Made by a program: the position numbers and the translations under genes. The notes below the pieces were generated by a model. The model saw only the letters and a program-made list of their open reading frames with translations. It did no database searches and was not told the origin of the DNA. Positions 1 through 32,735 of a stretch of DNA of 32,735 nucleotides are shown in pieces (positions within the stretch are counted from its first letter, which is position 1; each line of letters opens with the position of its first letter). Location of the stretch: the sequence record NC_034625.1; one strand, given 5' to 3'.

Positions 1-594
1 ATGATAGATTATTTCAAATTTAGGAAATTAGGAATTTACAATTTTTCTCATTTTTTGCACAATTTACGCAAAATGACAGATTAATTGGAATTTTGGAATT
101 TTGAATTTTTTGCACCGCTCCAATTATTATTTGGAGGTGTAGAATTAATTGGAATTTCCAATTTATTGCGAAAGTTGGGAAATTTGCGAAAAAAACGAAA
201 AAAACGAAAGAAATTGGAATTTTCAATTTTTTGCATTAGTTGTGAAATTTTCGCAGAAAATGAAAAAAACTACAAATACCTAGTTAATATTCTGCAATTG
301 CAAAGGCTTAATTAGGGAACTGTAGTTTTTTTCATTTTCTGCGAAAATTTCACAACTAATGCAAAAAATTGAAAATTCCAATTTCTTTCGTTTTTTTCGT
401 TTTTTTCGCAAATTTCCCAACTTTCGCAATAAATTGGAAATTCCAATTAATTCTACACCTCCAAATAATAATTGGAGCGGTGCAAAAAATTCAAAATTCC
501 AAAATTCCAATTAATCTGTCATTTTGCGTAAATTGTGCAAAAAATGAGAAAAATTGTAAATTCCTAATTTCCTAAATTTGAAATAATCTATCAT
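1..594. repeat. Terminal palindrome: read-through of the covalently closed hairpin end (or a head-to-head junction), axis 297/298
   Basis: 1-274 is the reverse complement of 321-594 (mirrored ORFs have coordinates summing to 595). The core 275-320 is only partly self-complementary, with apex TGCAATTGCA at 293-302. Confidence 0.9.
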
Positions 595-707
595 TTTCTG
601 CAAAAAAGTTAAAAAATTGGAAATTCCTAAATTCCAAATAATTCTACATTTCCAAATAATTTTCCAACTATGATAAAAAATACTAATTTTCTAAATTCCT
701 AAATTAC
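557..707. repeat. Clustered AAATTCC / AATTTAGGAATT-type terminal repeats
   Basis: TAAATTCCTAATTTCCTAAATTT (~557-579), AAATTCCTAAATTCC (621-635) and CTAAATTCCTAAATT (691-705). These resemble the conserved near-terminal motif of SIRV genomes. Confidence 0.7.
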
Positions 708-838
708 AATTAATCTGTCATTTAGTGAAATTTGTAATATAAAATTTGCAAATTCAAACTTTGGAAATTTGTAATAAATGTTAATTTGTGGATATTAATA
801 ACTACTAACTATAATATTATAATTTATAATTTGTAGGG

Positions 839-953
839 AACCAAACCCACAATTTAAAACTTTTAGTTACTAAACATATTCATAATTTATTTAAATTATT
901 AATTCTAGCAAACCAAAACCTCAATTTAAAATTGCTAAGTTACTAAACATATT
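839..953 (+). repeat. Imperfect ~42-bp direct repeat pair in the ITR
   Basis: AACCAAACCCACAATTTAAAACTTTTAGTTACTAAACATATT (839-880) versus AACCAAAACCTCAATTTAAAATTGCTAAGTTACTAAACATATT (911-953). Confidence 0.8.
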
Positions 954-1571
954 GTTAATTTGTTATATTTATTCATTTCGTTATTTGTTGTTAGTTTTTT
1001 GCGTTTAGTGTTGGAGAAATTGGAAGTTTAGAAAGAAAAGTTTATATACCAGAAGAAAGCATTTAATAATGTTAGTGGGCATTATCTTTCTTCTTATTAT
1101 TATTTTTTTATATATATTATTATTAACATTTAAATTAGATAATTATATAACTACATAGTTAGTATATTATATAATTAGCTAACTACTAATTAGTAGTTTA
1201 TAATTTAATAATTATAGTTTTATAGTTCAAGTGAAAAATATAGTTTCTTTTTTTCTTTCAATTCAATAGAAGATTCTGTATACAGTTTGGATTTATATCA
1301 GTATTTTATGGAGGAAATTGTAAGGAGATTTAATAATTTTGAGAATATATGAACTATCTAGTTATACAATATAATAATTATATAGTTATGTAGTTAGTAG
1401 TTTATAATTAATAAATTATGATCAAACCCAAAATAGGTTTTTTTACGCGATTTCACCGTTAGGAAACAATTTATCTCTGCAGTTATGAGAGAAATTGGAG
1501 AGACAGAATTTACACGTTCTCTATAGAGAGAGATGATGGAGAAGAAACGAAAAATAGAGATCTAAAAAAGG

Positions 1572-1602
1572 AGAGAAAAATTTAAATATGAGTTTAGACA
1601 TA
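1572..1602 (+). promoter_or_regulatory. Class-1 (early) promoter
   Basis: Purine-rich BRE AGAGAAAAA, TATA TTTAAATA (1581-1588), then TGAGTTTAGACATA. The same layout occurs at six other loci. Confidence 0.85.
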
Positions 1603-1623
1603 TGTAAAATCAGTGAAAGAAAA

Positions 1624-1914
1624 ATGAACATGGATGAAAAGATAAATCAAATTTTGCAAAAGGCAAAAGAAGAAGGAGAAGCTTTTTTAGTTTCACTTAC
1701 TCCAGAACAATTGAGACAAAGTGGATTTGAAGAAAGTGAGGACTTTTTTAACTTTGAATTTGTGAAAATATATGTTCTATATGATGATCAATTCAAACTA
1801 AAATATGTTTTTAACAATGACCCAAGTAATTTTCTATACGAATCAAAAGAGGACTTAGGAGGATTAAAGGAGTTTATAGAAGTTGTTAAAAAATATCTAG
1901 AAGTTTCAGAATAA
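1624..1914 (+). CDS. Acidic 96-aa hypothetical protein; candidate anti-defence gene
   Basis: Start moved from 1588 to ATG 1624 because 1588 lies inside the promoter. SD-like AGTGA upstream and a T-rich terminator after the stop. Confidence 0.8.
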   Translation: MNMDEKINQILQKAKEEGEAFLVSLTPEQLRQSGFEESEDFFNFEFVKIYVLYDDQFKLKYVFNNDPSNFLYESKEDLGGLKEFIEVVKKYLEVSE

Positions 1915-2104
1915 TTTTTTTCTTTTTTTGTTTCAATTTTCCCAGTTATCGTTTTTTTCTCCAAATTTCTATTTTTTCATGACTATTTTCCAAAATTGTT
2001 AACATTATGAAGAATTTTTTTCAAAGTTAGGATAAAAATTCATGACTAACATTTATTGAGAGAAACATAAATATGTCATAAATATAAAAGAAAATCGATA
2101 TATT

Positions 2105-2629
2105 ATGAATATAGTTTTAAGAGAATTTGATAAAGAAAAATTTAATATAAATATCACTGCATGGTTAGATATTGATAATGATATTCAAAGTTGTTATACA
2201 AATTTTAAAGAAATTACGATAGTTACAATAATTCAAATGATTTCTGAAATTGTAGAAAAAGATGGCTGGGATTTACAATATTTTGAGAAAGATGAAGAAG
2301 AAAAATTATTTAATGCATTTATGAAAAATTCTAAAATTACAGTAAGATTAAATAAAAAGATAGATGAATTAAATTATGTTTTTGAAGAAACTATTGTTGA
2401 ATTTGATTTTCCAGAAATTGAGAAAAAGAGAATTGCGGAAATATATTTGAGTAATATACTTAATAATCTTTATTATTTTGATGAATGTATTATTTATAAT
2501 TTAGATGAAGGAGATATTAATTTAATACCAGAAGTTTTAAGTGATGAAGTTTATCAATTATTAAGTCCTGATGAAATAAAGGGAAAATTTAAGGAAAAGA
2601 TAGAGAAAATTAATACTGAAAAAGTATAG
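2105..2629 (+). CDS. Acidic 174-aa hypothetical protein
   Basis: ORF track; preceded by a class-2 promoter ATAAATATGTCAT (2067-2079). Confidence 0.8.
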   Translation: MNIVLREFDKEKFNINITAWLDIDNDIQSCYTNFKEITIVTIIQMISEIVEKDGWDLQYFEKDEEEKLFNAFMKNSKITVRLNKKIDELNYVFEETIVEFDFPEIEKKRIAEIYLSNILNNLYYFDECIIYNLDEGDINLIPEVLSDEVYQLLSPDEIKGKFKEKIEKINTEKV

Positions 2630-2644
2630 ATGAGATGTGAAAAT

Positions 2645-2806
2645 ATGAATTTAAATACATCAATAGATCCAATATGGCTTTTAGTTATTGCTGGAATTTT
2701 TTATGAATTATTATTTATCTTTTTCTTATTAGAATTAAGACAGATAATGAAACGAATTGAAGAAGAAGAATTAGTCAGAATGTTAAAAAAGAAATATGGG
2801 GACTAA
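2645..2806 (+). CDS. 53-aa single-TM membrane protein (not in ORF track)
   Basis: Manual translation MNLNTSIDPIWLLVIAGIFYELLFIFFLLELRQIMKRIEEEELVRMLKKKYGD. It fills the gap after the 174-aa gene; an in-frame alternative ATG lies at 2630. Confidence 0.6.
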   Translation: MNLNTSIDPIWLLVIAGIFYELLFIFFLLELRQIMKRIEEEELVRMLKKKYGD

Positions 2807-2905
2807 ATGCATTTTTATGCAAAATGTGATGTGGGCTACAAAGATAAAAGTTTAGAGAAAACTTTAAATATAAGTTTTTACATAGATTATATTGGTGAAA
2901 AAAGA

Positions 2906-3073
2906 ATGAAAGAAGTAAAAGTTGGTTCAACTACATATTACATACAAGATGAAGACGATTTAATAAGCGTAATTCATCAGTTGGCCCGTGAGGGCTATAG
3001 TATAAGTCAAATAGCTCAAGTGTTAGGAATAAGTGAACGACAAGTAAGAAAGTATTTGGAAGATTGTTGGTAA
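2906..3073 (+). CDS. 55-aa HTH protein, SIRV1 ORF56a / SIRV2 ORF83 (Aca8-like) family
   Basis: HTH motif GYSISQIAQVLGISERQVRKYL. Start moved to ATG 2906, downstream of a class-1 promoter (TATA 2863-2870) and SD GGTGA. Confidence 0.8.
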   Translation: MKEVKVGSTTYYIQDEDDLISVIHQLAREGYSISQIAQVLGISERQVRKYLEDCW

Positions 3074-3290
3074 GTTAATTCTTTTTTTAATTTCCAATTT
3101 TTTCTTTTTCTTTTTCGTTTTTTTCATTAATTTATTTTTCTCTTATTTTTATCTAATTTTATCGATAATTTTTTTCACTTTTGACATATTATTTCTAAGT
3201 TTGAGAAATTTAGATAGCGTAAAATGAAAACGTAAAAGTTTGAAGAAAACTTTATATATAAGTTTTTACATAATAGATATTAGTGATAAA

Positions 3291-3539
3291 ATGAGTCAAG
3301 TAGAAAAGCAAAAAGTTAAATTAGGAAGAAAAGAAAAAGCGGTTTTAGATTTTTTGAAATCGTATCCTCAAGGAATATGGAAAGATGAGGTTATTAGACA
3401 TTTTTCATGGGCATCAAGATATGACTCTGTAATGAGTAAACGTTTGCACAATCTGCAGAAAAAAGGATTAATAGTGATAAAAGCAGAAGTTAATCCTTCC
3501 TCTGGAAGGTCAAAACAAAGAGTATATTTAAAACAATAA
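3291..3539 (+). CDS. 82-aa winged-helix DNA-binding protein
   Basis: wHTH pattern with wing (KRLHNLQKKGLIVIKAEVNPSSGRSKQRVYL). Start moved to 3291, after class-1 promoter TATA 3251-3258. Confidence 0.75.
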   Translation: MSQVEKQKVKLGRKEKAVLDFLKSYPQGIWKDEVIRHFSWASRYDSVMSKRLHNLQKKGLIVIKAEVNPSSGRSKQRVYLKQ

Positions 3540-3572
3540 TTTTTTTCTTTAAGCTTTTTCTTTTTTTTAGTT

Positions 3573-3764
3573 TTATTTTAATTCTCTAATTAAATCTTCT
3601 ATCTCATCTATTATATCTTCTATTTCTTCAATTTTTTGTTTTTCAAAATTATGTTCTTCATAGTTTTCAATAAGTTTCATACTTTCTTCTAGTTTTTCTT
3701 TTGCATTTTGCAATTCTTTTATTGCATCTTCAAGATCTGATATTATTTCATCATAATCTATCAT
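3573..3764 (-). CDS. 63-aa acidic coiled-coil protein
   Basis: Heptad pattern; in tandem with the 87-aa gene. Confidence 0.7.
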   Translation of the reverse strand: MIDYDEIISDLEDAIKELQNAKEKLEESMKLIENYEEHNFEKQKIEEIEDIIDEIEDLIRELK

Positions 3765-3770
3765 TTCTTA

Positions 3771-4034
3771 TCACTCTTTTATAATTTTTGAAACTTTTCC
3801 AATTGTTACATTTATTGTATTGCCAAAAGTTGAAAACCAAATTTCAAAATTTAATAGTTTATTATCAATTTCTAAATAACCAGCAATTTTATTTTTATTT
3901 TTTGTATAAAATATTATTCTTGGTTTTTCGTTAAAAATAAAAGCTTTATTTAGTAAATTTAAAATATCTTTTTCATTCATATTTTCAACTTTGTTTTTTA
4001 TTTTTTCCATTTGTTCTAAAAATTTTTCACTCAT
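3771..4034 (-). CDS. 87-aa hypothetical protein (rudiviral)
   Basis: ORF track; class-2 promoter at 4060-4072 and SD GTGA. Confidence 0.75.
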   Translation of the reverse strand: MSEKFLEQMEKIKNKVENMNEKDILNLLNKAFIFNEKPRIIFYTKNKNKIAGYLEIDNKLLNFEIWFSTFGNTINVTIGKVSKIIKE

Positions 4035-4086
4035 GTTTTCACAATTAATGTTATATTATATGACATATAAAAAGATTTTTATTTTT

Positions 4087-4704
4087 TCAGAATAAAGAGC
4101 CAAAACATTTTGCTTTAAATTCACAATTTTTACATAAATAATTATTTGCTCCTGGTATAGTTTTATAATCTTGTGATTTCATAAATTCTTTAAATTTCTT
4201 AATCCAGTCAATTGTCTTTTTCATATATTCATCTAATACTTTTTTGTCTATTTGAAATTGTCTAACTTCTTTATTTATTCTATTTAAATATATAATGTAT
4301 ACGTTATCAATTTTATAGTTTTGTTGTTGTAGTAAATAATAGTAAATTGAGACTTGGTAAAGATGATATTCCTTTATATTGAAATAGTTACTTGTGATAG
4401 TTTTAAGTTCTATAAGATCATTATTACAAATTAAGTCAATTCTTCCAGAAATTTTTATATTTTCAATTTCTCCTTTTATTTCAATTTCTGCTTTACAATT
4501 TAGTTTTTCTTGAAAATAATGTTCTACTTTTTCATGATATTGTTCTCCTAGGTCTAAAGTAATTTCATTTACGGCTTTCTCAAATTCAAATTTTCTACTA
4601 AAATAGCTTTTTCTAAAACAAATTCCAATTTCTGATGGAAATATTGTATCTTCTGGATATTTCATTTTAAAACTTTGTTTTACAAATTCTTCATAATTTG
4701 TCAT
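4087..4704 (-). CDS. cas4: Cas4/RecB-family Fe-S nuclease (SIRV2 gp19-like)
   Basis: PSEIGIC (Cys1), GRIDL...IELKT (PD-(D/E)xK), YQVSIY motif and C-terminal [10 protein letters not shown]. Confidence 0.95.
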
Positions 4705-4706
4705 TT

Positions 4707-6014
4707 TTAACCACCTAAATTACTAAATCTCATTAAGTTTATTATTCTGTTACAAATTTCTTCATTTTGTACTTTTCCAATTTGTAGATCTATATCTAGA
4801 GCTTGTAATAAAATTTGAATATCGATACTTTGCTCTTGTCTTCTAGATTCCAAATTATTGCAATTTACATAGTTATTAATACTATTTATTTTCTGTTGAA
4901 TTAATTCAATTAATGCTTTTAAAATTGATGGATATAATACTCTTGCATTTATAATTTTATCATAAGTTTTTTTAATTGCTAATTGAATAATATGAATTCT
5001 ATCTAAAATTGCTGAAGTAAATATTTGATAATTTTGTAAATAATCTTCTATATCTGGATTTACTAATTTATTAAGTGTATAAGAATATGGATTTCCAGCG
5101 TAAATAATTGGAATACATTTTTGAATAGTAGCAGATTTTGACTCTGTTCCAGCACCTCTTGTCCAAATACAATTTTCAATTCCAGTTGATAGAGTTGAAT
5201 TTATAGTATTTAGTTCTTTTGTTGAAAAACCATCTTTCCAATTTTGAATTTCATCAAATATCAATCCATTTGATAAAAATACAGCTCCATACATATTGTT
5301 TCGAGCATCGTAAACCAAATTGGCATATGTTGGAGCTTCAGTGTAATATCTAAAATTGAAAACTTCTTGTAAAATCATAAAAGTTGTAGTTTTTCCAGTT
5401 CCTCTGTTGGAGATTTCAATATAGTTAATTTGGCGTTTTGTTATTGGAGATTTGAAGAGCGGAAATAATCTCGGTAGGAAGAGGAAAATGTCATTTATTT
5501 CCATTTTTGAAGGATCATATCCAAAACTTTGAAGTAGTAAAGCATATGTTTGATATTCTTGATTTGCTAATTCAAATAATTCTTTTGCAATTTCATAATT
5601 GTTGGGTGGCTCAATTGAATAAATATCATAAATACGCCAACCTTCTATACCTTTTCTAATTTTGACAAACATGTAACTTGTAATTAAATTATAGAAATCT
5701 TCAGGATTATCAGCTATAAAATGTGGATCGAAATTTGTAGTAAAACCATTTTGAAATTTTGCTATTATTTCATCATCTTTAACTTTAAAATTAACAATTT
5801 TTGAAATAAACTTAACTTCATCATTAAATAATAAATAGCTTTGAAAATATTGTTGATCAATTCCGCGTTTATAAGCTTTTAAAATTTCAATTTTCTTTTG
5901 TTCTTCTATTTGTTTTCCAGAAAGAATTATATTAAGGACTCTTTCTGTATCTCTTGGATTATAAAAAAAAGAATGAGATTTTATTTTTTCAAGAAGTTGA
6001 TTTGAACTACTCAT
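4707..6014 (-). CDS. AAA+/P-loop ATPase (SIRV2 gp18-like)
   Basis: Walker A RGTGKTT and Walker B LIFDE; 435 aa; in an operon between the SSB and cas4 genes as in other rudiviruses. Confidence 0.9.
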
Positions 6015-6039
6015 GAAAAAAAATTTATCTTATGACGTT

Positions 6040-6441
6040 TTAAAATTCATCTTCTACGTTTTTCTTTTCTCTTTTTTTCTCTTTCTTTTGCTCTTTTTGA
6101 CTTTCTGTATCTTCTTCTAATTCTAATTCTTCCTCTTGAACTGTATTATTATTCCTTGGTGTGAATTTTACATATTCGTTTAATAAGTCAGCATATTTAT
6201 TTAAGAATTCTGCAATTAATCTTAAATCTTCACTGTCATTTGCAGTTATTCCTAACTGCTTTCTGAAATTGTTTTGACTATGTATAGTCATAGAATATCT
6301 TACTTTACTATCTTGCGGAATTGCATTTAATTGAACTACCAATCTTTTTAATCCCTTAATTTTTAAAATTCTACTGGCTATTTTATTGTTTTGTTTTGCT
6401 TGACTTCCTAATTGATCTATTATTTCTTTAAGGGACGCCAT
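6040..6441 (-). CDS. ssDNA-binding protein (SIRV2 gp17-like)
   Basis: 133 aa with a low-complexity acidic/basic C-tail; first gene of the conserved SSB-ATPase-Cas4 operon; class-2 promoter at 6470-6484. Confidence 0.8.
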   Translation of the reverse strand: MASLKEIIDQLGSQAKQNNKIASRILKIKGLKRLVVQLNAIPQDSKVRYSMTIHSQNNFRKQLGITANDSEDLRLIAEFLNKYADLLNEYVKFTPRNNNTVQEEELELEEDTESQKEQKKEKKREKKNVEDEF

Positions 6442-6541
6442 ACATACTCCCTAGTTTTATCTTTTTAATATGACATATTTATATATTTATAAAAGTACAA
6501 GCCATGATATTTAGAAGTTAAAAAAGAAGAGAAAAAAATAT

Positions 6542-6814
6542 TTAAATTACCTTGAAGAATATAGATCTTATTAATTTAGATATTTTCATGTTGTATTTAT
6601 TTGCTAATTCTACAAGTTTGTTGTAATATAATTCATCGACAGTAAAAAAAACACGCTCATCATAAATTTCACTGATTTCAATTTCTTTGAATTCTTTTTG
6701 AGAATTTAGAATTCTGTCAATTTCTTGTTTTATTGTCTCTCTTTTCTCATAAAAAAGATTTTTATACTTTGATGGTATACGTAATTCGATATACTTATTT
6801 CTTTGCTTTTTCAT
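6542..6814 (-). CDS. RHH-type DNA-binding protein, possibly two RHH units
   Basis: C-terminal ERVFFTVDELYYNKLVELANKYNMKISKLIRSIF fits the strand-helix-helix pattern; the N-terminal KYIELRIP segment looks similar. Confidence 0.6.
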   Translation of the reverse strand: MKKQRNKYIELRIPSKYKNLFYEKRETIKQEIDRILNSQKEFKEIEISEIYDERVFFTVDELYYNKLVELANKYNMKISKLIRSIFFKVI

Positions 6815-6885
6815 AATTTTAGATATTTTCGGGCATTATATAAACATGACATATACATTTAAATGTCAGGTTTTCATTTACATGT

Positions 6886-7230
6886 GTGAACTGTGAAAAA
6901 GTTTTTAGTTATCATTTTCTTTATGTTTACACGTATTTTATTACTATTGCTACAAATTATCGTTATAATGATACATCTAAAATCTATAAAAAATTCAGAC
7001 AATATATTTATAATCATGATAAAAATTCTCATATTTATAGTGTGAAAGAATATACAACAAAATTTCATGGTTTACATTATCATGTTTTAGTTTTCACGAA
7101 TAAACGACTTGATTATTCCAGAATTCATAAGAAAATGCCTTCTCATAGTGATATAAATATTCAATTAGTTCCAAAAACAAAAAAAGATATAAAAAAAGTT
7201 TTAACTTATATGACTAAATCTAAAAAATAA
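6886..7230 (+). CDS. rep: HUH-superfamily replication initiator (rudiviral Rep)
   Basis: Motif 1 YFITI, motif 2 GLHYHVLVF, motif 3 YMTK; GTG start 28 nt after TATA TTTAAA (6858). Confidence 0.92.
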   Translation: MNCEKVFSYHFLYVYTYFITIATNYRYNDTSKIYKKFRQYIYNHDKNSHIYSVKEYTTKFHGLHYHVLVFTNKRLDYSRIHKKMPSHSDINIQLVPKTKKDIKKVLTYMTKSKK

Positions 7231-7231
7231 A

Positions 7232-7519
7232 TTATTTAGTTTGTGACTGTTGTTGAGAACTTTGCTTTTTCTGTGCTAAAGAATTTACATCTGAAAGAGT
7301 ATCCATATTCAATAATGCATTAACGCCAAGAGTAGTGGTATCTTTAATACTTTCTATTGCACTAATTGTAGATTTTGTCATCTGATCTACTGCAATTTGG
7401 AATGATTGATTTGCTTGCTTTTGGTTGTAGAGATATACTATTTCTCCAACTACATATGAGCCTATTAGTACACCCATTAAGACAAGAAACCCTTCAATTG
7501 CATATTGTATTGTTGACAT
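7232..7519 (-). CDS. pvap: Virus-associated pyramid protein (PVAP, SIRV2 P98-like egress protein)
   Basis: N-terminal TM helix plus DQMTKSTISAIESIKDTTTLGVNALLNMDTLSDVNSLA, closely matching the P98 sequence as I recall it. Confidence 0.92.
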   Translation of the reverse strand: MSTIQYAIEGFLVLMGVLIGSYVVGEIVYLYNQKQANQSFQIAVDQMTKSTISAIESIKDTTTLGVNALLNMDTLSDVNSLAQKKQSSQQQSQTK

Positions 7520-7620
7520 TTCAATTTTATTATATGCAAATTACTTAGTAATAAAGTTTATGCAAAAAATCGAAATATATAAATATGTCATAATGTTCAT
7601 TTATAAAATGAGGAAAAATG

Positions 7621-7779
7621 ATGGAGAAAGGGAAACCTGAAAGAGTTGTATTTGGAATTAATATAGATAAAGAATTGAAAACTAAATTAAAAGTTTATTG
7701 TGCTGAACATAACATTACATTAACTGAAGCCATAGAAACTGCAATTTCGGAATATTTACAAAAGAGGCAACAAAAATGA
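7621..7779 (+). CDS. svtR: SvtR-like RHH transcription repressor, 52 aa (not in ORF track)
   Basis: Manual translation MEKGKPERVVFGINIDKELKTKLKVYCAEHNITLTEAIETAISEYLQKRQQK, matching SIRV1 ORF56b/SvtR. Alternative ATG at 7618; class-2 promoter at 7578-7591. Confidence 0.88.
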   Translation: MEKGKPERVVFGINIDKELKTKLKVYCAEHNITLTEAIETAISEYLQKRQQK

Positions 7780-7922
7780 GAGTCATAACAGTAAAAATTG
7801 ATGAAGATTTTCTAAAAGAAGTTGACAAATATGCCATGAATCATAAGTTAAACAGATCTGAAGTTGTCAGATTAGCAATTAGAGAATTTTTAAGTAATCA
7901 TGCTAATTACGAAAGTCGATAA
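7776..7922 (+). CDS. Second RHH (CopG/NikR-like) protein, 48 aa (not in ORF track)
   Basis: Manual translation MRVITVKIDEDFLKEVDKYAMNHKLNRSEVVRLAIREFLSNHANYESR; ATGA overlap with svtR. Confidence 0.85.
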   Translation: MRVITVKIDEDFLKEVDKYAMNHKLNRSEVVRLAIREFLSNHANYESR

Positions 7923-7989
7923 AAATAAAAGAGAAAATTAAGCAAAAAATATTTTTTTATTTTCCATTTTCTGACAAATATATTTCTGG

Positions 7990-8232
7990 TCATTTTCTTC
8001 TTTTTAATCTTTCAATTTCAGCTTTAAGTTCATCAATTTCATCATAAATATCTACAAAGATATCATAAATTGCTACATATATAATTGCAAAAATTCCAGA
8101 TGCAAAAAATGTTGATATTATAACTATTGGCATATTTTTTACAAGAATTCCTAATGACATGACTATTAAAGCTAAAGACATTAAAGCTAAAAAAATTAAG
8201 AAAACTATTATTTCACGAAATTCTCTTTCCAT
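7990..8232 (-). CDS. 80-aa membrane protein (2 TM plus C-terminal coiled coil)
   Basis: Two hydrophobic stretches followed by DEIDELKAEIERLKRRK. Confidence 0.7.
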   Translation of the reverse strand: MEREFREIIVFLIFLALMSLALIVMSLGILVKNMPIVIISTFFASGIFAIIYVAIYDIFVDIYDEIDELKAEIERLKRRK

Positions 8233-8244
8233 TTTTTCTCATTT

Positions 8245-8586
8245 TCATTTTTCGTTATCTGACGTATATATACTTTTATTAATCTGACCACATAATATTG
8301 TTAAATCAAAGAAAGGTTTGTTATATCTGTAATTTACTCTTATATATGGCGAATATCTAAAAGTCCTTTTAATGTAACTTATAATTCCATTCGCTCTTTT
8401 TATATATAAATTATGTGCCATAATCAGTCTTATTTTTAAAGTTAGCAAAGTGTCGTTATCCATGACGTGATAATAATAAATATTAGTTGGATAAAATGCG
8501 TTCAGCCAATTCAACACTTGATCGGTAAACTTTCTACATTCAATTATGATTATATCTTCCATGATTTTCATATTCATAACTGACAA
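8245..8586 (-). CDS. Hypothetical protein (~110 aa), divergent from the capsid gene
   Basis: ORF track (TTG start; ATG 8577 is an alternative). Confidence 0.65.
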   Translation of the reverse strand: MSVMNMKIMEDIIIIECRKFTDQVLNWLNAFYPTNIYYYHVMDNDTLLTLKIRLIMAHNLYIKRANGIISYIKRTFRYSPYIRVNYRYNKPFFDLTILCGQINKSIYTSDNEK

Positions 8587-8681
8587 TTAAATACTTTATT
8601 TTCAGTTAACATATAGTCTAATTAATAGTTATGAATTTCCCTAGTTATTACTGATATTTAATCCACAATTTCATCAACTTA

Positions 8682-8720
8682 TATACATTATATAGTATAT
8701 ACGGCGTGAAAATTTATATT
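8682..8720 (+). promoter_or_regulatory. Capsid gene promoter with class-3 palindrome variant
   Basis: TATACAT-TATAT-AGTATA (8682-8699), then TATA TTTATA at 8713, ATG at 8751. Confidence 0.65.
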
Positions 8721-8750
8721 GTAGCAATTTTAAATATAAATTGACCAAAA

Positions 8751-9155
8751 ATGGCAAAAGGAAGAACACCAAGATCATATAGTCAAAGATATGCAAAATG
8801 GTCAGCTAAATTTGCATCATTTTCAAATCCTACCGTAGCATCTACTATATTATCAAATGTTTCGCCAGTTGCACAACAAAATTTCCAAACTCATGTTCCA
8901 AAATTTACTAGCGTAAATGAACAAGTTTCCAGCGTATTGTCAGAATATGGAATTACTGGTCCTAACAGAGCCATTTACCAAGGCTTTGGTTTGAAGGTAG
9001 CTAGAGCTTTAAATAGACTTGGCGGTGGACCGGCGTTAGTAAATATGATCAACGGTTTGAAAGCTTATTATATTTCAGCATTTAATGCTAATCCAACTGT
9101 TTTGGATGCAGTCACCAACATTATAACTGGTTCACCAACTGGTTATGTAAGCTAA
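8751..9155 (+). CDS. mcp: Major capsid protein (134 aa, SIRV2-fold)
   Basis: MAKGRTPRSYSQRYAKW...GFGLKVARALNRLGGGPALVNMINGLKAYYISAFNANPTVLDAVTNIITG is the rudiviral MCP signature; T-rich terminator follows. Confidence 0.98.
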   Translation: MAKGRTPRSYSQRYAKWSAKFASFSNPTVASTILSNVSPVAQQNFQTHVPKFTSVNEQVSSVLSEYGITGPNRAIYQGFGLKVARALNRLGGGPALVNMINGLKAYYISAFNANPTVLDAVTNIITGSPTGYVS

Positions 9156-9266
9156 AAAATTATAGAATATCTTTTAAGCTATTTTATTTTTTTATTTTTT
9201 CTTTTTCAGAACTTTAGTTCAAATTTAAAATTTAAAAAAATTTGTTTTTAACTTTTTAACTTGAAA

Positions 9267-9437
9267 TTAATCATTATCATCAATTTCTGTTTCTATATAC
9301 TCATAATTTGTTTTACTTATTCTTTTACAATCACTAATTTTTACACCGGGATGATGTTTTTTCAAATGTGTAATCATAGCTTTTCTAGTTCTCGTTAAAT
9401 GTTGACAAATTGGACACTCAAATAAAAAGATACCCAT
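9267..9437 (-). CDS. 56-aa C2H2 zinc-finger protein
   Basis: CPIC-x12-HLKKHH. Start moved to ATG 9437 because a class-2 promoter lies at 9450-9467. Confidence 0.8.
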   Translation of the reverse strand: MGIFLFECPICQHLTRTRKAMITHLKKHHPGVKISDCKRISKTNYEYIETEIDDND

Positions 9438-9473
9438 GATATTTTTTAGTGTCATGACAAATAAAAAATTCAC

Positions 9474-10505
9474 ATGGAAGTGTCGAACACAGTTCGCCAC
9501 AAAACCGTAATTTTAACCATGAATTACTCATCTATTCGTAATGTGAGTGAAGATATTGCACAAGTTTTACGAAAAAATGGAGAAATTGTAACAATTTCAA
9601 CAAATCCATATTTAATTCCACAATCTGATAAATTAATAATTTTTATGCCTTTCCATCCACCATCTCTAAATCCATATTTGTATGCATTTAGAGAATTTAA
9701 AGGTAAGAAGTATTTTTATACAACTTGTGATGGTTTACCTAATACAAATATTGTAAATCAATATCTATTAGAAAATATAATATTTATTCCAAATTCAAAG
9801 TTTACAGCTCAAAATCTTCAAGAAGTTGGTCTTCAAACTGATCTTCCAGTTTTCCATGGTATAAATTTTGAAATTGTAGAAAAAGCTGAAAAATTATCCC
9901 AACAATTAAAACAAAAATTAGACAAAGATTTTCCAAATACAATAAAATTCGGAATTGTTAGTGGTTTAACTAAGAGAAAAAACATGGATTTAATGTTAAA
10001 AGTTTTCCAGGAGATAAATACTAAAATTCCAGAATTAGCCAAAAAAGTTCACTTCTTTGTAATTTCGCATAAAGACTTTAAAAATTATGAAGTTCCAGCA
10101 AATGTGCATTTTGTTGCTGAATTTGGACTAAATCCAAGAGAATATATTTATGCATTTTACAAAGTTATGGATTTTGTAATTGTTCCTTCTGGAACTGAGG
10201 GCTTTGGACTTCCAGTTTTAGAAAGCATGGCTATGGGTACTCCAGTAATTCATCAATTAATGCCACCATTTGATGAATTTACCTCATGGCAGTGGAACCT
10301 TTTGATTAAATCTAATGAAGTTGAAGAATATTATGATAAAACGCATGGACAGAAATGGAAAATTCATAAATTTGATATTCATGACATGATAAATGCAATA
10401 TTGATAGCTTCAGAATTGAAAGATAGAGAAGAAAGAAGTAGAAATCTAAAAGAATTAGCTAAGAGATATAATATAGAAAATTTATATGTCAGATTTTTAG
10501 AGTGA
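9474..10505 (+). CDS. GT-B (GT4-like) glycosyltransferase, 343 aa
   Basis: PSGTEGFGLPVLESMAMGTPVI (E-x7-E motif). Confidence 0.93.
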   Translation: MEVSNTVRHKTVILTMNYSSIRNVSEDIAQVLRKNGEIVTISTNPYLIPQSDKLIIFMPFHPPSLNPYLYAFREFKGKKYFYTTCDGLPNTNIVNQYLLENIIFIPNSKFTAQNLQEVGLQTDLPVFHGINFEIVEKAEKLSQQLKQKLDKDFPNTIKFGIVSGLTKRKNMDLMLKVFQEINTKIPELAKKVHFFVISHKDFKNYEVPANVHFVAEFGLNPREYIYAFYKVMDFVIVPSGTEGFGLPVLESMAMGTPVIHQLMPPFDEFTSWQWNLLIKSNEVEEYYDKTHGQKWKIHKFDIHDMINAILIASELKDREERSRNLKELAKRYNIENLYVRFLE

Positions 10506-10568
10506 CTTCAAGAGCTGGTTAATCGAAAAATTTATATGTTTTGAATGACATATAATTATAGTGAGACT

Positions 10569-10694
10569 ATGGAGGAAGTAATAATTGAATGTAAAAATTT
10601 CACAAAGTTTCATGTAAAGAAAAAGAAAGGTGTACAAATTAAAAATATCATACAAATGTGTCAAGATTTCGGATTAGAAATTAAGGTGTATTAA
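10569..10694 (+). CDS. 41-aa basic hypothetical protein (not in ORF track)
   Basis: Manual translation MEEVIIECKNFTKFHVKKKKGVQIKNIIQMCQDFGLEIKVY; GTGAG upstream; ends 3 nt before the next gene. Confidence 0.5.
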   Translation: MEEVIIECKNFTKFHVKKKKGVQIKNIIQMCQDFGLEIKVY

Positions 10695-10697
10695 AAA

Positions 10698-10997
10698 ATG
10701 CCAAAATATTATTATTGTTATATTTGCAAAACTACACTTATTGGAAAAAAAGAATTCAAAAAACATGCACAAAAACATTTTCATAATGAAAGATGTCCAT
10801 ATTGCAATATGAAAACAAAAAGATTGTCAATTCATTTAGCATATTATCATTTACAATTTAGAAGAAAAGCAGTCTTATTAAGGGATTTAGCAATATTAGC
10901 AAAGGAATACGGTAATATAAACTTTCTTTACGACAAAGATTTAAAAATTGACAATTACATCAAATTTCATATAAAAAGAATGATGAATAAGTTATAA
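10698..10997 (+). CDS. Double C2H2 zinc-finger protein, 99 aa
   Basis: CYIC-x12-HAQKH and CPYC-x9-HLAYYH. Confidence 0.85.
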   Translation: MPKYYYCYICKTTLIGKKEFKKHAQKHFHNERCPYCNMKTKRLSIHLAYYHLQFRRKAVLLRDLAILAKEYGNINFLYDKDLKIDNYIKFHIKRMMNKL

Positions 10998-11021
10998 TTC
11001 TTTTTTTAGTTTGTATTTTTT

Positions 11022-11219
11022 TCACTTCTTGTTTTCTGAGTTTTTGTTTAATAAAACTGCTATATCTTTGCTTATTTCTTCAGATATATTTTTAATTATT
11101 TCTAAAGCTTCTAATATTTCATCTTCTTTAAGATCTTCATTTTCACTAATTTCATCAATTAGACCAAGTTGTAATTGTAATAGAACCTCAAATTTTATTA
11201 AATCTATCTTTTTTACCAT
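11022..11219 (-). CDS. 65-aa acidic helical hypothetical protein
   Basis: ORF track; class-2 promoter at 11247-11260. Confidence 0.65.
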   Translation of the reverse strand: MVKKIDLIKFEVLLQLQLGLIDEISENEDLKEDEILEALEIIKNISEEISKDIAVLLNKNSENKK

Positions 11220-11256
11220 CTTTCCATCTAGATAGAAATTTAAAATATGACAAATA

Positions 11257-11484
11257 TCAAGTTTTACCTAGTTTTATTTTTATTTCTTCAATTTGTTTTT
11301 TTAATTCATTCTGATTTATCTTCAATTCTTCAATTTCTATTTTTAAATTTTGTAGTTCTGAATTAACTATTTCTTTAACTGCGTCTCTTAATGCATTCTT
11401 AATTTTTAAATAAAGTTGGACAATTGCGAATAGAGTAGTTACAAATGTTGAAATAATTGTTAAAATAAGAGTTATTTCATTCAT
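11257..11484 (-). CDS. 75-aa N-terminal TM plus coiled-coil protein
   Basis: Hydrophobic residues 3-25 followed by heptad repeats; overlaps the upstream gene by 8 nt. Confidence 0.75.
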   Translation of the reverse strand: MNEITLILTIISTFVTTLFAIVQLYLKIKNALRDAVKEIVNSELQNLKIEIEELKINQNELKKQIEEIKIKLGKT

Positions 11485-11845
11485 CTTTTATTCCCTCTAA
11501 TTGATCTTCTAAATTATCTAAATTTAAATTCTCATCTTCTTTAAATTTTTGGTAAACAGAATCTACTTGTTTCGCATAAGGTTGTGGGTAAACTACGCGA
11601 AAATCTGAAATACCAATTCTATTAGTTTCGGGATCTTTAGCAATGAGAAATTGAAAATAGAAAGTAAATCCAGGAATATATAAATCTACAACCATGGGCA
11701 ATTCTGCATTTTTTAAAACTATAATTGAATGAGGTAAATATTTACTAAGGCCATAAATTTGACCTTGAAGTTCTAGTTCTCTAATTTTATCTATCGCGAT
11801 TCTTACAGGACCGAAAATATTCGAAAACTCATCTTTAATTTGCAT
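11477..11845 (-). CDS. 122-aa hypothetical protein (rudiviral)
   Basis: ORF track; class-3 promoter (palindrome 11897-11916, TTTATT at 11878). Confidence 0.8.
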   Translation of the reverse strand: MQIKDEFSNIFGPVRIAIDKIRELELQGQIYGLSKYLPHSIIVLKNAELPMVVDLYIPGFTFYFQFLIAKDPETNRIGISDFRVVYPQPYAKQVDSVYQKFKEDENLNLDNLEDQLEGIKDE

Positions 11846-12014
11846 GTTTCTTTATTTCATAAAACAAGAATAAATAAACTCAAAGCAAATTTGCTATATA
11901 CATTATATTATGTATATGCATTTGTTAATGAACGCGTAAAGCATAATTAGATTATGAATTTTGAAAATATTTTAATTTTTATCAATTAAAATTGTTAATA
12001 CTTTTATCTAAATC

Positions 12015-12173
12015 TTAAGTTAATATTTTTAAAATTTTTTTCTTATCAATCTTTTTATCAGTTTTGCAAGGTATATAAAATCCTTCATGTAAATCATACG
12101 GTTCACCATACCATAATTTTTTATTCAAATTACATGGCTCAATATTCCAATCTTTTTTCTTTTTAATTATCAT
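12015..12173 (-). CDS. 52-aa Lys-rich hypothetical protein (not in ORF track)
   Basis: Manual translation MIIKKKKDWNIEPCNLNKKLWYGEPYDLHEGFYIPCKTDKKIDKKKILKILT; starts 13 nt after the 466-aa stop. Confidence 0.45.
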   Translation of the reverse strand: MIIKKKKDWNIEPCNLNKKLWYGEPYDLHEGFYIPCKTDKKIDKKKILKILT

Positions 12174-12186
12174 GTTTATCAATTCT

Positions 12187-13587
12187 TCATCTTTCAGCTA
12201 TATTTTTAAAGTTTTTGTAATAGAAGATTGGCTTATATTGTTTGGCTTTTGCAGACTTTTGAGCTAACTTAAGCGAATTTTCAACTTTTGCTTGACCTTG
12301 TAATTTCTCCCCAAGTTGTTGAGCAAATTGTAAATCAGTATTTGAAATTCCATAAAATGACCACTTATTCTTCCAATAATTCAAAAATTCATTATAAGGA
12401 AGTGTTCTTTTTCCAGTTGAATAACTATAATTTTGTTGATAAGGATATCTAGCAATTTCCAAAATTGCTGATGCTACCATTTTAGCATACCAAACATTAG
12501 AATATTTCTTATTTACAATTCTTTGGACTTGTAGAAATTGCTCATATGAAACTGCATAATTCTCAATTTCTGCAGAATATGTTATGTTTATTCCTCCTGG
12601 TGAAGGATCATAAAGATGCAATTTAAACAAACTTCCAAATATTGAAATTACAGTTTTATCAGCTGTTAAAATTGTTACTAAATCTAATTGTGTAACATTA
12701 TTAGGATTAAATTCAGGAATTAGCATAGCAAAATCTAATGGTGTATAATCCAATATCATTCCAAAAACATCAGCAAAATTTTGTAAAATCATATTATTCT
12801 CAAGTTGAACTTTATAAGTTGGAGAATTTTCAATTTCTGGAGCTAAAACACATCTATCGAGCCAACCAACATCTAACGCAAAACCACTATTAATTATATC
12901 ATTCAAATTTGGTATAAATGAAACTACAAATTTAGCTAAATCTGGAAGTTGATTAAAATTGAGATTTAAAGCATTTAACAAATCACCAACTCCAGTATTT
13001 TGAATATTATTAAGTGAATAATTATCAACATTTGGAATTTGAGTATTTCCAACTCCCAAAGTTGGAAGATCAATAGATATATTTGAAGCTGATAAACTAT
13101 TAAAATATTGTTCTATTTTTTCACATGCTTGGTTTCTATTTATAATTGTATTCGCTGACTGGAAAACACTTAAATCAAAATATGTCTCATCAAAAACTGC
13201 AGGCTGATATAAAATTGAACAAAGATTTACATAATTATCATAAAGTTGTGTAGATTTGTTTATAAAATCAAGACCAGAAGTTTGACCATAAATTCCACTT
13301 TGACCTAATTGTAGAAAACTAAATGAATTTGTATTTGGATTAAATATTGACATTGCTAAATTGTTTAATGCGGAAAGTAAAGATGAAATAATTGTAGCAT
13401 ATGCAATTCCATAATTAGTATTTATACCTGGAGGAATTTGAATATTTTCAAGTGGAGTTGGCAAAACTGAGGAAACTCCAGCGTTAAACATTTGCGAAAA
13501 AGCGGGAAAAGTATTTCTATTCAATACTTTTTGATAAAGATGATACTTCATAGATGCGATATTTCTATTACCTACTCTTCTTCCCAT
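12187..13587 (-). CDS. Minor virion protein, 466 aa (SIRV2 ORF488-like)
   Basis: Size, basic N-terminus, position between capsid gene and resolvase, class-3 promoter. Confidence 0.75.
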   Translation of the reverse strand: MGRRVGNRNIASMKYHLYQKVLNRNTFPAFSQMFNAGVSSVLPTPLENIQIPPGINTNYGIAYATIISSLLSALNNLAMSIFNPNTNSFSFLQLGQSGIYGQTSGLDFINKSTQLYDNYVNLCSILYQPAVFDETYFDLSVFQSANTIINRNQACEKIEQYFNSLSASNISIDLPTLGVGNTQIPNVDNYSLNNIQNTGVGDLLNALNLNFNQLPDLAKFVVSFIPNLNDIINSGFALDVGWLDRCVLAPEIENSPTYKVQLENNMILQNFADVFGMILDYTPLDFAMLIPEFNPNNVTQLDLVTILTADKTVISIFGSLFKLHLYDPSPGGINITYSAEIENYAVSYEQFLQVQRIVNKKYSNVWYAKMVASAILEIARYPYQQNYSYSTGKRTLPYNEFLNYWKNKWSFYGISNTDLQFAQQLGEKLQGQAKVENSLKLAQKSAKAKQYKPIFYYKNFKNIAER

Positions 13588-13721
13588 AATTATTATATCT
13601 GTAAATGTAGAAAATAAAACTTAATTCTAATACATAATATAATGTATATCAGTTTTACTCTTTGATCTCATCATATTCAATTCATAAAATATATATTTGT
13701 CATAATTTGAGTTACGAATGT

Positions 13722-14183
13722 ATGCAATTACAATTTAGAATAGAAGAAGCAAAAGATAAAGAATTAATAAAATTTGTAAGAATGTTGATAGATTATTATC
13801 ATTCTCAAGGAATGCCTTTGGGAGGCGGTGCTGGAAAAAATAGCAGATATTTTATGTATATTGCTAACGACAGTGAGCAAGATTTTATTGTAGCAGTAGC
13901 ATGGTTACACGATAATACGCCTTTTCGTTACATAGCTCAGGATTATAAAATTCCAAATGACAGAAGTTATTTTATTAGAAGAATTACTAAAACAGCTCCA
14001 GGAGATTATGACGTTAGTTTTCTAATTGATTTAGCTAAAAAGTTAAAAAATGATGGAGTTGAAGTATTATGGACACTAGGATTTCCAGAACACTCTAATA
14101 CTTTATTCAAGAAAGCTGGATTTGTTGAAGTTGGGAAAACAAATAGAACTGGACATCCAATTTTCGTGAAGTGGTTAAAATGA
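13722..14183 (+). CDS. GNAT-like acetyltransferase, 153 aa
   Basis: YFIRRI strand and C-terminal SNTLFKKAGFVEVG (GNAT motif B-like). Start moved to ATG 13722 behind class-2 promoter 13691-13703. Confidence 0.6.
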   Translation: MQLQFRIEEAKDKELIKFVRMLIDYYHSQGMPLGGGAGKNSRYFMYIANDSEQDFIVAVAWLHDNTPFRYIAQDYKIPNDRSYFIRRITKTAPGDYDVSFLIDLAKKLKNDGVEVLWTLGFPEHSNTLFKKAGFVEVGKTNRTGHPIFVKWLK

Positions 14184-14488
14184 CAATTGTTGTAATTATA
14201 GATAAAGAAGTTGAAAATTTGGAATGTATAAAAGAAGGAGGTAGAGATTTATATGATGATTTTATAGGCGTTTTGTCAGATTATGAAATTGTAAATGAAT
14301 ATGCTGTTAATGTAAGTGATGAAACATGGGGAAAAATAAGAGATGATTCTATAAAAAGATTATTTTTAGATGAAAGTGATGAACAAAGTTCATCACAAAA
14401 TGAATTTAAATATTATTTAAAAAACGCTAACTATGTATTTGTTTACAAGGACGGAAAATATAAATTATGTTTACCAATAAATGATTAA
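14171..14488 (+). CDS. 105-aa acidic hypothetical protein
   Basis: ORF track; overlaps the GNAT stop (alternative ATG at 14180 gives an ATGA overlap). Confidence 0.7.
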   Translation: MVKMTIVVIIDKEVENLECIKEGGRDLYDDFIGVLSDYEIVNEYAVNVSDETWGKIRDDSIKRLFLDESDEQSSSQNEFKYYLKNANYVFVYKDGKYKLCLPIND

Positions 14489-14498
14489 AATAAAAAAA

Positions 14499-14780
14499 TT
14501 ATAACTTATGTTTTTTAATCTTATTTGCTATATATACTGATTCGATAATTGAAAGAAGTGTTTCAAGTTGAACATCATCTTCTATGAGCATTCCAAAAAA
14601 ATAACCAAAGAAAATAATTAAAGAATCCATACTTATTTTTTCATCTTTATAACTTTCTAGTATATCGTAAAAAGCGTACTCTAAATAGCTTACTTGTTTT
14701 TCTATAATTTTAAGTGAATTTTCATCTGGATGAAAAGTTTCTTTAAAAACTTCTATTATTTTTTCTAAGCCTTTGTCCAT
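14499..14780 (-). CDS. 93-aa hypothetical protein
   Basis: ORF track; class-2 promoter at 14806-14818. Confidence 0.7.
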   Translation of the reverse strand: MDKGLEKIIEVFKETFHPDENSLKIIEKQVSYLEYAFYDILESYKDEKISMDSLIIFFGYFFGMLIEDDVQLETLLSIIESVYIANKIKKHKL

Positions 14781-14852
14781 ACTTATCTATATAAAAATTT
14801 TCATTATGACAAATTTAAACATATATATGTCATAGTTTTAAAATTTTAGCTG

Positions 14853-15236
14853 ATGAATTTTAGACAATCTGGAAAATATTATGAATATAAAACTGTTGAA
14901 TTTCTTGAAAAAAATGGCTATAAAGCTATAAGAATTCCAGTTTCTGGAACTGGAAAACAGCCAATTCCAGATATTATAGCAATTAAGGATAATACAATTT
15001 TTCCAATTGAAGTTAAATCAACTTCACAAAATTATGTTGTAGTTGATAATTTTCAAATTGATAAATTGTTTAAGTTCTGTGAGATATTCAATTTTTGTAA
15101 TTGTAAACCGTTAATACTAGTTCATTATAAAAAATATAAAAATGTCATAATATATAATTTGAAGCAAGATGTCAGAGAAAAAAGTAAAATCAAATTTGAA
15201 TACAGAAATAACAGCAAAACTGTATTTAGCACTTGA
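14853..15236 (+). CDS. hjc: Holliday junction resolvase (archaeal Hjc type)
   Basis: GKYYE, RIPVSG, PDIIA and IEVKS motifs. Confidence 0.96.
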   Translation: MNFRQSGKYYEYKTVEFLEKNGYKAIRIPVSGTGKQPIPDIIAIKDNTIFPIEVKSTSQNYVVVDNFQIDKLFKFCEIFNFCNCKPLILVHYKKYKNVIIYNLKQDVREKSKIKFEYRNNSKTVFST

Positions 15237-15378
15237 CGACTTAACATTAGCATTAGCTACTTGCGATGATGAAAATATTAGAAAGAGTGAAGTTTTTCAA
15301 AAAGCTCTAGAAGTTGTAAAAATTGTCAAAGAAATGAGAAAAATGCAAGTAAAACCGCCAGATGAAGAAAAATCCTAA
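15169..15378 (+). CDS. 69-aa hypothetical protein (SIRV ORF69-like)
   Basis: ORF track; has its own class-2 promoter (15135-15148) inside hjc. Confidence 0.7.
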   Translation: MSEKKVKSNLNTEITAKLYLALDDLTLALATCDDENIRKSEVFQKALEVVKIVKEMRKMQVKPPDEEKS

Positions 15379-15390
15379 ATTTCAATTTTT

Positions 15391-15650
15391 TTCAAGTTTA
15401 AGAGATATCAAGTTTGATATAACTCTTTTCATCTAAAATTTTTTTCTTTATAAATCTCGTTACACTCTTTCTTTGCGTAAAATTACGTTAAGAAAAATAA
15501 AAATCTCGAGAGATAAGAGTTTAAAAAGATTTCTTGTAAATTTACGACTTTAGTTTATATACTCATCATTACAATTTGTTACGCAGTCAGCGAAATAAAA
15601 GATCATTAGATGAATTGAAAGTACGTGCTTGATTTCAAATTTCAATTTTT
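15391..15650. ncRNA. Candidate ~260-nt structured non-coding RNA
   Basis: No credible ORF; several complementary segments; bounded by a 14-bp direct repeat 260 bp apart. Strand and expression unknown. Confidence 0.35.
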
Positions 15651-15792
15651 CATATCATAAAAAAATCGAAAAGTAAAAAAGGTTTTACTTCTTCAGTTGA
15701 AAACTTCAAAAAAAGAAAGAAGATTTTTACATAAAACAATTTTTACTTTTACAACAACATTTATAATTTTATAATATACACATGATAATAAT

Positions 15793-18700
15793 ATGAGTTT
15801 CTTATTAAATCTTGGAGATTTAGGTACATTTTTTTCAGATGAGCTAACAGCATTAGAGAATTTTGCAAATTTCTTAAGCTCTGATTTTATAAACTTTTTT
15901 AGTGCAGTAGTTAATGATATTGAAAATGTTGTAAGTTTCTTAGGTCAAGCAATTAGTGATATTCCAACTTTTATGCAAAAAATTGCTAACAATTTCTTGA
16001 CGATTTTGCAAAACTTTGTACAAACTGCAATTCCAGTAGTTTCAGGATTTTTAACATTTCTTGAACAACAAATTATAAATGTATTTCAAGATTTGTCTTC
16101 TTTAGCTTCTACATTTATTAATGATGCATATTCATTTTTACAAGGTGTTGTAAATGCATTTGCAAATTTAATAAGTACAATAGTTCAAGATTTTCTAAAT
16201 AATTTTGGTCAAAATATGAAACATATTAGTTCTGCAATTTCTCAAGTTACTCAATTTTTAACTCCATTTATCGCTCCAGTCACTTTAGGAAAATTTTTGC
16301 CAGCAATAATAGATAAATTAGCTGAAATTTTGCCAGAAGTTGAAATTGATTTAGCGCCAGTTGGCTTAGGCGGAAAAATTCCAATTAACTTTGGAGAAAT
16401 TGTAAAAGCGTTTGCTGAAACTTCAGTTGACTTTTTAAATGAAGTTAGACAAGAAATACAAACTACGCTTAAGGAGTTTATAAAAGAGCCATTTATTTCA
16501 GATTTTAAAATTACTGCGAGAGAAATATTTAATGAAATTGGTCTTGGTGATTTACCATTTGCTGACCCACCATTTACACAAATAGCGAAATGGGTTGGCT
16601 CAAGATCATTTTCTGAAATAAAAGATCATTTAAGAGAAACAATTTATTTAACTGGATTTCCAGCATGGTTTACTGATGCTTATCTAGAATCTCCAGTTGA
16701 TGATTTTATTCCAAGAAATCCGTTATTTAGACCAGTAAATATAAGAGATGTAATTTTAGCTTCCCAATATGGAATTTTAGATTTTAGTGCAGTTTCGCAA
16801 TATGCAGAAAATAATTTGATAACTCCAAAAACTGCAAAATTAATGTATCAAAATGAGACTGCTAGACTTTTACAAAGAGCAGTTGAAGAAGGAATTAGAC
16901 AATTTATAGTTTCTCCAGAAAAAGCTTATCAAGAAATAATACAAAATGTAAATTTAGCTGGAAAGGATCTATTTTTAAAAGTTTTCTCTTTGGAGTATAA
17001 TTATGCAGTTCAAAGAATCGTAAGACAATTTTTAAGATCACTTTTGTCGAGAGCTTTAACGAATTTTGGAAGACCTTACATAGATTTAAAATTCCTAGAA
17101 TCTACAGTTCAAAAATTATTTAAAGAACTAAATTATCCTGAAGAAGTTCAAAATGTTTTCAACATAATGATTGAACAATCTCAAATTGTATACACTAATC
17201 AACTTTTATTATCACAACTAGAACAAATTACTAAGCTAGGAATATTTGACGAAAAGAAAGTAAAAGCAGAATTGAAAGCTAATAACTTTAATGAGCAAAT
17301 TGCACTTACAATTTTACAATATGAACTCCAATATGTACAATTACAATATATTCTTAAAGAACTTCAATTTAAACTACAAAATTATATTATTAGCACAAAA
17401 GACGCAGAAAATCAATTAAAGAAATTAGGCTTTGATTCATCTATAATTTCTGAGATAATTTTTGAATATCAAACAGCTCCATTAACAAAATATCAAATTA
17501 GCCAAATTGAAAGTTTGGCTAGAAAAGGATATTTATCAGTTGATGAAATTAAAAAACAATTACATTCATTAGGAGTAATTAAGGAATTTGAAGACATATT
17601 TATCAATTACACAAGTCAAGAAATTCAAATATCAACAACTTTAAGTATTGTAAAAGAACAATTAAGAAACTTCCTAATAGATTCAAAAACTGTAGAAAAT
17701 GAATTAAAAGTGTTGAAAATTAATGATTATTTAATAAATGAGATAATTCAAGAAGAATATAATATAAATATTGCTAAATTACAATTATCATATTTAGAAA
17801 CTTTAGCTAAGAATTTATACTATGATCAAGCTCAATTATCTAATGAATTATCCAAAATTTTGAAAGATAAAACTGCAATAGATCTTTATGTTCAAAGATT
17901 TTATTATGAATATGTATTTCCAAAAATTGTCAATTATTACGTAAGTTTAGCAAGGCATGGGATAATTGGAAATATTAAAAATTTACCAAAAGAAATTGTA
18001 GATTATGAAATTAATCCACAAATCCAAATTTTCCAACTTACAACAGAATTAGAATATATAAAATCTTTACTAAAAGATCTACAAATAACACCAACAAATG
18101 CTGAAAACGAGTTAATAAAATTAGGAATGCAAAAAGATTTAGCTAATTTATTTGTACAAACTTATATTCCGACACTTTATAGTTTACATACTATAATTGG
18201 AAATATTGTAAATGGACAACTCTTTAAAGTCGGAAAAGTACCCGTGAATCTAGGAAATGCTGAATCACAATTAAGACAATTAGGAATTCCTGAAAGTCAA
18301 ATAAAAATATTGTTAGAACAATATGCATCCAGTTTTGGTTTAGAAATTTGGAGAAAATACTTGCCTTCATTAAGTGTGATTGAGACCGCAATAAAGTATA
18401 ATTATCCAGAAAAACAATTAATTGACTATTCATTTATACCTTCTGAATTTCTTAACTTATACTCTAACTTATATCAATATGAACTAATTGGACAATATGT
18501 ACAATCCTTAAAGACTGACTATGTTCAATTATTAGTTTATGGAGTTCAAAATATTCAACTTGAAAGTATAATGAAACAATATGGAATAAATGAAGTGCTA
18601 TTAGGAGTTCTAAAATTATCAGCTCAAATTAAGAAAATATTAACGGCCTACCAAGAGTTATACTTAACACCGTCTAAAGCACTTTCTATAAGTGAATATG

Positions 18701-18978
18701 TATCAAATCCAACACAATTATTGCAAAAAGTATTTAGTGAATTTCAAGTTCCTAGTGATTTACAAAATACTTATCTTGAGTATGCAATAAATAGAAGAGT
18801 TAGGACATATGTAAGCGAAATAATCTCAACAATCAGTTTATTATTTGAGAAAGGCAAAATTGACTTAGGAACTGCTCAATCTTATTTACAACAACTACAG
18901 AAATATGGATTAACAAATGACGAAATTCAATTAATAATCCTCAATTGGCAGTTACGTTCAAATTTGTCAAGTTCATAA
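15793..18978 (+). CDS. Terminal fibre / largest virion protein, 1061 aa (SIRV2 ORF1070-like)
   Basis: Size; amphipathic helical N-terminus; repeated A/V-x-x-x-L-x-x-LG helical units. Confidence 0.88.
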   Translation: MSFLLNLGDLGTFFSDELTALENFANFLSSDFINFFSAVVNDIENVVSFLGQAISDIPTFMQKIANNFLTILQNFVQTAIPVVSGFLTFLEQQIINVFQDLSSLASTFINDAYSFLQGVVNAFANLISTIVQDFLNNFGQNMKHISSAISQVTQFLTPFIAPVTLGKFLPAIIDKLAEILPEVEIDLAPVGLGGKIPINFGEIVKAFAETSVDFLNEVRQEIQTTLKEFIKEPFISDFKITAREIFNEIGLGDLPFADPPFTQIAKWVGSRSFSEIKDHLRETIYLTGFPAWFTDAYLESPVDDFIPRNPLFRPVNIRDVILASQYGILDFSAVSQYAENNLITPKTAKLMYQNETARLLQRAVEEGIRQFIVSPEKAYQEIIQNVNLAGKDLFLKVFSLEYNYAVQRIVRQFLRSLLSRALTNFGRPYIDLKFLESTVQKLFKELNYPEEVQNVFNIMIEQSQIVYTNQLLLSQLEQITKLGIFDEKKVKAELKANNFNEQIALTILQYELQYVQLQYILKELQFKLQNYIISTKDAENQLKKLGFDSSIISEIIFEYQTAPLTKYQISQIESLARKGYLSVDEIKKQLHSLGVIKEFEDIFINYTSQEIQISTTLSIVKEQLRNFLIDSKTVENELKVLKINDYLINEIIQEEYNINIAKLQLSYLETLAKNLYYDQAQLSNELSKILKDKTAIDLYVQRFYYEYVFPKIVNYYVSLARHGIIGNIKNLPKEIVDYEINPQIQIFQLTTELEYIKSLLKDLQITPTNAENELIKLGMQKDLANLFVQTYIPTLYSLHTIIGNIVNGQLFKVGKVPVNLGNAESQLRQLGIPESQIKILLEQYASSFGLEIWRKYLPSLSVIETAIKYNYPEKQLIDYSFIPSEFLNLYSNLYQYELIGQYVQSLKTDYVQLLVYGVQNIQLESIMKQYGINEVLLGVLKLSAQIKKILTAYQELYLTPSKALSISEYVSNPTQLLQKVFSEFQVPSDLQNTYLEYAINRRVRTYVSEIISTISLLFEKGKIDLGTAQSYLQQLQKYGLTNDEIQLIILNWQLRSNLSSS

Positions 18979-18988
18979 ACTATAACTC

Positions 18989-19804
18989 ATGAGTGTAAAC
19001 CTCTGTAAATATGAAGCAGAAAATATATCATTTAAAGATTTAGAAAAGTTAAAAGATAATATATATTATGAAATTAAATATGATGGAACTCATGTCTGTT
19101 TAAAATTTGAGAATGAGCTAAAGATTCATACAAGAAAAGATATACCTCATGACAAAACTTTTCAAGAACTTTTTTTGAAAGTTCCAAATATTGAGGAAAT
19201 TATAAATTATATAAAGAAAAATAATCAATATATAATACATGGGGAACTTATACATAAAAAGACATCAGCATTACAGATTCACAAAAATGAAACTCCGGAA
19301 TTTATAATTTATGATGTCTTTGACAAAGAAAGTAACAAATATTTAAAACCAACTGAAGTTGATAGCGAAATTTATGCATGGTATCCAGAAATTTGTTTAG
19401 ATTTAGATGATTTACTTGATATTATAACTAAAGAAAAACTTGAAGGTTTAGTAGCTAAAATCTATAATCCGAAATTTGCAAATTGTGAAGAAGGCAAAAA
19501 CTTCAACTTATGTCTCTACAAATATAAACCTTATTTTTCAACTTTAGGAGTAATATTCAAGCCTATTAGAAGGGAAATTGATGTTAGACAATTATCATTT
19601 TTATTAGGAGAAATTGATAATGATTTAAAGAATAATAAAGATGAATGGTATAGAAATCATCCAGAACTTTATAAATTCTTTATCGAAAATAAAGATAAAA
19701 TAATATCTATTTTACAGAATAAGAATTTTGAATTACAAATTGAAAAAAATACACATTTAGACATTAAGAAAATTAAAGAATATATTACAAATTTCAAAAG
19801 ATAA
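18989..19804 (+). CDS. ATP-dependent ligase-superfamily nucleotidyltransferase, 271 aa, no OB domain
   Basis: Motif I EIKYDG, Ia HTR, III IIHGEL, IIIa FIIYDV, IV EGLVAK, V LYKYK; then a ~90-aa helical tail. Confidence 0.85.
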   Translation: MSVNLCKYEAENISFKDLEKLKDNIYYEIKYDGTHVCLKFENELKIHTRKDIPHDKTFQELFLKVPNIEEIINYIKKNNQYIIHGELIHKKTSALQIHKNETPEFIIYDVFDKESNKYLKPTEVDSEIYAWYPEICLDLDDLLDIITKEKLEGLVAKIYNPKFANCEEGKNFNLCLYKYKPYFSTLGVIFKPIRREIDVRQLSFLLGEIDNDLKNNKDEWYRNHPELYKFFIENKDKIISILQNKNFELQIEKNTHLDIKKIKEYITNFKR

Positions 19805-19823
19805 CAACATTTAGACCAAGCCA

Positions 19824-19862
19824 TATACATAATATTATGTATAAGCTATGTGTGTTTATTTC
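19824..19862 (+). promoter_or_regulatory. Class-3 promoter with perfect 20-bp palindrome
   Basis: TATACATAATATTATGTATA (19824-19843), TTTATTT at 19855, ATG at 19886. Confidence 0.8.
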
Positions 19863-19885
19863 TGTCAAGTTAATAATTTTTTCAT

Positions 19886-21586
19886 ATGAGCTTACCATAT
19901 AAAGTACGTTTTAAGTTACCGTTAGAATTTCTAACGTTACAAGACTGGAATAATTTTGTGCAAAATTTGTTATTTATAAATCAATATGGTTCAGCAAAGC
20001 TATTACAATATTATCAAAATGGGAATTTTCAAAATCTAAATGATGTAATTGCTGACTATTTATTTGTTTCAGCTTTAAAAGTAGCTGGATATAATGTTCT
20101 TCATAATTTATCACAACCACAAGCTTATACATTTGGGGAAGGAAAACAACAGCCATTTGAAAGCATGGCAAATAAACCAATAATTCAACTGAAGTCTGTA
20201 ATATTTCCAATTCTAAATTTTCAGATACAATTATCTAAAGTTAGTAAACAATTACAGCTACTAATTCCTAAACTAACAAGTAAAATTATAACTCCAAACC
20301 AAATTGCTGGAACACAATTCCAATTTTCTGGAACTTCAAATGTACAAACATTAATAGAAGATTATTTAGATCCATCGTATTTACAAACTTGGAGAGAAAT
20401 AATAATACAAAATCTTGGAACTTCTGCAGTTCAAATTAATAATTCTATCTATCTAATGCCTAAAAATTGTTTAAAAATAACTGCAAGTTCACCAAGTGAA
20501 ATTCAACTAACTGCTCAAACTCCAACTTTGCTAAGTGAAGAAATTGAATTTGTTGGAATTCCAATTGTTACTTATACAATTACAATAACAAATAGTCAGC
20601 CAGATCCAACTCCTTCACCATTTCAACAATTACTTCAACTTAATCTTTCTTCAATATTATCGAGTCCAAGTCAGCTTTTGAATTTACAATTTTGCTTAGA
20701 TGTTAATTGTAATACTCCATTATATGCATGGATTGAAAGTTATACTTCTAATTTATCAAATGTTTATATTTGGGTAAATTTGCCAACTTCAATACCAGCA
20801 AATTCATCAATTACAATTTATATGTTTATAAGAAATTCAATTCAGTATCCTTATACTGGAATGAGACCAGATTTATCCGTGAGTTATGCACAATATGATA
20901 ATGGAAAAAATATATTTTTAATTTATTTCAACGGAAATGAACCATTATCTAATTTTAATAATCAAGGAAATTCATTAACTCAAATATCTACAACCGGACC
21001 GTTAGGAAATACAATAAATGCAATTTATATAAGCGGTTATAATTCACATTTTGGATTTGTATATACTCCCAAATATATATCAAATCAGCCAGTAATTGCA
21101 GAATCATCTGTAATAGATTTAGGAAATCAAACAGGTGGATTAAATGCAGATAATGGATTTTCTTCAATTGTTGATAGTACTTCAATTTCTAGTTTAAATG
21201 CAATAAGTGTAGATATGGGGTATTCTGGTTCTTATTTTTCTAATGATTACTTTATAAGTGGAACTCAAACTTCCAATGTAAACCCAGCAGGAACTGCAGT
21301 ATCACAGTGGCTTTATGCATGGGTCGTATATTCTGGATCATCAAGTACTTCATGGTATGGATGTATAGCACCTCAACTTTACAGTTCTTCAGGAGGATAT
21401 TGTGGTACAGTTGGCAATAATCCATTTTCTAGTTCTTCTCAACTATATTTAGGTATAATTGGTAGTGTAAATTCTAGTTATCAATGGCAAACTGCATGGA
21501 ATTTTATGAGGTTAAGAGCTTATCCTCCAAATAACGTAATGCCTTCAAATTCTCAACCACAAAAGACAATAGTTCTAGTCACGTGA
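19886..21586 (+). CDS. Minor virion protein, 566 aa (SIRV2 ORF564-like) with DUF2341-like domain
   Basis: YTITITNSQP...PLYAWIE...IWVNLP.SIPANSSITIYM is the DUF2341-type pattern; S/T/N-rich beta C-terminus. Confidence 0.8.
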   Translation: MSLPYKVRFKLPLEFLTLQDWNNFVQNLLFINQYGSAKLLQYYQNGNFQNLNDVIADYLFVSALKVAGYNVLHNLSQPQAYTFGEGKQQPFESMANKPIIQLKSVIFPILNFQIQLSKVSKQLQLLIPKLTSKIITPNQIAGTQFQFSGTSNVQTLIEDYLDPSYLQTWREIIIQNLGTSAVQINNSIYLMPKNCLKITASSPSEIQLTAQTPTLLSEEIEFVGIPIVTYTITITNSQPDPTPSPFQQLLQLNLSSILSSPSQLLNLQFCLDVNCNTPLYAWIESYTSNLSNVYIWVNLPTSIPANSSITIYMFIRNSIQYPYTGMRPDLSVSYAQYDNGKNIFLIYFNGNEPLSNFNNQGNSLTQISTTGPLGNTINAIYISGYNSHFGFVYTPKYISNQPVIAESSVIDLGNQTGGLNADNGFSSIVDSTSISSLNAISVDMGYSGSYFSNDYFISGTQTSNVNPAGTAVSQWLYAWVVYSGSSSTSWYGCIAPQLYSSSGGYCGTVGNNPFSSSSQLYLGIIGSVNSSYQWQTAWNFMRLRAYPPNNVMPSNSQPQKTIVLVT

Positions 21587-21594
21587 GGTCAAAC

Positions 21595-21759
21595 ATGATG
21601 TTCTTTAATTCAAAATTAAGTTCATTCGGCTTTAATTCAGAATTTAAAAATCTCCAGATTTGCCTCATACCGAACAAGTGCAATTTTGGAATTGATAATA
21701 TAAAAATTATGAATATAGTTTTAAATCATTTATTCAAAATTAAGCACGTAGTGATGTAA
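21595..21759 (+). CDS. Possible 54-aa peptide (not in ORF track)
   Basis: SD GAGGT overlapping the upstream stop; ORF MMFFNSKLSSFGFNSEFKNLQICLIPNKC...HVVM exactly fills the gap, but also contains the next gene's TATA. Confidence 0.3.
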   Translation: MMFFNSKLSSFGFNSEFKNLQICLIPNKCNFGIDNIKIMNIVLNHLFKIKHVVM

Positions 21760-21761
21760 AA

Positions 21762-23297
21762 ATGTCTTCAACTTACTGCGTTCAATTACCAGAAAATCTT
21801 TTATTATTATCTATGACTACAGTAAATCCTATAAACTTTACATCTTTGCAATTTTCATTAAGCGTAAATTCGCTAGTTATATTTCTATTCTCAAAATATC
21901 CTTTTAATTCTGGTTATTACAATAATTTTTGTATAAATCAAGATGAGTTTGGATTTGCACAAGTTGGACAAACTTTCAATATAGATCTATCAAATTATCA
22001 AGGATATTATATGCTAATTTTAATTTATCCACAAGGAATTAATTTAAAGAGTTCTAAAAGTTGTGTCTCGATTCAAGGTTTAACTATGACTTTTCAGAAT
22101 ACAACAATTTCACCAATTACAAGTGAAACTGTAATTAACAATTTTGATGGTCAAGAAGAAACCGGATTTTGTACATGTTATGATGGTCAAAGTCATGTAA
22201 TAGAAATTCTATGTAATAATTCAAATTATGTTTCTGCTATTTTATTAAATAATTTAAATAATCAATTACTAATAATGACTTGTCAAGGATTTGTATATGA
22301 AAATAATACAACTGTAGGATTTATAACGCCAAGTACATGTGGTACTTTTGGTTCATATTTAACAGCAGAAATAACATTTATTGCAAATCAATCAGTTATA
22401 GATTTTCTAAATAATAATAATATCTCTTATAATATTTTATCATCTACTGAATGTCAACCAACTTATAAATTATTACCATGTACTTTACCATGTAAATCGT
22501 TTTACCAAATTACAAAATTATTATCTCCACCAACTAAATATTCTATAATATCTTCAAAATTATGGAATGAAATTGTACAAGACCTATATCTAACTTATAG
22601 TGTATTTAAATATATTAATTATTTAACACAATATGCATATTTAGACTATATATATCCTACAATTTTAGACTTTTATAATTTTTATGAAAACTTTCAACCA
22701 TATCCATTTACTCAATTATTGTATGCACAAAAAGGAATTCCATTAACTGTAAACGATTTTAACAAATTAATAGATGCAATTGTAAAATTAGCAAATGAAA
22801 ATGATATAAAATTGAAAAAAGGACTTTCTTATGTTCAGCGTGATCAAGTCGTAAGAGCTTCACAATTTGCAAATATAGTTTATAATGTTAATCAATTTCT
22901 AACTTTTAATTATAATCAATATTTTCTATTAGATTGTAATGGATCAATTTTCTCGAATTTATTGAATAAACAAAATGCATTTTTAAATGTCATAATTAAT
23001 AATTTAGTAACTTCACTTAATATTCCTTCAAACGTTTATATTAAAAACTTATTAATATATACTTCAAATCAAACTATTTATAATTATGGTGTAATAGATA
23101 AATTAATAATTAATATTAATAACGGCGAAATTTATCTTAATGGAAATTCATTTATAAATTTTCTACTTATAACTGACAATAATAATAATATTTATGTAAA
23201 TGATAATTCAGTAATAAACAATTTAATTTGTATTAGTAATACTGGCACTATAAATATCTCATCAAATGCAATAATTAAAAATAATCAATGTGCTTAA
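21762..23297 (+). CDS. 511-aa putative virion/fibre-associated protein
   Basis: Cys-containing beta-rich N-half, WNEIVQDL-type helical motifs and an Asn/Ile-rich C-terminal repeat suggestive of a beta-helix. Confidence 0.7.
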   Translation: MSSTYCVQLPENLLLLSMTTVNPINFTSLQFSLSVNSLVIFLFSKYPFNSGYYNNFCINQDEFGFAQVGQTFNIDLSNYQGYYMLILIYPQGINLKSSKSCVSIQGLTMTFQNTTISPITSETVINNFDGQEETGFCTCYDGQSHVIEILCNNSNYVSAILLNNLNNQLLIMTCQGFVYENNTTVGFITPSTCGTFGSYLTAEITFIANQSVIDFLNNNNISYNILSSTECQPTYKLLPCTLPCKSFYQITKLLSPPTKYSIISSKLWNEIVQDLYLTYSVFKYINYLTQYAYLDYIYPTILDFYNFYENFQPYPFTQLLYAQKGIPLTVNDFNKLIDAIVKLANENDIKLKKGLSYVQRDQVVRASQFANIVYNVNQFLTFNYNQYFLLDCNGSIFSNLLNKQNAFLNVIINNLVTSLNIPSNVYIKNLLIYTSNQTIYNYGVIDKLIININNGEIYLNGNSFINFLLITDNNNNIYVNDNSVINNLICISNTGTINISSNAIIKNNQCA

Positions 23298-23366
23298 TAT
23301 AGAACTTTTACATATTCGGTTTTAATTTTAAATTAAAAAGTTCTAAATTTGACCTCATAATGCTCT

Positions 23367-23849
23367 TCATAATTTACAAAATATAAATTCTTTATTATCA
23401 TCAGTTATAAAAGTTAGAACTGTACCGTATAATTTTCGCATTAAATCAAATCTGTTTTCTGTCCATTCATGAATAGCTATACAATATTGTTTGTATTTTT
23501 GTAATTGAGAAAAATCAAGTTTACTTTCGCATCCCTCACAATCCATAACTAAAATATCAGCATTTGGATATTCTTTTCCAGTCCATTCGCCGTAAACTTC
23601 AACTTTATCACATATTTGAAATTCTTTACAAACTTTTTCTTTAAATCTTTTATTCAGCTCATCACTTTTTTCATAACCAATTATTTTCTTTGCACCTTTA
23701 AGAAGAAAATACAAAGCAGAACTTCCACAATCATTTCCAATTATTATAATTGTTTTATTTTCAACTTGCAATTTTCCATATGCATAATCAAACTCATGCC
23801 AATAACAACACTCTAATTTACAAAAATAATCTTTATAATTTATACTCAT
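23367..23849 (-). CDS. SAM-dependent methyltransferase (FkbM-like)
   Basis: IIIIGNDCGSSALYFLLKGAKKIIGYE (motif I/II) and ILVMDCEGCE; SD GAGGT upstream. Confidence 0.85.
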   Translation of the reverse strand: MSINYKDYFCKLECCYWHEFDYAYGKLQVENKTIIIIGNDCGSSALYFLLKGAKKIIGYEKSDELNKRFKEKVCKEFQICDKVEVYGEWTGKEYPNADILVMDCEGCESKLDFSQLQKYKQYCIAIHEWTENRFDLMRKLYGTVLTFITDDNKEFIFCKL

Positions 23850-23851
23850 GA

Positions 23852-24655
23852 TTAAATGACCTCAAACAAAGCATAAACTTTAGCTTTCCCGGTAGCCCAT
23901 GCGTAAACATTTGCAGGATTATTTACATGTATTTCTAAACTATCATTTGGCAAAATTGGGAAATTATTGTATAGATTATTGCCAATGTAAACTATGTAAT
24001 TACTTAAATTCTGTAATATTATTCTAACAGTTTCTATGGATGGACCAGAATATAAAGGACTAGGAGTTGTGGAAACATCTAATTGTAGACCTTCTATAGT
24101 CGGCGGTGATAAATACAAACTTAATTTATTTATTGTATTAGCTAAACCAACTGTAGCTAAATATACATAGTCAAGTACATATTCTATAGAATTCGCAATA
24201 ACATAAATTGCATTTTGTAATGAAATTCCTAATTTTTTAGAAATTGAATTTATCAAAATATAAAATGACTCATAAAAGTTATCAAAATTTTGTGTAAGTG
24301 TATTACTAATTTGATTAGGTAATTTGATAATTGAGTAATATAATTGTTCATTTGAATATAAAATTAAATTTATTTGTTGTTGAGCAGTTGAAATAAATCC
24401 AGCGATATAAATTGGATCTAGTTCTGTTAAAACTGGTTGTCCAGCTATATAAATTTCATCATAGAAAAATCCAGAACTAGCATTTATTGAACCTGGAATT
24501 GTTAAATTTCCATTTTTTAGAATTGAAGTAACTGCATTTCCACCAGTCTCATACAATTGAATAAGTAAAAGTGATGCAGTATTCCACATGGAAGAAGTCA
24601 ATCTCTGAAATGGTGAAGCTAACAAACTTGAAATTGAAGCATATGTAATGCTCAT
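23852..24655 (-). CDS. 267-aa protein (SIRV2 ORF269-like), probably virion-associated
   Basis: Class-3 promoter (24698-24717); shares motifs with the 566-aa protein. Confidence 0.75.
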   Translation of the reverse strand: MSITYASISSLLASPFQRLTSSMWNTASLLLIQLYETGGNAVTSILKNGNLTIPGSINASSGFFYDEIYIAGQPVLTELDPIYIAGFISTAQQQINLILYSNEQLYYSIIKLPNQISNTLTQNFDNFYESFYILINSISKKLGISLQNAIYVIANSIEYVLDYVYLATVGLANTINKLSLYLSPPTIEGLQLDVSTTPSPLYSGPSIETVRIILQNLSNYIVYIGNNLYNNFPILPNDSLEIHVNNPANVYAWATGKAKVYALFEVI

Positions 24656-24786
24656 ATGTTTATATACTTAAATTGTAGTAAAAATAAACTCATAGCTTAT
24701 ATATCATATTATGTATATAGCTTGATCTAATTGATCTTATAACGAATTAGCAATATTTTAATTTGTCATGAACTTGAGAAATAATT

Positions 24787-25392
24787 ATGAAAATCTTTAC
24801 TTTTGTTGGATTTACAAAACATCTGGAAGAACTAGATTTTGATTATGTTGTAGTAGATAGAACTTTTAATGATTTAACTCCCCAGTTAATCGATAAATAT
24901 TCAGATAAAATAATATGGAATGAGACAAATAGTAATGTAAGATGGATCAGAATTGCTAAACAATTACTTAAAATTCTAGAAGTAGTTAAAGATTTAGATG
25001 ATGATATATTTGCGATAATTGATAGTGATCTAATTGTTCCAAAAATTAGAGAAATTGATCCACAAAATAAAATTTTAACGCTTTGTTATTGGCTTTATTA
25101 CGAGTGGGCTAATGAAATAAGACCTTTCTGCTCTGGAACAAATTACATATTTAATAAAAAACATATCGTAATTTTAGAAACTGCAATAAATGTTTATTTA
25201 GAAAAAGAATATTATAAAGAATTTCCAGTGGATATATTTCTACATGACCATATTTTGCATATAAATATATTAAAATTAGGAACTATACATTATGTAAAAA
25301 CTCCTGAAGGTGAGAAAAAAATGGAATTTACATTTAACGATATAAATCAAGTATTTAAACATATTCCAGAATTTGTTTTAATATCTTGGTGA
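24787..25392 (+). CDS. GT-A-like glycosyltransferase, 201 aa
   Basis: YVVVD strand and hydrophobic-DxD motif FAIIDSD; operon with the next glycosyltransferase. Confidence 0.7.
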   Translation: MKIFTFVGFTKHLEELDFDYVVVDRTFNDLTPQLIDKYSDKIIWNETNSNVRWIRIAKQLLKILEVVKDLDDDIFAIIDSDLIVPKIREIDPQNKILTLCYWLYYEWANEIRPFCSGTNYIFNKKHIVILETAINVYLEKEYYKEFPVDIFLHDHILHINILKLGTIHYVKTPEGEKKMEFTFNDINQVFKHIPEFVLISW

Positions 25393-25399
25393 TATTTAA

Positions 25400-26464
25400 T
25401 TGGAAAAACCGATTTATTACGTTTACCCTCAGCACCATGACGTTTCATTCAAATTTGTGGCTAAAGAACATATTAAAATGTTGAGAGAAAAATATACAGT
25501 TTACGAAATTCCAGCATTATCTTTCTATCAATTTACACCTTTCAAATATCCAATTTCTATAATTCACCCATTCTTCTATAGCATATGGCACTGGGGAAAA
25601 GTTGAATTTTCTTTCTTTGAACAGTATAGAAGCCGAGTTTCAGCAATTGTAGGAGTTGAAGTAGCTGACAGTGATAGAATTTCAGAAAAATTCATAGATT
25701 ATGCTAATAATTATGCTGATAGATTAATTGGAAATTCAGAATGGACTATAAACGCTTTTAAAAATTCTGGACTAAAAATTCCAATTTTCAAAGTTGTTCA
25801 TAATTTCAATTCTAGATTATTGGCAAAAGATAATGAGTTAAAAGTTGATGAACAAGTTAAATATATTGAAAAAGTTAAAAATGAGAAGAAAATTAAATTG
25901 ATATTTATTTCACTTTGGCATTCTGATTTTAGAAAAGGAGCGGATTTATTTCATAATATTGCTAAAGAAATACAAAAAGAAAGAGACGACATTTATTTTT
26001 TAGTTAAATCTGGAGGGCCAAGGACAGATTTTCAAGATTTGAGAATGTTTAATTTGACTGGAAATACAGATTTTGACAATATTGTTAAAATGTATAGAAT
26101 TTCTGACTTATATTTGTTGCCTTCAAGAGGCGGAAGTTTTGAACTTAATGGACTAGAGGCATTCATTTCCAAAATTCCGACAATTGCCACAAAAGGTGGT
26201 GCATGGGAAGAATATTTTCCTAACAATTTAAAAGATTTATTAGTAGATTCTTGTAGATTTCCAGATGTTCTTTGGAATAATCCAATTCATATTGGACAAG
26301 GAGTAGAAATGTGCATAAATAACGCAATAGAAAAAATCTTAGAAGTTCTAGATAAACTAGATGATTATAAAGCAAAAATTGAAGAAAACTATAACTTTTG
26401 GCTAGAAAACTTTAGTTATGAAACTGTAAAAAAACAATTATTTAACGCTTTGACTTTTACTTAA
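25400..26464 (+). CDS. GT-B (GT4-like) glycosyltransferase, 354 aa
   Basis: RKGADL and LLPSRGGSFELNGLEAFISKIPTI; TTG start with SD GGTGA. Confidence 0.92.
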   Translation: MEKPIYYVYPQHHDVSFKFVAKEHIKMLREKYTVYEIPALSFYQFTPFKYPISIIHPFFYSIWHWGKVEFSFFEQYRSRVSAIVGVEVADSDRISEKFIDYANNYADRLIGNSEWTINAFKNSGLKIPIFKVVHNFNSRLLAKDNELKVDEQVKYIEKVKNEKKIKLIFISLWHSDFRKGADLFHNIAKEIQKERDDIYFLVKSGGPRTDFQDLRMFNLTGNTDFDNIVKMYRISDLYLLPSRGGSFELNGLEAFISKIPTIATKGGAWEEYFPNNLKDLLVDSCRFPDVLWNNPIHIGQGVEMCINNAIEKILEVLDKLDDYKAKIEENYNFWLENFSYETVKKQLFNALTFT

Positions 26465-26809
26465 AAAATCATAAATTTTTAGTAATGCTTCAATATTTTC
26501 TTCTCTCTTTAACTTCTTTATCTCTCTTATTATTTCATCATAAATATTATTAATTTTAATCAGTTCTAAAACTTCCTTAATTAGTAAAATTGAAAATCTA
26601 TGAGATTGTTGAACTATAACATAAATTTTTCTTGCTAATTTTTCAGCATCAAATTTATCATATTCAATTGAAAGTTCAACATCTGAATATTTTGCGGTAA
26701 CATTATTTTCATAAAGAGTCAAAAAAAGTTTATATTTGTCTTCTACAATTACTTCAGCTTGATTATCATTTATCTTAACTATCACGTTTTCTCTTAACTT
26801 AAACTCCAT
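26438..26809 (-). CDS. 123-aa hypothetical protein
   Basis: ORF track (start 26818 or ATG 26809); class-2 promoter at 26834-26846. Confidence 0.7.
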   Translation of the reverse strand: MEFKLRENVIVKINDNQAEVIVEDKYKLFLTLYENNVTAKYSDVELSIEYDKFDAEKLARKIYVIVQQSHRFSILLIKEVLELIKINNIYDEIIREIKKLKREENIEALLKIYDFLSKSQSVK

Positions 26810-26898
26810 GTCTATCAATATAATATATATTTTATGACATATTTATTTCTTTAAATTTCGAGTAAATCTTAAATTGGTCATAATGTAGGAGCTATGAT

Positions 26899-28089
26899 AT
26901 GGAATTTAAAAGAGAAAGTTCCGGAATAATAAAAAGCTTTTCAGCATTAGATATTTTTTCAATTAATCTTTTGTATATGGGAATTTTAAGCGGAATAAGC
27001 TATCCATTATTTGTCTCTGAAATGATGAAAAATGTAAACTTATTATTTGCAATTTTAATAGGCTCTGCTTTTGGAATTCCACTTTTAGTAATGTACTATT
27101 TGCTAACTAAGAAAATACCGTTAAATGGAGGAGATTACGCTTATATTAGATCTTCATTTTCTCCAAAGTTTTACACAATTTTCGGAATTTCACTATGGCT
27201 AATTTACGTATTTTCAGCTCCAGTTTTATCTGATCTTGTATTGTTAAATTTCAATATTCCAGTAATTGATAAGTTTTTAATTTCAGAATTATTATTTGCT
27301 ATTGCTTTACTTAGCATAGTTAAAAAGTCAATTTATGCATATATTGTAGACGGAATTGCAATTTTACAAATAATTGTTTCTTTAATTCTGCCAATTTCAA
27401 GTTTCCATTTTCAAGCCCCAAATTTCATATTATCAAACACTTTACTTTCAGCTTTACTATTTGATTTGTCTATGTTTCTCTTCATAAATGCGATTAGTTA
27501 TATAGCTGGCGAAACAAAAAATGTAGACAAATCCATGAAAATTGGATATTTCTTAAGTTACTTTGTAGTTACAATATTAGCGTTATTAGACAGTTATTCA
27601 AATTTAAATATCTTATTTCTGTTAATGCCGATATGGTTTATGAGTTATATTTTTGTTACTTCTATGATTCAAAGTAGATTAATTCAAAATTTAGCATTTG
27701 ATAAAATCTTACCTGAAAAATTTGCAAAAATAACGCCTAATGCTTTACTGTTAATCTTTATCGCTGATACAATTGCAAACGTTTTAGAAAATCTATTTAA
27801 TTTCTCAATTTCATTTGGATTTGATGGATTATTATTCATTTTCTGGAACTTTATAATTGTTAGTTTTGCATTTCTAAAGCTAACAAACAAAAAACTATTA
27901 TTTTCAATAGTAATGATTAGCCTAATTTTACAGATCTTCTTATTCTTTTATCTAGGCATATCAAATTCAATATTCTATAATTTTGTAATTCAAGGAAATG
28001 TTCTATTTGCAATATTAAGAATATTGCTAATGCCAATTTTAGGAGGAATTATTTACTTGTTAAGGAGAAAAATTATAAACGCTGAATAA
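26899..28089 (+). CDS. APC-superfamily permease-like membrane protein, 396 aa (SIRV ORF399-like)
   Basis: Many TM segments and the APC loop motif PLNGGDYAYIRSSF. Confidence 0.85.
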   Translation: MEFKRESSGIIKSFSALDIFSINLLYMGILSGISYPLFVSEMMKNVNLLFAILIGSAFGIPLLVMYYLLTKKIPLNGGDYAYIRSSFSPKFYTIFGISLWLIYVFSAPVLSDLVLLNFNIPVIDKFLISELLFAIALLSIVKKSIYAYIVDGIAILQIIVSLILPISSFHFQAPNFILSNTLLSALLFDLSMFLFINAISYIAGETKNVDKSMKIGYFLSYFVVTILALLDSYSNLNILFLLMPIWFMSYIFVTSMIQSRLIQNLAFDKILPEKFAKITPNALLLIFIADTIANVLENLFNFSISFGFDGLLFIFWNFIIVSFAFLKLTNKKLLFSIVMISLILQIFLFFYLGISNSIFYNFVIQGNVLFAILRILLMPILGGIIYLLRRKIINAE

Positions 28090-28091
28090 AG

Positions 28092-28994
28092 ATGAAATTG
28101 GTATTTGGCATTTCTAGTTCAAGAAGTTATTTTTTTAAAACTAATTTTCCAATTTTAGTTAATCAACTAAGATTTAAAAGAAAAACATGGAGAAATGAAA
28201 CTTGGGTTGATAGTGGCGGATTTCAAATTATAATGCATAACTTAAAAATTTCTGTAAATGATGTCTTGCAAAAGTATAAAAGTGTTAATGCTTACGCATT
28301 TTTTTCTCTCGATATTCCTAGCGTTTTTGCACCTCTTGACAAACGGAATTTTGAATATTTTGAGTATCTCTACACAAAAATTGAATGGATAGAAAAAATT
28401 ATACCAGTTTTACATATTTATCCACTTCAAGATTTGGATAAAGCTATTGATTTTTACAAACAATACAGTTATTATTTTGCAATTGGCGGAATAATGACTT
28501 CTAGCAAATTAAGAGTTTTACAATATACATTTCCATGGATTTATTACCTAAAAAGAAAAGTATCTTATCTTCACGTTCTCGGTATATCATCTCCATATTT
28601 TTTACAAATTTTTAATAATATACAAAGCATGGATACCGCATTTTGTTCAATAATTTCAGCATTTAAAGAAATAATTTGGGTTAATGGATCTAGGAGATAT
28701 ATTGGAAATATGAAAACAAAAAGGGAAAGATATAAAATTACAAAAGAAGAAAAAGAACAATTGTTTGAATTTTTAGATAAGCATAATTTCCCATTTGAAT
28801 ATGACTTAAATAATAGGCATATTTTAGAACTAATAAACGCTTATATTCTATTGTATCATAATTGGAAAATTAAGAATAAGTATACTGAATATGCAGAAAA
28901 ACTTAGAAAAATGGGATTAGACAGTTTGACAAGCGAGTTAATTAGAAATTATAAAATTGCAAATGAAATATTAAAACAGAAAAGAGAAAAATAG
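28092..28994 (+). CDS. Guanine transglycosylase (TGT/DpdA-like), 300 aa
   Basis: DSGGFQ, LDIP, IPVLH, AIGG, HVLG and SMD motifs; no CxCxxC zinc motif. Confidence 0.85.
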   Translation: MKLVFGISSSRSYFFKTNFPILVNQLRFKRKTWRNETWVDSGGFQIIMHNLKISVNDVLQKYKSVNAYAFFSLDIPSVFAPLDKRNFEYFEYLYTKIEWIEKIIPVLHIYPLQDLDKAIDFYKQYSYYFAIGGIMTSSKLRVLQYTFPWIYYLKRKVSYLHVLGISSPYFLQIFNNIQSMDTAFCSIISAFKEIIWVNGSRRYIGNMKTKRERYKITKEEKEQLFEFLDKHNFPFEYDLNNRHILELINAYILLYHNWKIKNKYTEYAEKLRKMGLDSLTSELIRNYKIANEILKQKREK

Positions 28995-29008
28995 AAGATA
29001 AAAAAATA

Positions 29009-29566
29009 TTAACTTAATAATTTGTCTAATTGCTCATCATAAATTACTTCAACCTTTCCATCTTTAATCACTATTTTACCTGACAAATTCTCGCCGAAAT
29101 ATTGTATCAAATATCCGTATCCAGCAGTTCTAACTCTACCGCTTATGCTATACTGAATTTCTACATCTCCATTACAATAAAGATGTTTAACCTCTCCGAG
29201 ACTTCCTCTAGGACTTCTCAATATTTCAAAATCTTCACATTCACCGCTAAGCACTTTGAAATAAACACCGCCTCTATAACCTGATGGTAATTCAATAACA
29301 TATAATGTATTTCCCGGTTCAAACTTTATGATTGGAGTTCCCTTTTCTGTTACAACAATTTTTGCATTTGCTAATTTTACCGTAAACTCATTAACTCTAT
29401 CAAATTCTATAAAACTTCCATTTTCACCGCTTTCTACAAATCTTCCACTGAAATATATAACTCTTCCTCTAGCTCTATCACCAATTTCAGTTATATCCAA
29501 TGCCTTGTCCTCAAAAAATGGATATTTCTCATCTTTTAAACTAACTTGAACTTTTAACTTATTCAT
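29009..29566 (-). CDS. 185-aa beta-rich hypothetical protein; candidate anti-defence gene
   Basis: Class-1 promoter (TATA 29609-29602) and SD GGTGA. Confidence 0.8.
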   Translation of the reverse strand: MNKLKVQVSLKDEKYPFFEDKALDITEIGDRARGRVIYFSGRFVESGENGSFIEFDRVNEFTVKLANAKIVVTEKGTPIIKFEPGNTLYVIELPSGYRGGVYFKVLSGECEDFEILRSPRGSLGEVKHLYCNGDVEIQYSISGRVRTAGYGYLIQYFGENLSGKIVIKDGKVEVIYDEQLDKLLS

Positions 29567-29825
29567 TCTCTTATCACCAATATCTATTATGTAAATCTTT
29601 GTATTTAAAGTTATCTCTTAATTTTTACGTTTATATCTTACGCTATTTTTATCATTAAATTTCTTACTGTATAATTCCTCTTGATTTTAAAATATTATCC
29701 CAAAATTGAGAAAAAATAAGCATGAAGATAGATGATAAAGAGTAGAAAAATAAAATTAATAAGTTAAAAATTATAGATTAACAAAAAGAAAAAAATTATA
29801 GATAAAAAACGATTAATTTAAAACT

Positions 29826-30548
29826 TTAATCAACTTTATGACTTTTAGGTCTTGGATGCGTTATTAAATAATATTTATTTCCACTTAGCATAACTGAATT
29901 TTCGCCATGGTCTGCTGATTTCATAACAAATGTTGTAGAATTTTGAAGATATATCAAAAATGCAATACCAGGTGTTGAAAATAAATCAGTTGCTAATACA
30001 GGATTTGAAAATTGTATCTCATGATTATAAATTGTCAAACTGTTTACATGATTGAGACTAAGATTTAATTCGCTATTTGGTGGTGGAACTTCATAAATTT
30101 CCAAATTGCCTTGATTAAAAACTAAAGAAAATTGATATAATTGTCCTTTAATAAATATATCGAAAAAGTCTATTGCATAATTGGTATAATTAATAAGTAA
30201 TTTTTTAGAATTAAGATTTGAAAGTTCTATTTGTTTTAATATAAAGTTTTTCATATCCTCTAAACTTCTTGTAATTTTATTTCTTCTATAAACTGAAATT
30301 ATTGATGGAGCTGGCGTATAATATATGCCTTTAGTTTCATCTAATTGATTACCATCATACTTAAAACAACCGTTAAACGTTAATCCTGACCTAGAAATAT
30401 ATTTAGAACAATTTACATAATGATTTGAAATTAACGAAATTTTTGTAACTTGACCATTTGAATGTTTCAACATAAAAACGATTGGCAAATATTTTATTTG
30501 TTTTAAAATTTTAACTTCATACTTTTTTTGGTCTTCAACTTGGGACAT
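29826..30548 (-). CDS. AcrIIIB1-like anti-CRISPR protein (type III-B inhibitor family), 240 aa
   Basis: Size, position in the right arm, SADHG motif and C-terminal HPRP tail resemble SIRV2 gp48 as I recall it. Start moved to ATG 30548 after SD GGTGA. Confidence 0.65.
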   Translation of the reverse strand: MSQVEDQKKYEVKILKQIKYLPIVFMLKHSNGQVTKISLISNHYVNCSKYISRSGLTFNGCFKYDGNQLDETKGIYYTPAPSIISVYRRNKITRSLEDMKNFILKQIELSNLNSKKLLINYTNYAIDFFDIFIKGQLYQFSLVFNQGNLEIYEVPPPNSELNLSLNHVNSLTIYNHEIQFSNPVLATDLFSTPGIAFLIYLQNSTTFVMKSADHGENSVMLSGNKYYLITHPRPKSHKVD

Positions 30549-30727
30549 ACGACTTATCACCCGTAAATGAAAATATGTTATATGACAAATTTATAACTTT
30601 CTTTATTTTTCGATTTACAAACTTTCTAAAATGTTAGTATTACTATTTGAAACGTGAGAAAAATTATGCATGGAGAAAGAAAACAAAAAACAAAAAAATA
30701 AAAAATAAAGAATACGAAAGAAAAAAA

Positions 30728-31042
30728 TTAGTATATATTCCAAAGTAATAAAGCAATTAGCTTTAAAATTTCTTCACGCGTACCTTCAATTACTTTTTCA
30801 TTGTTTACATCTTTGTAAACTTTATAAAGCCTTGCAATTTTTTGTAGTATCTTAACAAAATCAATATCTTCTGGATTTAAATAAGTAAAGCTAATTTCAT
30901 TTTTCGTATCATTTATTCTTATGTTCAATTTGTTATATTCTATAGACTTTCCCTTTACTTCAGCTAACTGAATTAAAAAATTAACATTAACTTGTTGTTC
31001 CAATACCTCTTTCATTTGACTTTGACTTTTTTCTTGACTCAT
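30728..31042 (-). CDS. 104-aa hypothetical protein; candidate anti-defence gene
   Basis: Class-1 promoter (TATA 31083-31076), SD GGTGA; start moved to 31042. Confidence 0.8.
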   Translation of the reverse strand: MSQEKSQSQMKEVLEQQVNVNFLIQLAEVKGKSIEYNKLNIRINDTKNEISFTYLNPEDIDFVKILQKIARLYKVYKDVNNEKVIEGTREEILKLIALLLWNIY

Positions 31043-31129
31043 CTTTTTCACCATTATCTATTATCTCTAAACTTATATTTAAATTTTTCTCTATCTTTTC
31101 ATGTCTTCATTTTTCGACTTATAATTATG

Positions 31130-31318
31130 TTAATTTTCATGATCATTATACTTTCTTTCATAAATGACTTTCCCATGAATTTTTAATACACCAGTTCTAT
31201 CAAATTCAGCTAACGCATTCAAATACTCCTTGTAAGCTTTGATAATATAATCTATTCTATTATGCATTCTTTCTAGAATTTTTTTCTGCTCAGCAGTTAA
31301 TTTATGTACTCTTGTCAT
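31130..31318 (-). CDS. 62-aa hypothetical protein
   Basis: ORF track; class-2 promoter at 31350-31363 with a duplicated upstream module. Confidence 0.75.
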   Translation of the reverse strand: MTRVHKLTAEQKKILERMHNRIDYIIKAYKEYLNALAEFDRTGVLKIHGKVIYERKYNDHEN

Positions 31319-31527
31319 TTTTTATCATCTACAAATCATCATACGTTATATGACAAATTTAAAAGTATCTTTAATTTTAGATTTACGAATTTCCTAAAAT
31401 GTTAGTATTATTATCCCAAACATGAAAAAAAATATTGATAAAAATAGAAGATAATAAACATAAAAATAGGAAGTTAAAATATAAAATTATAAAAATAAAA
31501 TAAAATTAAGGAAAAAAGTTAAAAAAA

Positions 31528-31755
31528 TTATTGAATTTGTTGTTGTGAATTAAAACGAGAAACGAGAGAAGAAAATAATTTTTGTGCATATTTTTGATCA
31601 AATCCATGATAATAAAAAAATCTATTTTTTTCTGAAATTTTATAAACCGCAAATCTTGACTTTGAACAACAATTACATTTAGCTAAAGCAAAATTGTTCA
31701 TTTGTTGAACTATTTCAAAGTCATGAAATTTTACATCAATAATTTGAATCTTCAT
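31528..31755 (-). CDS. 75-aa Cys-containing hypothetical protein; candidate anti-defence gene
   Basis: Class-1 promoter (TATA 31793-31786); start moved to ATG 31755; CNCC motif. Confidence 0.75.
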   Translation of the reverse strand: MKIQIIDVKFHDFEIVQQMNNFALAKCNCCSKSRFAVYKISEKNRFFYYHGFDQKYAQKLFSSLVSRFNSQQQIQ

Positions 31756-31916
31756 AACTCTCAATTATATATATGTCTAAACTTATATTTAAAGTTTTCT
31801 CTAAACGTTTATCTCTCTATCTATCTACTTTTTTATCTTATATTATCAATTTTTATCTCAAAATAGAAAATATAAAATAGAAGATAATAAAAATAAAAAT
31901 AAAAAAAACAATTAAC

Positions 31917-32255
31917 TTAATATAGACTTAATGACTTCCAGCCGGTAAAGAAATTGAAAACGTATACTATTTGATGTTTTTGGCTCTGTGAATTATATTT
32001 AATTCTTTCTTCAACCAGCAATATTACCGTATCACTCTTGGGAATAACAGCATATTCAAATTCTCTTGTATTATCATCAGCATCATTAGTATTCATCAAT
32101 ATCAATTCATATTCGCCATAAATCTGTTTGATTTTTGCGCTCCCATCTTTCCCTTTATACTCTTTAATTGTCAAAAAATATTTGGCCTCATTTCTTCCCT
32201 CTTTTATCGACTGTTCTATTAATTGATTGATTTGTTCATCGGTTAATTTTTTCAT
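31917..32255 (-). CDS. 112-aa hypothetical protein; candidate anti-defence gene
   Basis: Class-1 promoter (TATA 32295-32288), SD GGTGA. Confidence 0.8.
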   Translation of the reverse strand: MKKLTDEQINQLIEQSIKEGRNEAKYFLTIKEYKGKDGSAKIKQIYGEYELILMNTNDADDNTREFEYAVIPKSDTVILLVEERIKYNSQSQKHQIVYVFNFFTGWKSLSLY

Positions 32256-32291
32256 CTTTTCACCAACATATTATATGTAAATTCTCCTTTA

Positions 32292-32735
32292 TAAATTTTT
32301 CTCTCCTTTTTTAGATCTCTATTTTTCGTTTCTTCTCCATCATCTCTCTCTATAGAGAACGTGTAAATTCTGTCTCTCCAATTTCTCTCATAACTGCAGA
32401 GATAAATTGTTTCCTAACGGTGAAATCGCGTAAAAAAACCTATTTTGGGTTTGATCATAATTTATTAATTATAAACTACTAACTACATAACTATATAATT
32501 ATTATATTGTATAACTAGATAGTTCATATATTCTCAAAATTATTAAATCTCCTTACAATTTCCTCCATAAAATACTGATATAAATCCAAACTGTATACAG
32601 AATCTTCTATTGAATTGAAAGAAAAAAAGAAACTATATTTTTCACTTGAACTATAAAACTATAATTATTAAATTATAAACTACTAATTAGTAGTTAGCTA
32701 ATTATATAATATACTAACTATGTAGTTATATAATT
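32292..32735. repeat. Right inverted terminal repeat, truncated (444 bp)
   Basis: Reverse complement of 1141-1584; the window ends inside it. Confidence 0.95.

Follow-up and report, generated by a model that had tools for sequence, protein, structure and literature searches.

The window analysed here, a stretch of 32,735 nucleotides from record NC_034625.1, is from the archaeal virus SIRV10. An earlier note described a shared early-type promoter at seven sites near its two ends, and offered the genes behind it as a shortlist of new anti-defence genes. This raises the question of what the seven sites are, and what they say about the genes that they drive.

The genes turn out not to be a new list. 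Bhoobalan-Chitty et al. (2024, Nat Commun 15:3699; PMC11065993) carried out the same analysis on SIRV10 itself, and give all seven as predicted early anti-defence genes, named Aca8 (gp04), ADG.02 (gp05), ADG.07 (gp01), ADG.06 (gp44), ADG.01 (gp46), ADG.08 (gp48) and ADG.05 (gp49); their Supplementary Data 1 has rows for gp01, 04, 05, 44, 45, 46, 47, 48 and 49. They report the shared sequence in 11 of the 13 early genes of SIRV2, with aca8 always accompanied by it. Their Aca8-associated regulatory sequence of Rudiviridae concerns the same virus and the same genes as our seven sites and differs in nothing essential: it likewise has a purine-rich BRE and TTTAWATA, conserved flanks, single-gene terminal cassettes, and aca8 under the motif.

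The seven class-1 promoters

Each of the sites, here called class-1, consists of a purine-rich BRE, a TTTAWAWA box and a TTTnnA(C/G)ATA element, and SIRV10 contains exactly seven. The TATA boxes start at 1581, 2863 and 3251 on the plus strand and at 29609, 31083, 31793 and 32295 on the minus strand, all as previously proposed. The pattern TTTAWAWANRAGWWTWDASATA, searched with up to two mismatches, matches these seven promoters only, against 0.71 matches expected, and none of 100 shuffles gave seven. A 32-nt weight matrix running from the BRE through ACATA, built from SIRV10's seven sites, scores them at 32.5–43.4 bits (19.6–41.1 bits on leave-one-out) and never exceeds 8 bits elsewhere in the genome, the shuffled-genome maximum being 15. 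Over 81 nt the seven promoters have 75% identity per column.

Promoter 1 (1571–1623, plus strand; 42.3 bits) has the BRE GAGAGAAAAA, the TATA box TTTAAATA at 1581, TGAGTTTAGACATA, and the Shine-Dalgarno sequence (SD) AGTGA. Promoter 2 (2853–2905, plus; 42.7 bits) has a 7-bp dyad, AAAACTT-N7-AAGTTTT, spanning its TATA box. The same perfect dyad is present in promoter 3 (3241–3290, plus; 36.8 bits; TTTATATA), which is alike over 76 nt (repeat I3) to promoter 4 (29567–29619, minus; TTTAAATACAAAGATTTACATA). Promoter 4 is the most divergent copy, at 32.5 bits, or 19.6 on leave-one-out. Promoter 5 (31043–31093, minus; 39.1 bits) is the AGATA variant, promoter 6 (31756–31803, minus; 43.4 bits) is the sole copy with no GGTGA-type SD, and promoter 7 (32256–32305, minus; 34.3 bits) has TTTATAAA.

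The geometry is nearly constant. The ATG follows the TATA start by 43, 43, 40, 43, 41, 38 and 40 nt, within the 38–43 nt proposed, and a (G/A)GTGA SD precedes it at six of the seven sites, that at 31793 being the exception. Confinement to the two arms is also borne out, with every site at or before 3251 or at or beyond 29609, and all seven are oriented inward, from terminus to centre. If the ATG that follows each promoter is taken as the start codon, the reading frames are of 96, 55, 82, 185, 104, 75 and 112 aa, as the earlier note had them. It also placed a T-tract after most of the cassettes; the T-tracts are there, but "most" is too cautious, as a run of 7–8 T is found within about 15 nt past the stop codon in all seven. 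Together the seven form a single class of promoter, which marks self-contained, inward-facing arm cassettes.

Genes behind the promoters

The arm proteins are unrelated to each other (best E 0.029 in an all-against-all BLASTP). Those without a helix-turn-helix (HTH) had been described as unrecognised, and this stands: none of the five has a recognisable family in Pfam, NCBIfam or the PDB, and sequence and structure searches linked none of them to a family that has some other known function. We found no paper testing ADG.01,.05,.06,.07 or.08.

In the left arm, gp01 (1624–1914, plus; 96 aa; ADG.07) has a T-tract past its stop, falls in PHROG 15508, of unknown function, and has no match in Pfam or PDB searches. 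Its RefSeq start, 1588, falls within the TATA box, and the real start is 1624, where the orthologues begin. The next cassette encodes gp04, or Aca8 (2906–3073, plus), the predicted repressor of the regulon, which is 57% identical to the 55-aa form of SIRV2 Aca8. The HTH proposed for this 55-aa protein is recovered by Pfam (HTH_23, 6e-8; HTH_29, 4.7e-7), and the RefSeq start at 2807, which gives an 88-aa 'terminase small subunit', is wrong. A winged HTH (wHTH) had also been proposed for gp05 (3291–3539, plus; 82 aa; ADG.02, a 'MarR-like' putative regulator), but sequence searches of Pfam, NCBIfam and the PDB give it no support, and the label comes from inspection and from the 'MarR-like' name in the literature.

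In the right arm, gp44 (29009–29566, minus; 185 aa; ADG.06) has 45 homologues, all at least 58% identical, with no name beyond 'hypothetical' and with named sources that are rudiviral or Sulfolobus. Its AlphaFold2 model is a confident all-β fold (pLDDT 92.1, pTM 0.88) for which Foldseek found no structural neighbour in the PDB (best E 0.04, TM ≤0.28); a search of BFVD gave only the SIRV11 orthologue. For gp46 (30728–31042, minus; 104 aa; ADG.01), the start should be 31042 and not RefSeq's 31054; with the window's own record left out, 23 of 25 homologues are 104 aa long. Matches of gp46 to SSV1 A-100 (4lid, E 0.1) and DUF5517 (E 0.0035) are weak, unconfirmed hints, and its family profile has no match in the PDB. 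The protein gp48 (31528–31755, minus; 75 aa; ADG.08) falls in PHROG 27628, also unknown, and has no match in the PDB. Among 1.84 billion proteins, the family of gp49 (31917–32255, minus; 112 aa; ADG.05) is represented by 27 clusters at the 50% identity level; its members come from varied contigs and have the conserved motifs EG..EA.Y.L, YGE, IIPK and YVF..GWKS. The gp49 model has two N-terminal helices followed by a seven-stranded β domain (pLDDT 91.5, pTM 0.79), and again Foldseek found no neighbour in the PDB (best E 0.09, TM ≤0.40).

The corrected RefSeq starts of gp01, gp04 and gp46, which PMC11065993 does not give, are new, as are the confident predicted models of gp44 and gp49 that have no structural neighbours.

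Conservation in related viruses

The matrix trained on SIRV10 finds orthologous cassettes in SIRV9 (nine sites) and SIRV11 (four sites). In SIRV2, an Icelandic virus, nine arm genes score 14–33 bits, namely both copies of aca8 (gp01 and gp54), gp47 (AcrIA3), gp03 (acrID1), gp02, gp05, gp08, gp52 and gp53, with the ATG in every case exactly 43 nt past the TATA start. The seven SIRV10 sites are the regulatory sequence that drives the SIRV2 early genes, tested anti-CRISPRs included.

The SIRV2 early genes share the inward orientation and arm location of those in SIRV10, but the cargo is almost wholly different. AcrID1 paralogues dominate in SIRV2, whereas BLASTP, Pfam and PDB searches found none in SIRV10. 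The aca8 gene is duplicated and inside the inverted terminal repeat (ITR) in SIRV2, while SIRV10 has one copy, inward of the ITR boundary.

Arm genes under a second promoter class

Two further arm genes, not listed in the earlier note, lie between the marked cassettes. One is gp45 (29826–30548, minus), an AcrIIIB1 homologue with 39% identity over its full length to SIRV2 gp48 (E 8e-49). The other is gp47 of SIRV10 (31130–31318, minus; 62 aa), a Phd-like viral antitoxin of family ADG.17; SMV1 gp44, which belongs to the same family, co-purifies with the Doc toxin of its host. Both are also counted as SIRV10 anti-defence genes in PMC11065993, gp45 as AcrIIIB1 and gp47 as ADG.17, and judged by homology they are the best-supported ones in the SIRV10 arms. 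Here they have class-2 promoters (about 30575–30640 and 31347–31420), of TATA+GTC type, and the class-1 motif is therefore an incomplete marker of anti-defence genes.

The second class corresponds to the general promoters of rudiviruses, in which the TATA box is followed by a virus-specific GTC element (Kessler et al. 2004, summarised in PMC5569661). It has 19 matches in SIRV10 against 3.8 expected, 13 of them 30–60 nt upstream of starts, genome-wide. Both classes occur in one genome and are archaeal promoters with BRE and TATA, and three of the GTC class are in the arms (gp02, gp45 and gp47). Unlike these, class-1 sites have no TGTCATA, carry TTTnnACATA instead, and occur in the arms only.

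Possible functions of the cassettes

The motif occurs in the arms only, has a constant geometry and is conserved in SIRV9, SIRV11 and SIRV2. The seven sites very probably represent the early-gene regulatory sequence that is associated with Aca8 in rudiviruses, and the cargo other than aca8 is most likely counter-defence. In SIRV2, early timing and the anti-CRISPR activity of some genes under this promoter are known from the literature. For SIRV10 we infer early timing, and suggest by shared promoter an anti-defence activity of gp01, gp44, gp46, gp48 and gp49. The HTH proteins had been left off the shortlist, and this may be wrong, because the wHTH protein gp47 of SIRV2 (AcrIA3), also under a class-1 promoter, is a reported anti-CRISPR that represses the host cas promoter. 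Some observations count against the main reading, of an Aca8-associated sequence with counter-defence cargo: gp45 and gp47 of SIRV10 have no class-1 promoter, the dyad spanning the TATA box is present in only three of the seven copies, and ADG.02, with a member in each SIRV4–11 genome of the table in PMC11065993, has a distribution that would suit a regulator better than a fast-evolving inhibitor.

It is possible, if doubtful, that this is a genuine class of early promoters and that most of the five cargo proteins nonetheless do not inhibit immunity, but serve early host takeover or virus–virus competition, for example as modulators of host transcription, cell cycle or membrane, or in superinfection exclusion. 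Two of the seven cassette products are DNA-binding proteins, the five have no detected homology to known anti-CRISPRs, ADG.05 is broadly distributed, and the authors of PMC11065993 concede that there may be false positives. Against this, the SIRV2 genes under class-1 promoters that have been tested, acrID1 and gp47, are anti-CRISPRs; in a CRISPR-deficient host SIRV2 can do without 25 of its 54 genes, 11 of them under the early promoter (PMC11065993); and the cassettes differ among closely related strains.

It is rather unlikely that gp05, instead of or together with Aca8, regulates the class, or that it is an anti-CRISPR repressing host cas promoters. The gene adjoins aca8 and shares with it both the promoter and the perfect dyad, its family is present throughout SIRV4–11 in the published table, and AcrIA3 provides a precedent; however, gp05 and SIRV2 gp47 are not similar in sequence, profile searches do not support its wHTH, and SIRV2 has the regulon but no ADG.02 member in the published table.

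Terminal repeats and rearrangement

The inner part of the left ITR (1141–1584, repeat I1) pairs with the right ITR (32292–32735), and the 'partial genome' record ends at the counterpart of left position 1141. Both ITRs end within a class-1 promoter, promoter 1 on the left and promoter 7 on the right, and take in its BRE together with the first four nucleotides of its TATA box. A rearrangement junction between SIRV10 and SIRV9 falls on the TATA box of the gp46 promoter (promoter 5), and other junctions between SIRV genomes are in intergenic repeats. That such junctions fall within shared regulatory repeats is a new observation.

These positions would suit a shared sequence that is mainly a scar of cassette shuffling or ITR homogenisation, which is nevertheless improbable as its origin, given that the similarity is sharply bounded by function, from BRE to SD, with a fixed distance to the ATG, is kept before unrelated genes in Yellowstone and Icelandic viruses, and is conserved at the known TFB and TBP contact elements. 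The two readings are compatible, in that a selected promoter can double as a crossover site.

A proposed model of an early regulon

Taking the Aca8-associated regulatory sequence as the preferred explanation, we propose that on entry of the linear genome the strong archaeal core promoter (a purine-rich BRE with TTTAWAWA) would recruit host TFB, TBP and RNA polymerase. The TTTnnACATA element would lie between the TATA box and the transcription start, predicted at about 30 nt past the TATA start, followed by a leader of about 10–13 nt that carries the GGTGA Shine-Dalgarno, and then by a single small ORF and its oligo-T terminator. Seven monocistronic cassettes would thus fire inward from both genome ends. 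The prediction is that Aca8 binds this shared sequence, and a September 2026 paper still described the binding as "predicted". By such binding it would presumably turn the regulon off after the early burst.

Phage acr-aca operons have a strong early promoter that is autorepressed by the HTH protein Aca. The logic proposed for SIRV10 is similar, with a burst of counter-defence followed by repression by a small HTH protein of the same regulon. The difference is that SIRV10 has, in place of a single operon, many scattered monocistronic cassettes, each with its own copy of one archaeal promoter, and that repression by Aca8 is predicted. The cassettes shift as units between arms and between genomes, as expected of accessory modules. 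The cargo of the cassettes other than aca8 would be accessory and variable between strains, and most likely consists of anti-CRISPRs or inhibitors of other host immunity.

A discrete class of seven promoters

Seven stretches of the SIRV10 genome align over a BRE of the form (A/G)AGA(A/T)AA(A/C) followed by TTTA(A/T)A(A/T)A, which is present in all seven copies (copy 7 reads TTTATAAA). Their TATA boxes start at 1581, 2863 and 3251 on the plus strand, before gp01, gp04 and gp05, and at 29609, 31083, 31793 and 32295 on the minus strand, before gp44, gp46, gp48 and gp49. They are here called class 1 and numbered 1 to 7 in that order. The purine-rich BRE directly upstream of TTTAWATA is characteristic of the rudiviral Aca8-type regulatory sequence.

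The seven sites had been proposed in an earlier note made from the sequence alone, and the motif scan that it suggested finds exactly these: the 22-nt pattern TTTAWAWANRAGWWTWDASATA, allowed up to two mismatches, matches seven times against 0.71 expected from dinucleotide shuffles. A 32-nt log-odds matrix running from BRE to ACATA scores the sites at 32.5–43.4 bits (19.6–41.1 bits in leave-one-out tests), with at most 8 bits elsewhere on either strand of the genome and a maximum of 15 in shuffled genomes. On this basis the class 1 sites are a discrete class of exactly seven. The pattern and the matrix also identify flanking sequence, beyond BRE and TATA box, that is common to several SIRV10 genes. 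Reading of the arms, alignment, pattern, matrix and shuffles therefore all agree on the proposed layout, well above chance.

The geometry is equally regular. The distance from TATA start to ATG is 38–43 nt in all seven, (G/A)GTGA is found 5–8 nt upstream of the ATG in six, and a run of 7–8 T follows every ORF, where the note had expected T-tracts after most. Each cassette has a T-tract terminator to itself. All seven are directed inward, from genome end to centre, and lie within 3.3 kb of the ends of the record, each before a single gene. The seven products are mutually unrelated (best pairwise E 0.029).

An operator common to all seven promoters was sought as a dyad and rejected. There is a perfect AAAACTT-N7-AAGTTTT across the TATA box in the promoters of aca8 (gp04) and gp05, and at gp48 the dyad has 6-bp arms. 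The remaining four promoters lack it, and the operator is therefore not defined by symmetry. A scan for bacterial sigma-70 promoters and hairpin terminators did no better than on shuffles, and is irrelevant for an archaeal virus; no part of the window reached the threshold of an Rfam family.

The gp05 and gp44 promoters (3214–3289 and 29571–29646) are 82% alike over 76 nt. The likeness continues for about 35 nt ahead of the BRE (AGCGTAA..AAACGTAAAA), and no other copy matches as far; the two may therefore form a sub-class or stem from a recent conversion event.

Start codons

The RefSeq starts of three genes are incompatible with their promoters. That of gp01 (1588–1914) is inside the TATA box, that of gp04 (2807–3073) would make the promoter coding, and that of gp46 (30728–31054) precedes the SD. 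Better starts are at 1624, 2906 and 31042 respectively. These are backed by the lengths of orthologues, and with them the products of the seven genes are 96, 55, 82, 185, 104, 75 and 112 aa long, as the note had them. The label 'terminase small subunit' on gp04 is an HTH-driven misnomer; the protein is Aca8.

The genome and its ends

In a megablast search, KY744230.1 / NC_034625.1 matches window positions 4000–24000 at 100% over the full query, and the window is therefore the entire deposited rudivirus genome, in a record labelled 'partial genome'. Its G+C content is 25.4%. The inverted terminal repeat (ITR) comprises 1141–1584, which matches the reverse complement of 32735–32292. Its inner limits fall within promoters 1 and 7. 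In these two promoters the ITR supplies the BRE and TATA bases one to four (half the box), and the two arms diverge from the fifth base on.

Positions 1–297 and 298–594 are 97% complementary and make up, without a spacer, an inverted repeat of 297 nt. The sequence seems to run through the covalently closed hairpin of a genome end or else a head-to-head replicative junction, which would put the true left terminus near 297/298. On the right, the ITR ends at the position matching 1141, which implies that about 1.1 kb is missing there. Inside the ITR, the stretch 1033–1158 (plus strand) contains a BRE/TATA-like site, GAAAGAAAAGTTTATATA, 28 nt upstream of the ATG of an unannotated and very hydrophobic 29-codon ORF (1069–1158). 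At this spacing the transcript would be leaderless, and the site may be due to chance in AT-rich DNA.

Relation to the published regulon

Eleven of the 13 early genes of SIRV2, including aca8, acrID1 and acrIIIB1, have a common regulatory sequence composed of a purine-rich BRE and TTTAWATA, and the HTH protein Aca8 has been proposed as its repressor (Bhoobalan-Chitty et al., 2024, PMC11065993). Virus-specific versions of the sequence were used there to predict anti-defence genes (ADGs), with SIRV10 among the genomes analysed. Supplementary Data 1 of that paper lists gp01 as ADG.07, gp04 as Aca8, gp05 as ADG.02 (a 'MarR-like' regulator), gp44 as ADG.06, gp45 as AcrIIIB1, gp46 as ADG.01, gp47 as ADG.17 (viral antitoxin), gp48 as ADG.08 and gp49 as ADG.05. 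The authors concede that there may be false positives among their ADGs. The note had offered its genes as a shortlist of new anti-defence genes; all seven were already published predictions for SIRV10 in 2024. That interpretation is partly supported, but it is not new, because the same promoter-based shortlist existed.

The matrix trained on SIRV10 recovers the regulon in other genomes. In SIRV9 it finds nine sites, upstream of orthologues of each of the seven genes and of two further cassettes, and in SIRV11 it finds four. In the Icelandic virus SIRV2 it finds both copies of aca8, gp47 (AcrIA3), gp03 (acrID1), gp02, gp05, gp08, gp52 and gp53, each with 43 nt from TATA start to ATG. According to the literature, SIRV2 genes under this promoter have immediate-early timing with repression by about 1 h, and gp03 and gp47 have anti-CRISPR activity.

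SIRV10 has its own aca8, itself behind a class 1 motif at 2863 (42.7 bits). The product, gp04, is a small HTH protein homologous to SIRV2 gp01/gp54 and 57% identical to SIRV2 Aca8 in its 55-aa form, which confirms one of the two HTH assignments in the note. We infer that Aca8 is the predicted repressor of the acr/ADG promoters here too; its binding to the shared sequence was still described as predicted in a paper of September 2026.

On the basis of these observations, the arms carry seven monocistronic cassettes, each with a strong core of BRE and TATA box, a conserved element downstream of this core and ahead of the expected start of transcription, a short leader with an SD, and an oligo-T terminator. 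By analogy with SIRV2, whose early genes are recovered by the SIRV10 matrix, the class 1 genes would be transcribed with the same immediate-early timing and then be repressed, Aca8 presumably shutting off their promoters. This mechanism is well supported by the comparison across genomes and by the literature.

A second promoter class and the genes between the cassettes

Two of the predicted counter-defence genes, absent from the list in the note, sit between class 1 cassettes. One is gp45, homologous to AcrIIIB1 over its full length (39% identical to SIRV2 gp48, E 8e-49); the other is gp47, of a Phd-like antitoxin family, another member of which has been shown to bind the host Doc toxin. The upstream regions of gp02, gp45 and gp47 have a common sequence unlike class 1, scoring below 8 bits with the class 1 matrix. 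The core of this class 2 sequence, WTAAATWTGTCATAWA, has 19 matches against 3.8 expected, and 13 of the 19 are 30–60 nt upstream of annotated starts, against about 3% expected by position. The sites are at 2041–2104 (plus strand), 30549–30640 and 31319–31420 (both minus strand), with 10 further across the core genome. With GTC directly downstream of the TATA box before many viral genes, this is the TATA+GTC promoter of rudiviruses, described by Kessler et al. (2004) as summarised in PMC5569661. SIRV10 therefore has two promoter classes. The upstream regions of the same three genes are also alike over about 100 nt, including ACTAACATTT.

As a marker of anti-defence genes, the class 1 promoter finds support in the SIRV2 Acr genes that lie under the same sequence, but it misses gp45 and gp47. 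These two are behind class 2 promoters. An anti-defence role thus neither requires the early-type motif nor follows from its presence.

Sequence searches of Pfam, NCBIfam and the PDB did not confirm the other HTH assignment in the note, that of gp05 as a winged-HTH (wHTH) protein. The idea that gp05 is a homologue of SIRV2 AcrIA3 (gp47) was rejected, there being no alignment at all. SIRV2 AcrIA3 is nevertheless a wHTH protein under this promoter, reported to repress the host cas promoter, and leaving the HTH proteins off the shortlist may thus be premature.

Between the gp01 and aca8 cassettes is a two-gene unit, gp02-gp03 (2105–2806), which is outside the published ADG list. The 174-aa gp02 has no family match, and gp03 (53 aa) resembles a membrane peptide with a single pass. 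Both genes are kept beside aca8 in SIRV9, SIRV11 and the IMG/VR contig L007.

The cargo proteins

The remaining five class 1 products, gp01, gp44, gp46, gp48 and gp49, are here called the cargo. None has a Pfam, NCBIfam or PDB match above noise, and each falls in a PHROG of unknown function, in agreement with the note, which had recognised no family among them. The same searches found no homology to the characterised archaeal Acr proteins AcrID1, AcrIIIB1, AcrIII-1 and AcrIA, nor is there any similarity to gp45. The cargo is accessory, variable in presence and position among close relatives. Papers that mention ADG.01,.05,.06,.07 or.08 report no experimental test of them.

The 45 homologues of gp44 are about 185 aa long, with identities of 58% or more and no name beyond 'hypothetical'; the named sources are a rudivirus and a Sulfolobus MAG. 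The published ADG.06 cluster lists only SIRV9, SIRV10 and isolates V3 and V60, and homologues are also present in SIRV6 and SIRV11. AlphaFold2 generates a confident all-β model (pLDDT 92.1, pTM 0.88) that has no neighbour in the PDB (Foldseek best E 0.04, TM at most 0.28) and in BFVD matches only the SIRV11 orthologue. The gp49 family comprises 27 clusters at 50% identity, with conserved motifs EG..EA.Y.L, YGE, IIPK and YVF..GWKS, and AlphaFold2 again gives a confident model (pLDDT 91.5), likewise without structural neighbour in the PDB.

Several leads to a function were weighed. A relation of gp46 to SSV1 A-100 is an unconfirmed lead that rests on weak single-sequence hits (4lid, E 0.1; DUF5517, E 0.0035); the profile of its 22-sequence family finds nothing in the PDB at E ≤1. 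Guilt by association did not help for ADG.05, no AcrIIIB1 or other SIRV10 arm protein lying beside its homologues in contigs L011 and L012, and a diverse alignment of this family has no conserved stretch of 7–10 columns. A function for gp44 and gp49 from structure was rejected, the Foldseek hits being generic β-sandwich proteins at chance level (E ≥0.04, TM ≤0.40). Finally, gp01 and gp49 share an N-terminal 'INQ...EG', but the idea that they are distant paralogues was rejected at an hhalign probability of 1.5%.

An anti-defence role for the five is a reasonable but indirect inference. That at least one of them inhibits a host defence for which no archaeal viral inhibitor is known, whether in its mechanism or in the system it targets, is a speculative proposal that we consider rather unlikely. 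The best candidates for such an inhibitor are gp44 (ADG.06) and gp49 (ADG.05), with confident predicted folds and no structural neighbour in the PDB.

Cassette rearrangement

The right arm of SIRV10 from 31076 to 32542 (the ITR end with gp49, gp48 and gp47) is 93.6% identical, inverted, to 1701–236 of the left arm of SIRV9. The junction coincides with the TATA box of gp46 in SIRV10 (31083–31076) and of gp04 in SIRV9 (1694–1701). In SIRV11, the ADG.01 cassette (window 30680–31113) matches from 30 nt upstream of the TATA box to 48 nt past the stop codon, and is on the opposite arm, as is the block from ADG.07 to Aca8 (window 2005–3230). Cassettes thus switch arm among SIRV9, SIRV10 and SIRV11, other junctions being in intergenic regulatory repeats. 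This supports the picture of self-contained cassettes in the two arms, as the note had described them. The position of the junctions, in two genome pairs, suggests a role for the repeated regulatory sequences as crossover points when cassettes are exchanged. The wider claim, that dispersed promoter copies double as homologous crossover sites for swaps between arms and strains, is put forward as a doubtful one.

Significance

What is added here to the published account is small: corrected starts for gp01, gp04 and gp46, confident models of two orphan folds (gp44 and gp49), a clean split between the seven promoters of early type and the TATA+GTC class that occurs across the genome, and rearrangement junctions in shared regulatory repeats. 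As a principle, a conserved early promoter can lead to the counter-defence genes of archaeal viruses. An AcrIA and the first viral antitoxin from archaea have already come out of this approach in published work, which covers SIRV10.

Follow-up and report, generated by a model that had tools for sequence, protein, structure and literature searches.

A conserved 20-bp palindrome upstream of the TATA box as a putative operator of virion-gene promoters in rudiviruses

In SIRV10, a rod-shaped archaeal virus of the Rudiviridae, a 20-bp palindrome stands just 5' of the TATA box at five promoters (Table 1). The window analysed is the complete SIRV10 record (NC_034625.1, 32,735 nt). The element has ATATACATWATAT as its core, usually extended to the dyad TATACAT-WATATW-ATGTATA. 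Its occurrence is non-random, it is specific to one promoter class, and it keeps conserved orthologous positions across genera. On this sequence evidence the dyad is a genuine, selectively maintained cis-element marking that class, and almost certainly represents a binding site, as yet putative, for a regulator of virion genes. Its position upstream of BRE/TATA suggests a candidate upstream activating site, and we favour with moderate confidence, as the best explanation as a whole, that a dyad-bound protein activates virion-gene promoters; protein binding, the positive sign and the timing are what we infer here. Little is understood of how archaeal viruses time their transcription, and the regulators characterised are mostly repressors with one or few known targets. 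The palindrome provides a defined family-wide cis-element, a small set of target promoters to which the strongest, that of the capsid gene, belongs, and two concrete candidate binders, the host protein Sta1 and the viral protein gp11. For SIRV2 and S. islandicus LAL14/1, transcription can already be reconstituted and the virus genome edited, so that the switching-on of virion genes in rudiviruses becomes directly testable there; the element could also supply Sulfolobus genetics with a compact, regulated promoter module.

Table 1. Palindrome copies, TATA boxes and associated genes in SIRV10
Feature	Position	Strand	Remarks
Palindrome upstream of major capsid gene gp18	8682..8701	+	TATACATTATATAGTATATA, 2 mismatches, 20.4 bits
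TTTATAT TATA box, capsid promoter	8713..8719	+	11 bp past palindrome, 38 nt before ATG
gp18, major capsid protein, 134 aa	8751..9155	+	
Palindrome upstream of gp25	11897..11916	-	exact match, 0 mismatches, 26.8 bits
TTTATTT box, gp25 promoter	11872..11878	-	18 bp past palindrome, 33 nt before ATG
gp25-gp24-gp23 (122, 75, 65 aa), likely operon 3' of site	11022..11845	-	functions not assigned
Palindrome upstream of gp27	13629..13648	-	TATACATTATATTATGTATT in gp27 direction, 1 mismatch, 25.9 bits
TTTATTT box, gp27 promoter	13612..13618	-	10 bp past palindrome, 31 nt before ATG
gp27, 466 aa	12187..13587	-	ortholog: SRV ORF464, SIRV2 ORF488
Palindrome upstream of gp35	19824..19843	+	0 mismatches, perfect 20-bp palindrome
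TTTATTT box, gp35 promoter	19855..19861	+	11 bp past palindrome, 31 nt before ATG
gp35, 566 aa, DUF2341	19886..21586	+	ortholog: SRV ORF581, SIRV2 ORF564
Palindrome upstream of gp38	24698..24717	-	TATACATAATATGATATATA in gp38 direction, 1 mismatch, 21.4 bits
TTTATTT box, gp38 promoter	24682..24688	-	9 bp past palindrome, 33 nt before ATG
gp38 (267 aa) and gp37 (SAM-dependent methyltransferase), likely operon 3' of site	23367..24655	-	
gp11, 90 aa, predicted single-chain tandem ribbon-helix-helix	6542..6814	-	candidate virus-encoded binder

A check of the sequence placed the five copies at the coordinates given in the original prediction. The degenerate one among them in SIRV10 is the capsid copy, which departs from the consensus in its promoter-proximal half; a BRE-like GTGAAAA precedes the TTTATAT of this promoter, and the homologous SIRV1 promoter 134 has been mapped experimentally (PMC1635249). 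The gp27 and gp38 sites sit in divergent intergenic regions, common to gp27 and gp28 and to gp38 and gp39, respectively. By ortholog, the palindrome promoters are those of the capsid gene, ORF110/gp25, ORF488/gp27, ORF564/gp35 and ORF269/gp38. Relatives of gp27 are annotated as virion or structural protein and the gp35 ortholog as structural protein in the SRV annotation, and of the four genes with a virion-protein annotation in relatives, three have the palindrome, a gene content in keeping with a late-gene regulon. Both gp24 and gp25 are present in all rudiviruses compared (11/11); that the 122/75-aa and 267-aa/methyltransferase operons are morphogenesis genes, as had been proposed, is a guess.

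Whole-genome dinucleotide shuffles gave 0.04 expected matches with at most one mismatch to TATACAT-N6-ATGTATA against 4 observed, and 0.86 against 5 observed when two mismatches were allowed, with a count of 5 reached in 1 of 300 shuffles. With shuffling restricted to the internal intergenic DNA (3,572 bp, 19.6% GC), the expectation was 0.146 against 5 observed and none of 1000 shuffles reached 5, indicating that the motif is not a product of AT-richness alone. A PWM trained on sites of other rudiviruses and then scanned over SIRV10 scored the five copies at 20.4-26.8 bits and the sixth-best window at 7.7 bits; therefore coding DNA of SIRV10 holds no equal-scoring match, the observation that had been named as speaking against the element. 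The five sites thus stand out far beyond chance in the AT-matched shuffles and are well separated in the PWM scan. By contrast, two degenerate copies claimed before the 1061-aa and 511-aa genes were rejected, being at background level (0.0 bits and genome rank 60 for 15726-15745; -11.6 bits and rank 1329 for 21696-21715) and not conserved in relatives, and the two genes accordingly drop out of the regulon. The palindrome is missing from terminal "early" and TGTCAT-type promoters, as had been claimed.

The same element occurs at orthologous promoters in SIRV11, SIRV1, SIRV2, SIRV3, SRV, SSRV1, MRV1, ARV3 and many metagenomic rudiviruses, so that Usa-, Ice-, Azo- and Hoswirudiviruses carry it at the same promoters and the same distance from the ATG while the flanks diverge. 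Canonical copies stand at the capsid gene in SIRV11, SIRV4/5 and SIRV1-3, and orthologous canonical copies are also found in SSRV1, MRV1 and ARV3. The distance from site end to ATG is fixed in Usa- and Icerudiviruses at 49 nt for the capsid gene, 51 nt for gp25 (50 nt in SRV) and 42 nt for gp35, the last holding for all members of the two genera examined. In this otherwise A/T-only motif the fixed C and G are the most informative bases, and the peak at C5, the most informative position, argues for base-specific contacts. The promoter-proximal half-site is often degenerate, and half-site variants are mixed within genomes (TATTCAT paired with ATGTATA); because of this mixing, covariation of TATTCAT versus TATACAT with virus lineage gave no clean signal. 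The proposed late/structural regulon is borne out as one promoter class with virion genes, but not as a purely structural one, since in Icerudiviruses it adds a permease/tRNA-guanine transglycosylase operon (ORF399) and the glycosyltransferase ORF335. Among 2.9 million IMG/VR contigs, 33 of the 40 exact matches are rudiviral. When 185,579 species genomes were scanned for the exact pattern, none of the 73 loci fell in Sulfolobales, and a host origin of the motif was rejected on this ground; degenerate host sites are possible because that scan finds exact matches only. The one crenarchaeal match comes from an Aeropyrum MAG, and its contig is devoid of rudiviral genes.

Archaeal upstream activator sites lie upstream of BRE/TATA, and the palindrome is found in that location, upstream of and near BRE/TATA without overlapping them. 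Re-measured at all five promoters, the distances agree with those predicted, with 9-18 bp from palindrome to TTTAT and 31-38 nt from TTTAT to ATG; the gap to TTTAT is 9-11 bp in most orthologs, and the gaps fall into three groups, of 9-11 bp, about 18-23 bp and about 28-29 bp. The sequences 5' of TATA at these promoters are TTTGAG, TGTGTG and TATGAG, without the purine-rich BRE of early promoters. In the activation model, a sequence-specific dimeric DNA-binding protein would occupy the ~20-bp operator, which is separated from the downstream TATA box by two to three helical turns and is just distal to a weak BRE, at a single class of promoters serving the capsid gene, the genes of two minor virion proteins and a pair of conserved operons without assigned function. 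Once bound, it would aid TBP/TFB assembly on promoters poor by themselves, and such upstream activation could lead to co-ordinated expression of the virion-gene block. The best candidate binders are the host winged-helix-turn-helix (wHTH) protein Sta1 and the viral tandem ribbon-helix-helix (RHH) protein gp11.

Conservation and statistics suit a repressor as well as an activator, and an early viral or host protein might use the operator to keep virion-gene promoters off, by spreading, or by a bend, toward BRE/TATA, and lose its hold later in infection through titration or replacement. Most archaeal-virus regulators characterised so far act negatively. SvtR exerts its repression from ~80 nt upstream of TATA, presumably through polymerisation on the DNA (PMC5569661), and an operator upstream of BRE could in the same way be the point from which a repressor spreads; in addition, RHH proteins are the commonest predicted regulators in the SIRV10 genome. 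We nevertheless consider repression unlikely, given that the site overlaps neither BRE, TATA nor transcription start, that its spacing from TATA is tight and roughly helix-phased, and that the associated BREs are weak, with the capsid promoter needing an added factor for good in vitro transcription.

Improbable, too, is an element without a dedicated binder, either a promoter cassette copied by recombination or gene conversion or an AT-rich upstream element whose bending or melting boosts initiation non-specifically. Flanks are indeed partly common to the copies within one genome and lineage-specific (GC(T/C)A...AGCTATG in SIRV10, AACTCA...AGATTTG in SIRV1-3), longer common blocks such as CCATATACATTATATTTATTATATGAATTATAG recur in SIRV1-3, and non-specific AT-preferring Lrs14 proteins bind AT-rich DNA of this kind. 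However, only the dyad and the TATA box are conserved between genera while the flanks change, the site keeps its place relative to the ATG from genus to genus, the most informative positions are the fixed C and G in an A/T background, and the motif does not arise from AT-richness alone. A function of the nucleic acid itself, as RNA hairpin or terminator of the upstream gene or as DNA cruciform for replication or resolution, would fit a perfect or near-perfect inverted repeat, the placement of two copies downstream of a same-strand gene (after gp34 and after gp26) and the Holliday-junction resolvase encoded by the virus. The predicted stems consist of only 6-8 A/T-rich pairs (-2.1 to -5.6 kcal/mol at 37 C, z-scores -0.4 to -3.9) and would melt at the growth temperature of roughly 80 C; arm complementarity is lost in mixed half-sites, and the genome holds 247 short inverted repeats, making palindromy alone unremarkable. 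Given these weak hairpins and that three of the five copies lie between divergent genes, where transcription is unlikely, the DNA duplex is indicated as the functional form, and we regard a structural role as very improbable.

For the activation that we favour, the host candidate Sta1 (SSO0048) is a dimeric Lrs14/MarR-like wHTH protein that activates transcription in vitro (Kessler et al. 2006, PMC1635249). It was pulled down by SIRV1 promoters 134 and 399 (PMC1635249), both of which contain the palindrome. Kessler et al. describe protection by Sta1 from DNase I of ~20 bp with an imperfect inverted repeat, ~30 nt upstream of its core-promoter site on P134, resembling our element in extent, in symmetry and in being on the same promoter of a sister virus. 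The Reg2 oligo, representing the core promoter, maps to SIRV1 11102-11131 and the palindrome to SIRV1 11073-11092, and from these coordinates we infer that the upstream footprint is the palindrome. The element is therefore not wholly undescribed, contrary to the original prediction, because the SIRV1 capsid copy falls at the expected Sta1 upstream footprint. As a recurrent 20-bp element it does appear new: full-text literature searches for the rudivirus palindrome and its motif string found no description, and Kessler et al. (PMC1635249) reported no recurrent dyad, other copies or family-wide conservation.

Sta1 stimulates P134 in vitro under limiting TBP or TFB, an effect measured for the upstream and core-promoter sites jointly (PMC1635249). 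It also bound and activated promoter 56 (PMC1635249), which in SIRV1 is without the palindrome, whereas no stimulation was reported for promoter 399 (PMC1635249) though the palindrome is present. Sta1 is now considered nearly non-specific, the Lrs14 family including Sta1 being seen as largely non-sequence-specific and AT-preferring (PMC11841832). The published 16-bp consensus ATNT-N8-(A/T)NAT is likewise a generic AT-rich sequence; four of the five SIRV10 copies match it, as ATATACATWATATWAT, but such a match is not discriminating because the consensus occurs 10.6 times per kb in SIRV10. A host Sta1 site requires a CANGNA core (CATGTA) (PMC2175319), which the half-site resembles over ATGTA only, and the TTATT - CANGNA - TTATT arrangement essential on the host sso0777 promoter (Abella 2007, PMC2175319) is not found in the SIRV10 window. 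With the element at hand, the question of Sta1 as specific regulator or nucleoid protein can be taken up again.

Several known viral systems invite comparison. SvtR (SIRV1 gp08, RHH) at the ORF1070 promoter is likewise a case of a rudiviral operator upstream of a virion-gene promoter and distal to BRE/TATA, but it is a repressor, it controls the one virion gene without the palindrome (the 1061-aa gp33 ortholog), and its consensus ATnnTTCAAnAnnnnnAAAATG is unrelated and matches 0 of 5 sites; SIRV10 contains no exact match to it, and no match with up to 3 mismatches overlaps the palindrome. The aCcr1-box AGTATTA is a short A/T-rich motif bound by SIRV2 gp21/ORF59b, a core rudiviral RHH protein that also binds some viral "middle-late" promoters (PMC9976892) and whose SIRV10 counterpart is gp15. 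Its reported viral targets, gp17 and gp20-21, are not palindrome promoters (PMC9976892), and none of the 13 AGTATTA copies in the SIRV10 genome lies within 60 bp of the palindrome. The Aca8-associated early-gene sequence (PMC11065993) is, similarly to the palindrome, a conserved class-defining promoter sequence of the same viruses found via shared upstream motifs; it differs in belonging to terminal early/anti-defence genes with a strong purine-rich BRE and TTTAWATA and in its proposed repression by Aca8 (PMC11065993), and the two never occur together in the promoters compared. The consensus mismatches and the different promoters led us to reject the SvtR, aCcr1/gp21 and Aca8 motifs as the identity of the element.

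The viral candidate gp11, encoded at the head of the replication-gene operon, belongs to the SIRV4 gp10 family. Its AF2 model (pLDDT 91.7) predicts beta-alpha-alpha twice in one chain (E6-13 H15-23 H25-37 / E53-60 H61-73 H78-89), the arrangement of a tandem RHH protein. A search of Pfam gave no match at E<=0.01 and a sequence search of the PDB none, while the single PHROG family matched has no function assigned, leaving structure prediction alone informative. The same predicted architecture is seen in the top two fold hits, F-plasmid TraY (TM 0.60) and AvtR of the lipothrixvirus AFV6 (TM 0.39), although these matches are not significant (E 0.4-0.9) and come without PDB sequence similarity. At several viral promoters the sites bound by AvtR are imperfect inverted repeats, and at low concentration this protein can act as an activator, but its consensus ATnnTnnTAnnACnTT is unlike the palindrome. 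The distribution of gp11 among rudiviruses matches that of the motif; this co-occurrence comes down to two independent absences, in ARV1 and in SMRV1, and is the ground on which gp11 is put forward as a candidate virus-encoded palindrome binder. Pull-downs from infected cells yielded no additional band of viral origin (PMC1635249). That the palindrome is the target of the gp11/SIRV4 gp10 family and that gp11 turns on virion-gene promoters across most Rudiviridae is a tentative and rather doubtful proposal; if true, it would represent a dedicated virus-encoded middle-to-late activator with its regulon in a crenarchaeal virus, not described before. The C2H2 zinc-finger protein gp19 was rejected as binder, being confined to Usa- and Icerudiviruses while the motif is distributed more widely; its AFV1 relative prefers GC-rich DNA.

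All five copies of the 20-bp palindrome TATACAT-N6-ATGTATA (the dyad) in the original prediction were recovered in a search of SIRV10, each with zero to two mismatches, and the claimed geometry was borne out, with the dyad lying 9-18 bp from a TTTAT box that is itself 31-38 nt from the ATG (see the table). In dinucleotide-preserving genome shuffles, 0.04 sites with at most one mismatch and 0.86 with at most two were expected versus 4 and 5 observed, respectively. Given that the fair background is very AT-rich intergenic DNA, a separate shuffle was limited to that DNA (internal intergenic regions totalling 3,572 bp at 19.6% GC; 1000 shuffles); it gave 0.146 expected versus 5 observed sites, and 0 of the 1000 shuffles reached five. 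A position weight matrix trained only on sites from other rudiviruses also placed the five dyads far above background (20.4-26.8 bits), while the runner-up 20-mer on either strand of SIRV10 scored only 7.7 bits, indicating that equal-scoring matches are not scattered through coding DNA. The two further, degenerate copies proposed before the 1061-aa gene gp33 (15726) and the 511-aa gene (21696) did not hold up, as they scored 0.0 bits (rank 60) and -11.6 bits (rank 1329) and neither is conserved in relatives. Short inverted repeats are plentiful in SIRV10 (247 pairs), and it is the recurrence of one same palindrome, not the existence of palindromes, that is distinctive.

Positions of the dyads, gp11 and its homologs, and gp34 (SIRV10 coordinates unless another virus is named; dyads by start)
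Feature	Position	Strand	Mismatches	Dyad to TTTAT (bp)	TTTAT to ATG (nt)	Occurrence or product
Dyad, gp18 (capsid)	8682		2	11	38	kept in SIRV11, SIRV4/5, SIRV1, 2 and 3; SSRV1 and MRV1: TATACAAAATATTATGTATA; ARV3: TATACATAATATTAGGTATA
Dyad, gp25/ORF110	11897		0	18	33	every SIRV and SRV
Dyad, gp27/ORF488	13629		1	10	31	Usarudiviruses full; SIRV1-3 distal half only; SSRV1 and MRV1 variant TATAATTAATATTATGAATA
Dyad, gp35/ORF562-564	19824		0	11	31	every SIRV and SRV
Dyad, gp38/ORF268-269	24698		1	9	33	every SIRV and SRV; SBRV1 variant
gp11	6542-6814	-				90 aa
gp11 homolog, SIRV1	6048-6320	+				90-aa ORF, unannotated
gp11 homolog, SIRV2	9468-9740	+				90-aa ORF, unannotated
gp11 homolog, SIRV3	7306-7587	+				90-aa ORF, unannotated
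gp34	18989-19804					271 aa

Reading promoter classes from a listing of all SIRV10 upstream regions revealed three kinds. Terminal genes carry GAGAAAA(C)TTTAAATATAAGTTTAGA, which is the early/anti-defence regulatory sequence of Bhoobalan-Chitty et al. (PMC11065993), and numerous genes have TGTCAT after their TATA box, which is the virus-specific GTC element (Kessler 2004, summarized in PMC5569661). The third kind consists of the five promoters in which the dyad precedes a TTTATTT box (TTTATAT at the capsid gene). The purine-rich BRE of the early class is missing from the hexamer before the TATA box in four of these five (TTTGAG, ATTAAG, TGTGTG and TATGAG), the exception being the capsid promoter with GTGAAAA. 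The divergent promoter region of gp11 and gp12 (Rep), at 6815-6885, contains TGACAT-N10-ATGTCA, which represents two back-to-back TGTCAT promoters, and an isolated TATACAT half-site sits between them.

From sequence features, the dyad is most likely a duplex DNA operator bound sequence-specifically by a protein acting as a dimer or dimer-equivalent. Action as an RNA hairpin or terminator was rejected because three of the five dyads sit in divergent intergenic regions, where transcription is unlikely, and because the stems (-2.1 to -5.6 kcal/mol at 37 C) are far too weak at ~80 C. The SvtR operator consensus ATnnTTCAAnAnnnnnAAAATG does not match the dyad, and neither the gp21/aCcr1 AGTATTA box nor the early-gene motif is its identity. 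The operator most likely defines a regulon centred on virion genes: annotations in relatives list ORF134, ORF464/488, ORF581/564 and ORF1059/1070 as structural or virion proteins, and the dyad is found at the first three of these four. The ortholog of the fourth, gp33, is without a dyad, and its SIRV1 counterpart ORF1070 is a known SvtR target (PMC5569661). Upstream of the same 1061-aa gene, 15640-15792 holds no palindrome; an A-rich stretch at 15701 (ACTTCAAAAAAAGAAAGAAG), with 3 mismatches to the SvtR consensus and ~70 nt upstream of the TATA box, recalls the distal SvtR site reported at SIRV1 ORF1070.

The position of the dyad just distal to BRE/TATA, combined with weak BREs, corresponds in layout to an upstream activating site, and we infer that the dyad would function as such. 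The dyad-TATA gaps fall into three groups (9-11, ~18-23 and ~28-29 bp), suggesting, although not proving, phasing on one helix face. The main alternative to activation is that the dyad serves as a nucleation site for a repressor. According to the abstract of the 2013 Okutan study, later-expressed SIRV2 genes are reportedly concentrated in the middle of the genome, a region that also holds the dyad promoters.

For conservation, tblastn matches to SIRV10 protein N-termini served to anchor upstream regions, first in 11 and then in 13 rudivirus genomes, as well as in 33 rudiviral contigs from IMG/VR. The dyad and TATA box form conserved islands in intergenic sequence that is otherwise hard to align between genera, and the distance from dyad end to ATG is identical in Usa- and Icerudiviruses at the capsid gene (49 nt), gp25 (51 nt) and gp35 (42 nt). 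Icerudiviruses have extra dyads upstream of ORF399 (permease and tRNA-guanine transglycosylase) and ORF335 (glycosyltransferase). Among 38 distinct sites, cytosine 5 carries more information than any other position (1.63 bits, relative to a background of 25% GC), and the promoter-distal half and centre (ATATACATWATAT) are better kept than the proximal half; SRV shows the opposite orientation. The half-site variant TATTCAT/ATGAATA was found both symmetric and paired with a canonical half, indicating that arm complementarity is not what selection maintains. Two metagenomic rudiviruses, L046 and L029, carry the symmetric variant TATTCAT-AATATT-ATGAAT at the gp38 promoter while retaining TATACAT...ATGTATA at the gp35 promoter; one virus thus tolerates either state at the A4/T4 position. 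No recognisable copy was found in ARV1 (39% GC) or SMRV1 (47% GC).

An exact scan with TATACATWATATWATGTATA across 2.9 million IMG/VR contigs returned 40 loci, 33 of which encode rudivirus proteins. With one genome for each of 185,579 prokaryotic species, the same scan hit 73 loci, and Sulfolobales contributed none. The exact 20-mer occurs once each in dozens of gut Clostridia/Oscillospiraceae MAGs, including several 'Candidatus Fimenecus' (L052-L124, loci of the prokaryotic scan); this gives the impression of an excess for unrelated genomes and may reflect a conserved element there. Upstream of the capsid gene, most Usarudiviruses have paired palindromes whose starts are exactly 60 bp apart (in SIRV11 at 7562-7581 and 7622-7641; likewise in sequences L012, L017, L021 and L031). 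The distal palindrome is absent from SIRV10, where the proximal copy is degenerate, and SIRV1-3 show a decayed second palindrome ~60-70 bp upstream.

Which protein binds the dyad was considered for one host and one viral candidate. The host protein Sta1 (SSO0048), a dimeric Lrs14/MarR-like wHTH protein, is a possible but tentative assignment. SIRV1 promoter fragments 56, 134 and 399 were the bait with which it was isolated from cell extracts (PMC1635249), and the dyad is inside fragments 134 (at 11073) and 399 (at 5204). DNase I footprinting of promoter 134, the SIRV1 capsid promoter, revealed two ~20-bp protected regions, one at the core promoter and one ~30 nt upstream (PMC1635249). Given that the "Reg2" oligonucleotide maps to SIRV1 11102-11131 and represents the core promoter, the upstream region must by coordinates fall on or beside the dyad at 11073-11092; that area has only two Sta1-consensus matches, beginning at 11060 and 11072. 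Promoter 134 was also the one most strongly stimulated, especially with limiting TBP or TFB (PMC1635249), and the CANGNA core (CATGTA) required by Sta1 at the host sso0777 promoter (PMC2175319) resembles the half-site ATGTA. However, promoter 56 is bound and activated by Sta1 without a dyad, promoter 399 has a dyad but no reported stimulation, and the Kd for Reg2 is ~10 uM (PMC1635249). A recent review also places Sta1 and its family among nucleoid proteins that prefer AT-rich DNA without sequence specificity, and regards the published consensus as simply AT-rich (PMC11841832); that consensus occurs at 10.6 per kb in SIRV10.

The viral gp11 family is a less probable binder, and some protein other than these two is slightly more probable than either. 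The other predicted SIRV10 DNA-binding proteins gp04/Aca8 (HTH), gp14/SvtR and gp15 (aCcr1-type RHH) have known or proposed targets, and the C2H2 finger protein gp19 is distributed too narrowly. Searches with gp11 gave no Pfam match and no PDB sequence match. Its AlphaFold model (11-sequence alignment; pLDDT 91.7, pTM 0.81) predicts two consecutive beta-alpha-alpha units, a putative single-chain tandem RHH, and the top two PDB fold matches, both statistically insignificant, were F-plasmid TraY (TM 0.60) and AvtR. To our knowledge, these two are the known single-chain tandem-RHH proteins. Homologs of gp11 exist in every dyad-bearing rudivirus (SIRV1-11, SRV, SBRV1, SSRV1, MRV1, ARV2 and ARV3), while none was detected at E<=10 in the two dyad-less viruses, ARV1 and SMRV1. 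Because ARV3 and ARV1 both have an Acidianus host and only ARV3 has the dyad and a gp11-type gene, this difference is not simply a host effect. Being the first gene of a leftward operon with an SSB-like protein, a helicase and a nuclease, gp11 is positioned in a way that would fit the product of a middle gene turning on virion genes. By contrast, the correlation amounts to two independent absences, and no additional band was seen in pull-downs from infected cells (PMC1635249). The family corresponds to the "SIRV4 gp10" RHH cluster, which PMC9976892 lists without assigning a function. The SIRV1, 2 and 3 homologs, at 55-57% identity, occupy the ~500-bp Rep-SSB 'gap' and appear to start with a non-ATG codon.

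As an element type, palindromic operators upstream of promoters are ordinary. The original prediction that the dyad is undescribed stands for the recurrent element, as no description of it, its regulon or its Rudiviridae-wide conservation was found in the full-text literature searched (several key older papers lie outside that search), but not for the SIRV1 promoter 134 copy, which has apparently already been footprinted. Because the dyad is immediately testable, its value for archaeal virology is moderate to good.

The gp34 gene matches RNA ligase PF09414 (3.6e-11) and the ATP-dependent DNA ligase adenylation domain PF01068, and it is inserted between the ORF1070 and ORF564 orthologs; among 11 genomes compared, the gene occurs only in Usarudiviruses. 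The window matches the deposited Sulfolobus islandicus rod-shaped virus 10 genome exactly (KY744230.1 / NC_034625.1, 32,735 bp; Rudiviridae, Usarudivirus, Yellowstone), with 25% G+C and 49 annotated genes. Its left end (1-594) is a fold-back in which nt 1-297 and nt 298-594 are reverse complements of each other at 97% identity, suggestive of an assembly that read through the covalently closed hairpin terminus; the mirrored ORFs at 20-575 are artefacts of this fold-back. The right end (32735) matches left position 1141, with 400/400 identical nucleotides in the ITR, so that the two ends are unequally represented, which fits the 'partial genome' label.

Follow-up and report, generated by a model that had tools for sequence, protein, structure and literature searches.

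Sulfolobus islandicus rod-shaped virus 10 (SIRV10), which infects archaea of hot springs, carries an additional gene, ORF34, between two genes whose homologues, ORF1070 and ORF562, are adjacent in SIRV1 (AJ414696), which raises the question of what this gene encodes and what it does for the virus. The window analyzed here (NC_034625.1; 32,735 nt) is the entire deposited record KY744230, which is described as a partial genome. The ORF34 product (ARQ96501.1) carries the deposited label ‘hypothetical protein,’ and PHROG 12949, which matches it over its full length, is labeled ‘unknown function.’ A preliminary description based on the letters of the window had read the gene as an ATP-dependent ligase lacking an OB fold and had offered three options for its function: RNA repair, sealing of single-stranded DNA (ssDNA) or hairpin ends, or adenylyl transfer. 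The literature that we searched holds no description of a ligase from a rudivirus or another Sulfolobales virus, and reports of SIRV4-11 and of V3, V60, and V65 mention none. According to a 2023 review, every published study of a ligase from a thermophilic virus has dealt with the Rnl1 type, from moderately thermophilic phages. With 271 residues, a ligase encoded by ORF34 would rank among the smallest polynucleotide ligases, and its source would be a virus growing at ~75–80°C and low pH; the preparation of small-RNA libraries creates a demand for thermostable RNA ligases.

The reading frame and the 10 nt that separate it from the end of the fibre gene at position 18978 were exactly as described (Table 1). 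A Pfam scan matched ORF34 to RNA_ligase (PF09414; E = 3.6e-11, 43.9 bits, cut-off 27) over residues 25–162 and profile positions 3–161 of 171, a nucleotidyltransferase (NTase) domain of the type that is a feature of Rnl2. PF09414 outscored and covered more of the protein than DNA_ligase_A_M (PF01068; E = 3.4e-7, 30.6 bits, cut-off 26.2), which matched residues 16–91 only (profile positions 12–86 of 204); weak matches to NHEJ ligases also fell over motifs I–III. Profile–profile alignment (hhalign) joined residues 19–162 to a group of 270–300-aa PF09414 proteins with 99.1% probability.

Table 1. Features of the ORF34 locus in the SIRV10 window.
Feature	Coordinates	Strand	Evidence or remark
Upstream neighbor, 1061-aa fibre/minor-capsid protein, homologue of SIRV1 ORF1070	15793..18978	+	Annotated ‘minor capsid protein’ in V3/V60
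Promoter-like element TCAAATTT-GTC-A	18958..18969	+	19 nt before ligase ATG; inside last fibre-ORF codons in SIRV10
ORF34, predicted ligase-type nucleotidyltransferase, 271 aa, ATG to TAA	18989..19804	+	ORF list, deposited annotation
Predicted adenylyltransferase (NTase) domain, residues 1–182, acidic, pI 5.6	18989..19534	+	AlphaFold strands at motifs I, III, IIIa, IV, V; Foldseek
Motif I, K30-Y-D-G; K30 = predicted AMP-attachment lysine	19076..19087	+	Conservation, viral and cellular
Motif Ia, T48-R49	19130..19135	+	Invariant in viral family; H-K in cellular family
Motif III, IIHGELIH (H84-G-E86-L)	19232..19255	+	E86 invariant, viral and cellular; aligns with GE of PF09414 group and Pab1020
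Conserved flexible loop K90-E101, KKTSALQIHKNE, between motifs III and IIIa	19256..19291	+	Viral alignment, model 2
Motif IIIa, EFIIYDVF (F105-I-I-Y-D109-V-F)	19298..19321	+	F105, D109 invariant, viral and cellular; aligns with FvvFDIw / FFLFDV
Motif IV, LEGLVAKIY (E152-G-L-V-A-K157)	19439..19465	+	E152, G153, K157 invariant, viral and cellular; beta strand 153–159, model 2
Motif V region, NFNLCLYKYKPY (Y-K178-Y-K180-P)	19499..19534	+	Conservation; beta strand 174–179, model 2
Predicted C-terminal all-helical domain, residues 183–271 (89 residues), basic, pI 9.2	19535..19801	+	Model 2, viral and cellular alignments
Downstream neighbor, 566-aa homologue of SIRV1 ORF562	19886..21586	+	DUF2341 match

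The six motifs that had been recognized by eye (I, Ia, III, IIIa, IV, and V) are all present, with residues that are invariant or nearly so in 22 viral family members, and they align in order with those of PF09414 proteins and of Pab1020. Residues K30, G33, E86, F105, D109, E152, G153, K157, K178, and P181 are invariant also in the nine distant cellular relatives compared. Within motif I, all of 26 sequences have K30 and G33, and a single one has an allowed N at position 32; D32 and E28 (two residues before K30) are nearly invariant across the viral and cellular families. The same holds for K180 of motif V, where N171, N173, K178, Y179, and P181 are invariant in both families. The loop between motifs III and IIIa, in which K91, T92, S93, Q96, H98, N100, and E101 are invariant in the viral family, aligns with a ‘KGxSPtxxE’ loop of the related PF09414 proteins. 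Together, the ordered motifs and the predicted adenylyltransferase fold identify ORF34 as a putative member of the covalent nucleotidyltransferase superfamily. Its KYDG had been taken as a DNA-ligase-like sign; however, it is not diagnostic of DNA ligases because motif I of RNA ligases is Kx(D/H/N)G (PMC4797309). In MthRnl, the Glu that precedes the lysine by two residues makes contact with adenine N6, and T117-R118, to which T48-R49 of ORF34 is equivalent by sequence pattern, is required for phosphodiester formation (PMC4797309).

A first AlphaFold model, built from a shallow viral-only alignment (pLDDT 70.6), mis-modeled the motif IV–V region as a low-confidence helix and was replaced by model 2, built from a combined alignment (pLDDT 81, pTM 0.67), in which the K90-E101 loop is the sole segment with pLDDT < 50. 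Residues 183–268 of model 2 form six helices (block pLDDT 75–95, lower in the last few residues) with no beta barrel, and the Pfam scan of ORF34 returned no OB-domain family at E values up to 10. The OB-fold domain with motif VI that follows the NTase domain in DNA ligases is absent from ORF34 in both the model and the Pfam scan, and Pfam, model 2, and Foldseek agree with the earlier reading of a ligase-type nucleotidyltransferase without it. The ‘short helical tail’ of that reading is predicted to be helical, but rather than a short tail it is an 89-residue conserved domain common to cellular homologues. Its invariant block in the viral family comprises F204-LLGEIDNDL-K214, W220, N223, H224, L227, and F230, of which E208, H224, L227, and F230 are invariant in the cellular homologues too. 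By sequence, the domain had no match in PDB or Pfam. It looks to be a previously undescribed helical domain that would occupy the place of the OB fold of DNA ligases. A resemblance between ‘GAIDK...DL’ in the ~280-aa PF09414 group and ‘GEIDNDLK’ in ORF34 prompted the idea that this group shares the domain, but the profile–profile alignment covered only residues 19–162, and we set it aside.

PDB sequences gave no significant match to ORF34 alone or to profiles of its family, of the combined alignment, and of the C-domain; ORF34 could be placed among solved ligases by structure comparison only. Foldseek returned 98 PDB matches at E ≤ 1e-3 for model 2, and the best 50 of the 98 were all ligases of the covalent nucleotidyltransferase superfamily. 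NTase-domain matches at E values of 1e-8 to 1e-5 comprised Rnl3, Rnl1, Rnl5, Rnl2, and DNA ligases, in the order Rnl3 (Pab1020, 1.4e-8; Palaeococcus Rnl3, ~1e-7), Rnl1/Trl1 (T4 Rnl1, 4e-7), Rnl5 (NgrRnl, 5e-6), and Rnl2 (T4 Rnl2, 8e-6), with DNA ligases starting at 8e-6 and aligning over the NTase domain only (~215 columns). TM-scores to solved ligases were modest (0.42–0.53; TMq 0.51–0.53 for MthRnl). A structure search of BFVD returned RNA ligases of giant viruses and phages. The comparison with Rnl1, Rnl2, Rnl3, Rnl5, and DNA ligases that the preliminary description had proposed accordingly ranks RNA ligases first but does not make ORF34 a member of any of Rnl1–5.

The best structural matches are the Rnl3 enzymes of Pyrococcus abyssi (Pab1020), Methanobacterium (MthRnl), and Palaeococcus pacificus (E = 1e-8 to 1e-6), which are archaeal, thermophilic, and homodimeric, have helical elements after motif V, and in MthRnl share with ORF34 the T-R of motif Ia and the Glu two residues before the catalytic Lys. 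The ~280-aa PF09414 group related to ORF34 also matches Rnl3 by sequence (E = 2e-10), whereas the profile of the ORF34 family itself matches Rnl3 sequences without significance (E = 0.7). Rnl3 enzymes consist of N-terminal, NTase, dimerization, and C-terminal domains (PMC4797309), a plan that differs from that of ORF34 in model 2 and in motif positions. The catalytic Lys is residue 30 in ORF34 versus 97 in MthRnl, which leaves no room for the N-terminal domain; after motif V, ORF34 has only 89 residues in place of the dimerization and C-terminal domains; and it comprises 271 aa versus ~380 aa.

The Rnl2 enzymes (T4 RNA ligase 2 and kinetoplastid RNA-editing ligases) resemble ORF34 in their two-part layout: the adenylyltransferase domain comes first, and after it a small all-helical C-domain, which in T4 Rnl2 is required for step 2 and for binding of nicked duplexes (PMC4797309), and T4 rnlB also sits amid virion genes. 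However, hhalign aligned only motifs I–IIIa of T4 Rnl2 with the ORF34 family profile, without significance (E = 0.03, probability 1.6%) and with the C-domain unaligned; T4 Rnl2 ranks below Rnl3, Rnl1, and Rnl5 in Foldseek, and ORF34 is 63 residues shorter. Against Rnl1 (T4 RNA ligase 1/Trl1), the low E value (4e-7) came with an rmsd of 14–16 Å over the full length, ORF34 is ~100 residues shorter, and the Rnl1-type adenylyltransferase (PF09511), which is accompanied by a C-terminal tRNA-recognition domain, had no match in the Pfam scan. The Rnl5 nick-sealing RNA ligases of Naegleria gruberi and Deinococcus radiodurans are alike in the NTase domain (E = 5e-6, rmsd ~5 Å, ~200 columns) and are the best, although non-significant, sequence match in PDB (E = 0.1). 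In Rnl5, an OB-like module stands at the N-terminus and a C-terminal domain is lacking (PMC4797309), whereas the arrangement in ORF34 is reversed, model 2 having the C-terminal domain and no N-terminal module. The kinase-phosphatase and Hen1 that accompany Rnl4, fused or as partners, were found neither among the other 48 viral proteins nor beside the cellular homologues. Minimal ATP-dependent DNA ligases (Chlorella virus ligase, bacterial Lig E) consist of NTase and OB domains in ~270–300 aa. They resemble ORF34 in size, in the KYDG of motif I, in the NTase fold, and in the partial PF01068 match over motifs I–III, but the PF01068 match is limited to residues 16–91, the OB fold and motif VI are absent, and the C-terminal third is predicted to be helical. 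Collectively, these comparisons suggest that the predicted domain make-up of ORF34 is that of none of the five described RNA ligase families (Rnl1–5).

The nearest relatives outside the rudiviruses are unannotated chromosomal proteins of 303–324 aa from Sulfolobales and Caldisphaera (Stygiolobus caldivivus, Acidianus sp. HS-5, Sulfurisphaera ohwakuensis, Sulfolobus sp. S-194, Metallosphaera javensis, and a Caldisphaera MAG). They are homologous over the whole length, with 21–34% identity and profile E values of 1e-49 to 1e-82, which are inflated for two that were in the query alignment. Like ORF34, they have the motifs and the helical C-domain, but they carry ~50 extra N-terminal residues, have H-K rather than T-R in motif Ia, and are without four cysteines that the viral proteins conserve. 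Two of the loci have a HEPN-MNT pair and PaREP1 genes in the vicinity, and three have a divergent MFS transporter; no conserved operon partner emerged, and the cellular neighborhoods give no consistent functional hint. By sequence, ORF34 and these chromosomal proteins form a separate putative clade that would be defined by the new C-terminal domain. It is tempting, if somewhat bolder than we would commit to, to regard ORF34 as a possible founding member of a sixth ATP-dependent RNA ligase family, with a new substrate-binding domain and confined to thermoacidophilic Thermoprotei and their rudiviruses. No ligase homologue was found in the host of the virus in these searches, such that an archaeal virus would bring its own strand-joining activity into that host.

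The distribution of the gene, to which the preliminary description had pointed as informative, suggests a long association with this virus lineage. The gene occupies one and the same locus in every rudivirus contig examined, even where the proteins are only 68–70% identical; tblastn found no homologue in SIRV1, SIRV2, or SIRV3, and V3 and OM401714 are without the gene. V3 is sister to the ligase-bearing V60 (support 100/100) and nested within ligase-bearing viruses, which indicates that V3 lost the ligase secondarily and that the gene is therefore dispensable. The fixed position, a G + C content (23%) like that of the genome (25%), and the nesting of V3 rule out a recent insertion; the ligase gene is an accessory gene and an old, fixed-position resident. 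V60 and V3 form a natural ligase-plus and ligase-minus pair already in culture, which makes the role of the gene directly testable.

The 10-nt gap is limited to the SIRV10 lineage, in which the fibre-protein C-terminus is seven codons longer than in most relatives; most relatives have a 31-nt spacer and two have a 43-nt spacer. The other ligase-bearing genomes keep the promoter-like element of SIRV10 within their spacer, as (A)TAAATTTGTCA. The sequence ATTTGTCA occurs 13 times versus 3.8 ± 2.1 expected, with 7 of the 13 occurrences at 18–34 nt upstream of starts, and promoters of SIRV1/2 have a GTC element after the TATA box (PMC5569661). The gene has its own rudivirus-type promoter-like element and would not simply be read on from the fibre gene. 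A scan for bacterial sigma-70 promoters and terminators was uninformative, the virus being archaeal.

Of the three options offered initially, the RNA-ligase reading appears to fit best, given that Pfam, PDB, and BFVD searches all rank RNA ligases first. We lean, if only slightly, toward ORF34 being a two-domain ATP-dependent polynucleotide ligase of a new RNA ligase clade that rejoins RNA cut during infection. In such an enzyme, K30 would attack ATP to form enzyme-AMP, the AMP would move to a 5′-phosphate end, and a 3′-OH would attack the adenylylated end to seal the break. The C-domain would hold the polynucleotide, like the extra domains of Rnl1, Rnl2, and Rnl3. The likeliest substrate would be RNA with 3′-OH and 5′-phosphate ends, and the likeliest role in infection would be to rejoin tRNA, rRNA, or viral mRNA after cutting.

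Pfam scans of the other 48 viral proteins revealed no end-healing enzyme (kinase, phosphatase, Hen1, or Pnk), as had been anticipated, and the SIRV10 genome has no tRNA gene. HEPN-type cuts leave 2′,3′-cyclic phosphate and 5′-OH ends, which a classic ATP-dependent ligase cannot join without healing. Action against HEPN RNases had been part of the RNA-repair option, but direct repair of their cuts is at odds with the lack of an encoded healing enzyme, which suggests that the directly fixable breaks would be those made by metal-dependent nucleases. Similarly, tblastn with SIRV1 ORF114/DUF1874 agreed that AcrIII-1 is absent from SIRV10, but this is a weak pointer to RNA repair, since no Yellowstone usarudivirus has DUF1874, not even the ligase-less V3 and OM401714; a trade-off between ligase and AcrIII-1 was rejected on the same genus-wide absence. 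PADLOC matched neither the viral nor the cellular proteins to a known anti-phage defence component, and the ligase gene has no defence-related neighbor in SIRV10. In rudiviruses, the variable ends of the genome are where anti-defence genes cluster; the ligase gene sits in the conserved central/virion block. It counts against RNA repair that no end-healing partner, tRNA gene, or defence neighbor ties the ligase to it, and it counts against the preferred reading more generally that the gene is in the virion block, that Rnl3 joins ssDNA, that TM-scores are modest and PDB sequence matches not significant, that the cellular neighborhoods offer no consistent hint, and that viruses without the ligase show lytic growth in laboratory hosts (PMC9319562).

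Sequence does not reveal whether such an enzyme prefers RNA or DNA, and a rather unlikely alternative is that the enzyme seals viral DNA, at nicks left after Holliday-junction resolution, at the hairpin ends of the linear genome, or in ssDNA replication intermediates. Among the SIRV10 proteins are a Holliday-junction resolvase, a Rep-like protein, and a Cas4/PD-(D/E)XK nuclease, whereas a second ligase is absent; the conserved central block in which the gene is located also holds virion genes, and a 5′-phosphate/3′-OH ligase requires no end-healing partner at DNA nicks. The partial DNA_ligase_A_M and weak NHEJ-ligase matches over motifs I–III point the same way, as do the nearest structures: the Rnl3 enzyme MthRnl also joins ssDNA, and Rnl3 enzymes circularize both ssDNA and RNA (PMC4797309, PMC2577357). 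Against this, whole-domain Pfam and structure rankings favor RNA ligases, and SIRV1-3, V3, and OM401714 replicate without the ligase, which argues that it stands outside the core replication scheme. Moreover, nick-sealing DNA ligases use the OB domain that ORF34 is predicted to lack. Rudiviral DNA is A-form in the virion, and its genome ends are covalently closed hairpins. An RNA-ligase-type enzyme suited to an A-form (RNA-like) helix could conceivably seal nicks or hairpin ends of viral DNA during replication or packaging, an improbable scenario in our view; if true, a ligase of RNA-ligase ancestry, expressed beside virion genes, would have A-form DNA as its natural substrate.

It also seems doubtful, to a similar degree, that the lysyl-AMP chemistry serves another end, such as 5′-adenylylation of RNA or DNA ends, conversion of 3′-phosphate to 2′,3′-cyclic phosphate, or de-adenylylation. 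MthRnl shows 3′-phosphate cyclization and AppRNA de-adenylylation as side reactions, some RNA-ligase-type domains (Rnl4) are unable to ligate without a partner protein (PMC4797309), and the C-domain of ORF34 matches no known type by sequence. Yet all residues that serve steps 2 and 3 in characterized ligases (T-R of motif Ia, lysines of motif V) are conserved, and neither the viruses nor the cells have a linked partner gene. A whole or second job in virion assembly, for instance in attachment of terminal fibres, is very improbable. Phage T4 RNA ligase 1 doubles as a tail-fibre attachment factor. BFVD neighbors of ORF34 include proteins with the name ‘RnlA RNA ligase and tail fiber attachment catalyst,’ and the ligase gene is always directly 3′ of the terminal-fibre/minor-capsid gene, although gene position by itself says little. 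Catalytic residues are strictly conserved, which argues that selection acts on the enzymatic activity; moreover, the cellular homologues lack a virion context, and ligase-less relatives yield infectious virions.

That ORF34 is a functionless decaying or neutral passenger, as its dispensability, its absence in SIRV1-3, and its loss in V3 might suggest, is the least credible reading and is already contradicted by the selection data. The reading frame is full-length and intact in 37 of 37 clusters, catalytic residues are invariant, and the promoter-like element is conserved. The dN/dS of ORF34, 0.08–0.27, similar to that of the fibre gene (0.15–0.23) and lower than that of the next gene (0.36–0.53), indicates that the ligase gene is under purifying selection.

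ORF34 of Sulfolobus islandicus rod-shaped virus 10 (SIRV10; Rudiviridae, Usarudivirus; GenBank KY744230.1 / NC_034625.1), from Norris Geyser Basin, Yellowstone, encodes an intact RNA-ligase-type adenylyltransferase (NTase) domain (residues 1-182) followed by a conserved, basic helical domain (C-domain; residues 183-271) in the place of an OB fold, and the gene is under selection. The 32,735-base window equals this record in length and was identical to it across the segment aligned (18000-21000). All 49 genes in the deposited annotation are designated 'hypothetical protein', the ORF34 family is listed in PHROGs as phrog_12949 ('unknown function'), and the SIRV5 and SIRV11 copies carry the automatic UniProt name 'RNA ligase domain-containing protein'. 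The nucleotidyltransferase motifs KYDG (30-33), TR (48-49), HGEL (84-87), FIIYDVF (105-111), EGLVAK (152-157), and YKYKP (177-181) lie where a preliminary description had placed them and are far beyond chance, with the Pfam RNA_ligase profile (PF09414) covered nearly in its entirety at 43.9 bits (E = 3.6e-11; curated cut-off, 27 bits). The DNA_ligase_A_M profile (PF01068) scored 30.6 bits, with coverage of motifs I-III only. The same description considered KYDG to be DNA-ligase-like; however, motif I of RNA ligases is Kx(D/H/N)G (PMC4797309), which KYDG also fits, and the motif is thus no pointer to DNA ligases. Two RNA-ligase features of MthRnl, a member of RNA ligase family Rnl3, namely T117-R118 in motif Ia and a Glu two residues ahead of the catalytic Lys (PMC4797309), have counterparts in ORF34 (T48-R49, and E28 ahead of K30).

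An initial AlphaFold run with 22 close relatives reached a pLDDT of 70.6 and modeled motifs IV-V poorly. A second model, to which distant relatives were added (pLDDT 81, pTM 0.67), placed beta strands at motifs I, III, IIIa, IV (153-159), and V (174-179) and six helices in residues 183-268 (block pLDDT 75-95), with no beta barrel. As far as prediction carries, the lack of a barrel and the helical C-terminal third bear out the earlier reading of an enzyme without an OB fold. Comparison with known ligases by Foldseek, the check proposed at that time, ranked RNA ligases first, and all 50 PDB matches listed were polynucleotide ligases. These included the Rnl3 enzymes Pab1020 (E = 1.4e-8), a Palaeococcus pacificus ligase (E about 1e-7), and MthRnl (TMq 0.51-0.53), followed by T4 Rnl1 and fungal Trl1 (E = 4e-7 to 1e-6), Naegleria Rnl5 (E = 5e-6), T4 DNA ligase and T4 Rnl2 (E = 8e-6), and archaeal and other DNA ligases (E from 9e-6 upward). 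In BFVD, the SIRV11 ortholog ranked highest, followed by RNA ligases of giant viruses and phages.

What had been termed a short helical tail is instead a conserved domain that contains the longest invariant run of the viral family (F204-LLGEIDNDL-K214), with W220, N223, and H224 also invariant. The two domains differ in charge, the C-domain being basic (pI 9.2) and the NTase domain acidic (pI 5.6). A profile of the C-domain only matched no Pfam family and nothing significant in the PDB (best E = 0.019, an unrelated docking domain). ORF34 is predicted to work like an ATP-dependent RNA ligase, yet it belongs to none of the families Rnl1-5 by published domain definitions (PMC4797309). Specifically, it has no Rnl1-type Pfam match, lacks the N-terminal domain of Rnl3 and has too short a C-terminal region for that family, and lacks both the Pnkp/Hen1 partner of Rnl4 and the N-terminal OB-like module of Rnl5. 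Its plan is formally identical to that of T4 Rnl2, an NTase domain with a small helical C-domain, but homology of the C-domains was not detected, the alignment of the ORF34 family profile with T4 Rnl2 being confined to motifs I-IIIa and not significant. The model also predicts that ORF34 is without the OB domain by which DNA ligases are defined. It is very likely that the ORF34 product is a functional ligase-type enzyme that operates without an OB fold.

A single-sequence search of 5.8 billion clustered proteins recovered 37 clusters, none below 66% identity and without exception from rudivirus-like hot-spring contigs. The family appears isolated, since an exhaustive HMMER search of 1.84 billion representatives with the family profile returned only 17 proteins at E ≤ 1e-3. 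Alignments of two of these (P0039 and P0050) reached into the C-domain, and extending the query with them revealed a sister family of 308-324 aa encoded on the chromosomes of Stygiolobus caldivivus, Acidianus sp. HS-5, Sulfurisphaera ohwakuensis, and Sulfolobus sp. S-194, to which a genome scan added members from Metallosphaera javensis, a Caldisphaera MAG, and a Thermoprotei MAG. These homologs are 21-34% identical to ORF34, are all annotated as 'hypothetical', and mostly lack a Pfam call (PF09414 was matched by the Caldisphaera homolog at E = 7e-7). Invariant across the viral and cellular families are NTase residues K30, G33, E86, E101, F105, D109, P121, E152, G153, K157, N171, N173, K178, Y179, and P181, as well as C-domain residues E208, H224, L227, and F230. 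The cellular homologs differ in having ~50 extra N-terminal residues and in lacking cysteines C6, C37, C166, and C175, which are invariant in the viral proteins. As full-length homologs with all catalytic residues, the chromosomal Sulfolobales and Caldisphaera proteins (303-324 aa) are putative cellular ligase-type enzymes. Searches of limited sensitivity found no homolog in S. islandicus or Saccharolobus. The Sulfuracidifex metallicus copy (169 aa) begins past motif I, so that the catalytic lysine is missing, and probably represents a truncated gene or one in decay.

Neighborhoods of the cellular homologs have no mutual synteny beyond a divergent MFS transporter upstream of the homolog in three loci, from three genera, an arrangement more suggestive of old chromosomal synteny than of a mobile element. 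The Stygiolobus homolog has a HEPN and nucleotidyltransferase (MNT) pair two genes upstream, and PaREP1 genes are found next to both this homolog and that of Acidianus; this proximity may be due to chance, the genomes being rich in such genes. A looser PF09414 group (270-300 aa) that matches Rnl3 and Rnl5 by sequence has only the NTase domain in common with ORF34 (hhalign probability 99.1%, residues 19-162). A separate metagenomic PF09414 group (P0042-P0049 and P0052-P0054; 268-318 aa) conserves a C-terminal LPxLP(D/E)SEIxGAIDK...AMPLIAK...KH segment, for which profiles gave no kinship with the SIRV C-domain, and appears to represent another small RNA-ligase-like architecture.

The word 'ligase' is absent from the papers describing SIRV4-11 and V3/V60/V65, and a ligase in rudiviruses or usarudiviruses was not mentioned in the open-access full-text literature searched. 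According to a 2023 review, all ligase work on thermophilic viruses concerned Rnl1-type enzymes of moderately thermophilic phages. As far as we found, no ligase had been noted for a crenarchaeal virus before ORF34, which represents a very small, uncharacterized ligase clade with a new domain and presumed hyperthermostability. On the other side of the balance, this class of enzyme is familiar, and the domain is already recognized by automatic annotation.

ORF34 lies, as the preliminary description had it, 10 nt after the fiber gene and between two genes whose homologs are adjacent in SIRV1; these homologs are ORF1070 and ORF562, which are direct neighbors there. Searches with tblastn identified ORF34 homologs only in SIRV4-11 and usarudivirus isolate V60, and none in SIRV1, SIRV2, SIRV3, V3, or OM401714. 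In every rudivirus contig examined, including those with only 68-70% identical copies, the ligase directly follows the ~1058-aa gene, and a ~550-566-aa gene lies downstream in most of them. This fixed locus in divergent contigs, together with a G+C content (23%) like that of the genome (25%), indicates that the ligase is an old resident of the virus lineage. T4 rnlB (RNA ligase 2), which also lies among virion genes and adjoins gene 24, provides a precedent for an RNA ligase gene inside a structural block.

Pairwise dN/dS among five divergent ligase copies was 0.08-0.27, in the same range as the fiber gene (0.15-0.23), with higher values for the downstream gene (0.36-0.53). In a maximum-likelihood tree of the fiber protein, ligase-less V3 is sister to ligase-bearing V60 (support 100/100) and nested among ligase-bearing viruses, with SIRV1 outside; the ligase cassette was lost in V3. 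Because V3, like V60, propagates lytically in the laboratory (PMC9319562), the gene is dispensable there, and V3/V60 constitute a natural minus/plus pair, a ready-made natural knockout.

In most ligase-bearing genomes the fiber protein ends in ...QLRS(N/A)Y, as in SIRV1 and V3, and the ligase ATG is preceded by a conserved 31-nt spacer (43 nt in two genomes), ATAAATTTGTCATAATTTTTAGTTTTTACAC, with TAAATTT-GTC about 20-27 nt ahead of the ATG. The 10-nt gap in SIRV10 arises because its fiber ORF continues for seven more codons (...QLRSNLSSS) and reads into this spacer, as do the fiber ORFs of two metagenomic relatives, L029 and L030. The octamer ATTTGTCA occurs in 13 genome copies (window positions 4696-31358) relative to 3.8 ± 2.1 expected, a number reached in 0 of 100 shuffles, and 7 of the 13 are found on the matching strand 18-34 nt ahead of annotated start codons (ORF23, 28, 30, 34, 39, 45, and 47). 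In most SIRV1/2 promoters the TATA box is closely followed by a GTC motif (review PMC5569661 citing Kessler et al., 2004), and ATTTGTCA probably marks this promoter type. We infer that the ligase has its own standard rudiviral promoter, and the genes preceded by ATTTGTCA could be a co-regulated set. The interval from the ligase stop to the ORF35 start contains a perfect 20-nt palindrome, TATACATAATATTATGTATA. V3 and most of the ligase-bearing relatives keep it, SIRV1 has a similar sequence, and it may be a regulator binding site or transcript end. In two metagenomic rudivirus contigs, the sequence just 3' of the ligase departs from the usual palindrome-plus-ORF35 layout.

Coordinates of ORF34, flanking features, and compared loci (L numbers, contigs or genome segments)
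Feature	Record	Position	Strand	Remark
ORF34 (ARQ96501.1)	SIRV10	18989..19804	+	ATG to TAA, 271 codons
Fiber gene, SIRV1 ORF1070 homolog	SIRV10	15793..18978	+	1061 aa; 'minor capsid protein' in V3, V60 annotation
Fiber ORF extension	SIRV10	18955-18978
ORF35, SIRV1 ORF562 homolog	SIRV10	19886..21586	+	566 aa
Palindrome TATACATAATATTATGTATA	SIRV10	19824-19843
ATTTGTCA, example sites	SIRV10	13695-13702; 18962-18969; 24761-24768	+
ATTTGTCA, example sites	SIRV10	11248-11255; 14807-14814; 30583-30590; 31351-31358	-
Differing layout 3' of ligase	L037; L027	5814-5925; 3271-3380
T4 rnlB	L039	8637-9641
Chromosomal homologs	L007; L009; L011; L020; L021	10001-10963; 10001-10927; 10001-10945; 5803-6714; 5848-6822
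Sulfuracidifex metallicus copy	L006	2229-2738
MFS transporter	L009; L020; L021	7936-9654; 4399-5493; 3450-5138
HEPN-MNT and PaREP1 genes	L007; L009; L007	8012-8756; 10975-11307; 6784-7486		near cellular homologs (two loci)

By the classic ligase superfamily mechanism (summarized in PMC4797309), ATP would adenylylate K30, the AMP would be transferred to a 5'-phosphate, and the break would be sealed by a 3'-OH. The C-domain would bind the polynucleotide, as do the accessory domains of Rnl1, Rnl2, and Rnl3. With lower confidence, we favor RNA as the natural substrate. Pfam identified a coat protein, Holliday-junction resolvase, Rep-like protein, Cas4/PD-(D/E)XK nuclease, glycosyltransferases, and DNA-binding proteins among the other 48 viral proteins, and no polynucleotide kinase (the partner already noted as missing), phosphatase, 2H or HD phosphoesterase, RtcB, Hen1, or DUF1874; the window has no tRNA genes. 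Since a classic ligase needs 3'-OH/5'-phosphate ends and no healing enzyme is encoded, the direct substrates of ORF34 would be limited to breaks produced by metal-dependent nucleases. Cleavage by HEPN-type ribonucleases yields 2',3'-cyclic phosphate and 5'-OH ends, and these are handled by the host RtcB-type ligase. PIN-domain toxins, which are abundant in Sulfolobales, are candidate sources of breaks for ORF34. Any specific repair or counter-defense role is a tentative proposal.

The main rival to an RNA substrate is viral DNA, which the enzyme might seal at nicks left by junction resolution, at hairpin ends, or in single-stranded intermediates. This alternative gains plausibility from the ability of Rnl3 enzymes to join single-stranded DNA as well, and from the location of the gene within the conserved central block. 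A connection to the missing AcrIII-1 ring nuclease (DUF1874), raised in the preliminary description, is not supported: homologs of SIRV1 ORF114, a DUF1874/STIV_B116-like protein, were identified by tblastn in SIRV1-3, SRV, and other crenarchaeal viruses and in no Yellowstone usarudivirus (SIRV4-11, OM401712-OM401714), such that the absence stands but is genus-wide and does not track ligase presence. PADLOC returned no match. Among 43 scanned viral proteins, one matches PF13337 (BrxL-like Lon ATPase domain; E = 1e-14) and a second matches PF23343 (Rep ORF2/G2P).

Follow-up and report, generated by a model that had tools for sequence, protein, structure and literature searches.

A zinc-less transglycosylase and an adjacent permease of Sulfolobus islandicus rod-shaped virus 10 as a candidate system for 7-deazaguanine modification of viral DNA

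Introduction

Two adjacent genes of a rudivirus encode a putative permease, ORF42, and a transglycosylase-like protein, ORF43, and the question raised by this locus is what a transporter and a base-exchange enzyme would do together in a virus. Modification of DNA with 7-deazaguanine is an established counter-defence of phages, and in archaeal viruses its study has hardly begun. Phage DpdA acts alone with host preQ0 (Hutinet 2019, PMC6884629). DpdA singletons have been noted in Ligamenvirales, with host supply of preQ0 proposed (Hutinet et al. 2019, PMC6884629), and since these singletons had been predicted there, the reading of the enzyme is already known. In the Sulfolobales virus STSV2, gp15 was published as DpdA, and the virion DNA contains dCDG (7-carboxy-7-deazaguanine) at 0.04% of G (PMC10516641). 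This level of dCDG is very low, and the base is not explained by the known STSV2 genes. Our literature search for 7-deazaguanine in rudivirus (SIRV) virion DNA found no chemical data, and a search on SIRV2 ORF310, on a rudivirus transglycosylase or permease and on modified STSV1 DNA returned nothing useful. An earlier note, made from the letters of the DNA alone, had proposed that the virus modifies its DNA with a DpdA-like enzyme using a host or imported precursor, or alternatively remodels host tRNA. Here we followed up these proposals by computational analysis.

Results

Organization and expression of the gene pair

The window, that is, the whole stretch of 32,735 nucleotides that was analyzed, is the complete record NC_034625, Sulfolobus islandicus rod-shaped virus 10 (SIRV10). 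The locus comprises the following features.

26868..26875, + strand: TATA-like box CTTAAATT, its centre ~27 nt 5' of the permease ATG; conserved among American SIRVs
26899..28089, + strand: permease gene ORF42, 396 aa; ATG at 26899, stop at 28087-28089
28092..28994, + strand: TGT-like gene ORF43, 300 aa; ATG at 28092, stop at 28992-28994

The two open reading frames match ORF42 and ORF43 of NC_034625, and the spacer of 2 nt that the earlier note had given was confirmed; the term 'class-2 promoter' is a label of that note. Judged from the sequence, the CTTAAATT box is likely the promoter of a two-gene unit ORF42-ORF43, and an mRNA starting from it would probably be leaderless or near-leaderless. 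Most American SIRV-type loci share a block, CTTAAATTGGTCATAA (window positions 26868-26883), ahead of the permease gene, including loci in which the more distant upstream sequence is unrelated. The SIRV2 homologues of both genes, ORF399 for the permease and ORF310 for the enzyme, are expressed: contigs from RNA libraries of SIRV2-infected cells spanned the permease/enzyme junction in 4/4 runs of one study, although such contigs cannot prove a single transcript.

Nowhere in the window was a match found for QueC, QueD/PTPS, radical SAM or GTP cyclohydrolase I, as the claim that que and fol genes are absent had implied, or for DUF5591, Vut_1 or PAPS_reduct. The DpdB ATPase is the partner of bacterial DpdA inside the dpd cluster (PMC10164549); the window annotation showed no ParB-like ATPase beside the ORF42/ORF43 pair. 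The presence of a precursor pathway in the host is taken from control tallies of S. acidocaldarius, the genome of which gave TGT, QueC, QueD and FolE matches, and from the literature: S. islandicus has arcTGT genes (PMC9976878), and all archaeosine (G+) pathway genes have been found in Sulfolobi (Hutinet 2019, PMC6884629).

Fold and active site of ORF43

The AF2 model of ORF43 (pLDDT 95.3) was compared with known structures. In Foldseek the top matches were TGTs, with a probability of 1.00 to arcTGT and TGTs, and in VIA TGTs were also at the top (Z 20-22, rmsd ~3 A over 246-264 residues). The arcTGT and the bacterial and eukaryotic TGTs were tied at Z 20-22, so that structure ranking cannot separate them, and DpdA 7ui4 was absent among the structural matches listed. 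The predicted structure of ORF43 is that of the (beta/alpha)8 TGT superfamily. At the sequence level, ORF43 matched phrog_887 (E 1e-66). ORF43 alone gave no PF01702 match in Pfam at E up to 10, while this family was matched by 1 of 16 close relatives (weakly) and by 46 of 72 wider relatives. In the PDB and Pfam, neither ORF43 as a single query nor a profile of its close family found anything; the TGT link came only from a wide representative search, and the ORF43-family profile matched both arcTGT 1iq8 and DpdA 7ui4. The residues of interest are listed below.

28209..28211, + strand: codon of Asp40 (DSGGFQ), equivalent to DpdA Asp95 and bacterial TGT Asp102; general acid/base by equivalence
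28311..28313, + strand: codon of Asp74 (SLD), equivalent to DpdA Asp130 and bacterial TGT Asp156; base-binding by equivalence
28413..28415, + strand: codon of His108 (PVLH), aligned with DpdA His181 and with the Gln of arcTGT (IQGS)
28632..28634, + strand: codon of Asp181 (SMD), equivalent to DpdA Asp256 and bacterial TGT Asp280; nucleophile by equivalence
28779..28838, + strand: zinc-site replacement, residues ~230-249, KHNFPFEY ... LINAY where TGTs and DpdA have CxCxxC...H

The roles of the active-site residues, including the Asp acid/base and the base-binding His181 of DpdA, are those described in PMC10164549. Asp40 (DSGG), Asp74 (LD) and Asp181 (SxD) were invariant across 72 homologues and aligned with Asp residues of 1iq8 and 7ui4, which bears out the earlier claim that the catalytic Asp motifs are kept; the motif of Asp40 aligned with GDCGAF of 7ui4 and DSGSFQ of 1iq8. 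His108 was at least 90% conserved (A2 and A5), and in HMM alignments it corresponded to the His of VAHGW in 7ui4.

The loss of the CxCxxC zinc site, also claimed before, was evident from the alignment: ORF43 contains a single Cys, and all four ligands of the CxCxxC...H site are missing in the aligned segment. The site was also missing in the nearest ~40 representative clusters, while more distant clusters retained CxCxxC...RAxHNAW. Zinc loss, a new observation here, is shared by a wide clade of homologues from viruses and cells and extends beyond the rudiviruses. The ORF43 model ended after the barrel and two or three helices and had no C-terminal C2/PUA domains; this confident, compact model (pLDDT 95) suggests that helices take the place of the zinc knuckle. 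ORF43 is very probably a minimal, zinc-less, barrel-only base-exchange enzyme that is active.

Relationship of ORF43 to STSV2 DpdA, bacterial DpdA and arcTGT

ORF43 was 37.5% identical to STSV2 gp15 over 90% of its length, and the rudiviral proteins and STSV2_15 shared a clade with an SH-aLRT of 99. The earlier note had proposed a phylogeny against DpdA, arcTGT and bacterial TGT, and the grouping with STSV2 DpdA is the part that this tree provided: it was unrooted and was built from unnamed relatives and archaeal viruses, and since named arcTGT, bacterial TGT and DpdA1-4 anchors were lacking, it places ORF43 only among such relatives and viruses. Like ORF43, STSV2 gp15 is short and barrel-only and comes from a Sulfolobales virus without preQ0 synthesis genes (Cui, Hutinet et al., NAR 2023, PMC10516641), and by alignment it is zinc-less too. 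The partners differ: the STSV2 enzyme is paired with a DUF5591/ArcS-core gene (ArcS2), the permease being absent, whereas in SIRV10 the enzyme is paired with the permease and DUF5591 is absent.

Bacterial DpdA (Salmonella Montevideo, PDB 7UI4; PMC10164549) and phage DpdA1/DpdA2 have the TIM-barrel TGT fold and the three invariant Asp residues in common with ORF43. Also shared are the base-stacking Phe and a His instead of the Gln of tRNA TGTs; for ORF43 the observation of the His is new. ORF43 does not have the CXCX2CX22H zinc site, which has a structural role and is said to be kept across the whole DpdA family (PMC10164549). The 7ui4 chain has 436 aa and ORF43 300 aa, and as ORF43 is about 120 residues shorter than bacterial DpdA, the DpdA-specific insertions are probably absent. 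Neither ORF43 nor its zinc-less relatives were matched by the PADLOC DpdA models.

By sequence, the zinc-less clade was nearer to arcTGT 1iq8 (E 1.2e-18, catalytic barrel) than to bacterial DpdA 7ui4 (E 3e-7). The P. horikoshii arcTGT (1IQ8) was the best solved sequence match of the clade, with a structural Z of 21.6 to ORF43; it shares the catalytic Asp triad, and it uses preQ0, one of the bases proposed for ORF43. However, arcTGT, which targets G15 of tRNA, has a chain of 582 aa that includes a base-binding Gln, a zinc site and, at the C-terminus, C2 and PUA domains, all of which are missing from the 300 aa of ORF43.

Gene neighbourhoods of the cellular homologues

The cellular homologues of ORF43 neighbour HerA/NurA/KAP genes rather than translation genes. 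HerA/NurA lay at most 4 genes away in 33/68 loci, and a DUF5591 (ArcS core) gene adjoined the homologue in 33/68 loci. A membrane protein was found at most 2 genes away in 35 of the 68 loci, compared with 51 of 225 background genes. An ECF-S-like protein of 220 aa was present in 28 loci, and Vut_1/YhhQ lay directly upstream of the TGT-like gene and co-directional with it in three loci, L008, L009 and L043. These cassettes of an ArcS core, HerA/NurA and often a YhhQ-type or ECF-S-like transporter, which are new here, appear to represent a DNA-directed, defence-island-like setting. By analogy, the idea of import gains independent support, as unrelated transporters (Vut_1/YhhQ and ECF-S-like) seem to be coupled to cellular members of the enzyme family.

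Assignment and distribution of the ORF42 permease

ORF42 matched phrog_8289 'aminoacid permease' (E 6.5e-200). AA_permease_2 was the sole family in its Pfam scan, at 19.6 bits and under the cut-off of 27. The ESM Atlas feature score of ORF42 against APC permease clusters was 0.96, the rudiviral-permease profile found PF13520/PF00324 proteins (E 5e-10), and several close ORF42 homologues carried a precomputed PF13520 match. Counts of hydrophobic segments ranged from 9 to 13, and the AF2 model, made from a 16-sequence alignment, had a pLDDT of 44, too poor for fold analysis. The label 'APC-like' of the earlier note is kept as a weak but consistent call, because a sub-threshold AA_permease_2 score stands beside the phrog_8289 match, the Atlas score and the profile match; ORF42 appears to be a membrane protein of ~12 helices distantly related to the APC-superfamily permeases.

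In the sources searched, ORF42 homologues came only from rudiviruses or rudivirus-like contigs. Word-based searches with the permease, single and profile, recovered rudiviral proteins and, beyond them, no more than a few distant APC proteins, and the contigs recovered by a permease scan of genome contigs were all rudivirus-like and lay in two actinobacterial assemblies. The role proposed for ORF42, supply of a 7-deazapurine, is like that of the preQ0 transporter YhhQ/Vut_1 (COG1738) and the ECF S-component QueT, but ORF42 is homologous to neither and has a family resemblance to APC amino-acid permeases only: Vut_1 (PF02592) had no match in the window, and the Pfam scan of ORF42 showed no ECF S-component. 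YhhQ is encoded by some phages (Hutinet 2019, PMC6884629). ORF42 is a candidate importer of a 7-deazapurine base.

The gene pair in other archaeal viruses

The occurrence of the pair in other rudiviruses, which the earlier note had stated, was found again. In 23/23 SIRV-type loci the permease gene was followed by the enzyme gene at a distance of -4 to +8 nt, with variable flanks; the order was reversed in the rudiviral locus L124, and the two genes were convergent in SRV. The permease thus remains beside the enzyme through three rudiviral gene arrangements, which is new here. The link is not strict: SSRV1 and ARV2 carried the permease without the enzyme, whereas STSV1/2/4 and the loci L123 and L126 carried the enzyme without the permease. 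The two genes were ~5 kb apart in SBRV1. The 207-aa gene after the permease in SSRV1/ARV2 was considered as a diverged TGT and rejected (hhalign probability 8%, no Pfam family).

Discussion

Of the readings considered, the one that fits these comparisons best, and the most likely role of the pair, is that ORF42 and ORF43 put 7-deazaguanine into viral DNA. The two genes would form a unit probably transcribed from the TATA-like box just 5' of ORF42. In ORF43, Asp181 would attack C1' of the guanine nucleotide, with Asp40 as the acid/base, and guanine would leave and be replaced by a free 7-deazaguanine base, either preQ0 or a related base, for example CDG. The substrate would most likely be double-stranded viral DNA, as for the phage and STSV2 DpdA, and we therefore propose that a small fraction of G becomes 7-deazaguanine; the likely purpose would be to blunt host nucleases or defence systems. 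As the virus is without synthesis genes, the source of the base must be either the archaeosine pathway of the host or an external supply. ORF42, an APC-like permease in the host membrane, would import or concentrate it, the role apparently played by YhhQ/Vut_1 or ECF-S-like proteins in the cellular cassettes.

The DNA target, the base used, the permease substrate and the anti-defence purpose are what we infer from the comparisons, and their parts differ in strength. ORF43 probably acts on DNA. That the permease feeds ORF43 is a tentative proposal made by analogy, with a chance slightly below even, and the whole explanation, in which a zinc-less enzyme modifies viral DNA with a base supplied by the permease, likewise falls just short of being the expected outcome. 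The idea of a DpdA-like modification using a host or imported precursor draws support from the STSV2 clade, His108, the DNA-processing cassettes of cellular homologues and the kept adjacency. Against it, the zinc site conserved in DpdA is missing, arcTGT is nearer than DpdA by sequence, and the PADLOC DpdA models miss ORF43. Against the role of the permease stand its resemblance to amino-acid permeases, with no likeness seen to known 7-deazapurine or nucleobase carriers, and the point that a host making its own preQ0 would leave no evident need for import.

In a first alternative, ORF43 is a DpdA-like DNA transglycosylase working on host-made preQ0 only and the permease is unrelated, serving amino-acid, polyamine or other nutrient uptake that aids virus production, the two being neighbours because they belong to the same co-expressed accessory cassette. 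The preQ0 pathway of Sulfolobales hosts, the host supply already proposed for DpdA singletons (Hutinet 2019, PMC6884629), the limitation of the family resemblance of ORF42 to amino-acid permeases, and the occurrence of each gene without the other in SSRV1 and ARV2 and in the STSV viruses would all agree with it. However, the adjacency survives three gene arrangements amid highly variable flanks, in 23/23 SIRV loci the stop codon of one gene overlaps or almost meets the start codon of the next, and transporters of unrelated families are repeatedly found next to cellular members of the enzyme family; we regard an unrelated permease as rather unlikely.

The other two alternatives concern the enzyme itself. 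As a stripped-down arcTGT, ORF43 might act on RNA and place 7-deazaguanine for guanine in host or viral tRNA or other RNA, retuning translation in infection. Among solved structures, a tRNA enzyme, arcTGT, is nearest in sequence to the zinc-less clade, and the public annotation of ORF43 is queuine tRNA-ribosyltransferase; the catalytic domain of arcTGT can reportedly work without the PUA domain, in work by Sabina and Soll from 2006. ORF43, however, has neither the zinc subdomain nor the domains that bind tRNA at the C-terminus, has a His where tRNA enzymes have Gln, and has cellular homologues that sit with HerA/NurA/KAP and not with translation genes; moreover, the host already has its own arcTGT (PMC9976878), and the STSV2 relative goes with modified DNA (PMC10516641). 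The host-tRNA remodelling offered as an alternative in the earlier note is therefore disfavoured, and an RNA target seems improbable. Finally, ORF43 may have lost base exchange along with its zinc site and taken up a new use, for instance as a binder of DNA or of a 7-deazapurine, or as a decoy for a host defence system able to sense or use these bases. The missing site is structural and conserved in TGTs and DpdA (PMC10164549), and the Pfam TGT match is absent for ORF43. Yet the compact model is confident (pLDDT 95), STSV2, with an enzyme that is zinc-less by alignment, has modified DNA, and the invariance or near-invariance of the catalytic and base-binding residues across a large, diverse zinc-less clade argues for retained chemistry, so that we give the loss of activity very little weight.

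Returning to modification of viral DNA as the preferred reading, a published prediction of its enzyme part dates from 2019, and the comparisons made here add new evidence for a putative link to a transporter. A wider model can be drawn, which we put forward as doubtful: ORF42 would found an APC-type importer family for 7-deazapurines (preQ0 or CDG) and form with ORF43 a self-contained viral 'salvage and insert' module; the zinc-less clade with ECF-S/YhhQ, ArcS-core and HerA-NurA-KAP would correspond in archaea to the Dpd modification-restriction system of bacteria and would not have been described before, and rudiviruses and STSV would have captured its modification half as counter-defence.

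If SIRV DNA is unmodified, the pair stays a conserved accessory module that lacks an explanation. The main model rudivirus, SIRV2, has genetic tools, and the prediction is therefore directly testable. The zinc-less clade suggests that the 'conserved' structural zinc of TGT/DpdA enzymes is dispensable, and its cellular cassettes may be the sign of an archaeal modification-restriction system resembling Dpd. If the proposal is true, ORF42 would represent a new family of transporters for precursors of queuosine and archaeosine, and an importer joined to a transglycosylase would answer, for rudiviruses, the question of the base source that STSV2, the one measured case, left open.

The permease and TGT-like genes of SIRV10

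The 32,735-bp window matched, without any difference, the complete record KY744230 / NC_034625 of Sulfolobus islandicus rod-shaped virus 10 (SIRV10), a Usarudivirus from Yellowstone, and its G+C content was about 25%. The coordinates of the two annotated ORFs confirmed that the permease and TGT-like genes are 2 nt apart, as the earlier note had stated. The features of the locus are:

25400-26464, + strand, GT4-type glycosyltransferase (Pfam Glyco_trans_1_4, E 5e-10)
26438-26818, - strand, 126-aa ORF without a family, upstream of the pair
26868-26883, + strand, block CTTAAATTGGTCATAA, 14-31 nt before the ORF42 start
26899 (ATG) to 28087-28089 (stop), + strand, ORF42, permease
28092 (ATG) to 28992-28994 (stop), + strand, ORF43, TGT-like enzyme

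Because the gene upstream of ORF42 lies on the opposite strand, the pair is a stand-alone unit in SIRV10; the gene next downstream of ORF43 is convergent. The block CTTAAATTGGTCATAA, with a TATA-like core about 27 nt ahead of the ORF42 ATG, was kept in the majority of American SIRV-type loci, including ones with unrelated sequence beyond it. The position of this core suggests that the ORF42 mRNA may be leaderless or near-leaderless. The 3' ends of the glycosyltransferase gene and the 126-aa ORF overlap, and several other SIRVs have a GT4-type glycosyltransferase gene next to the permease gene, upstream and in the same orientation.

Fold, catalytic residues, and zinc site of ORF43

ORF43 alone did not match Pfam TGT, and a PDB sequence search gave no match with either the single sequence or a close-family profile; PHROG 887, 'queuine tRNA-ribosyltransferase', was matched (E 1e-66). 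A profile search over 1.84 billion representatives returned 264 relatives, 72 of which were aligned; Pfam TGT was matched by 46 and phrog_887 by 71 of these 72 sequences. Run against the PDB, the 72-sequence profile matched arcTGT of P. horikoshii (1iq8, E 1e-36), the bacterial DpdA of Salmonella Montevideo (7ui4, E 7e-19), as well as TGTs of bacteria or eukaryotes. The AlphaFold model of ORF43 built on this alignment was confident (pLDDT 95.3, pTM 0.92), and its best structural matches were TGTs without exception (Foldseek probability 1.00; in VIA, Z 20-22 with an rmsd of about 3 Å over 246-264 residues). As modelled, ORF43 is a TGT-fold enzyme that by sequence is only a remote one.

The catalytic Asp motifs noticed earlier are kept: D40 (DSGG), D74 (LD), and D181 (SxD) were invariant in all 72 sequences and align with DpdA Asp95, Asp130, and Asp256, which serve as acid/base, base-binding residue, and nucleophile, respectively (PMC10164549). 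ORF43 is very probably an active base-exchange enzyme. The claimed absence of the CxCxxC zinc site also held, since ORF43 has a single cysteine and reads KHNFPFEY...LINAY in the segment aligned to CxCxxC...H. The roughly 40 representative clusters nearest to ORF43, from viruses and from cells, have lost the site too, so the zinc-less state defines a broad clade; more distant relatives retained CxCxxC...RAxHNAW. For the DpdA family this site is described as conserved (PMC10164549), and ORF43 thus lacks a feature of DpdA membership, whether or not it functions as one; it shares the three Asp residues and the base-position His.

The permease ORF42

The description of ORF42 as an APC-like permease had weak but consistent support. 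A profile of nine rudiviral permeases reached PF13520/PF00324 proteins (E 5e-10) and the ESM Atlas features of ORF42 led to APC permease clusters (score 0.96), but its match to Pfam AA_permease_2 was sub-threshold (19.6 bits, cut-off 27). ORF42 matched phrog_8289 (E 6.5e-200), homologue and profile searches found no close cellular relatives, and its AlphaFold model was of low confidence (pLDDT 44). ORF42 is not homologous to known 7-deazapurine carriers such as the YhhQ/Vut_1 family; a search of the window gave no Vut_1 match.

Rudivirus-like contigs of 4.3 kb and 32 kb, in assemblies labelled Streptomyces gamaensis (L015) and Planomonospora alba (L016), carry a permease gene whose product shares 70% identity with ORF42. 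They are almost certainly contamination, which also explains the NCBI name 'MULTISPECIES ... [Bacteria]' on the SIRV3-like TGT protein P0075.

Cellular relatives of ORF43

Metagenomes scanned with a profile built from cellular zinc-less homologues gave 265 relatives, from which 80 loci (68 distinct) were taken. Neighbours were counted from our own ORF calls and seed searches on often incomplete contigs, so the counts are lower bounds: DUF5591 (the ArcS catalytic core) directly adjoined the TGT-like gene in at least 33 of the 68 loci, HerA or NurA lay within four genes in at least 33, and a candidate transporter within four genes in at least 22. In L008, L009, and L043 the transporter gene immediately precedes the enzyme gene on the same strand and belongs to Vut_1/YhhQ, the family that includes the preQ0 transporter of E. 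coli. A protein of about 220 aa with 5-7 membrane helices took its place in 28 loci, resembling ECF S components (Pfam PF07155, E 4.5e-4 to 0.04, sub-threshold; Atlas clusters named 'ECF transporter S component family protein', score 0.96); a PDB sequence search with this protein gave no match. The typical order was a small DUF6364/zinc-ribbon protein, the ECF-S-like or Vut_1/YhhQ membrane protein, DUF5591, and the TGT-like enzyme, then HerA, the NTPase KAP, and NurA in either orientation:

L056:5854-8428, example of the cassette, which recurs across L008, L009, and L043-L083

This cassette looks like an as yet undescribed archaeal equivalent of Dpd, the modification-restriction system of bacteria. 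In 35/68 loci a protein with at least four membrane helices was encoded no more than two genes from the enzyme, against 51/225 background genes of the same loci, which are mutually related and do not give an independent-sample statistic.

In another sub-clade of zinc-less genes (L088, L091, L094, L097, L100, L103, L105, L110, and L112), two co-directional genes come after the TGT-like gene, one for a protein of about 284 aa with 3-5 membrane helices and no Pfam family, the other for a Trm112-like zinc-ribbon protein of 141 aa. Directly upstream of the zinc-less gene in L119, L120, and L122 lies a gene for an ABC-type permease (BPD_transp_1) of 543 aa.

Possible coupling of permease and enzyme in viruses

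The pair was indeed present in other rudiviruses. All 23 SIRV-type IMG/VR loci had the permease and then the enzyme, co-directional, with gaps of -4 to +8 nt and widely differing flanks; in the rudivirus-like contig L124 the order was reversed, the enzyme gene overlapping that of a 483-aa permease homologue by one base, and in SRV the two genes were convergent and overlapping. RNA-library contigs from infected cells spanned the junction in 4/4 runs of one 2013 study (for example 2,368 nt, L035:4866-7233), although these come from SIRV2, not SIRV10, and are no proof of a single transcript; the intergenic bin upstream of the pair was almost empty. Sixteen RNA-seq runs (X5-X20) of two other organisms, from six studies of 2019-2025, each contained about 8% of the SIRV2 words sampled from the permease/TGT stretch (L035:4300-7300), possibly from spike-in or shared reagent sequence.

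Against a strict tie we counted SBRV1, in which both genes are kept about 5 kb apart; SSRV1 and ARV2, whose whole genomes gave a permease and no TGT-like gene in a profile search with positive controls; and STSV1/2/4 and two other virus-like contigs, with the enzyme and no permease. In SSRV1 and ARV2 the permease is followed, 9 nt on, by a conserved protein:

L012:5264-5887, SSRV1 ORF28-207, 207 aa
L013:5264-5887, ARV2, 207 aa

This protein matched no family and is not similar to TGT; it may serve the permease as an alternative partner. Near their TGT-like genes, SBRV1 (ORF23-270, L004:1107-1916) and an archaeal metagenome contig (L007:10994-11878) encode PAPS-reductase / PP-loop ATPases (PF01507; 25% identical to each other, E 5e-13), the latter also with a weak QueC match. 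A role in further tailoring of 7-deazaguanine is possible for them; SIRV10 lacks such a gene.

Target and precursor of the enzyme

ORF43 probably acts on DNA. It was 37.5% identical to STSV2 gp15, published as a DpdA, and dCDG makes up 0.04% of G in STSV2 DNA (PMC10516641). In a quick, unrooted IQ-TREE tree of 86 rows without named TGT or DpdA anchors, the rudiviral clade (SH-aLRT 99) was joined by STSV2 gp15 and a Conexivisphaera homologue (also 99), a grouping that favours DNA. So does His108 (at least 90% conserved), which aligns with the DpdA His181 that hydrogen-bonds the base (PMC10164549), whereas arcTGT has Gln there. ORF43, a barrel plus a few helices, also lacks the C-terminal tRNA-binding domains of arcTGT, and the host already has arcTGT genes (SiRe_0019/0018; PMC9976878); both points argue for DNA, as do the DNA-processing, defence-like surroundings of the cellular homologues. 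On the other side, the zinc-less-clade profile matched arcTGT at E 1.2e-18 and bacterial DpdA less closely, at E 3.4e-7, and PADLOC DpdA models matched only zinc-bearing distant relatives. An archaeal TGT, and not bacterial DpdA, may be the ancestor of the zinc-less clade.

The earlier statement that que/fol genes are missing was correct: searches of the whole window found no QueC, QueD, radical-SAM, FolE, ArcS-core, PAPS-reductase, or YhhQ gene. The control genome of S. acidocaldarius gave matches to TGT, QueC, QueD, and FolE and none to YhhQ or DUF5591. Viruses with 7-deazaguanine genes include 12 Ligamenvirales and 2 Bicaudaviridae, all G+ pathway genes were found in Sulfolobi, DpdA-only viruses were proposed to use host intermediates, and the DpdA-like reading of the rudiviral enzyme was already published as a prediction (Hutinet et al., 2019; PMC6884629). 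What the present analysis adds is the clade without a zinc site, the His signature, the cassette of the cellular homologues, and comparative evidence that an importer may be coupled to the enzyme. Of the earlier proposal, DpdA-like viral DNA modification from host or imported 7-deazaguanine is the best-supported reading, with the STSV2 clade and His108 in its favour, but the profile's proximity to arcTGT weighs against it.

That the permease supplies the base to the enzyme is a real possibility, which we place slightly below an even chance. With YhhQ and ECF-S-like proteins in cells and APC-like permeases in rudiviruses, three unrelated transporter types adjoin this enzyme family, the pattern expected of an enzyme that relies on base salvage. 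This pattern recalls the question, raised for STSV2, of the source of its base (PMC10516641).
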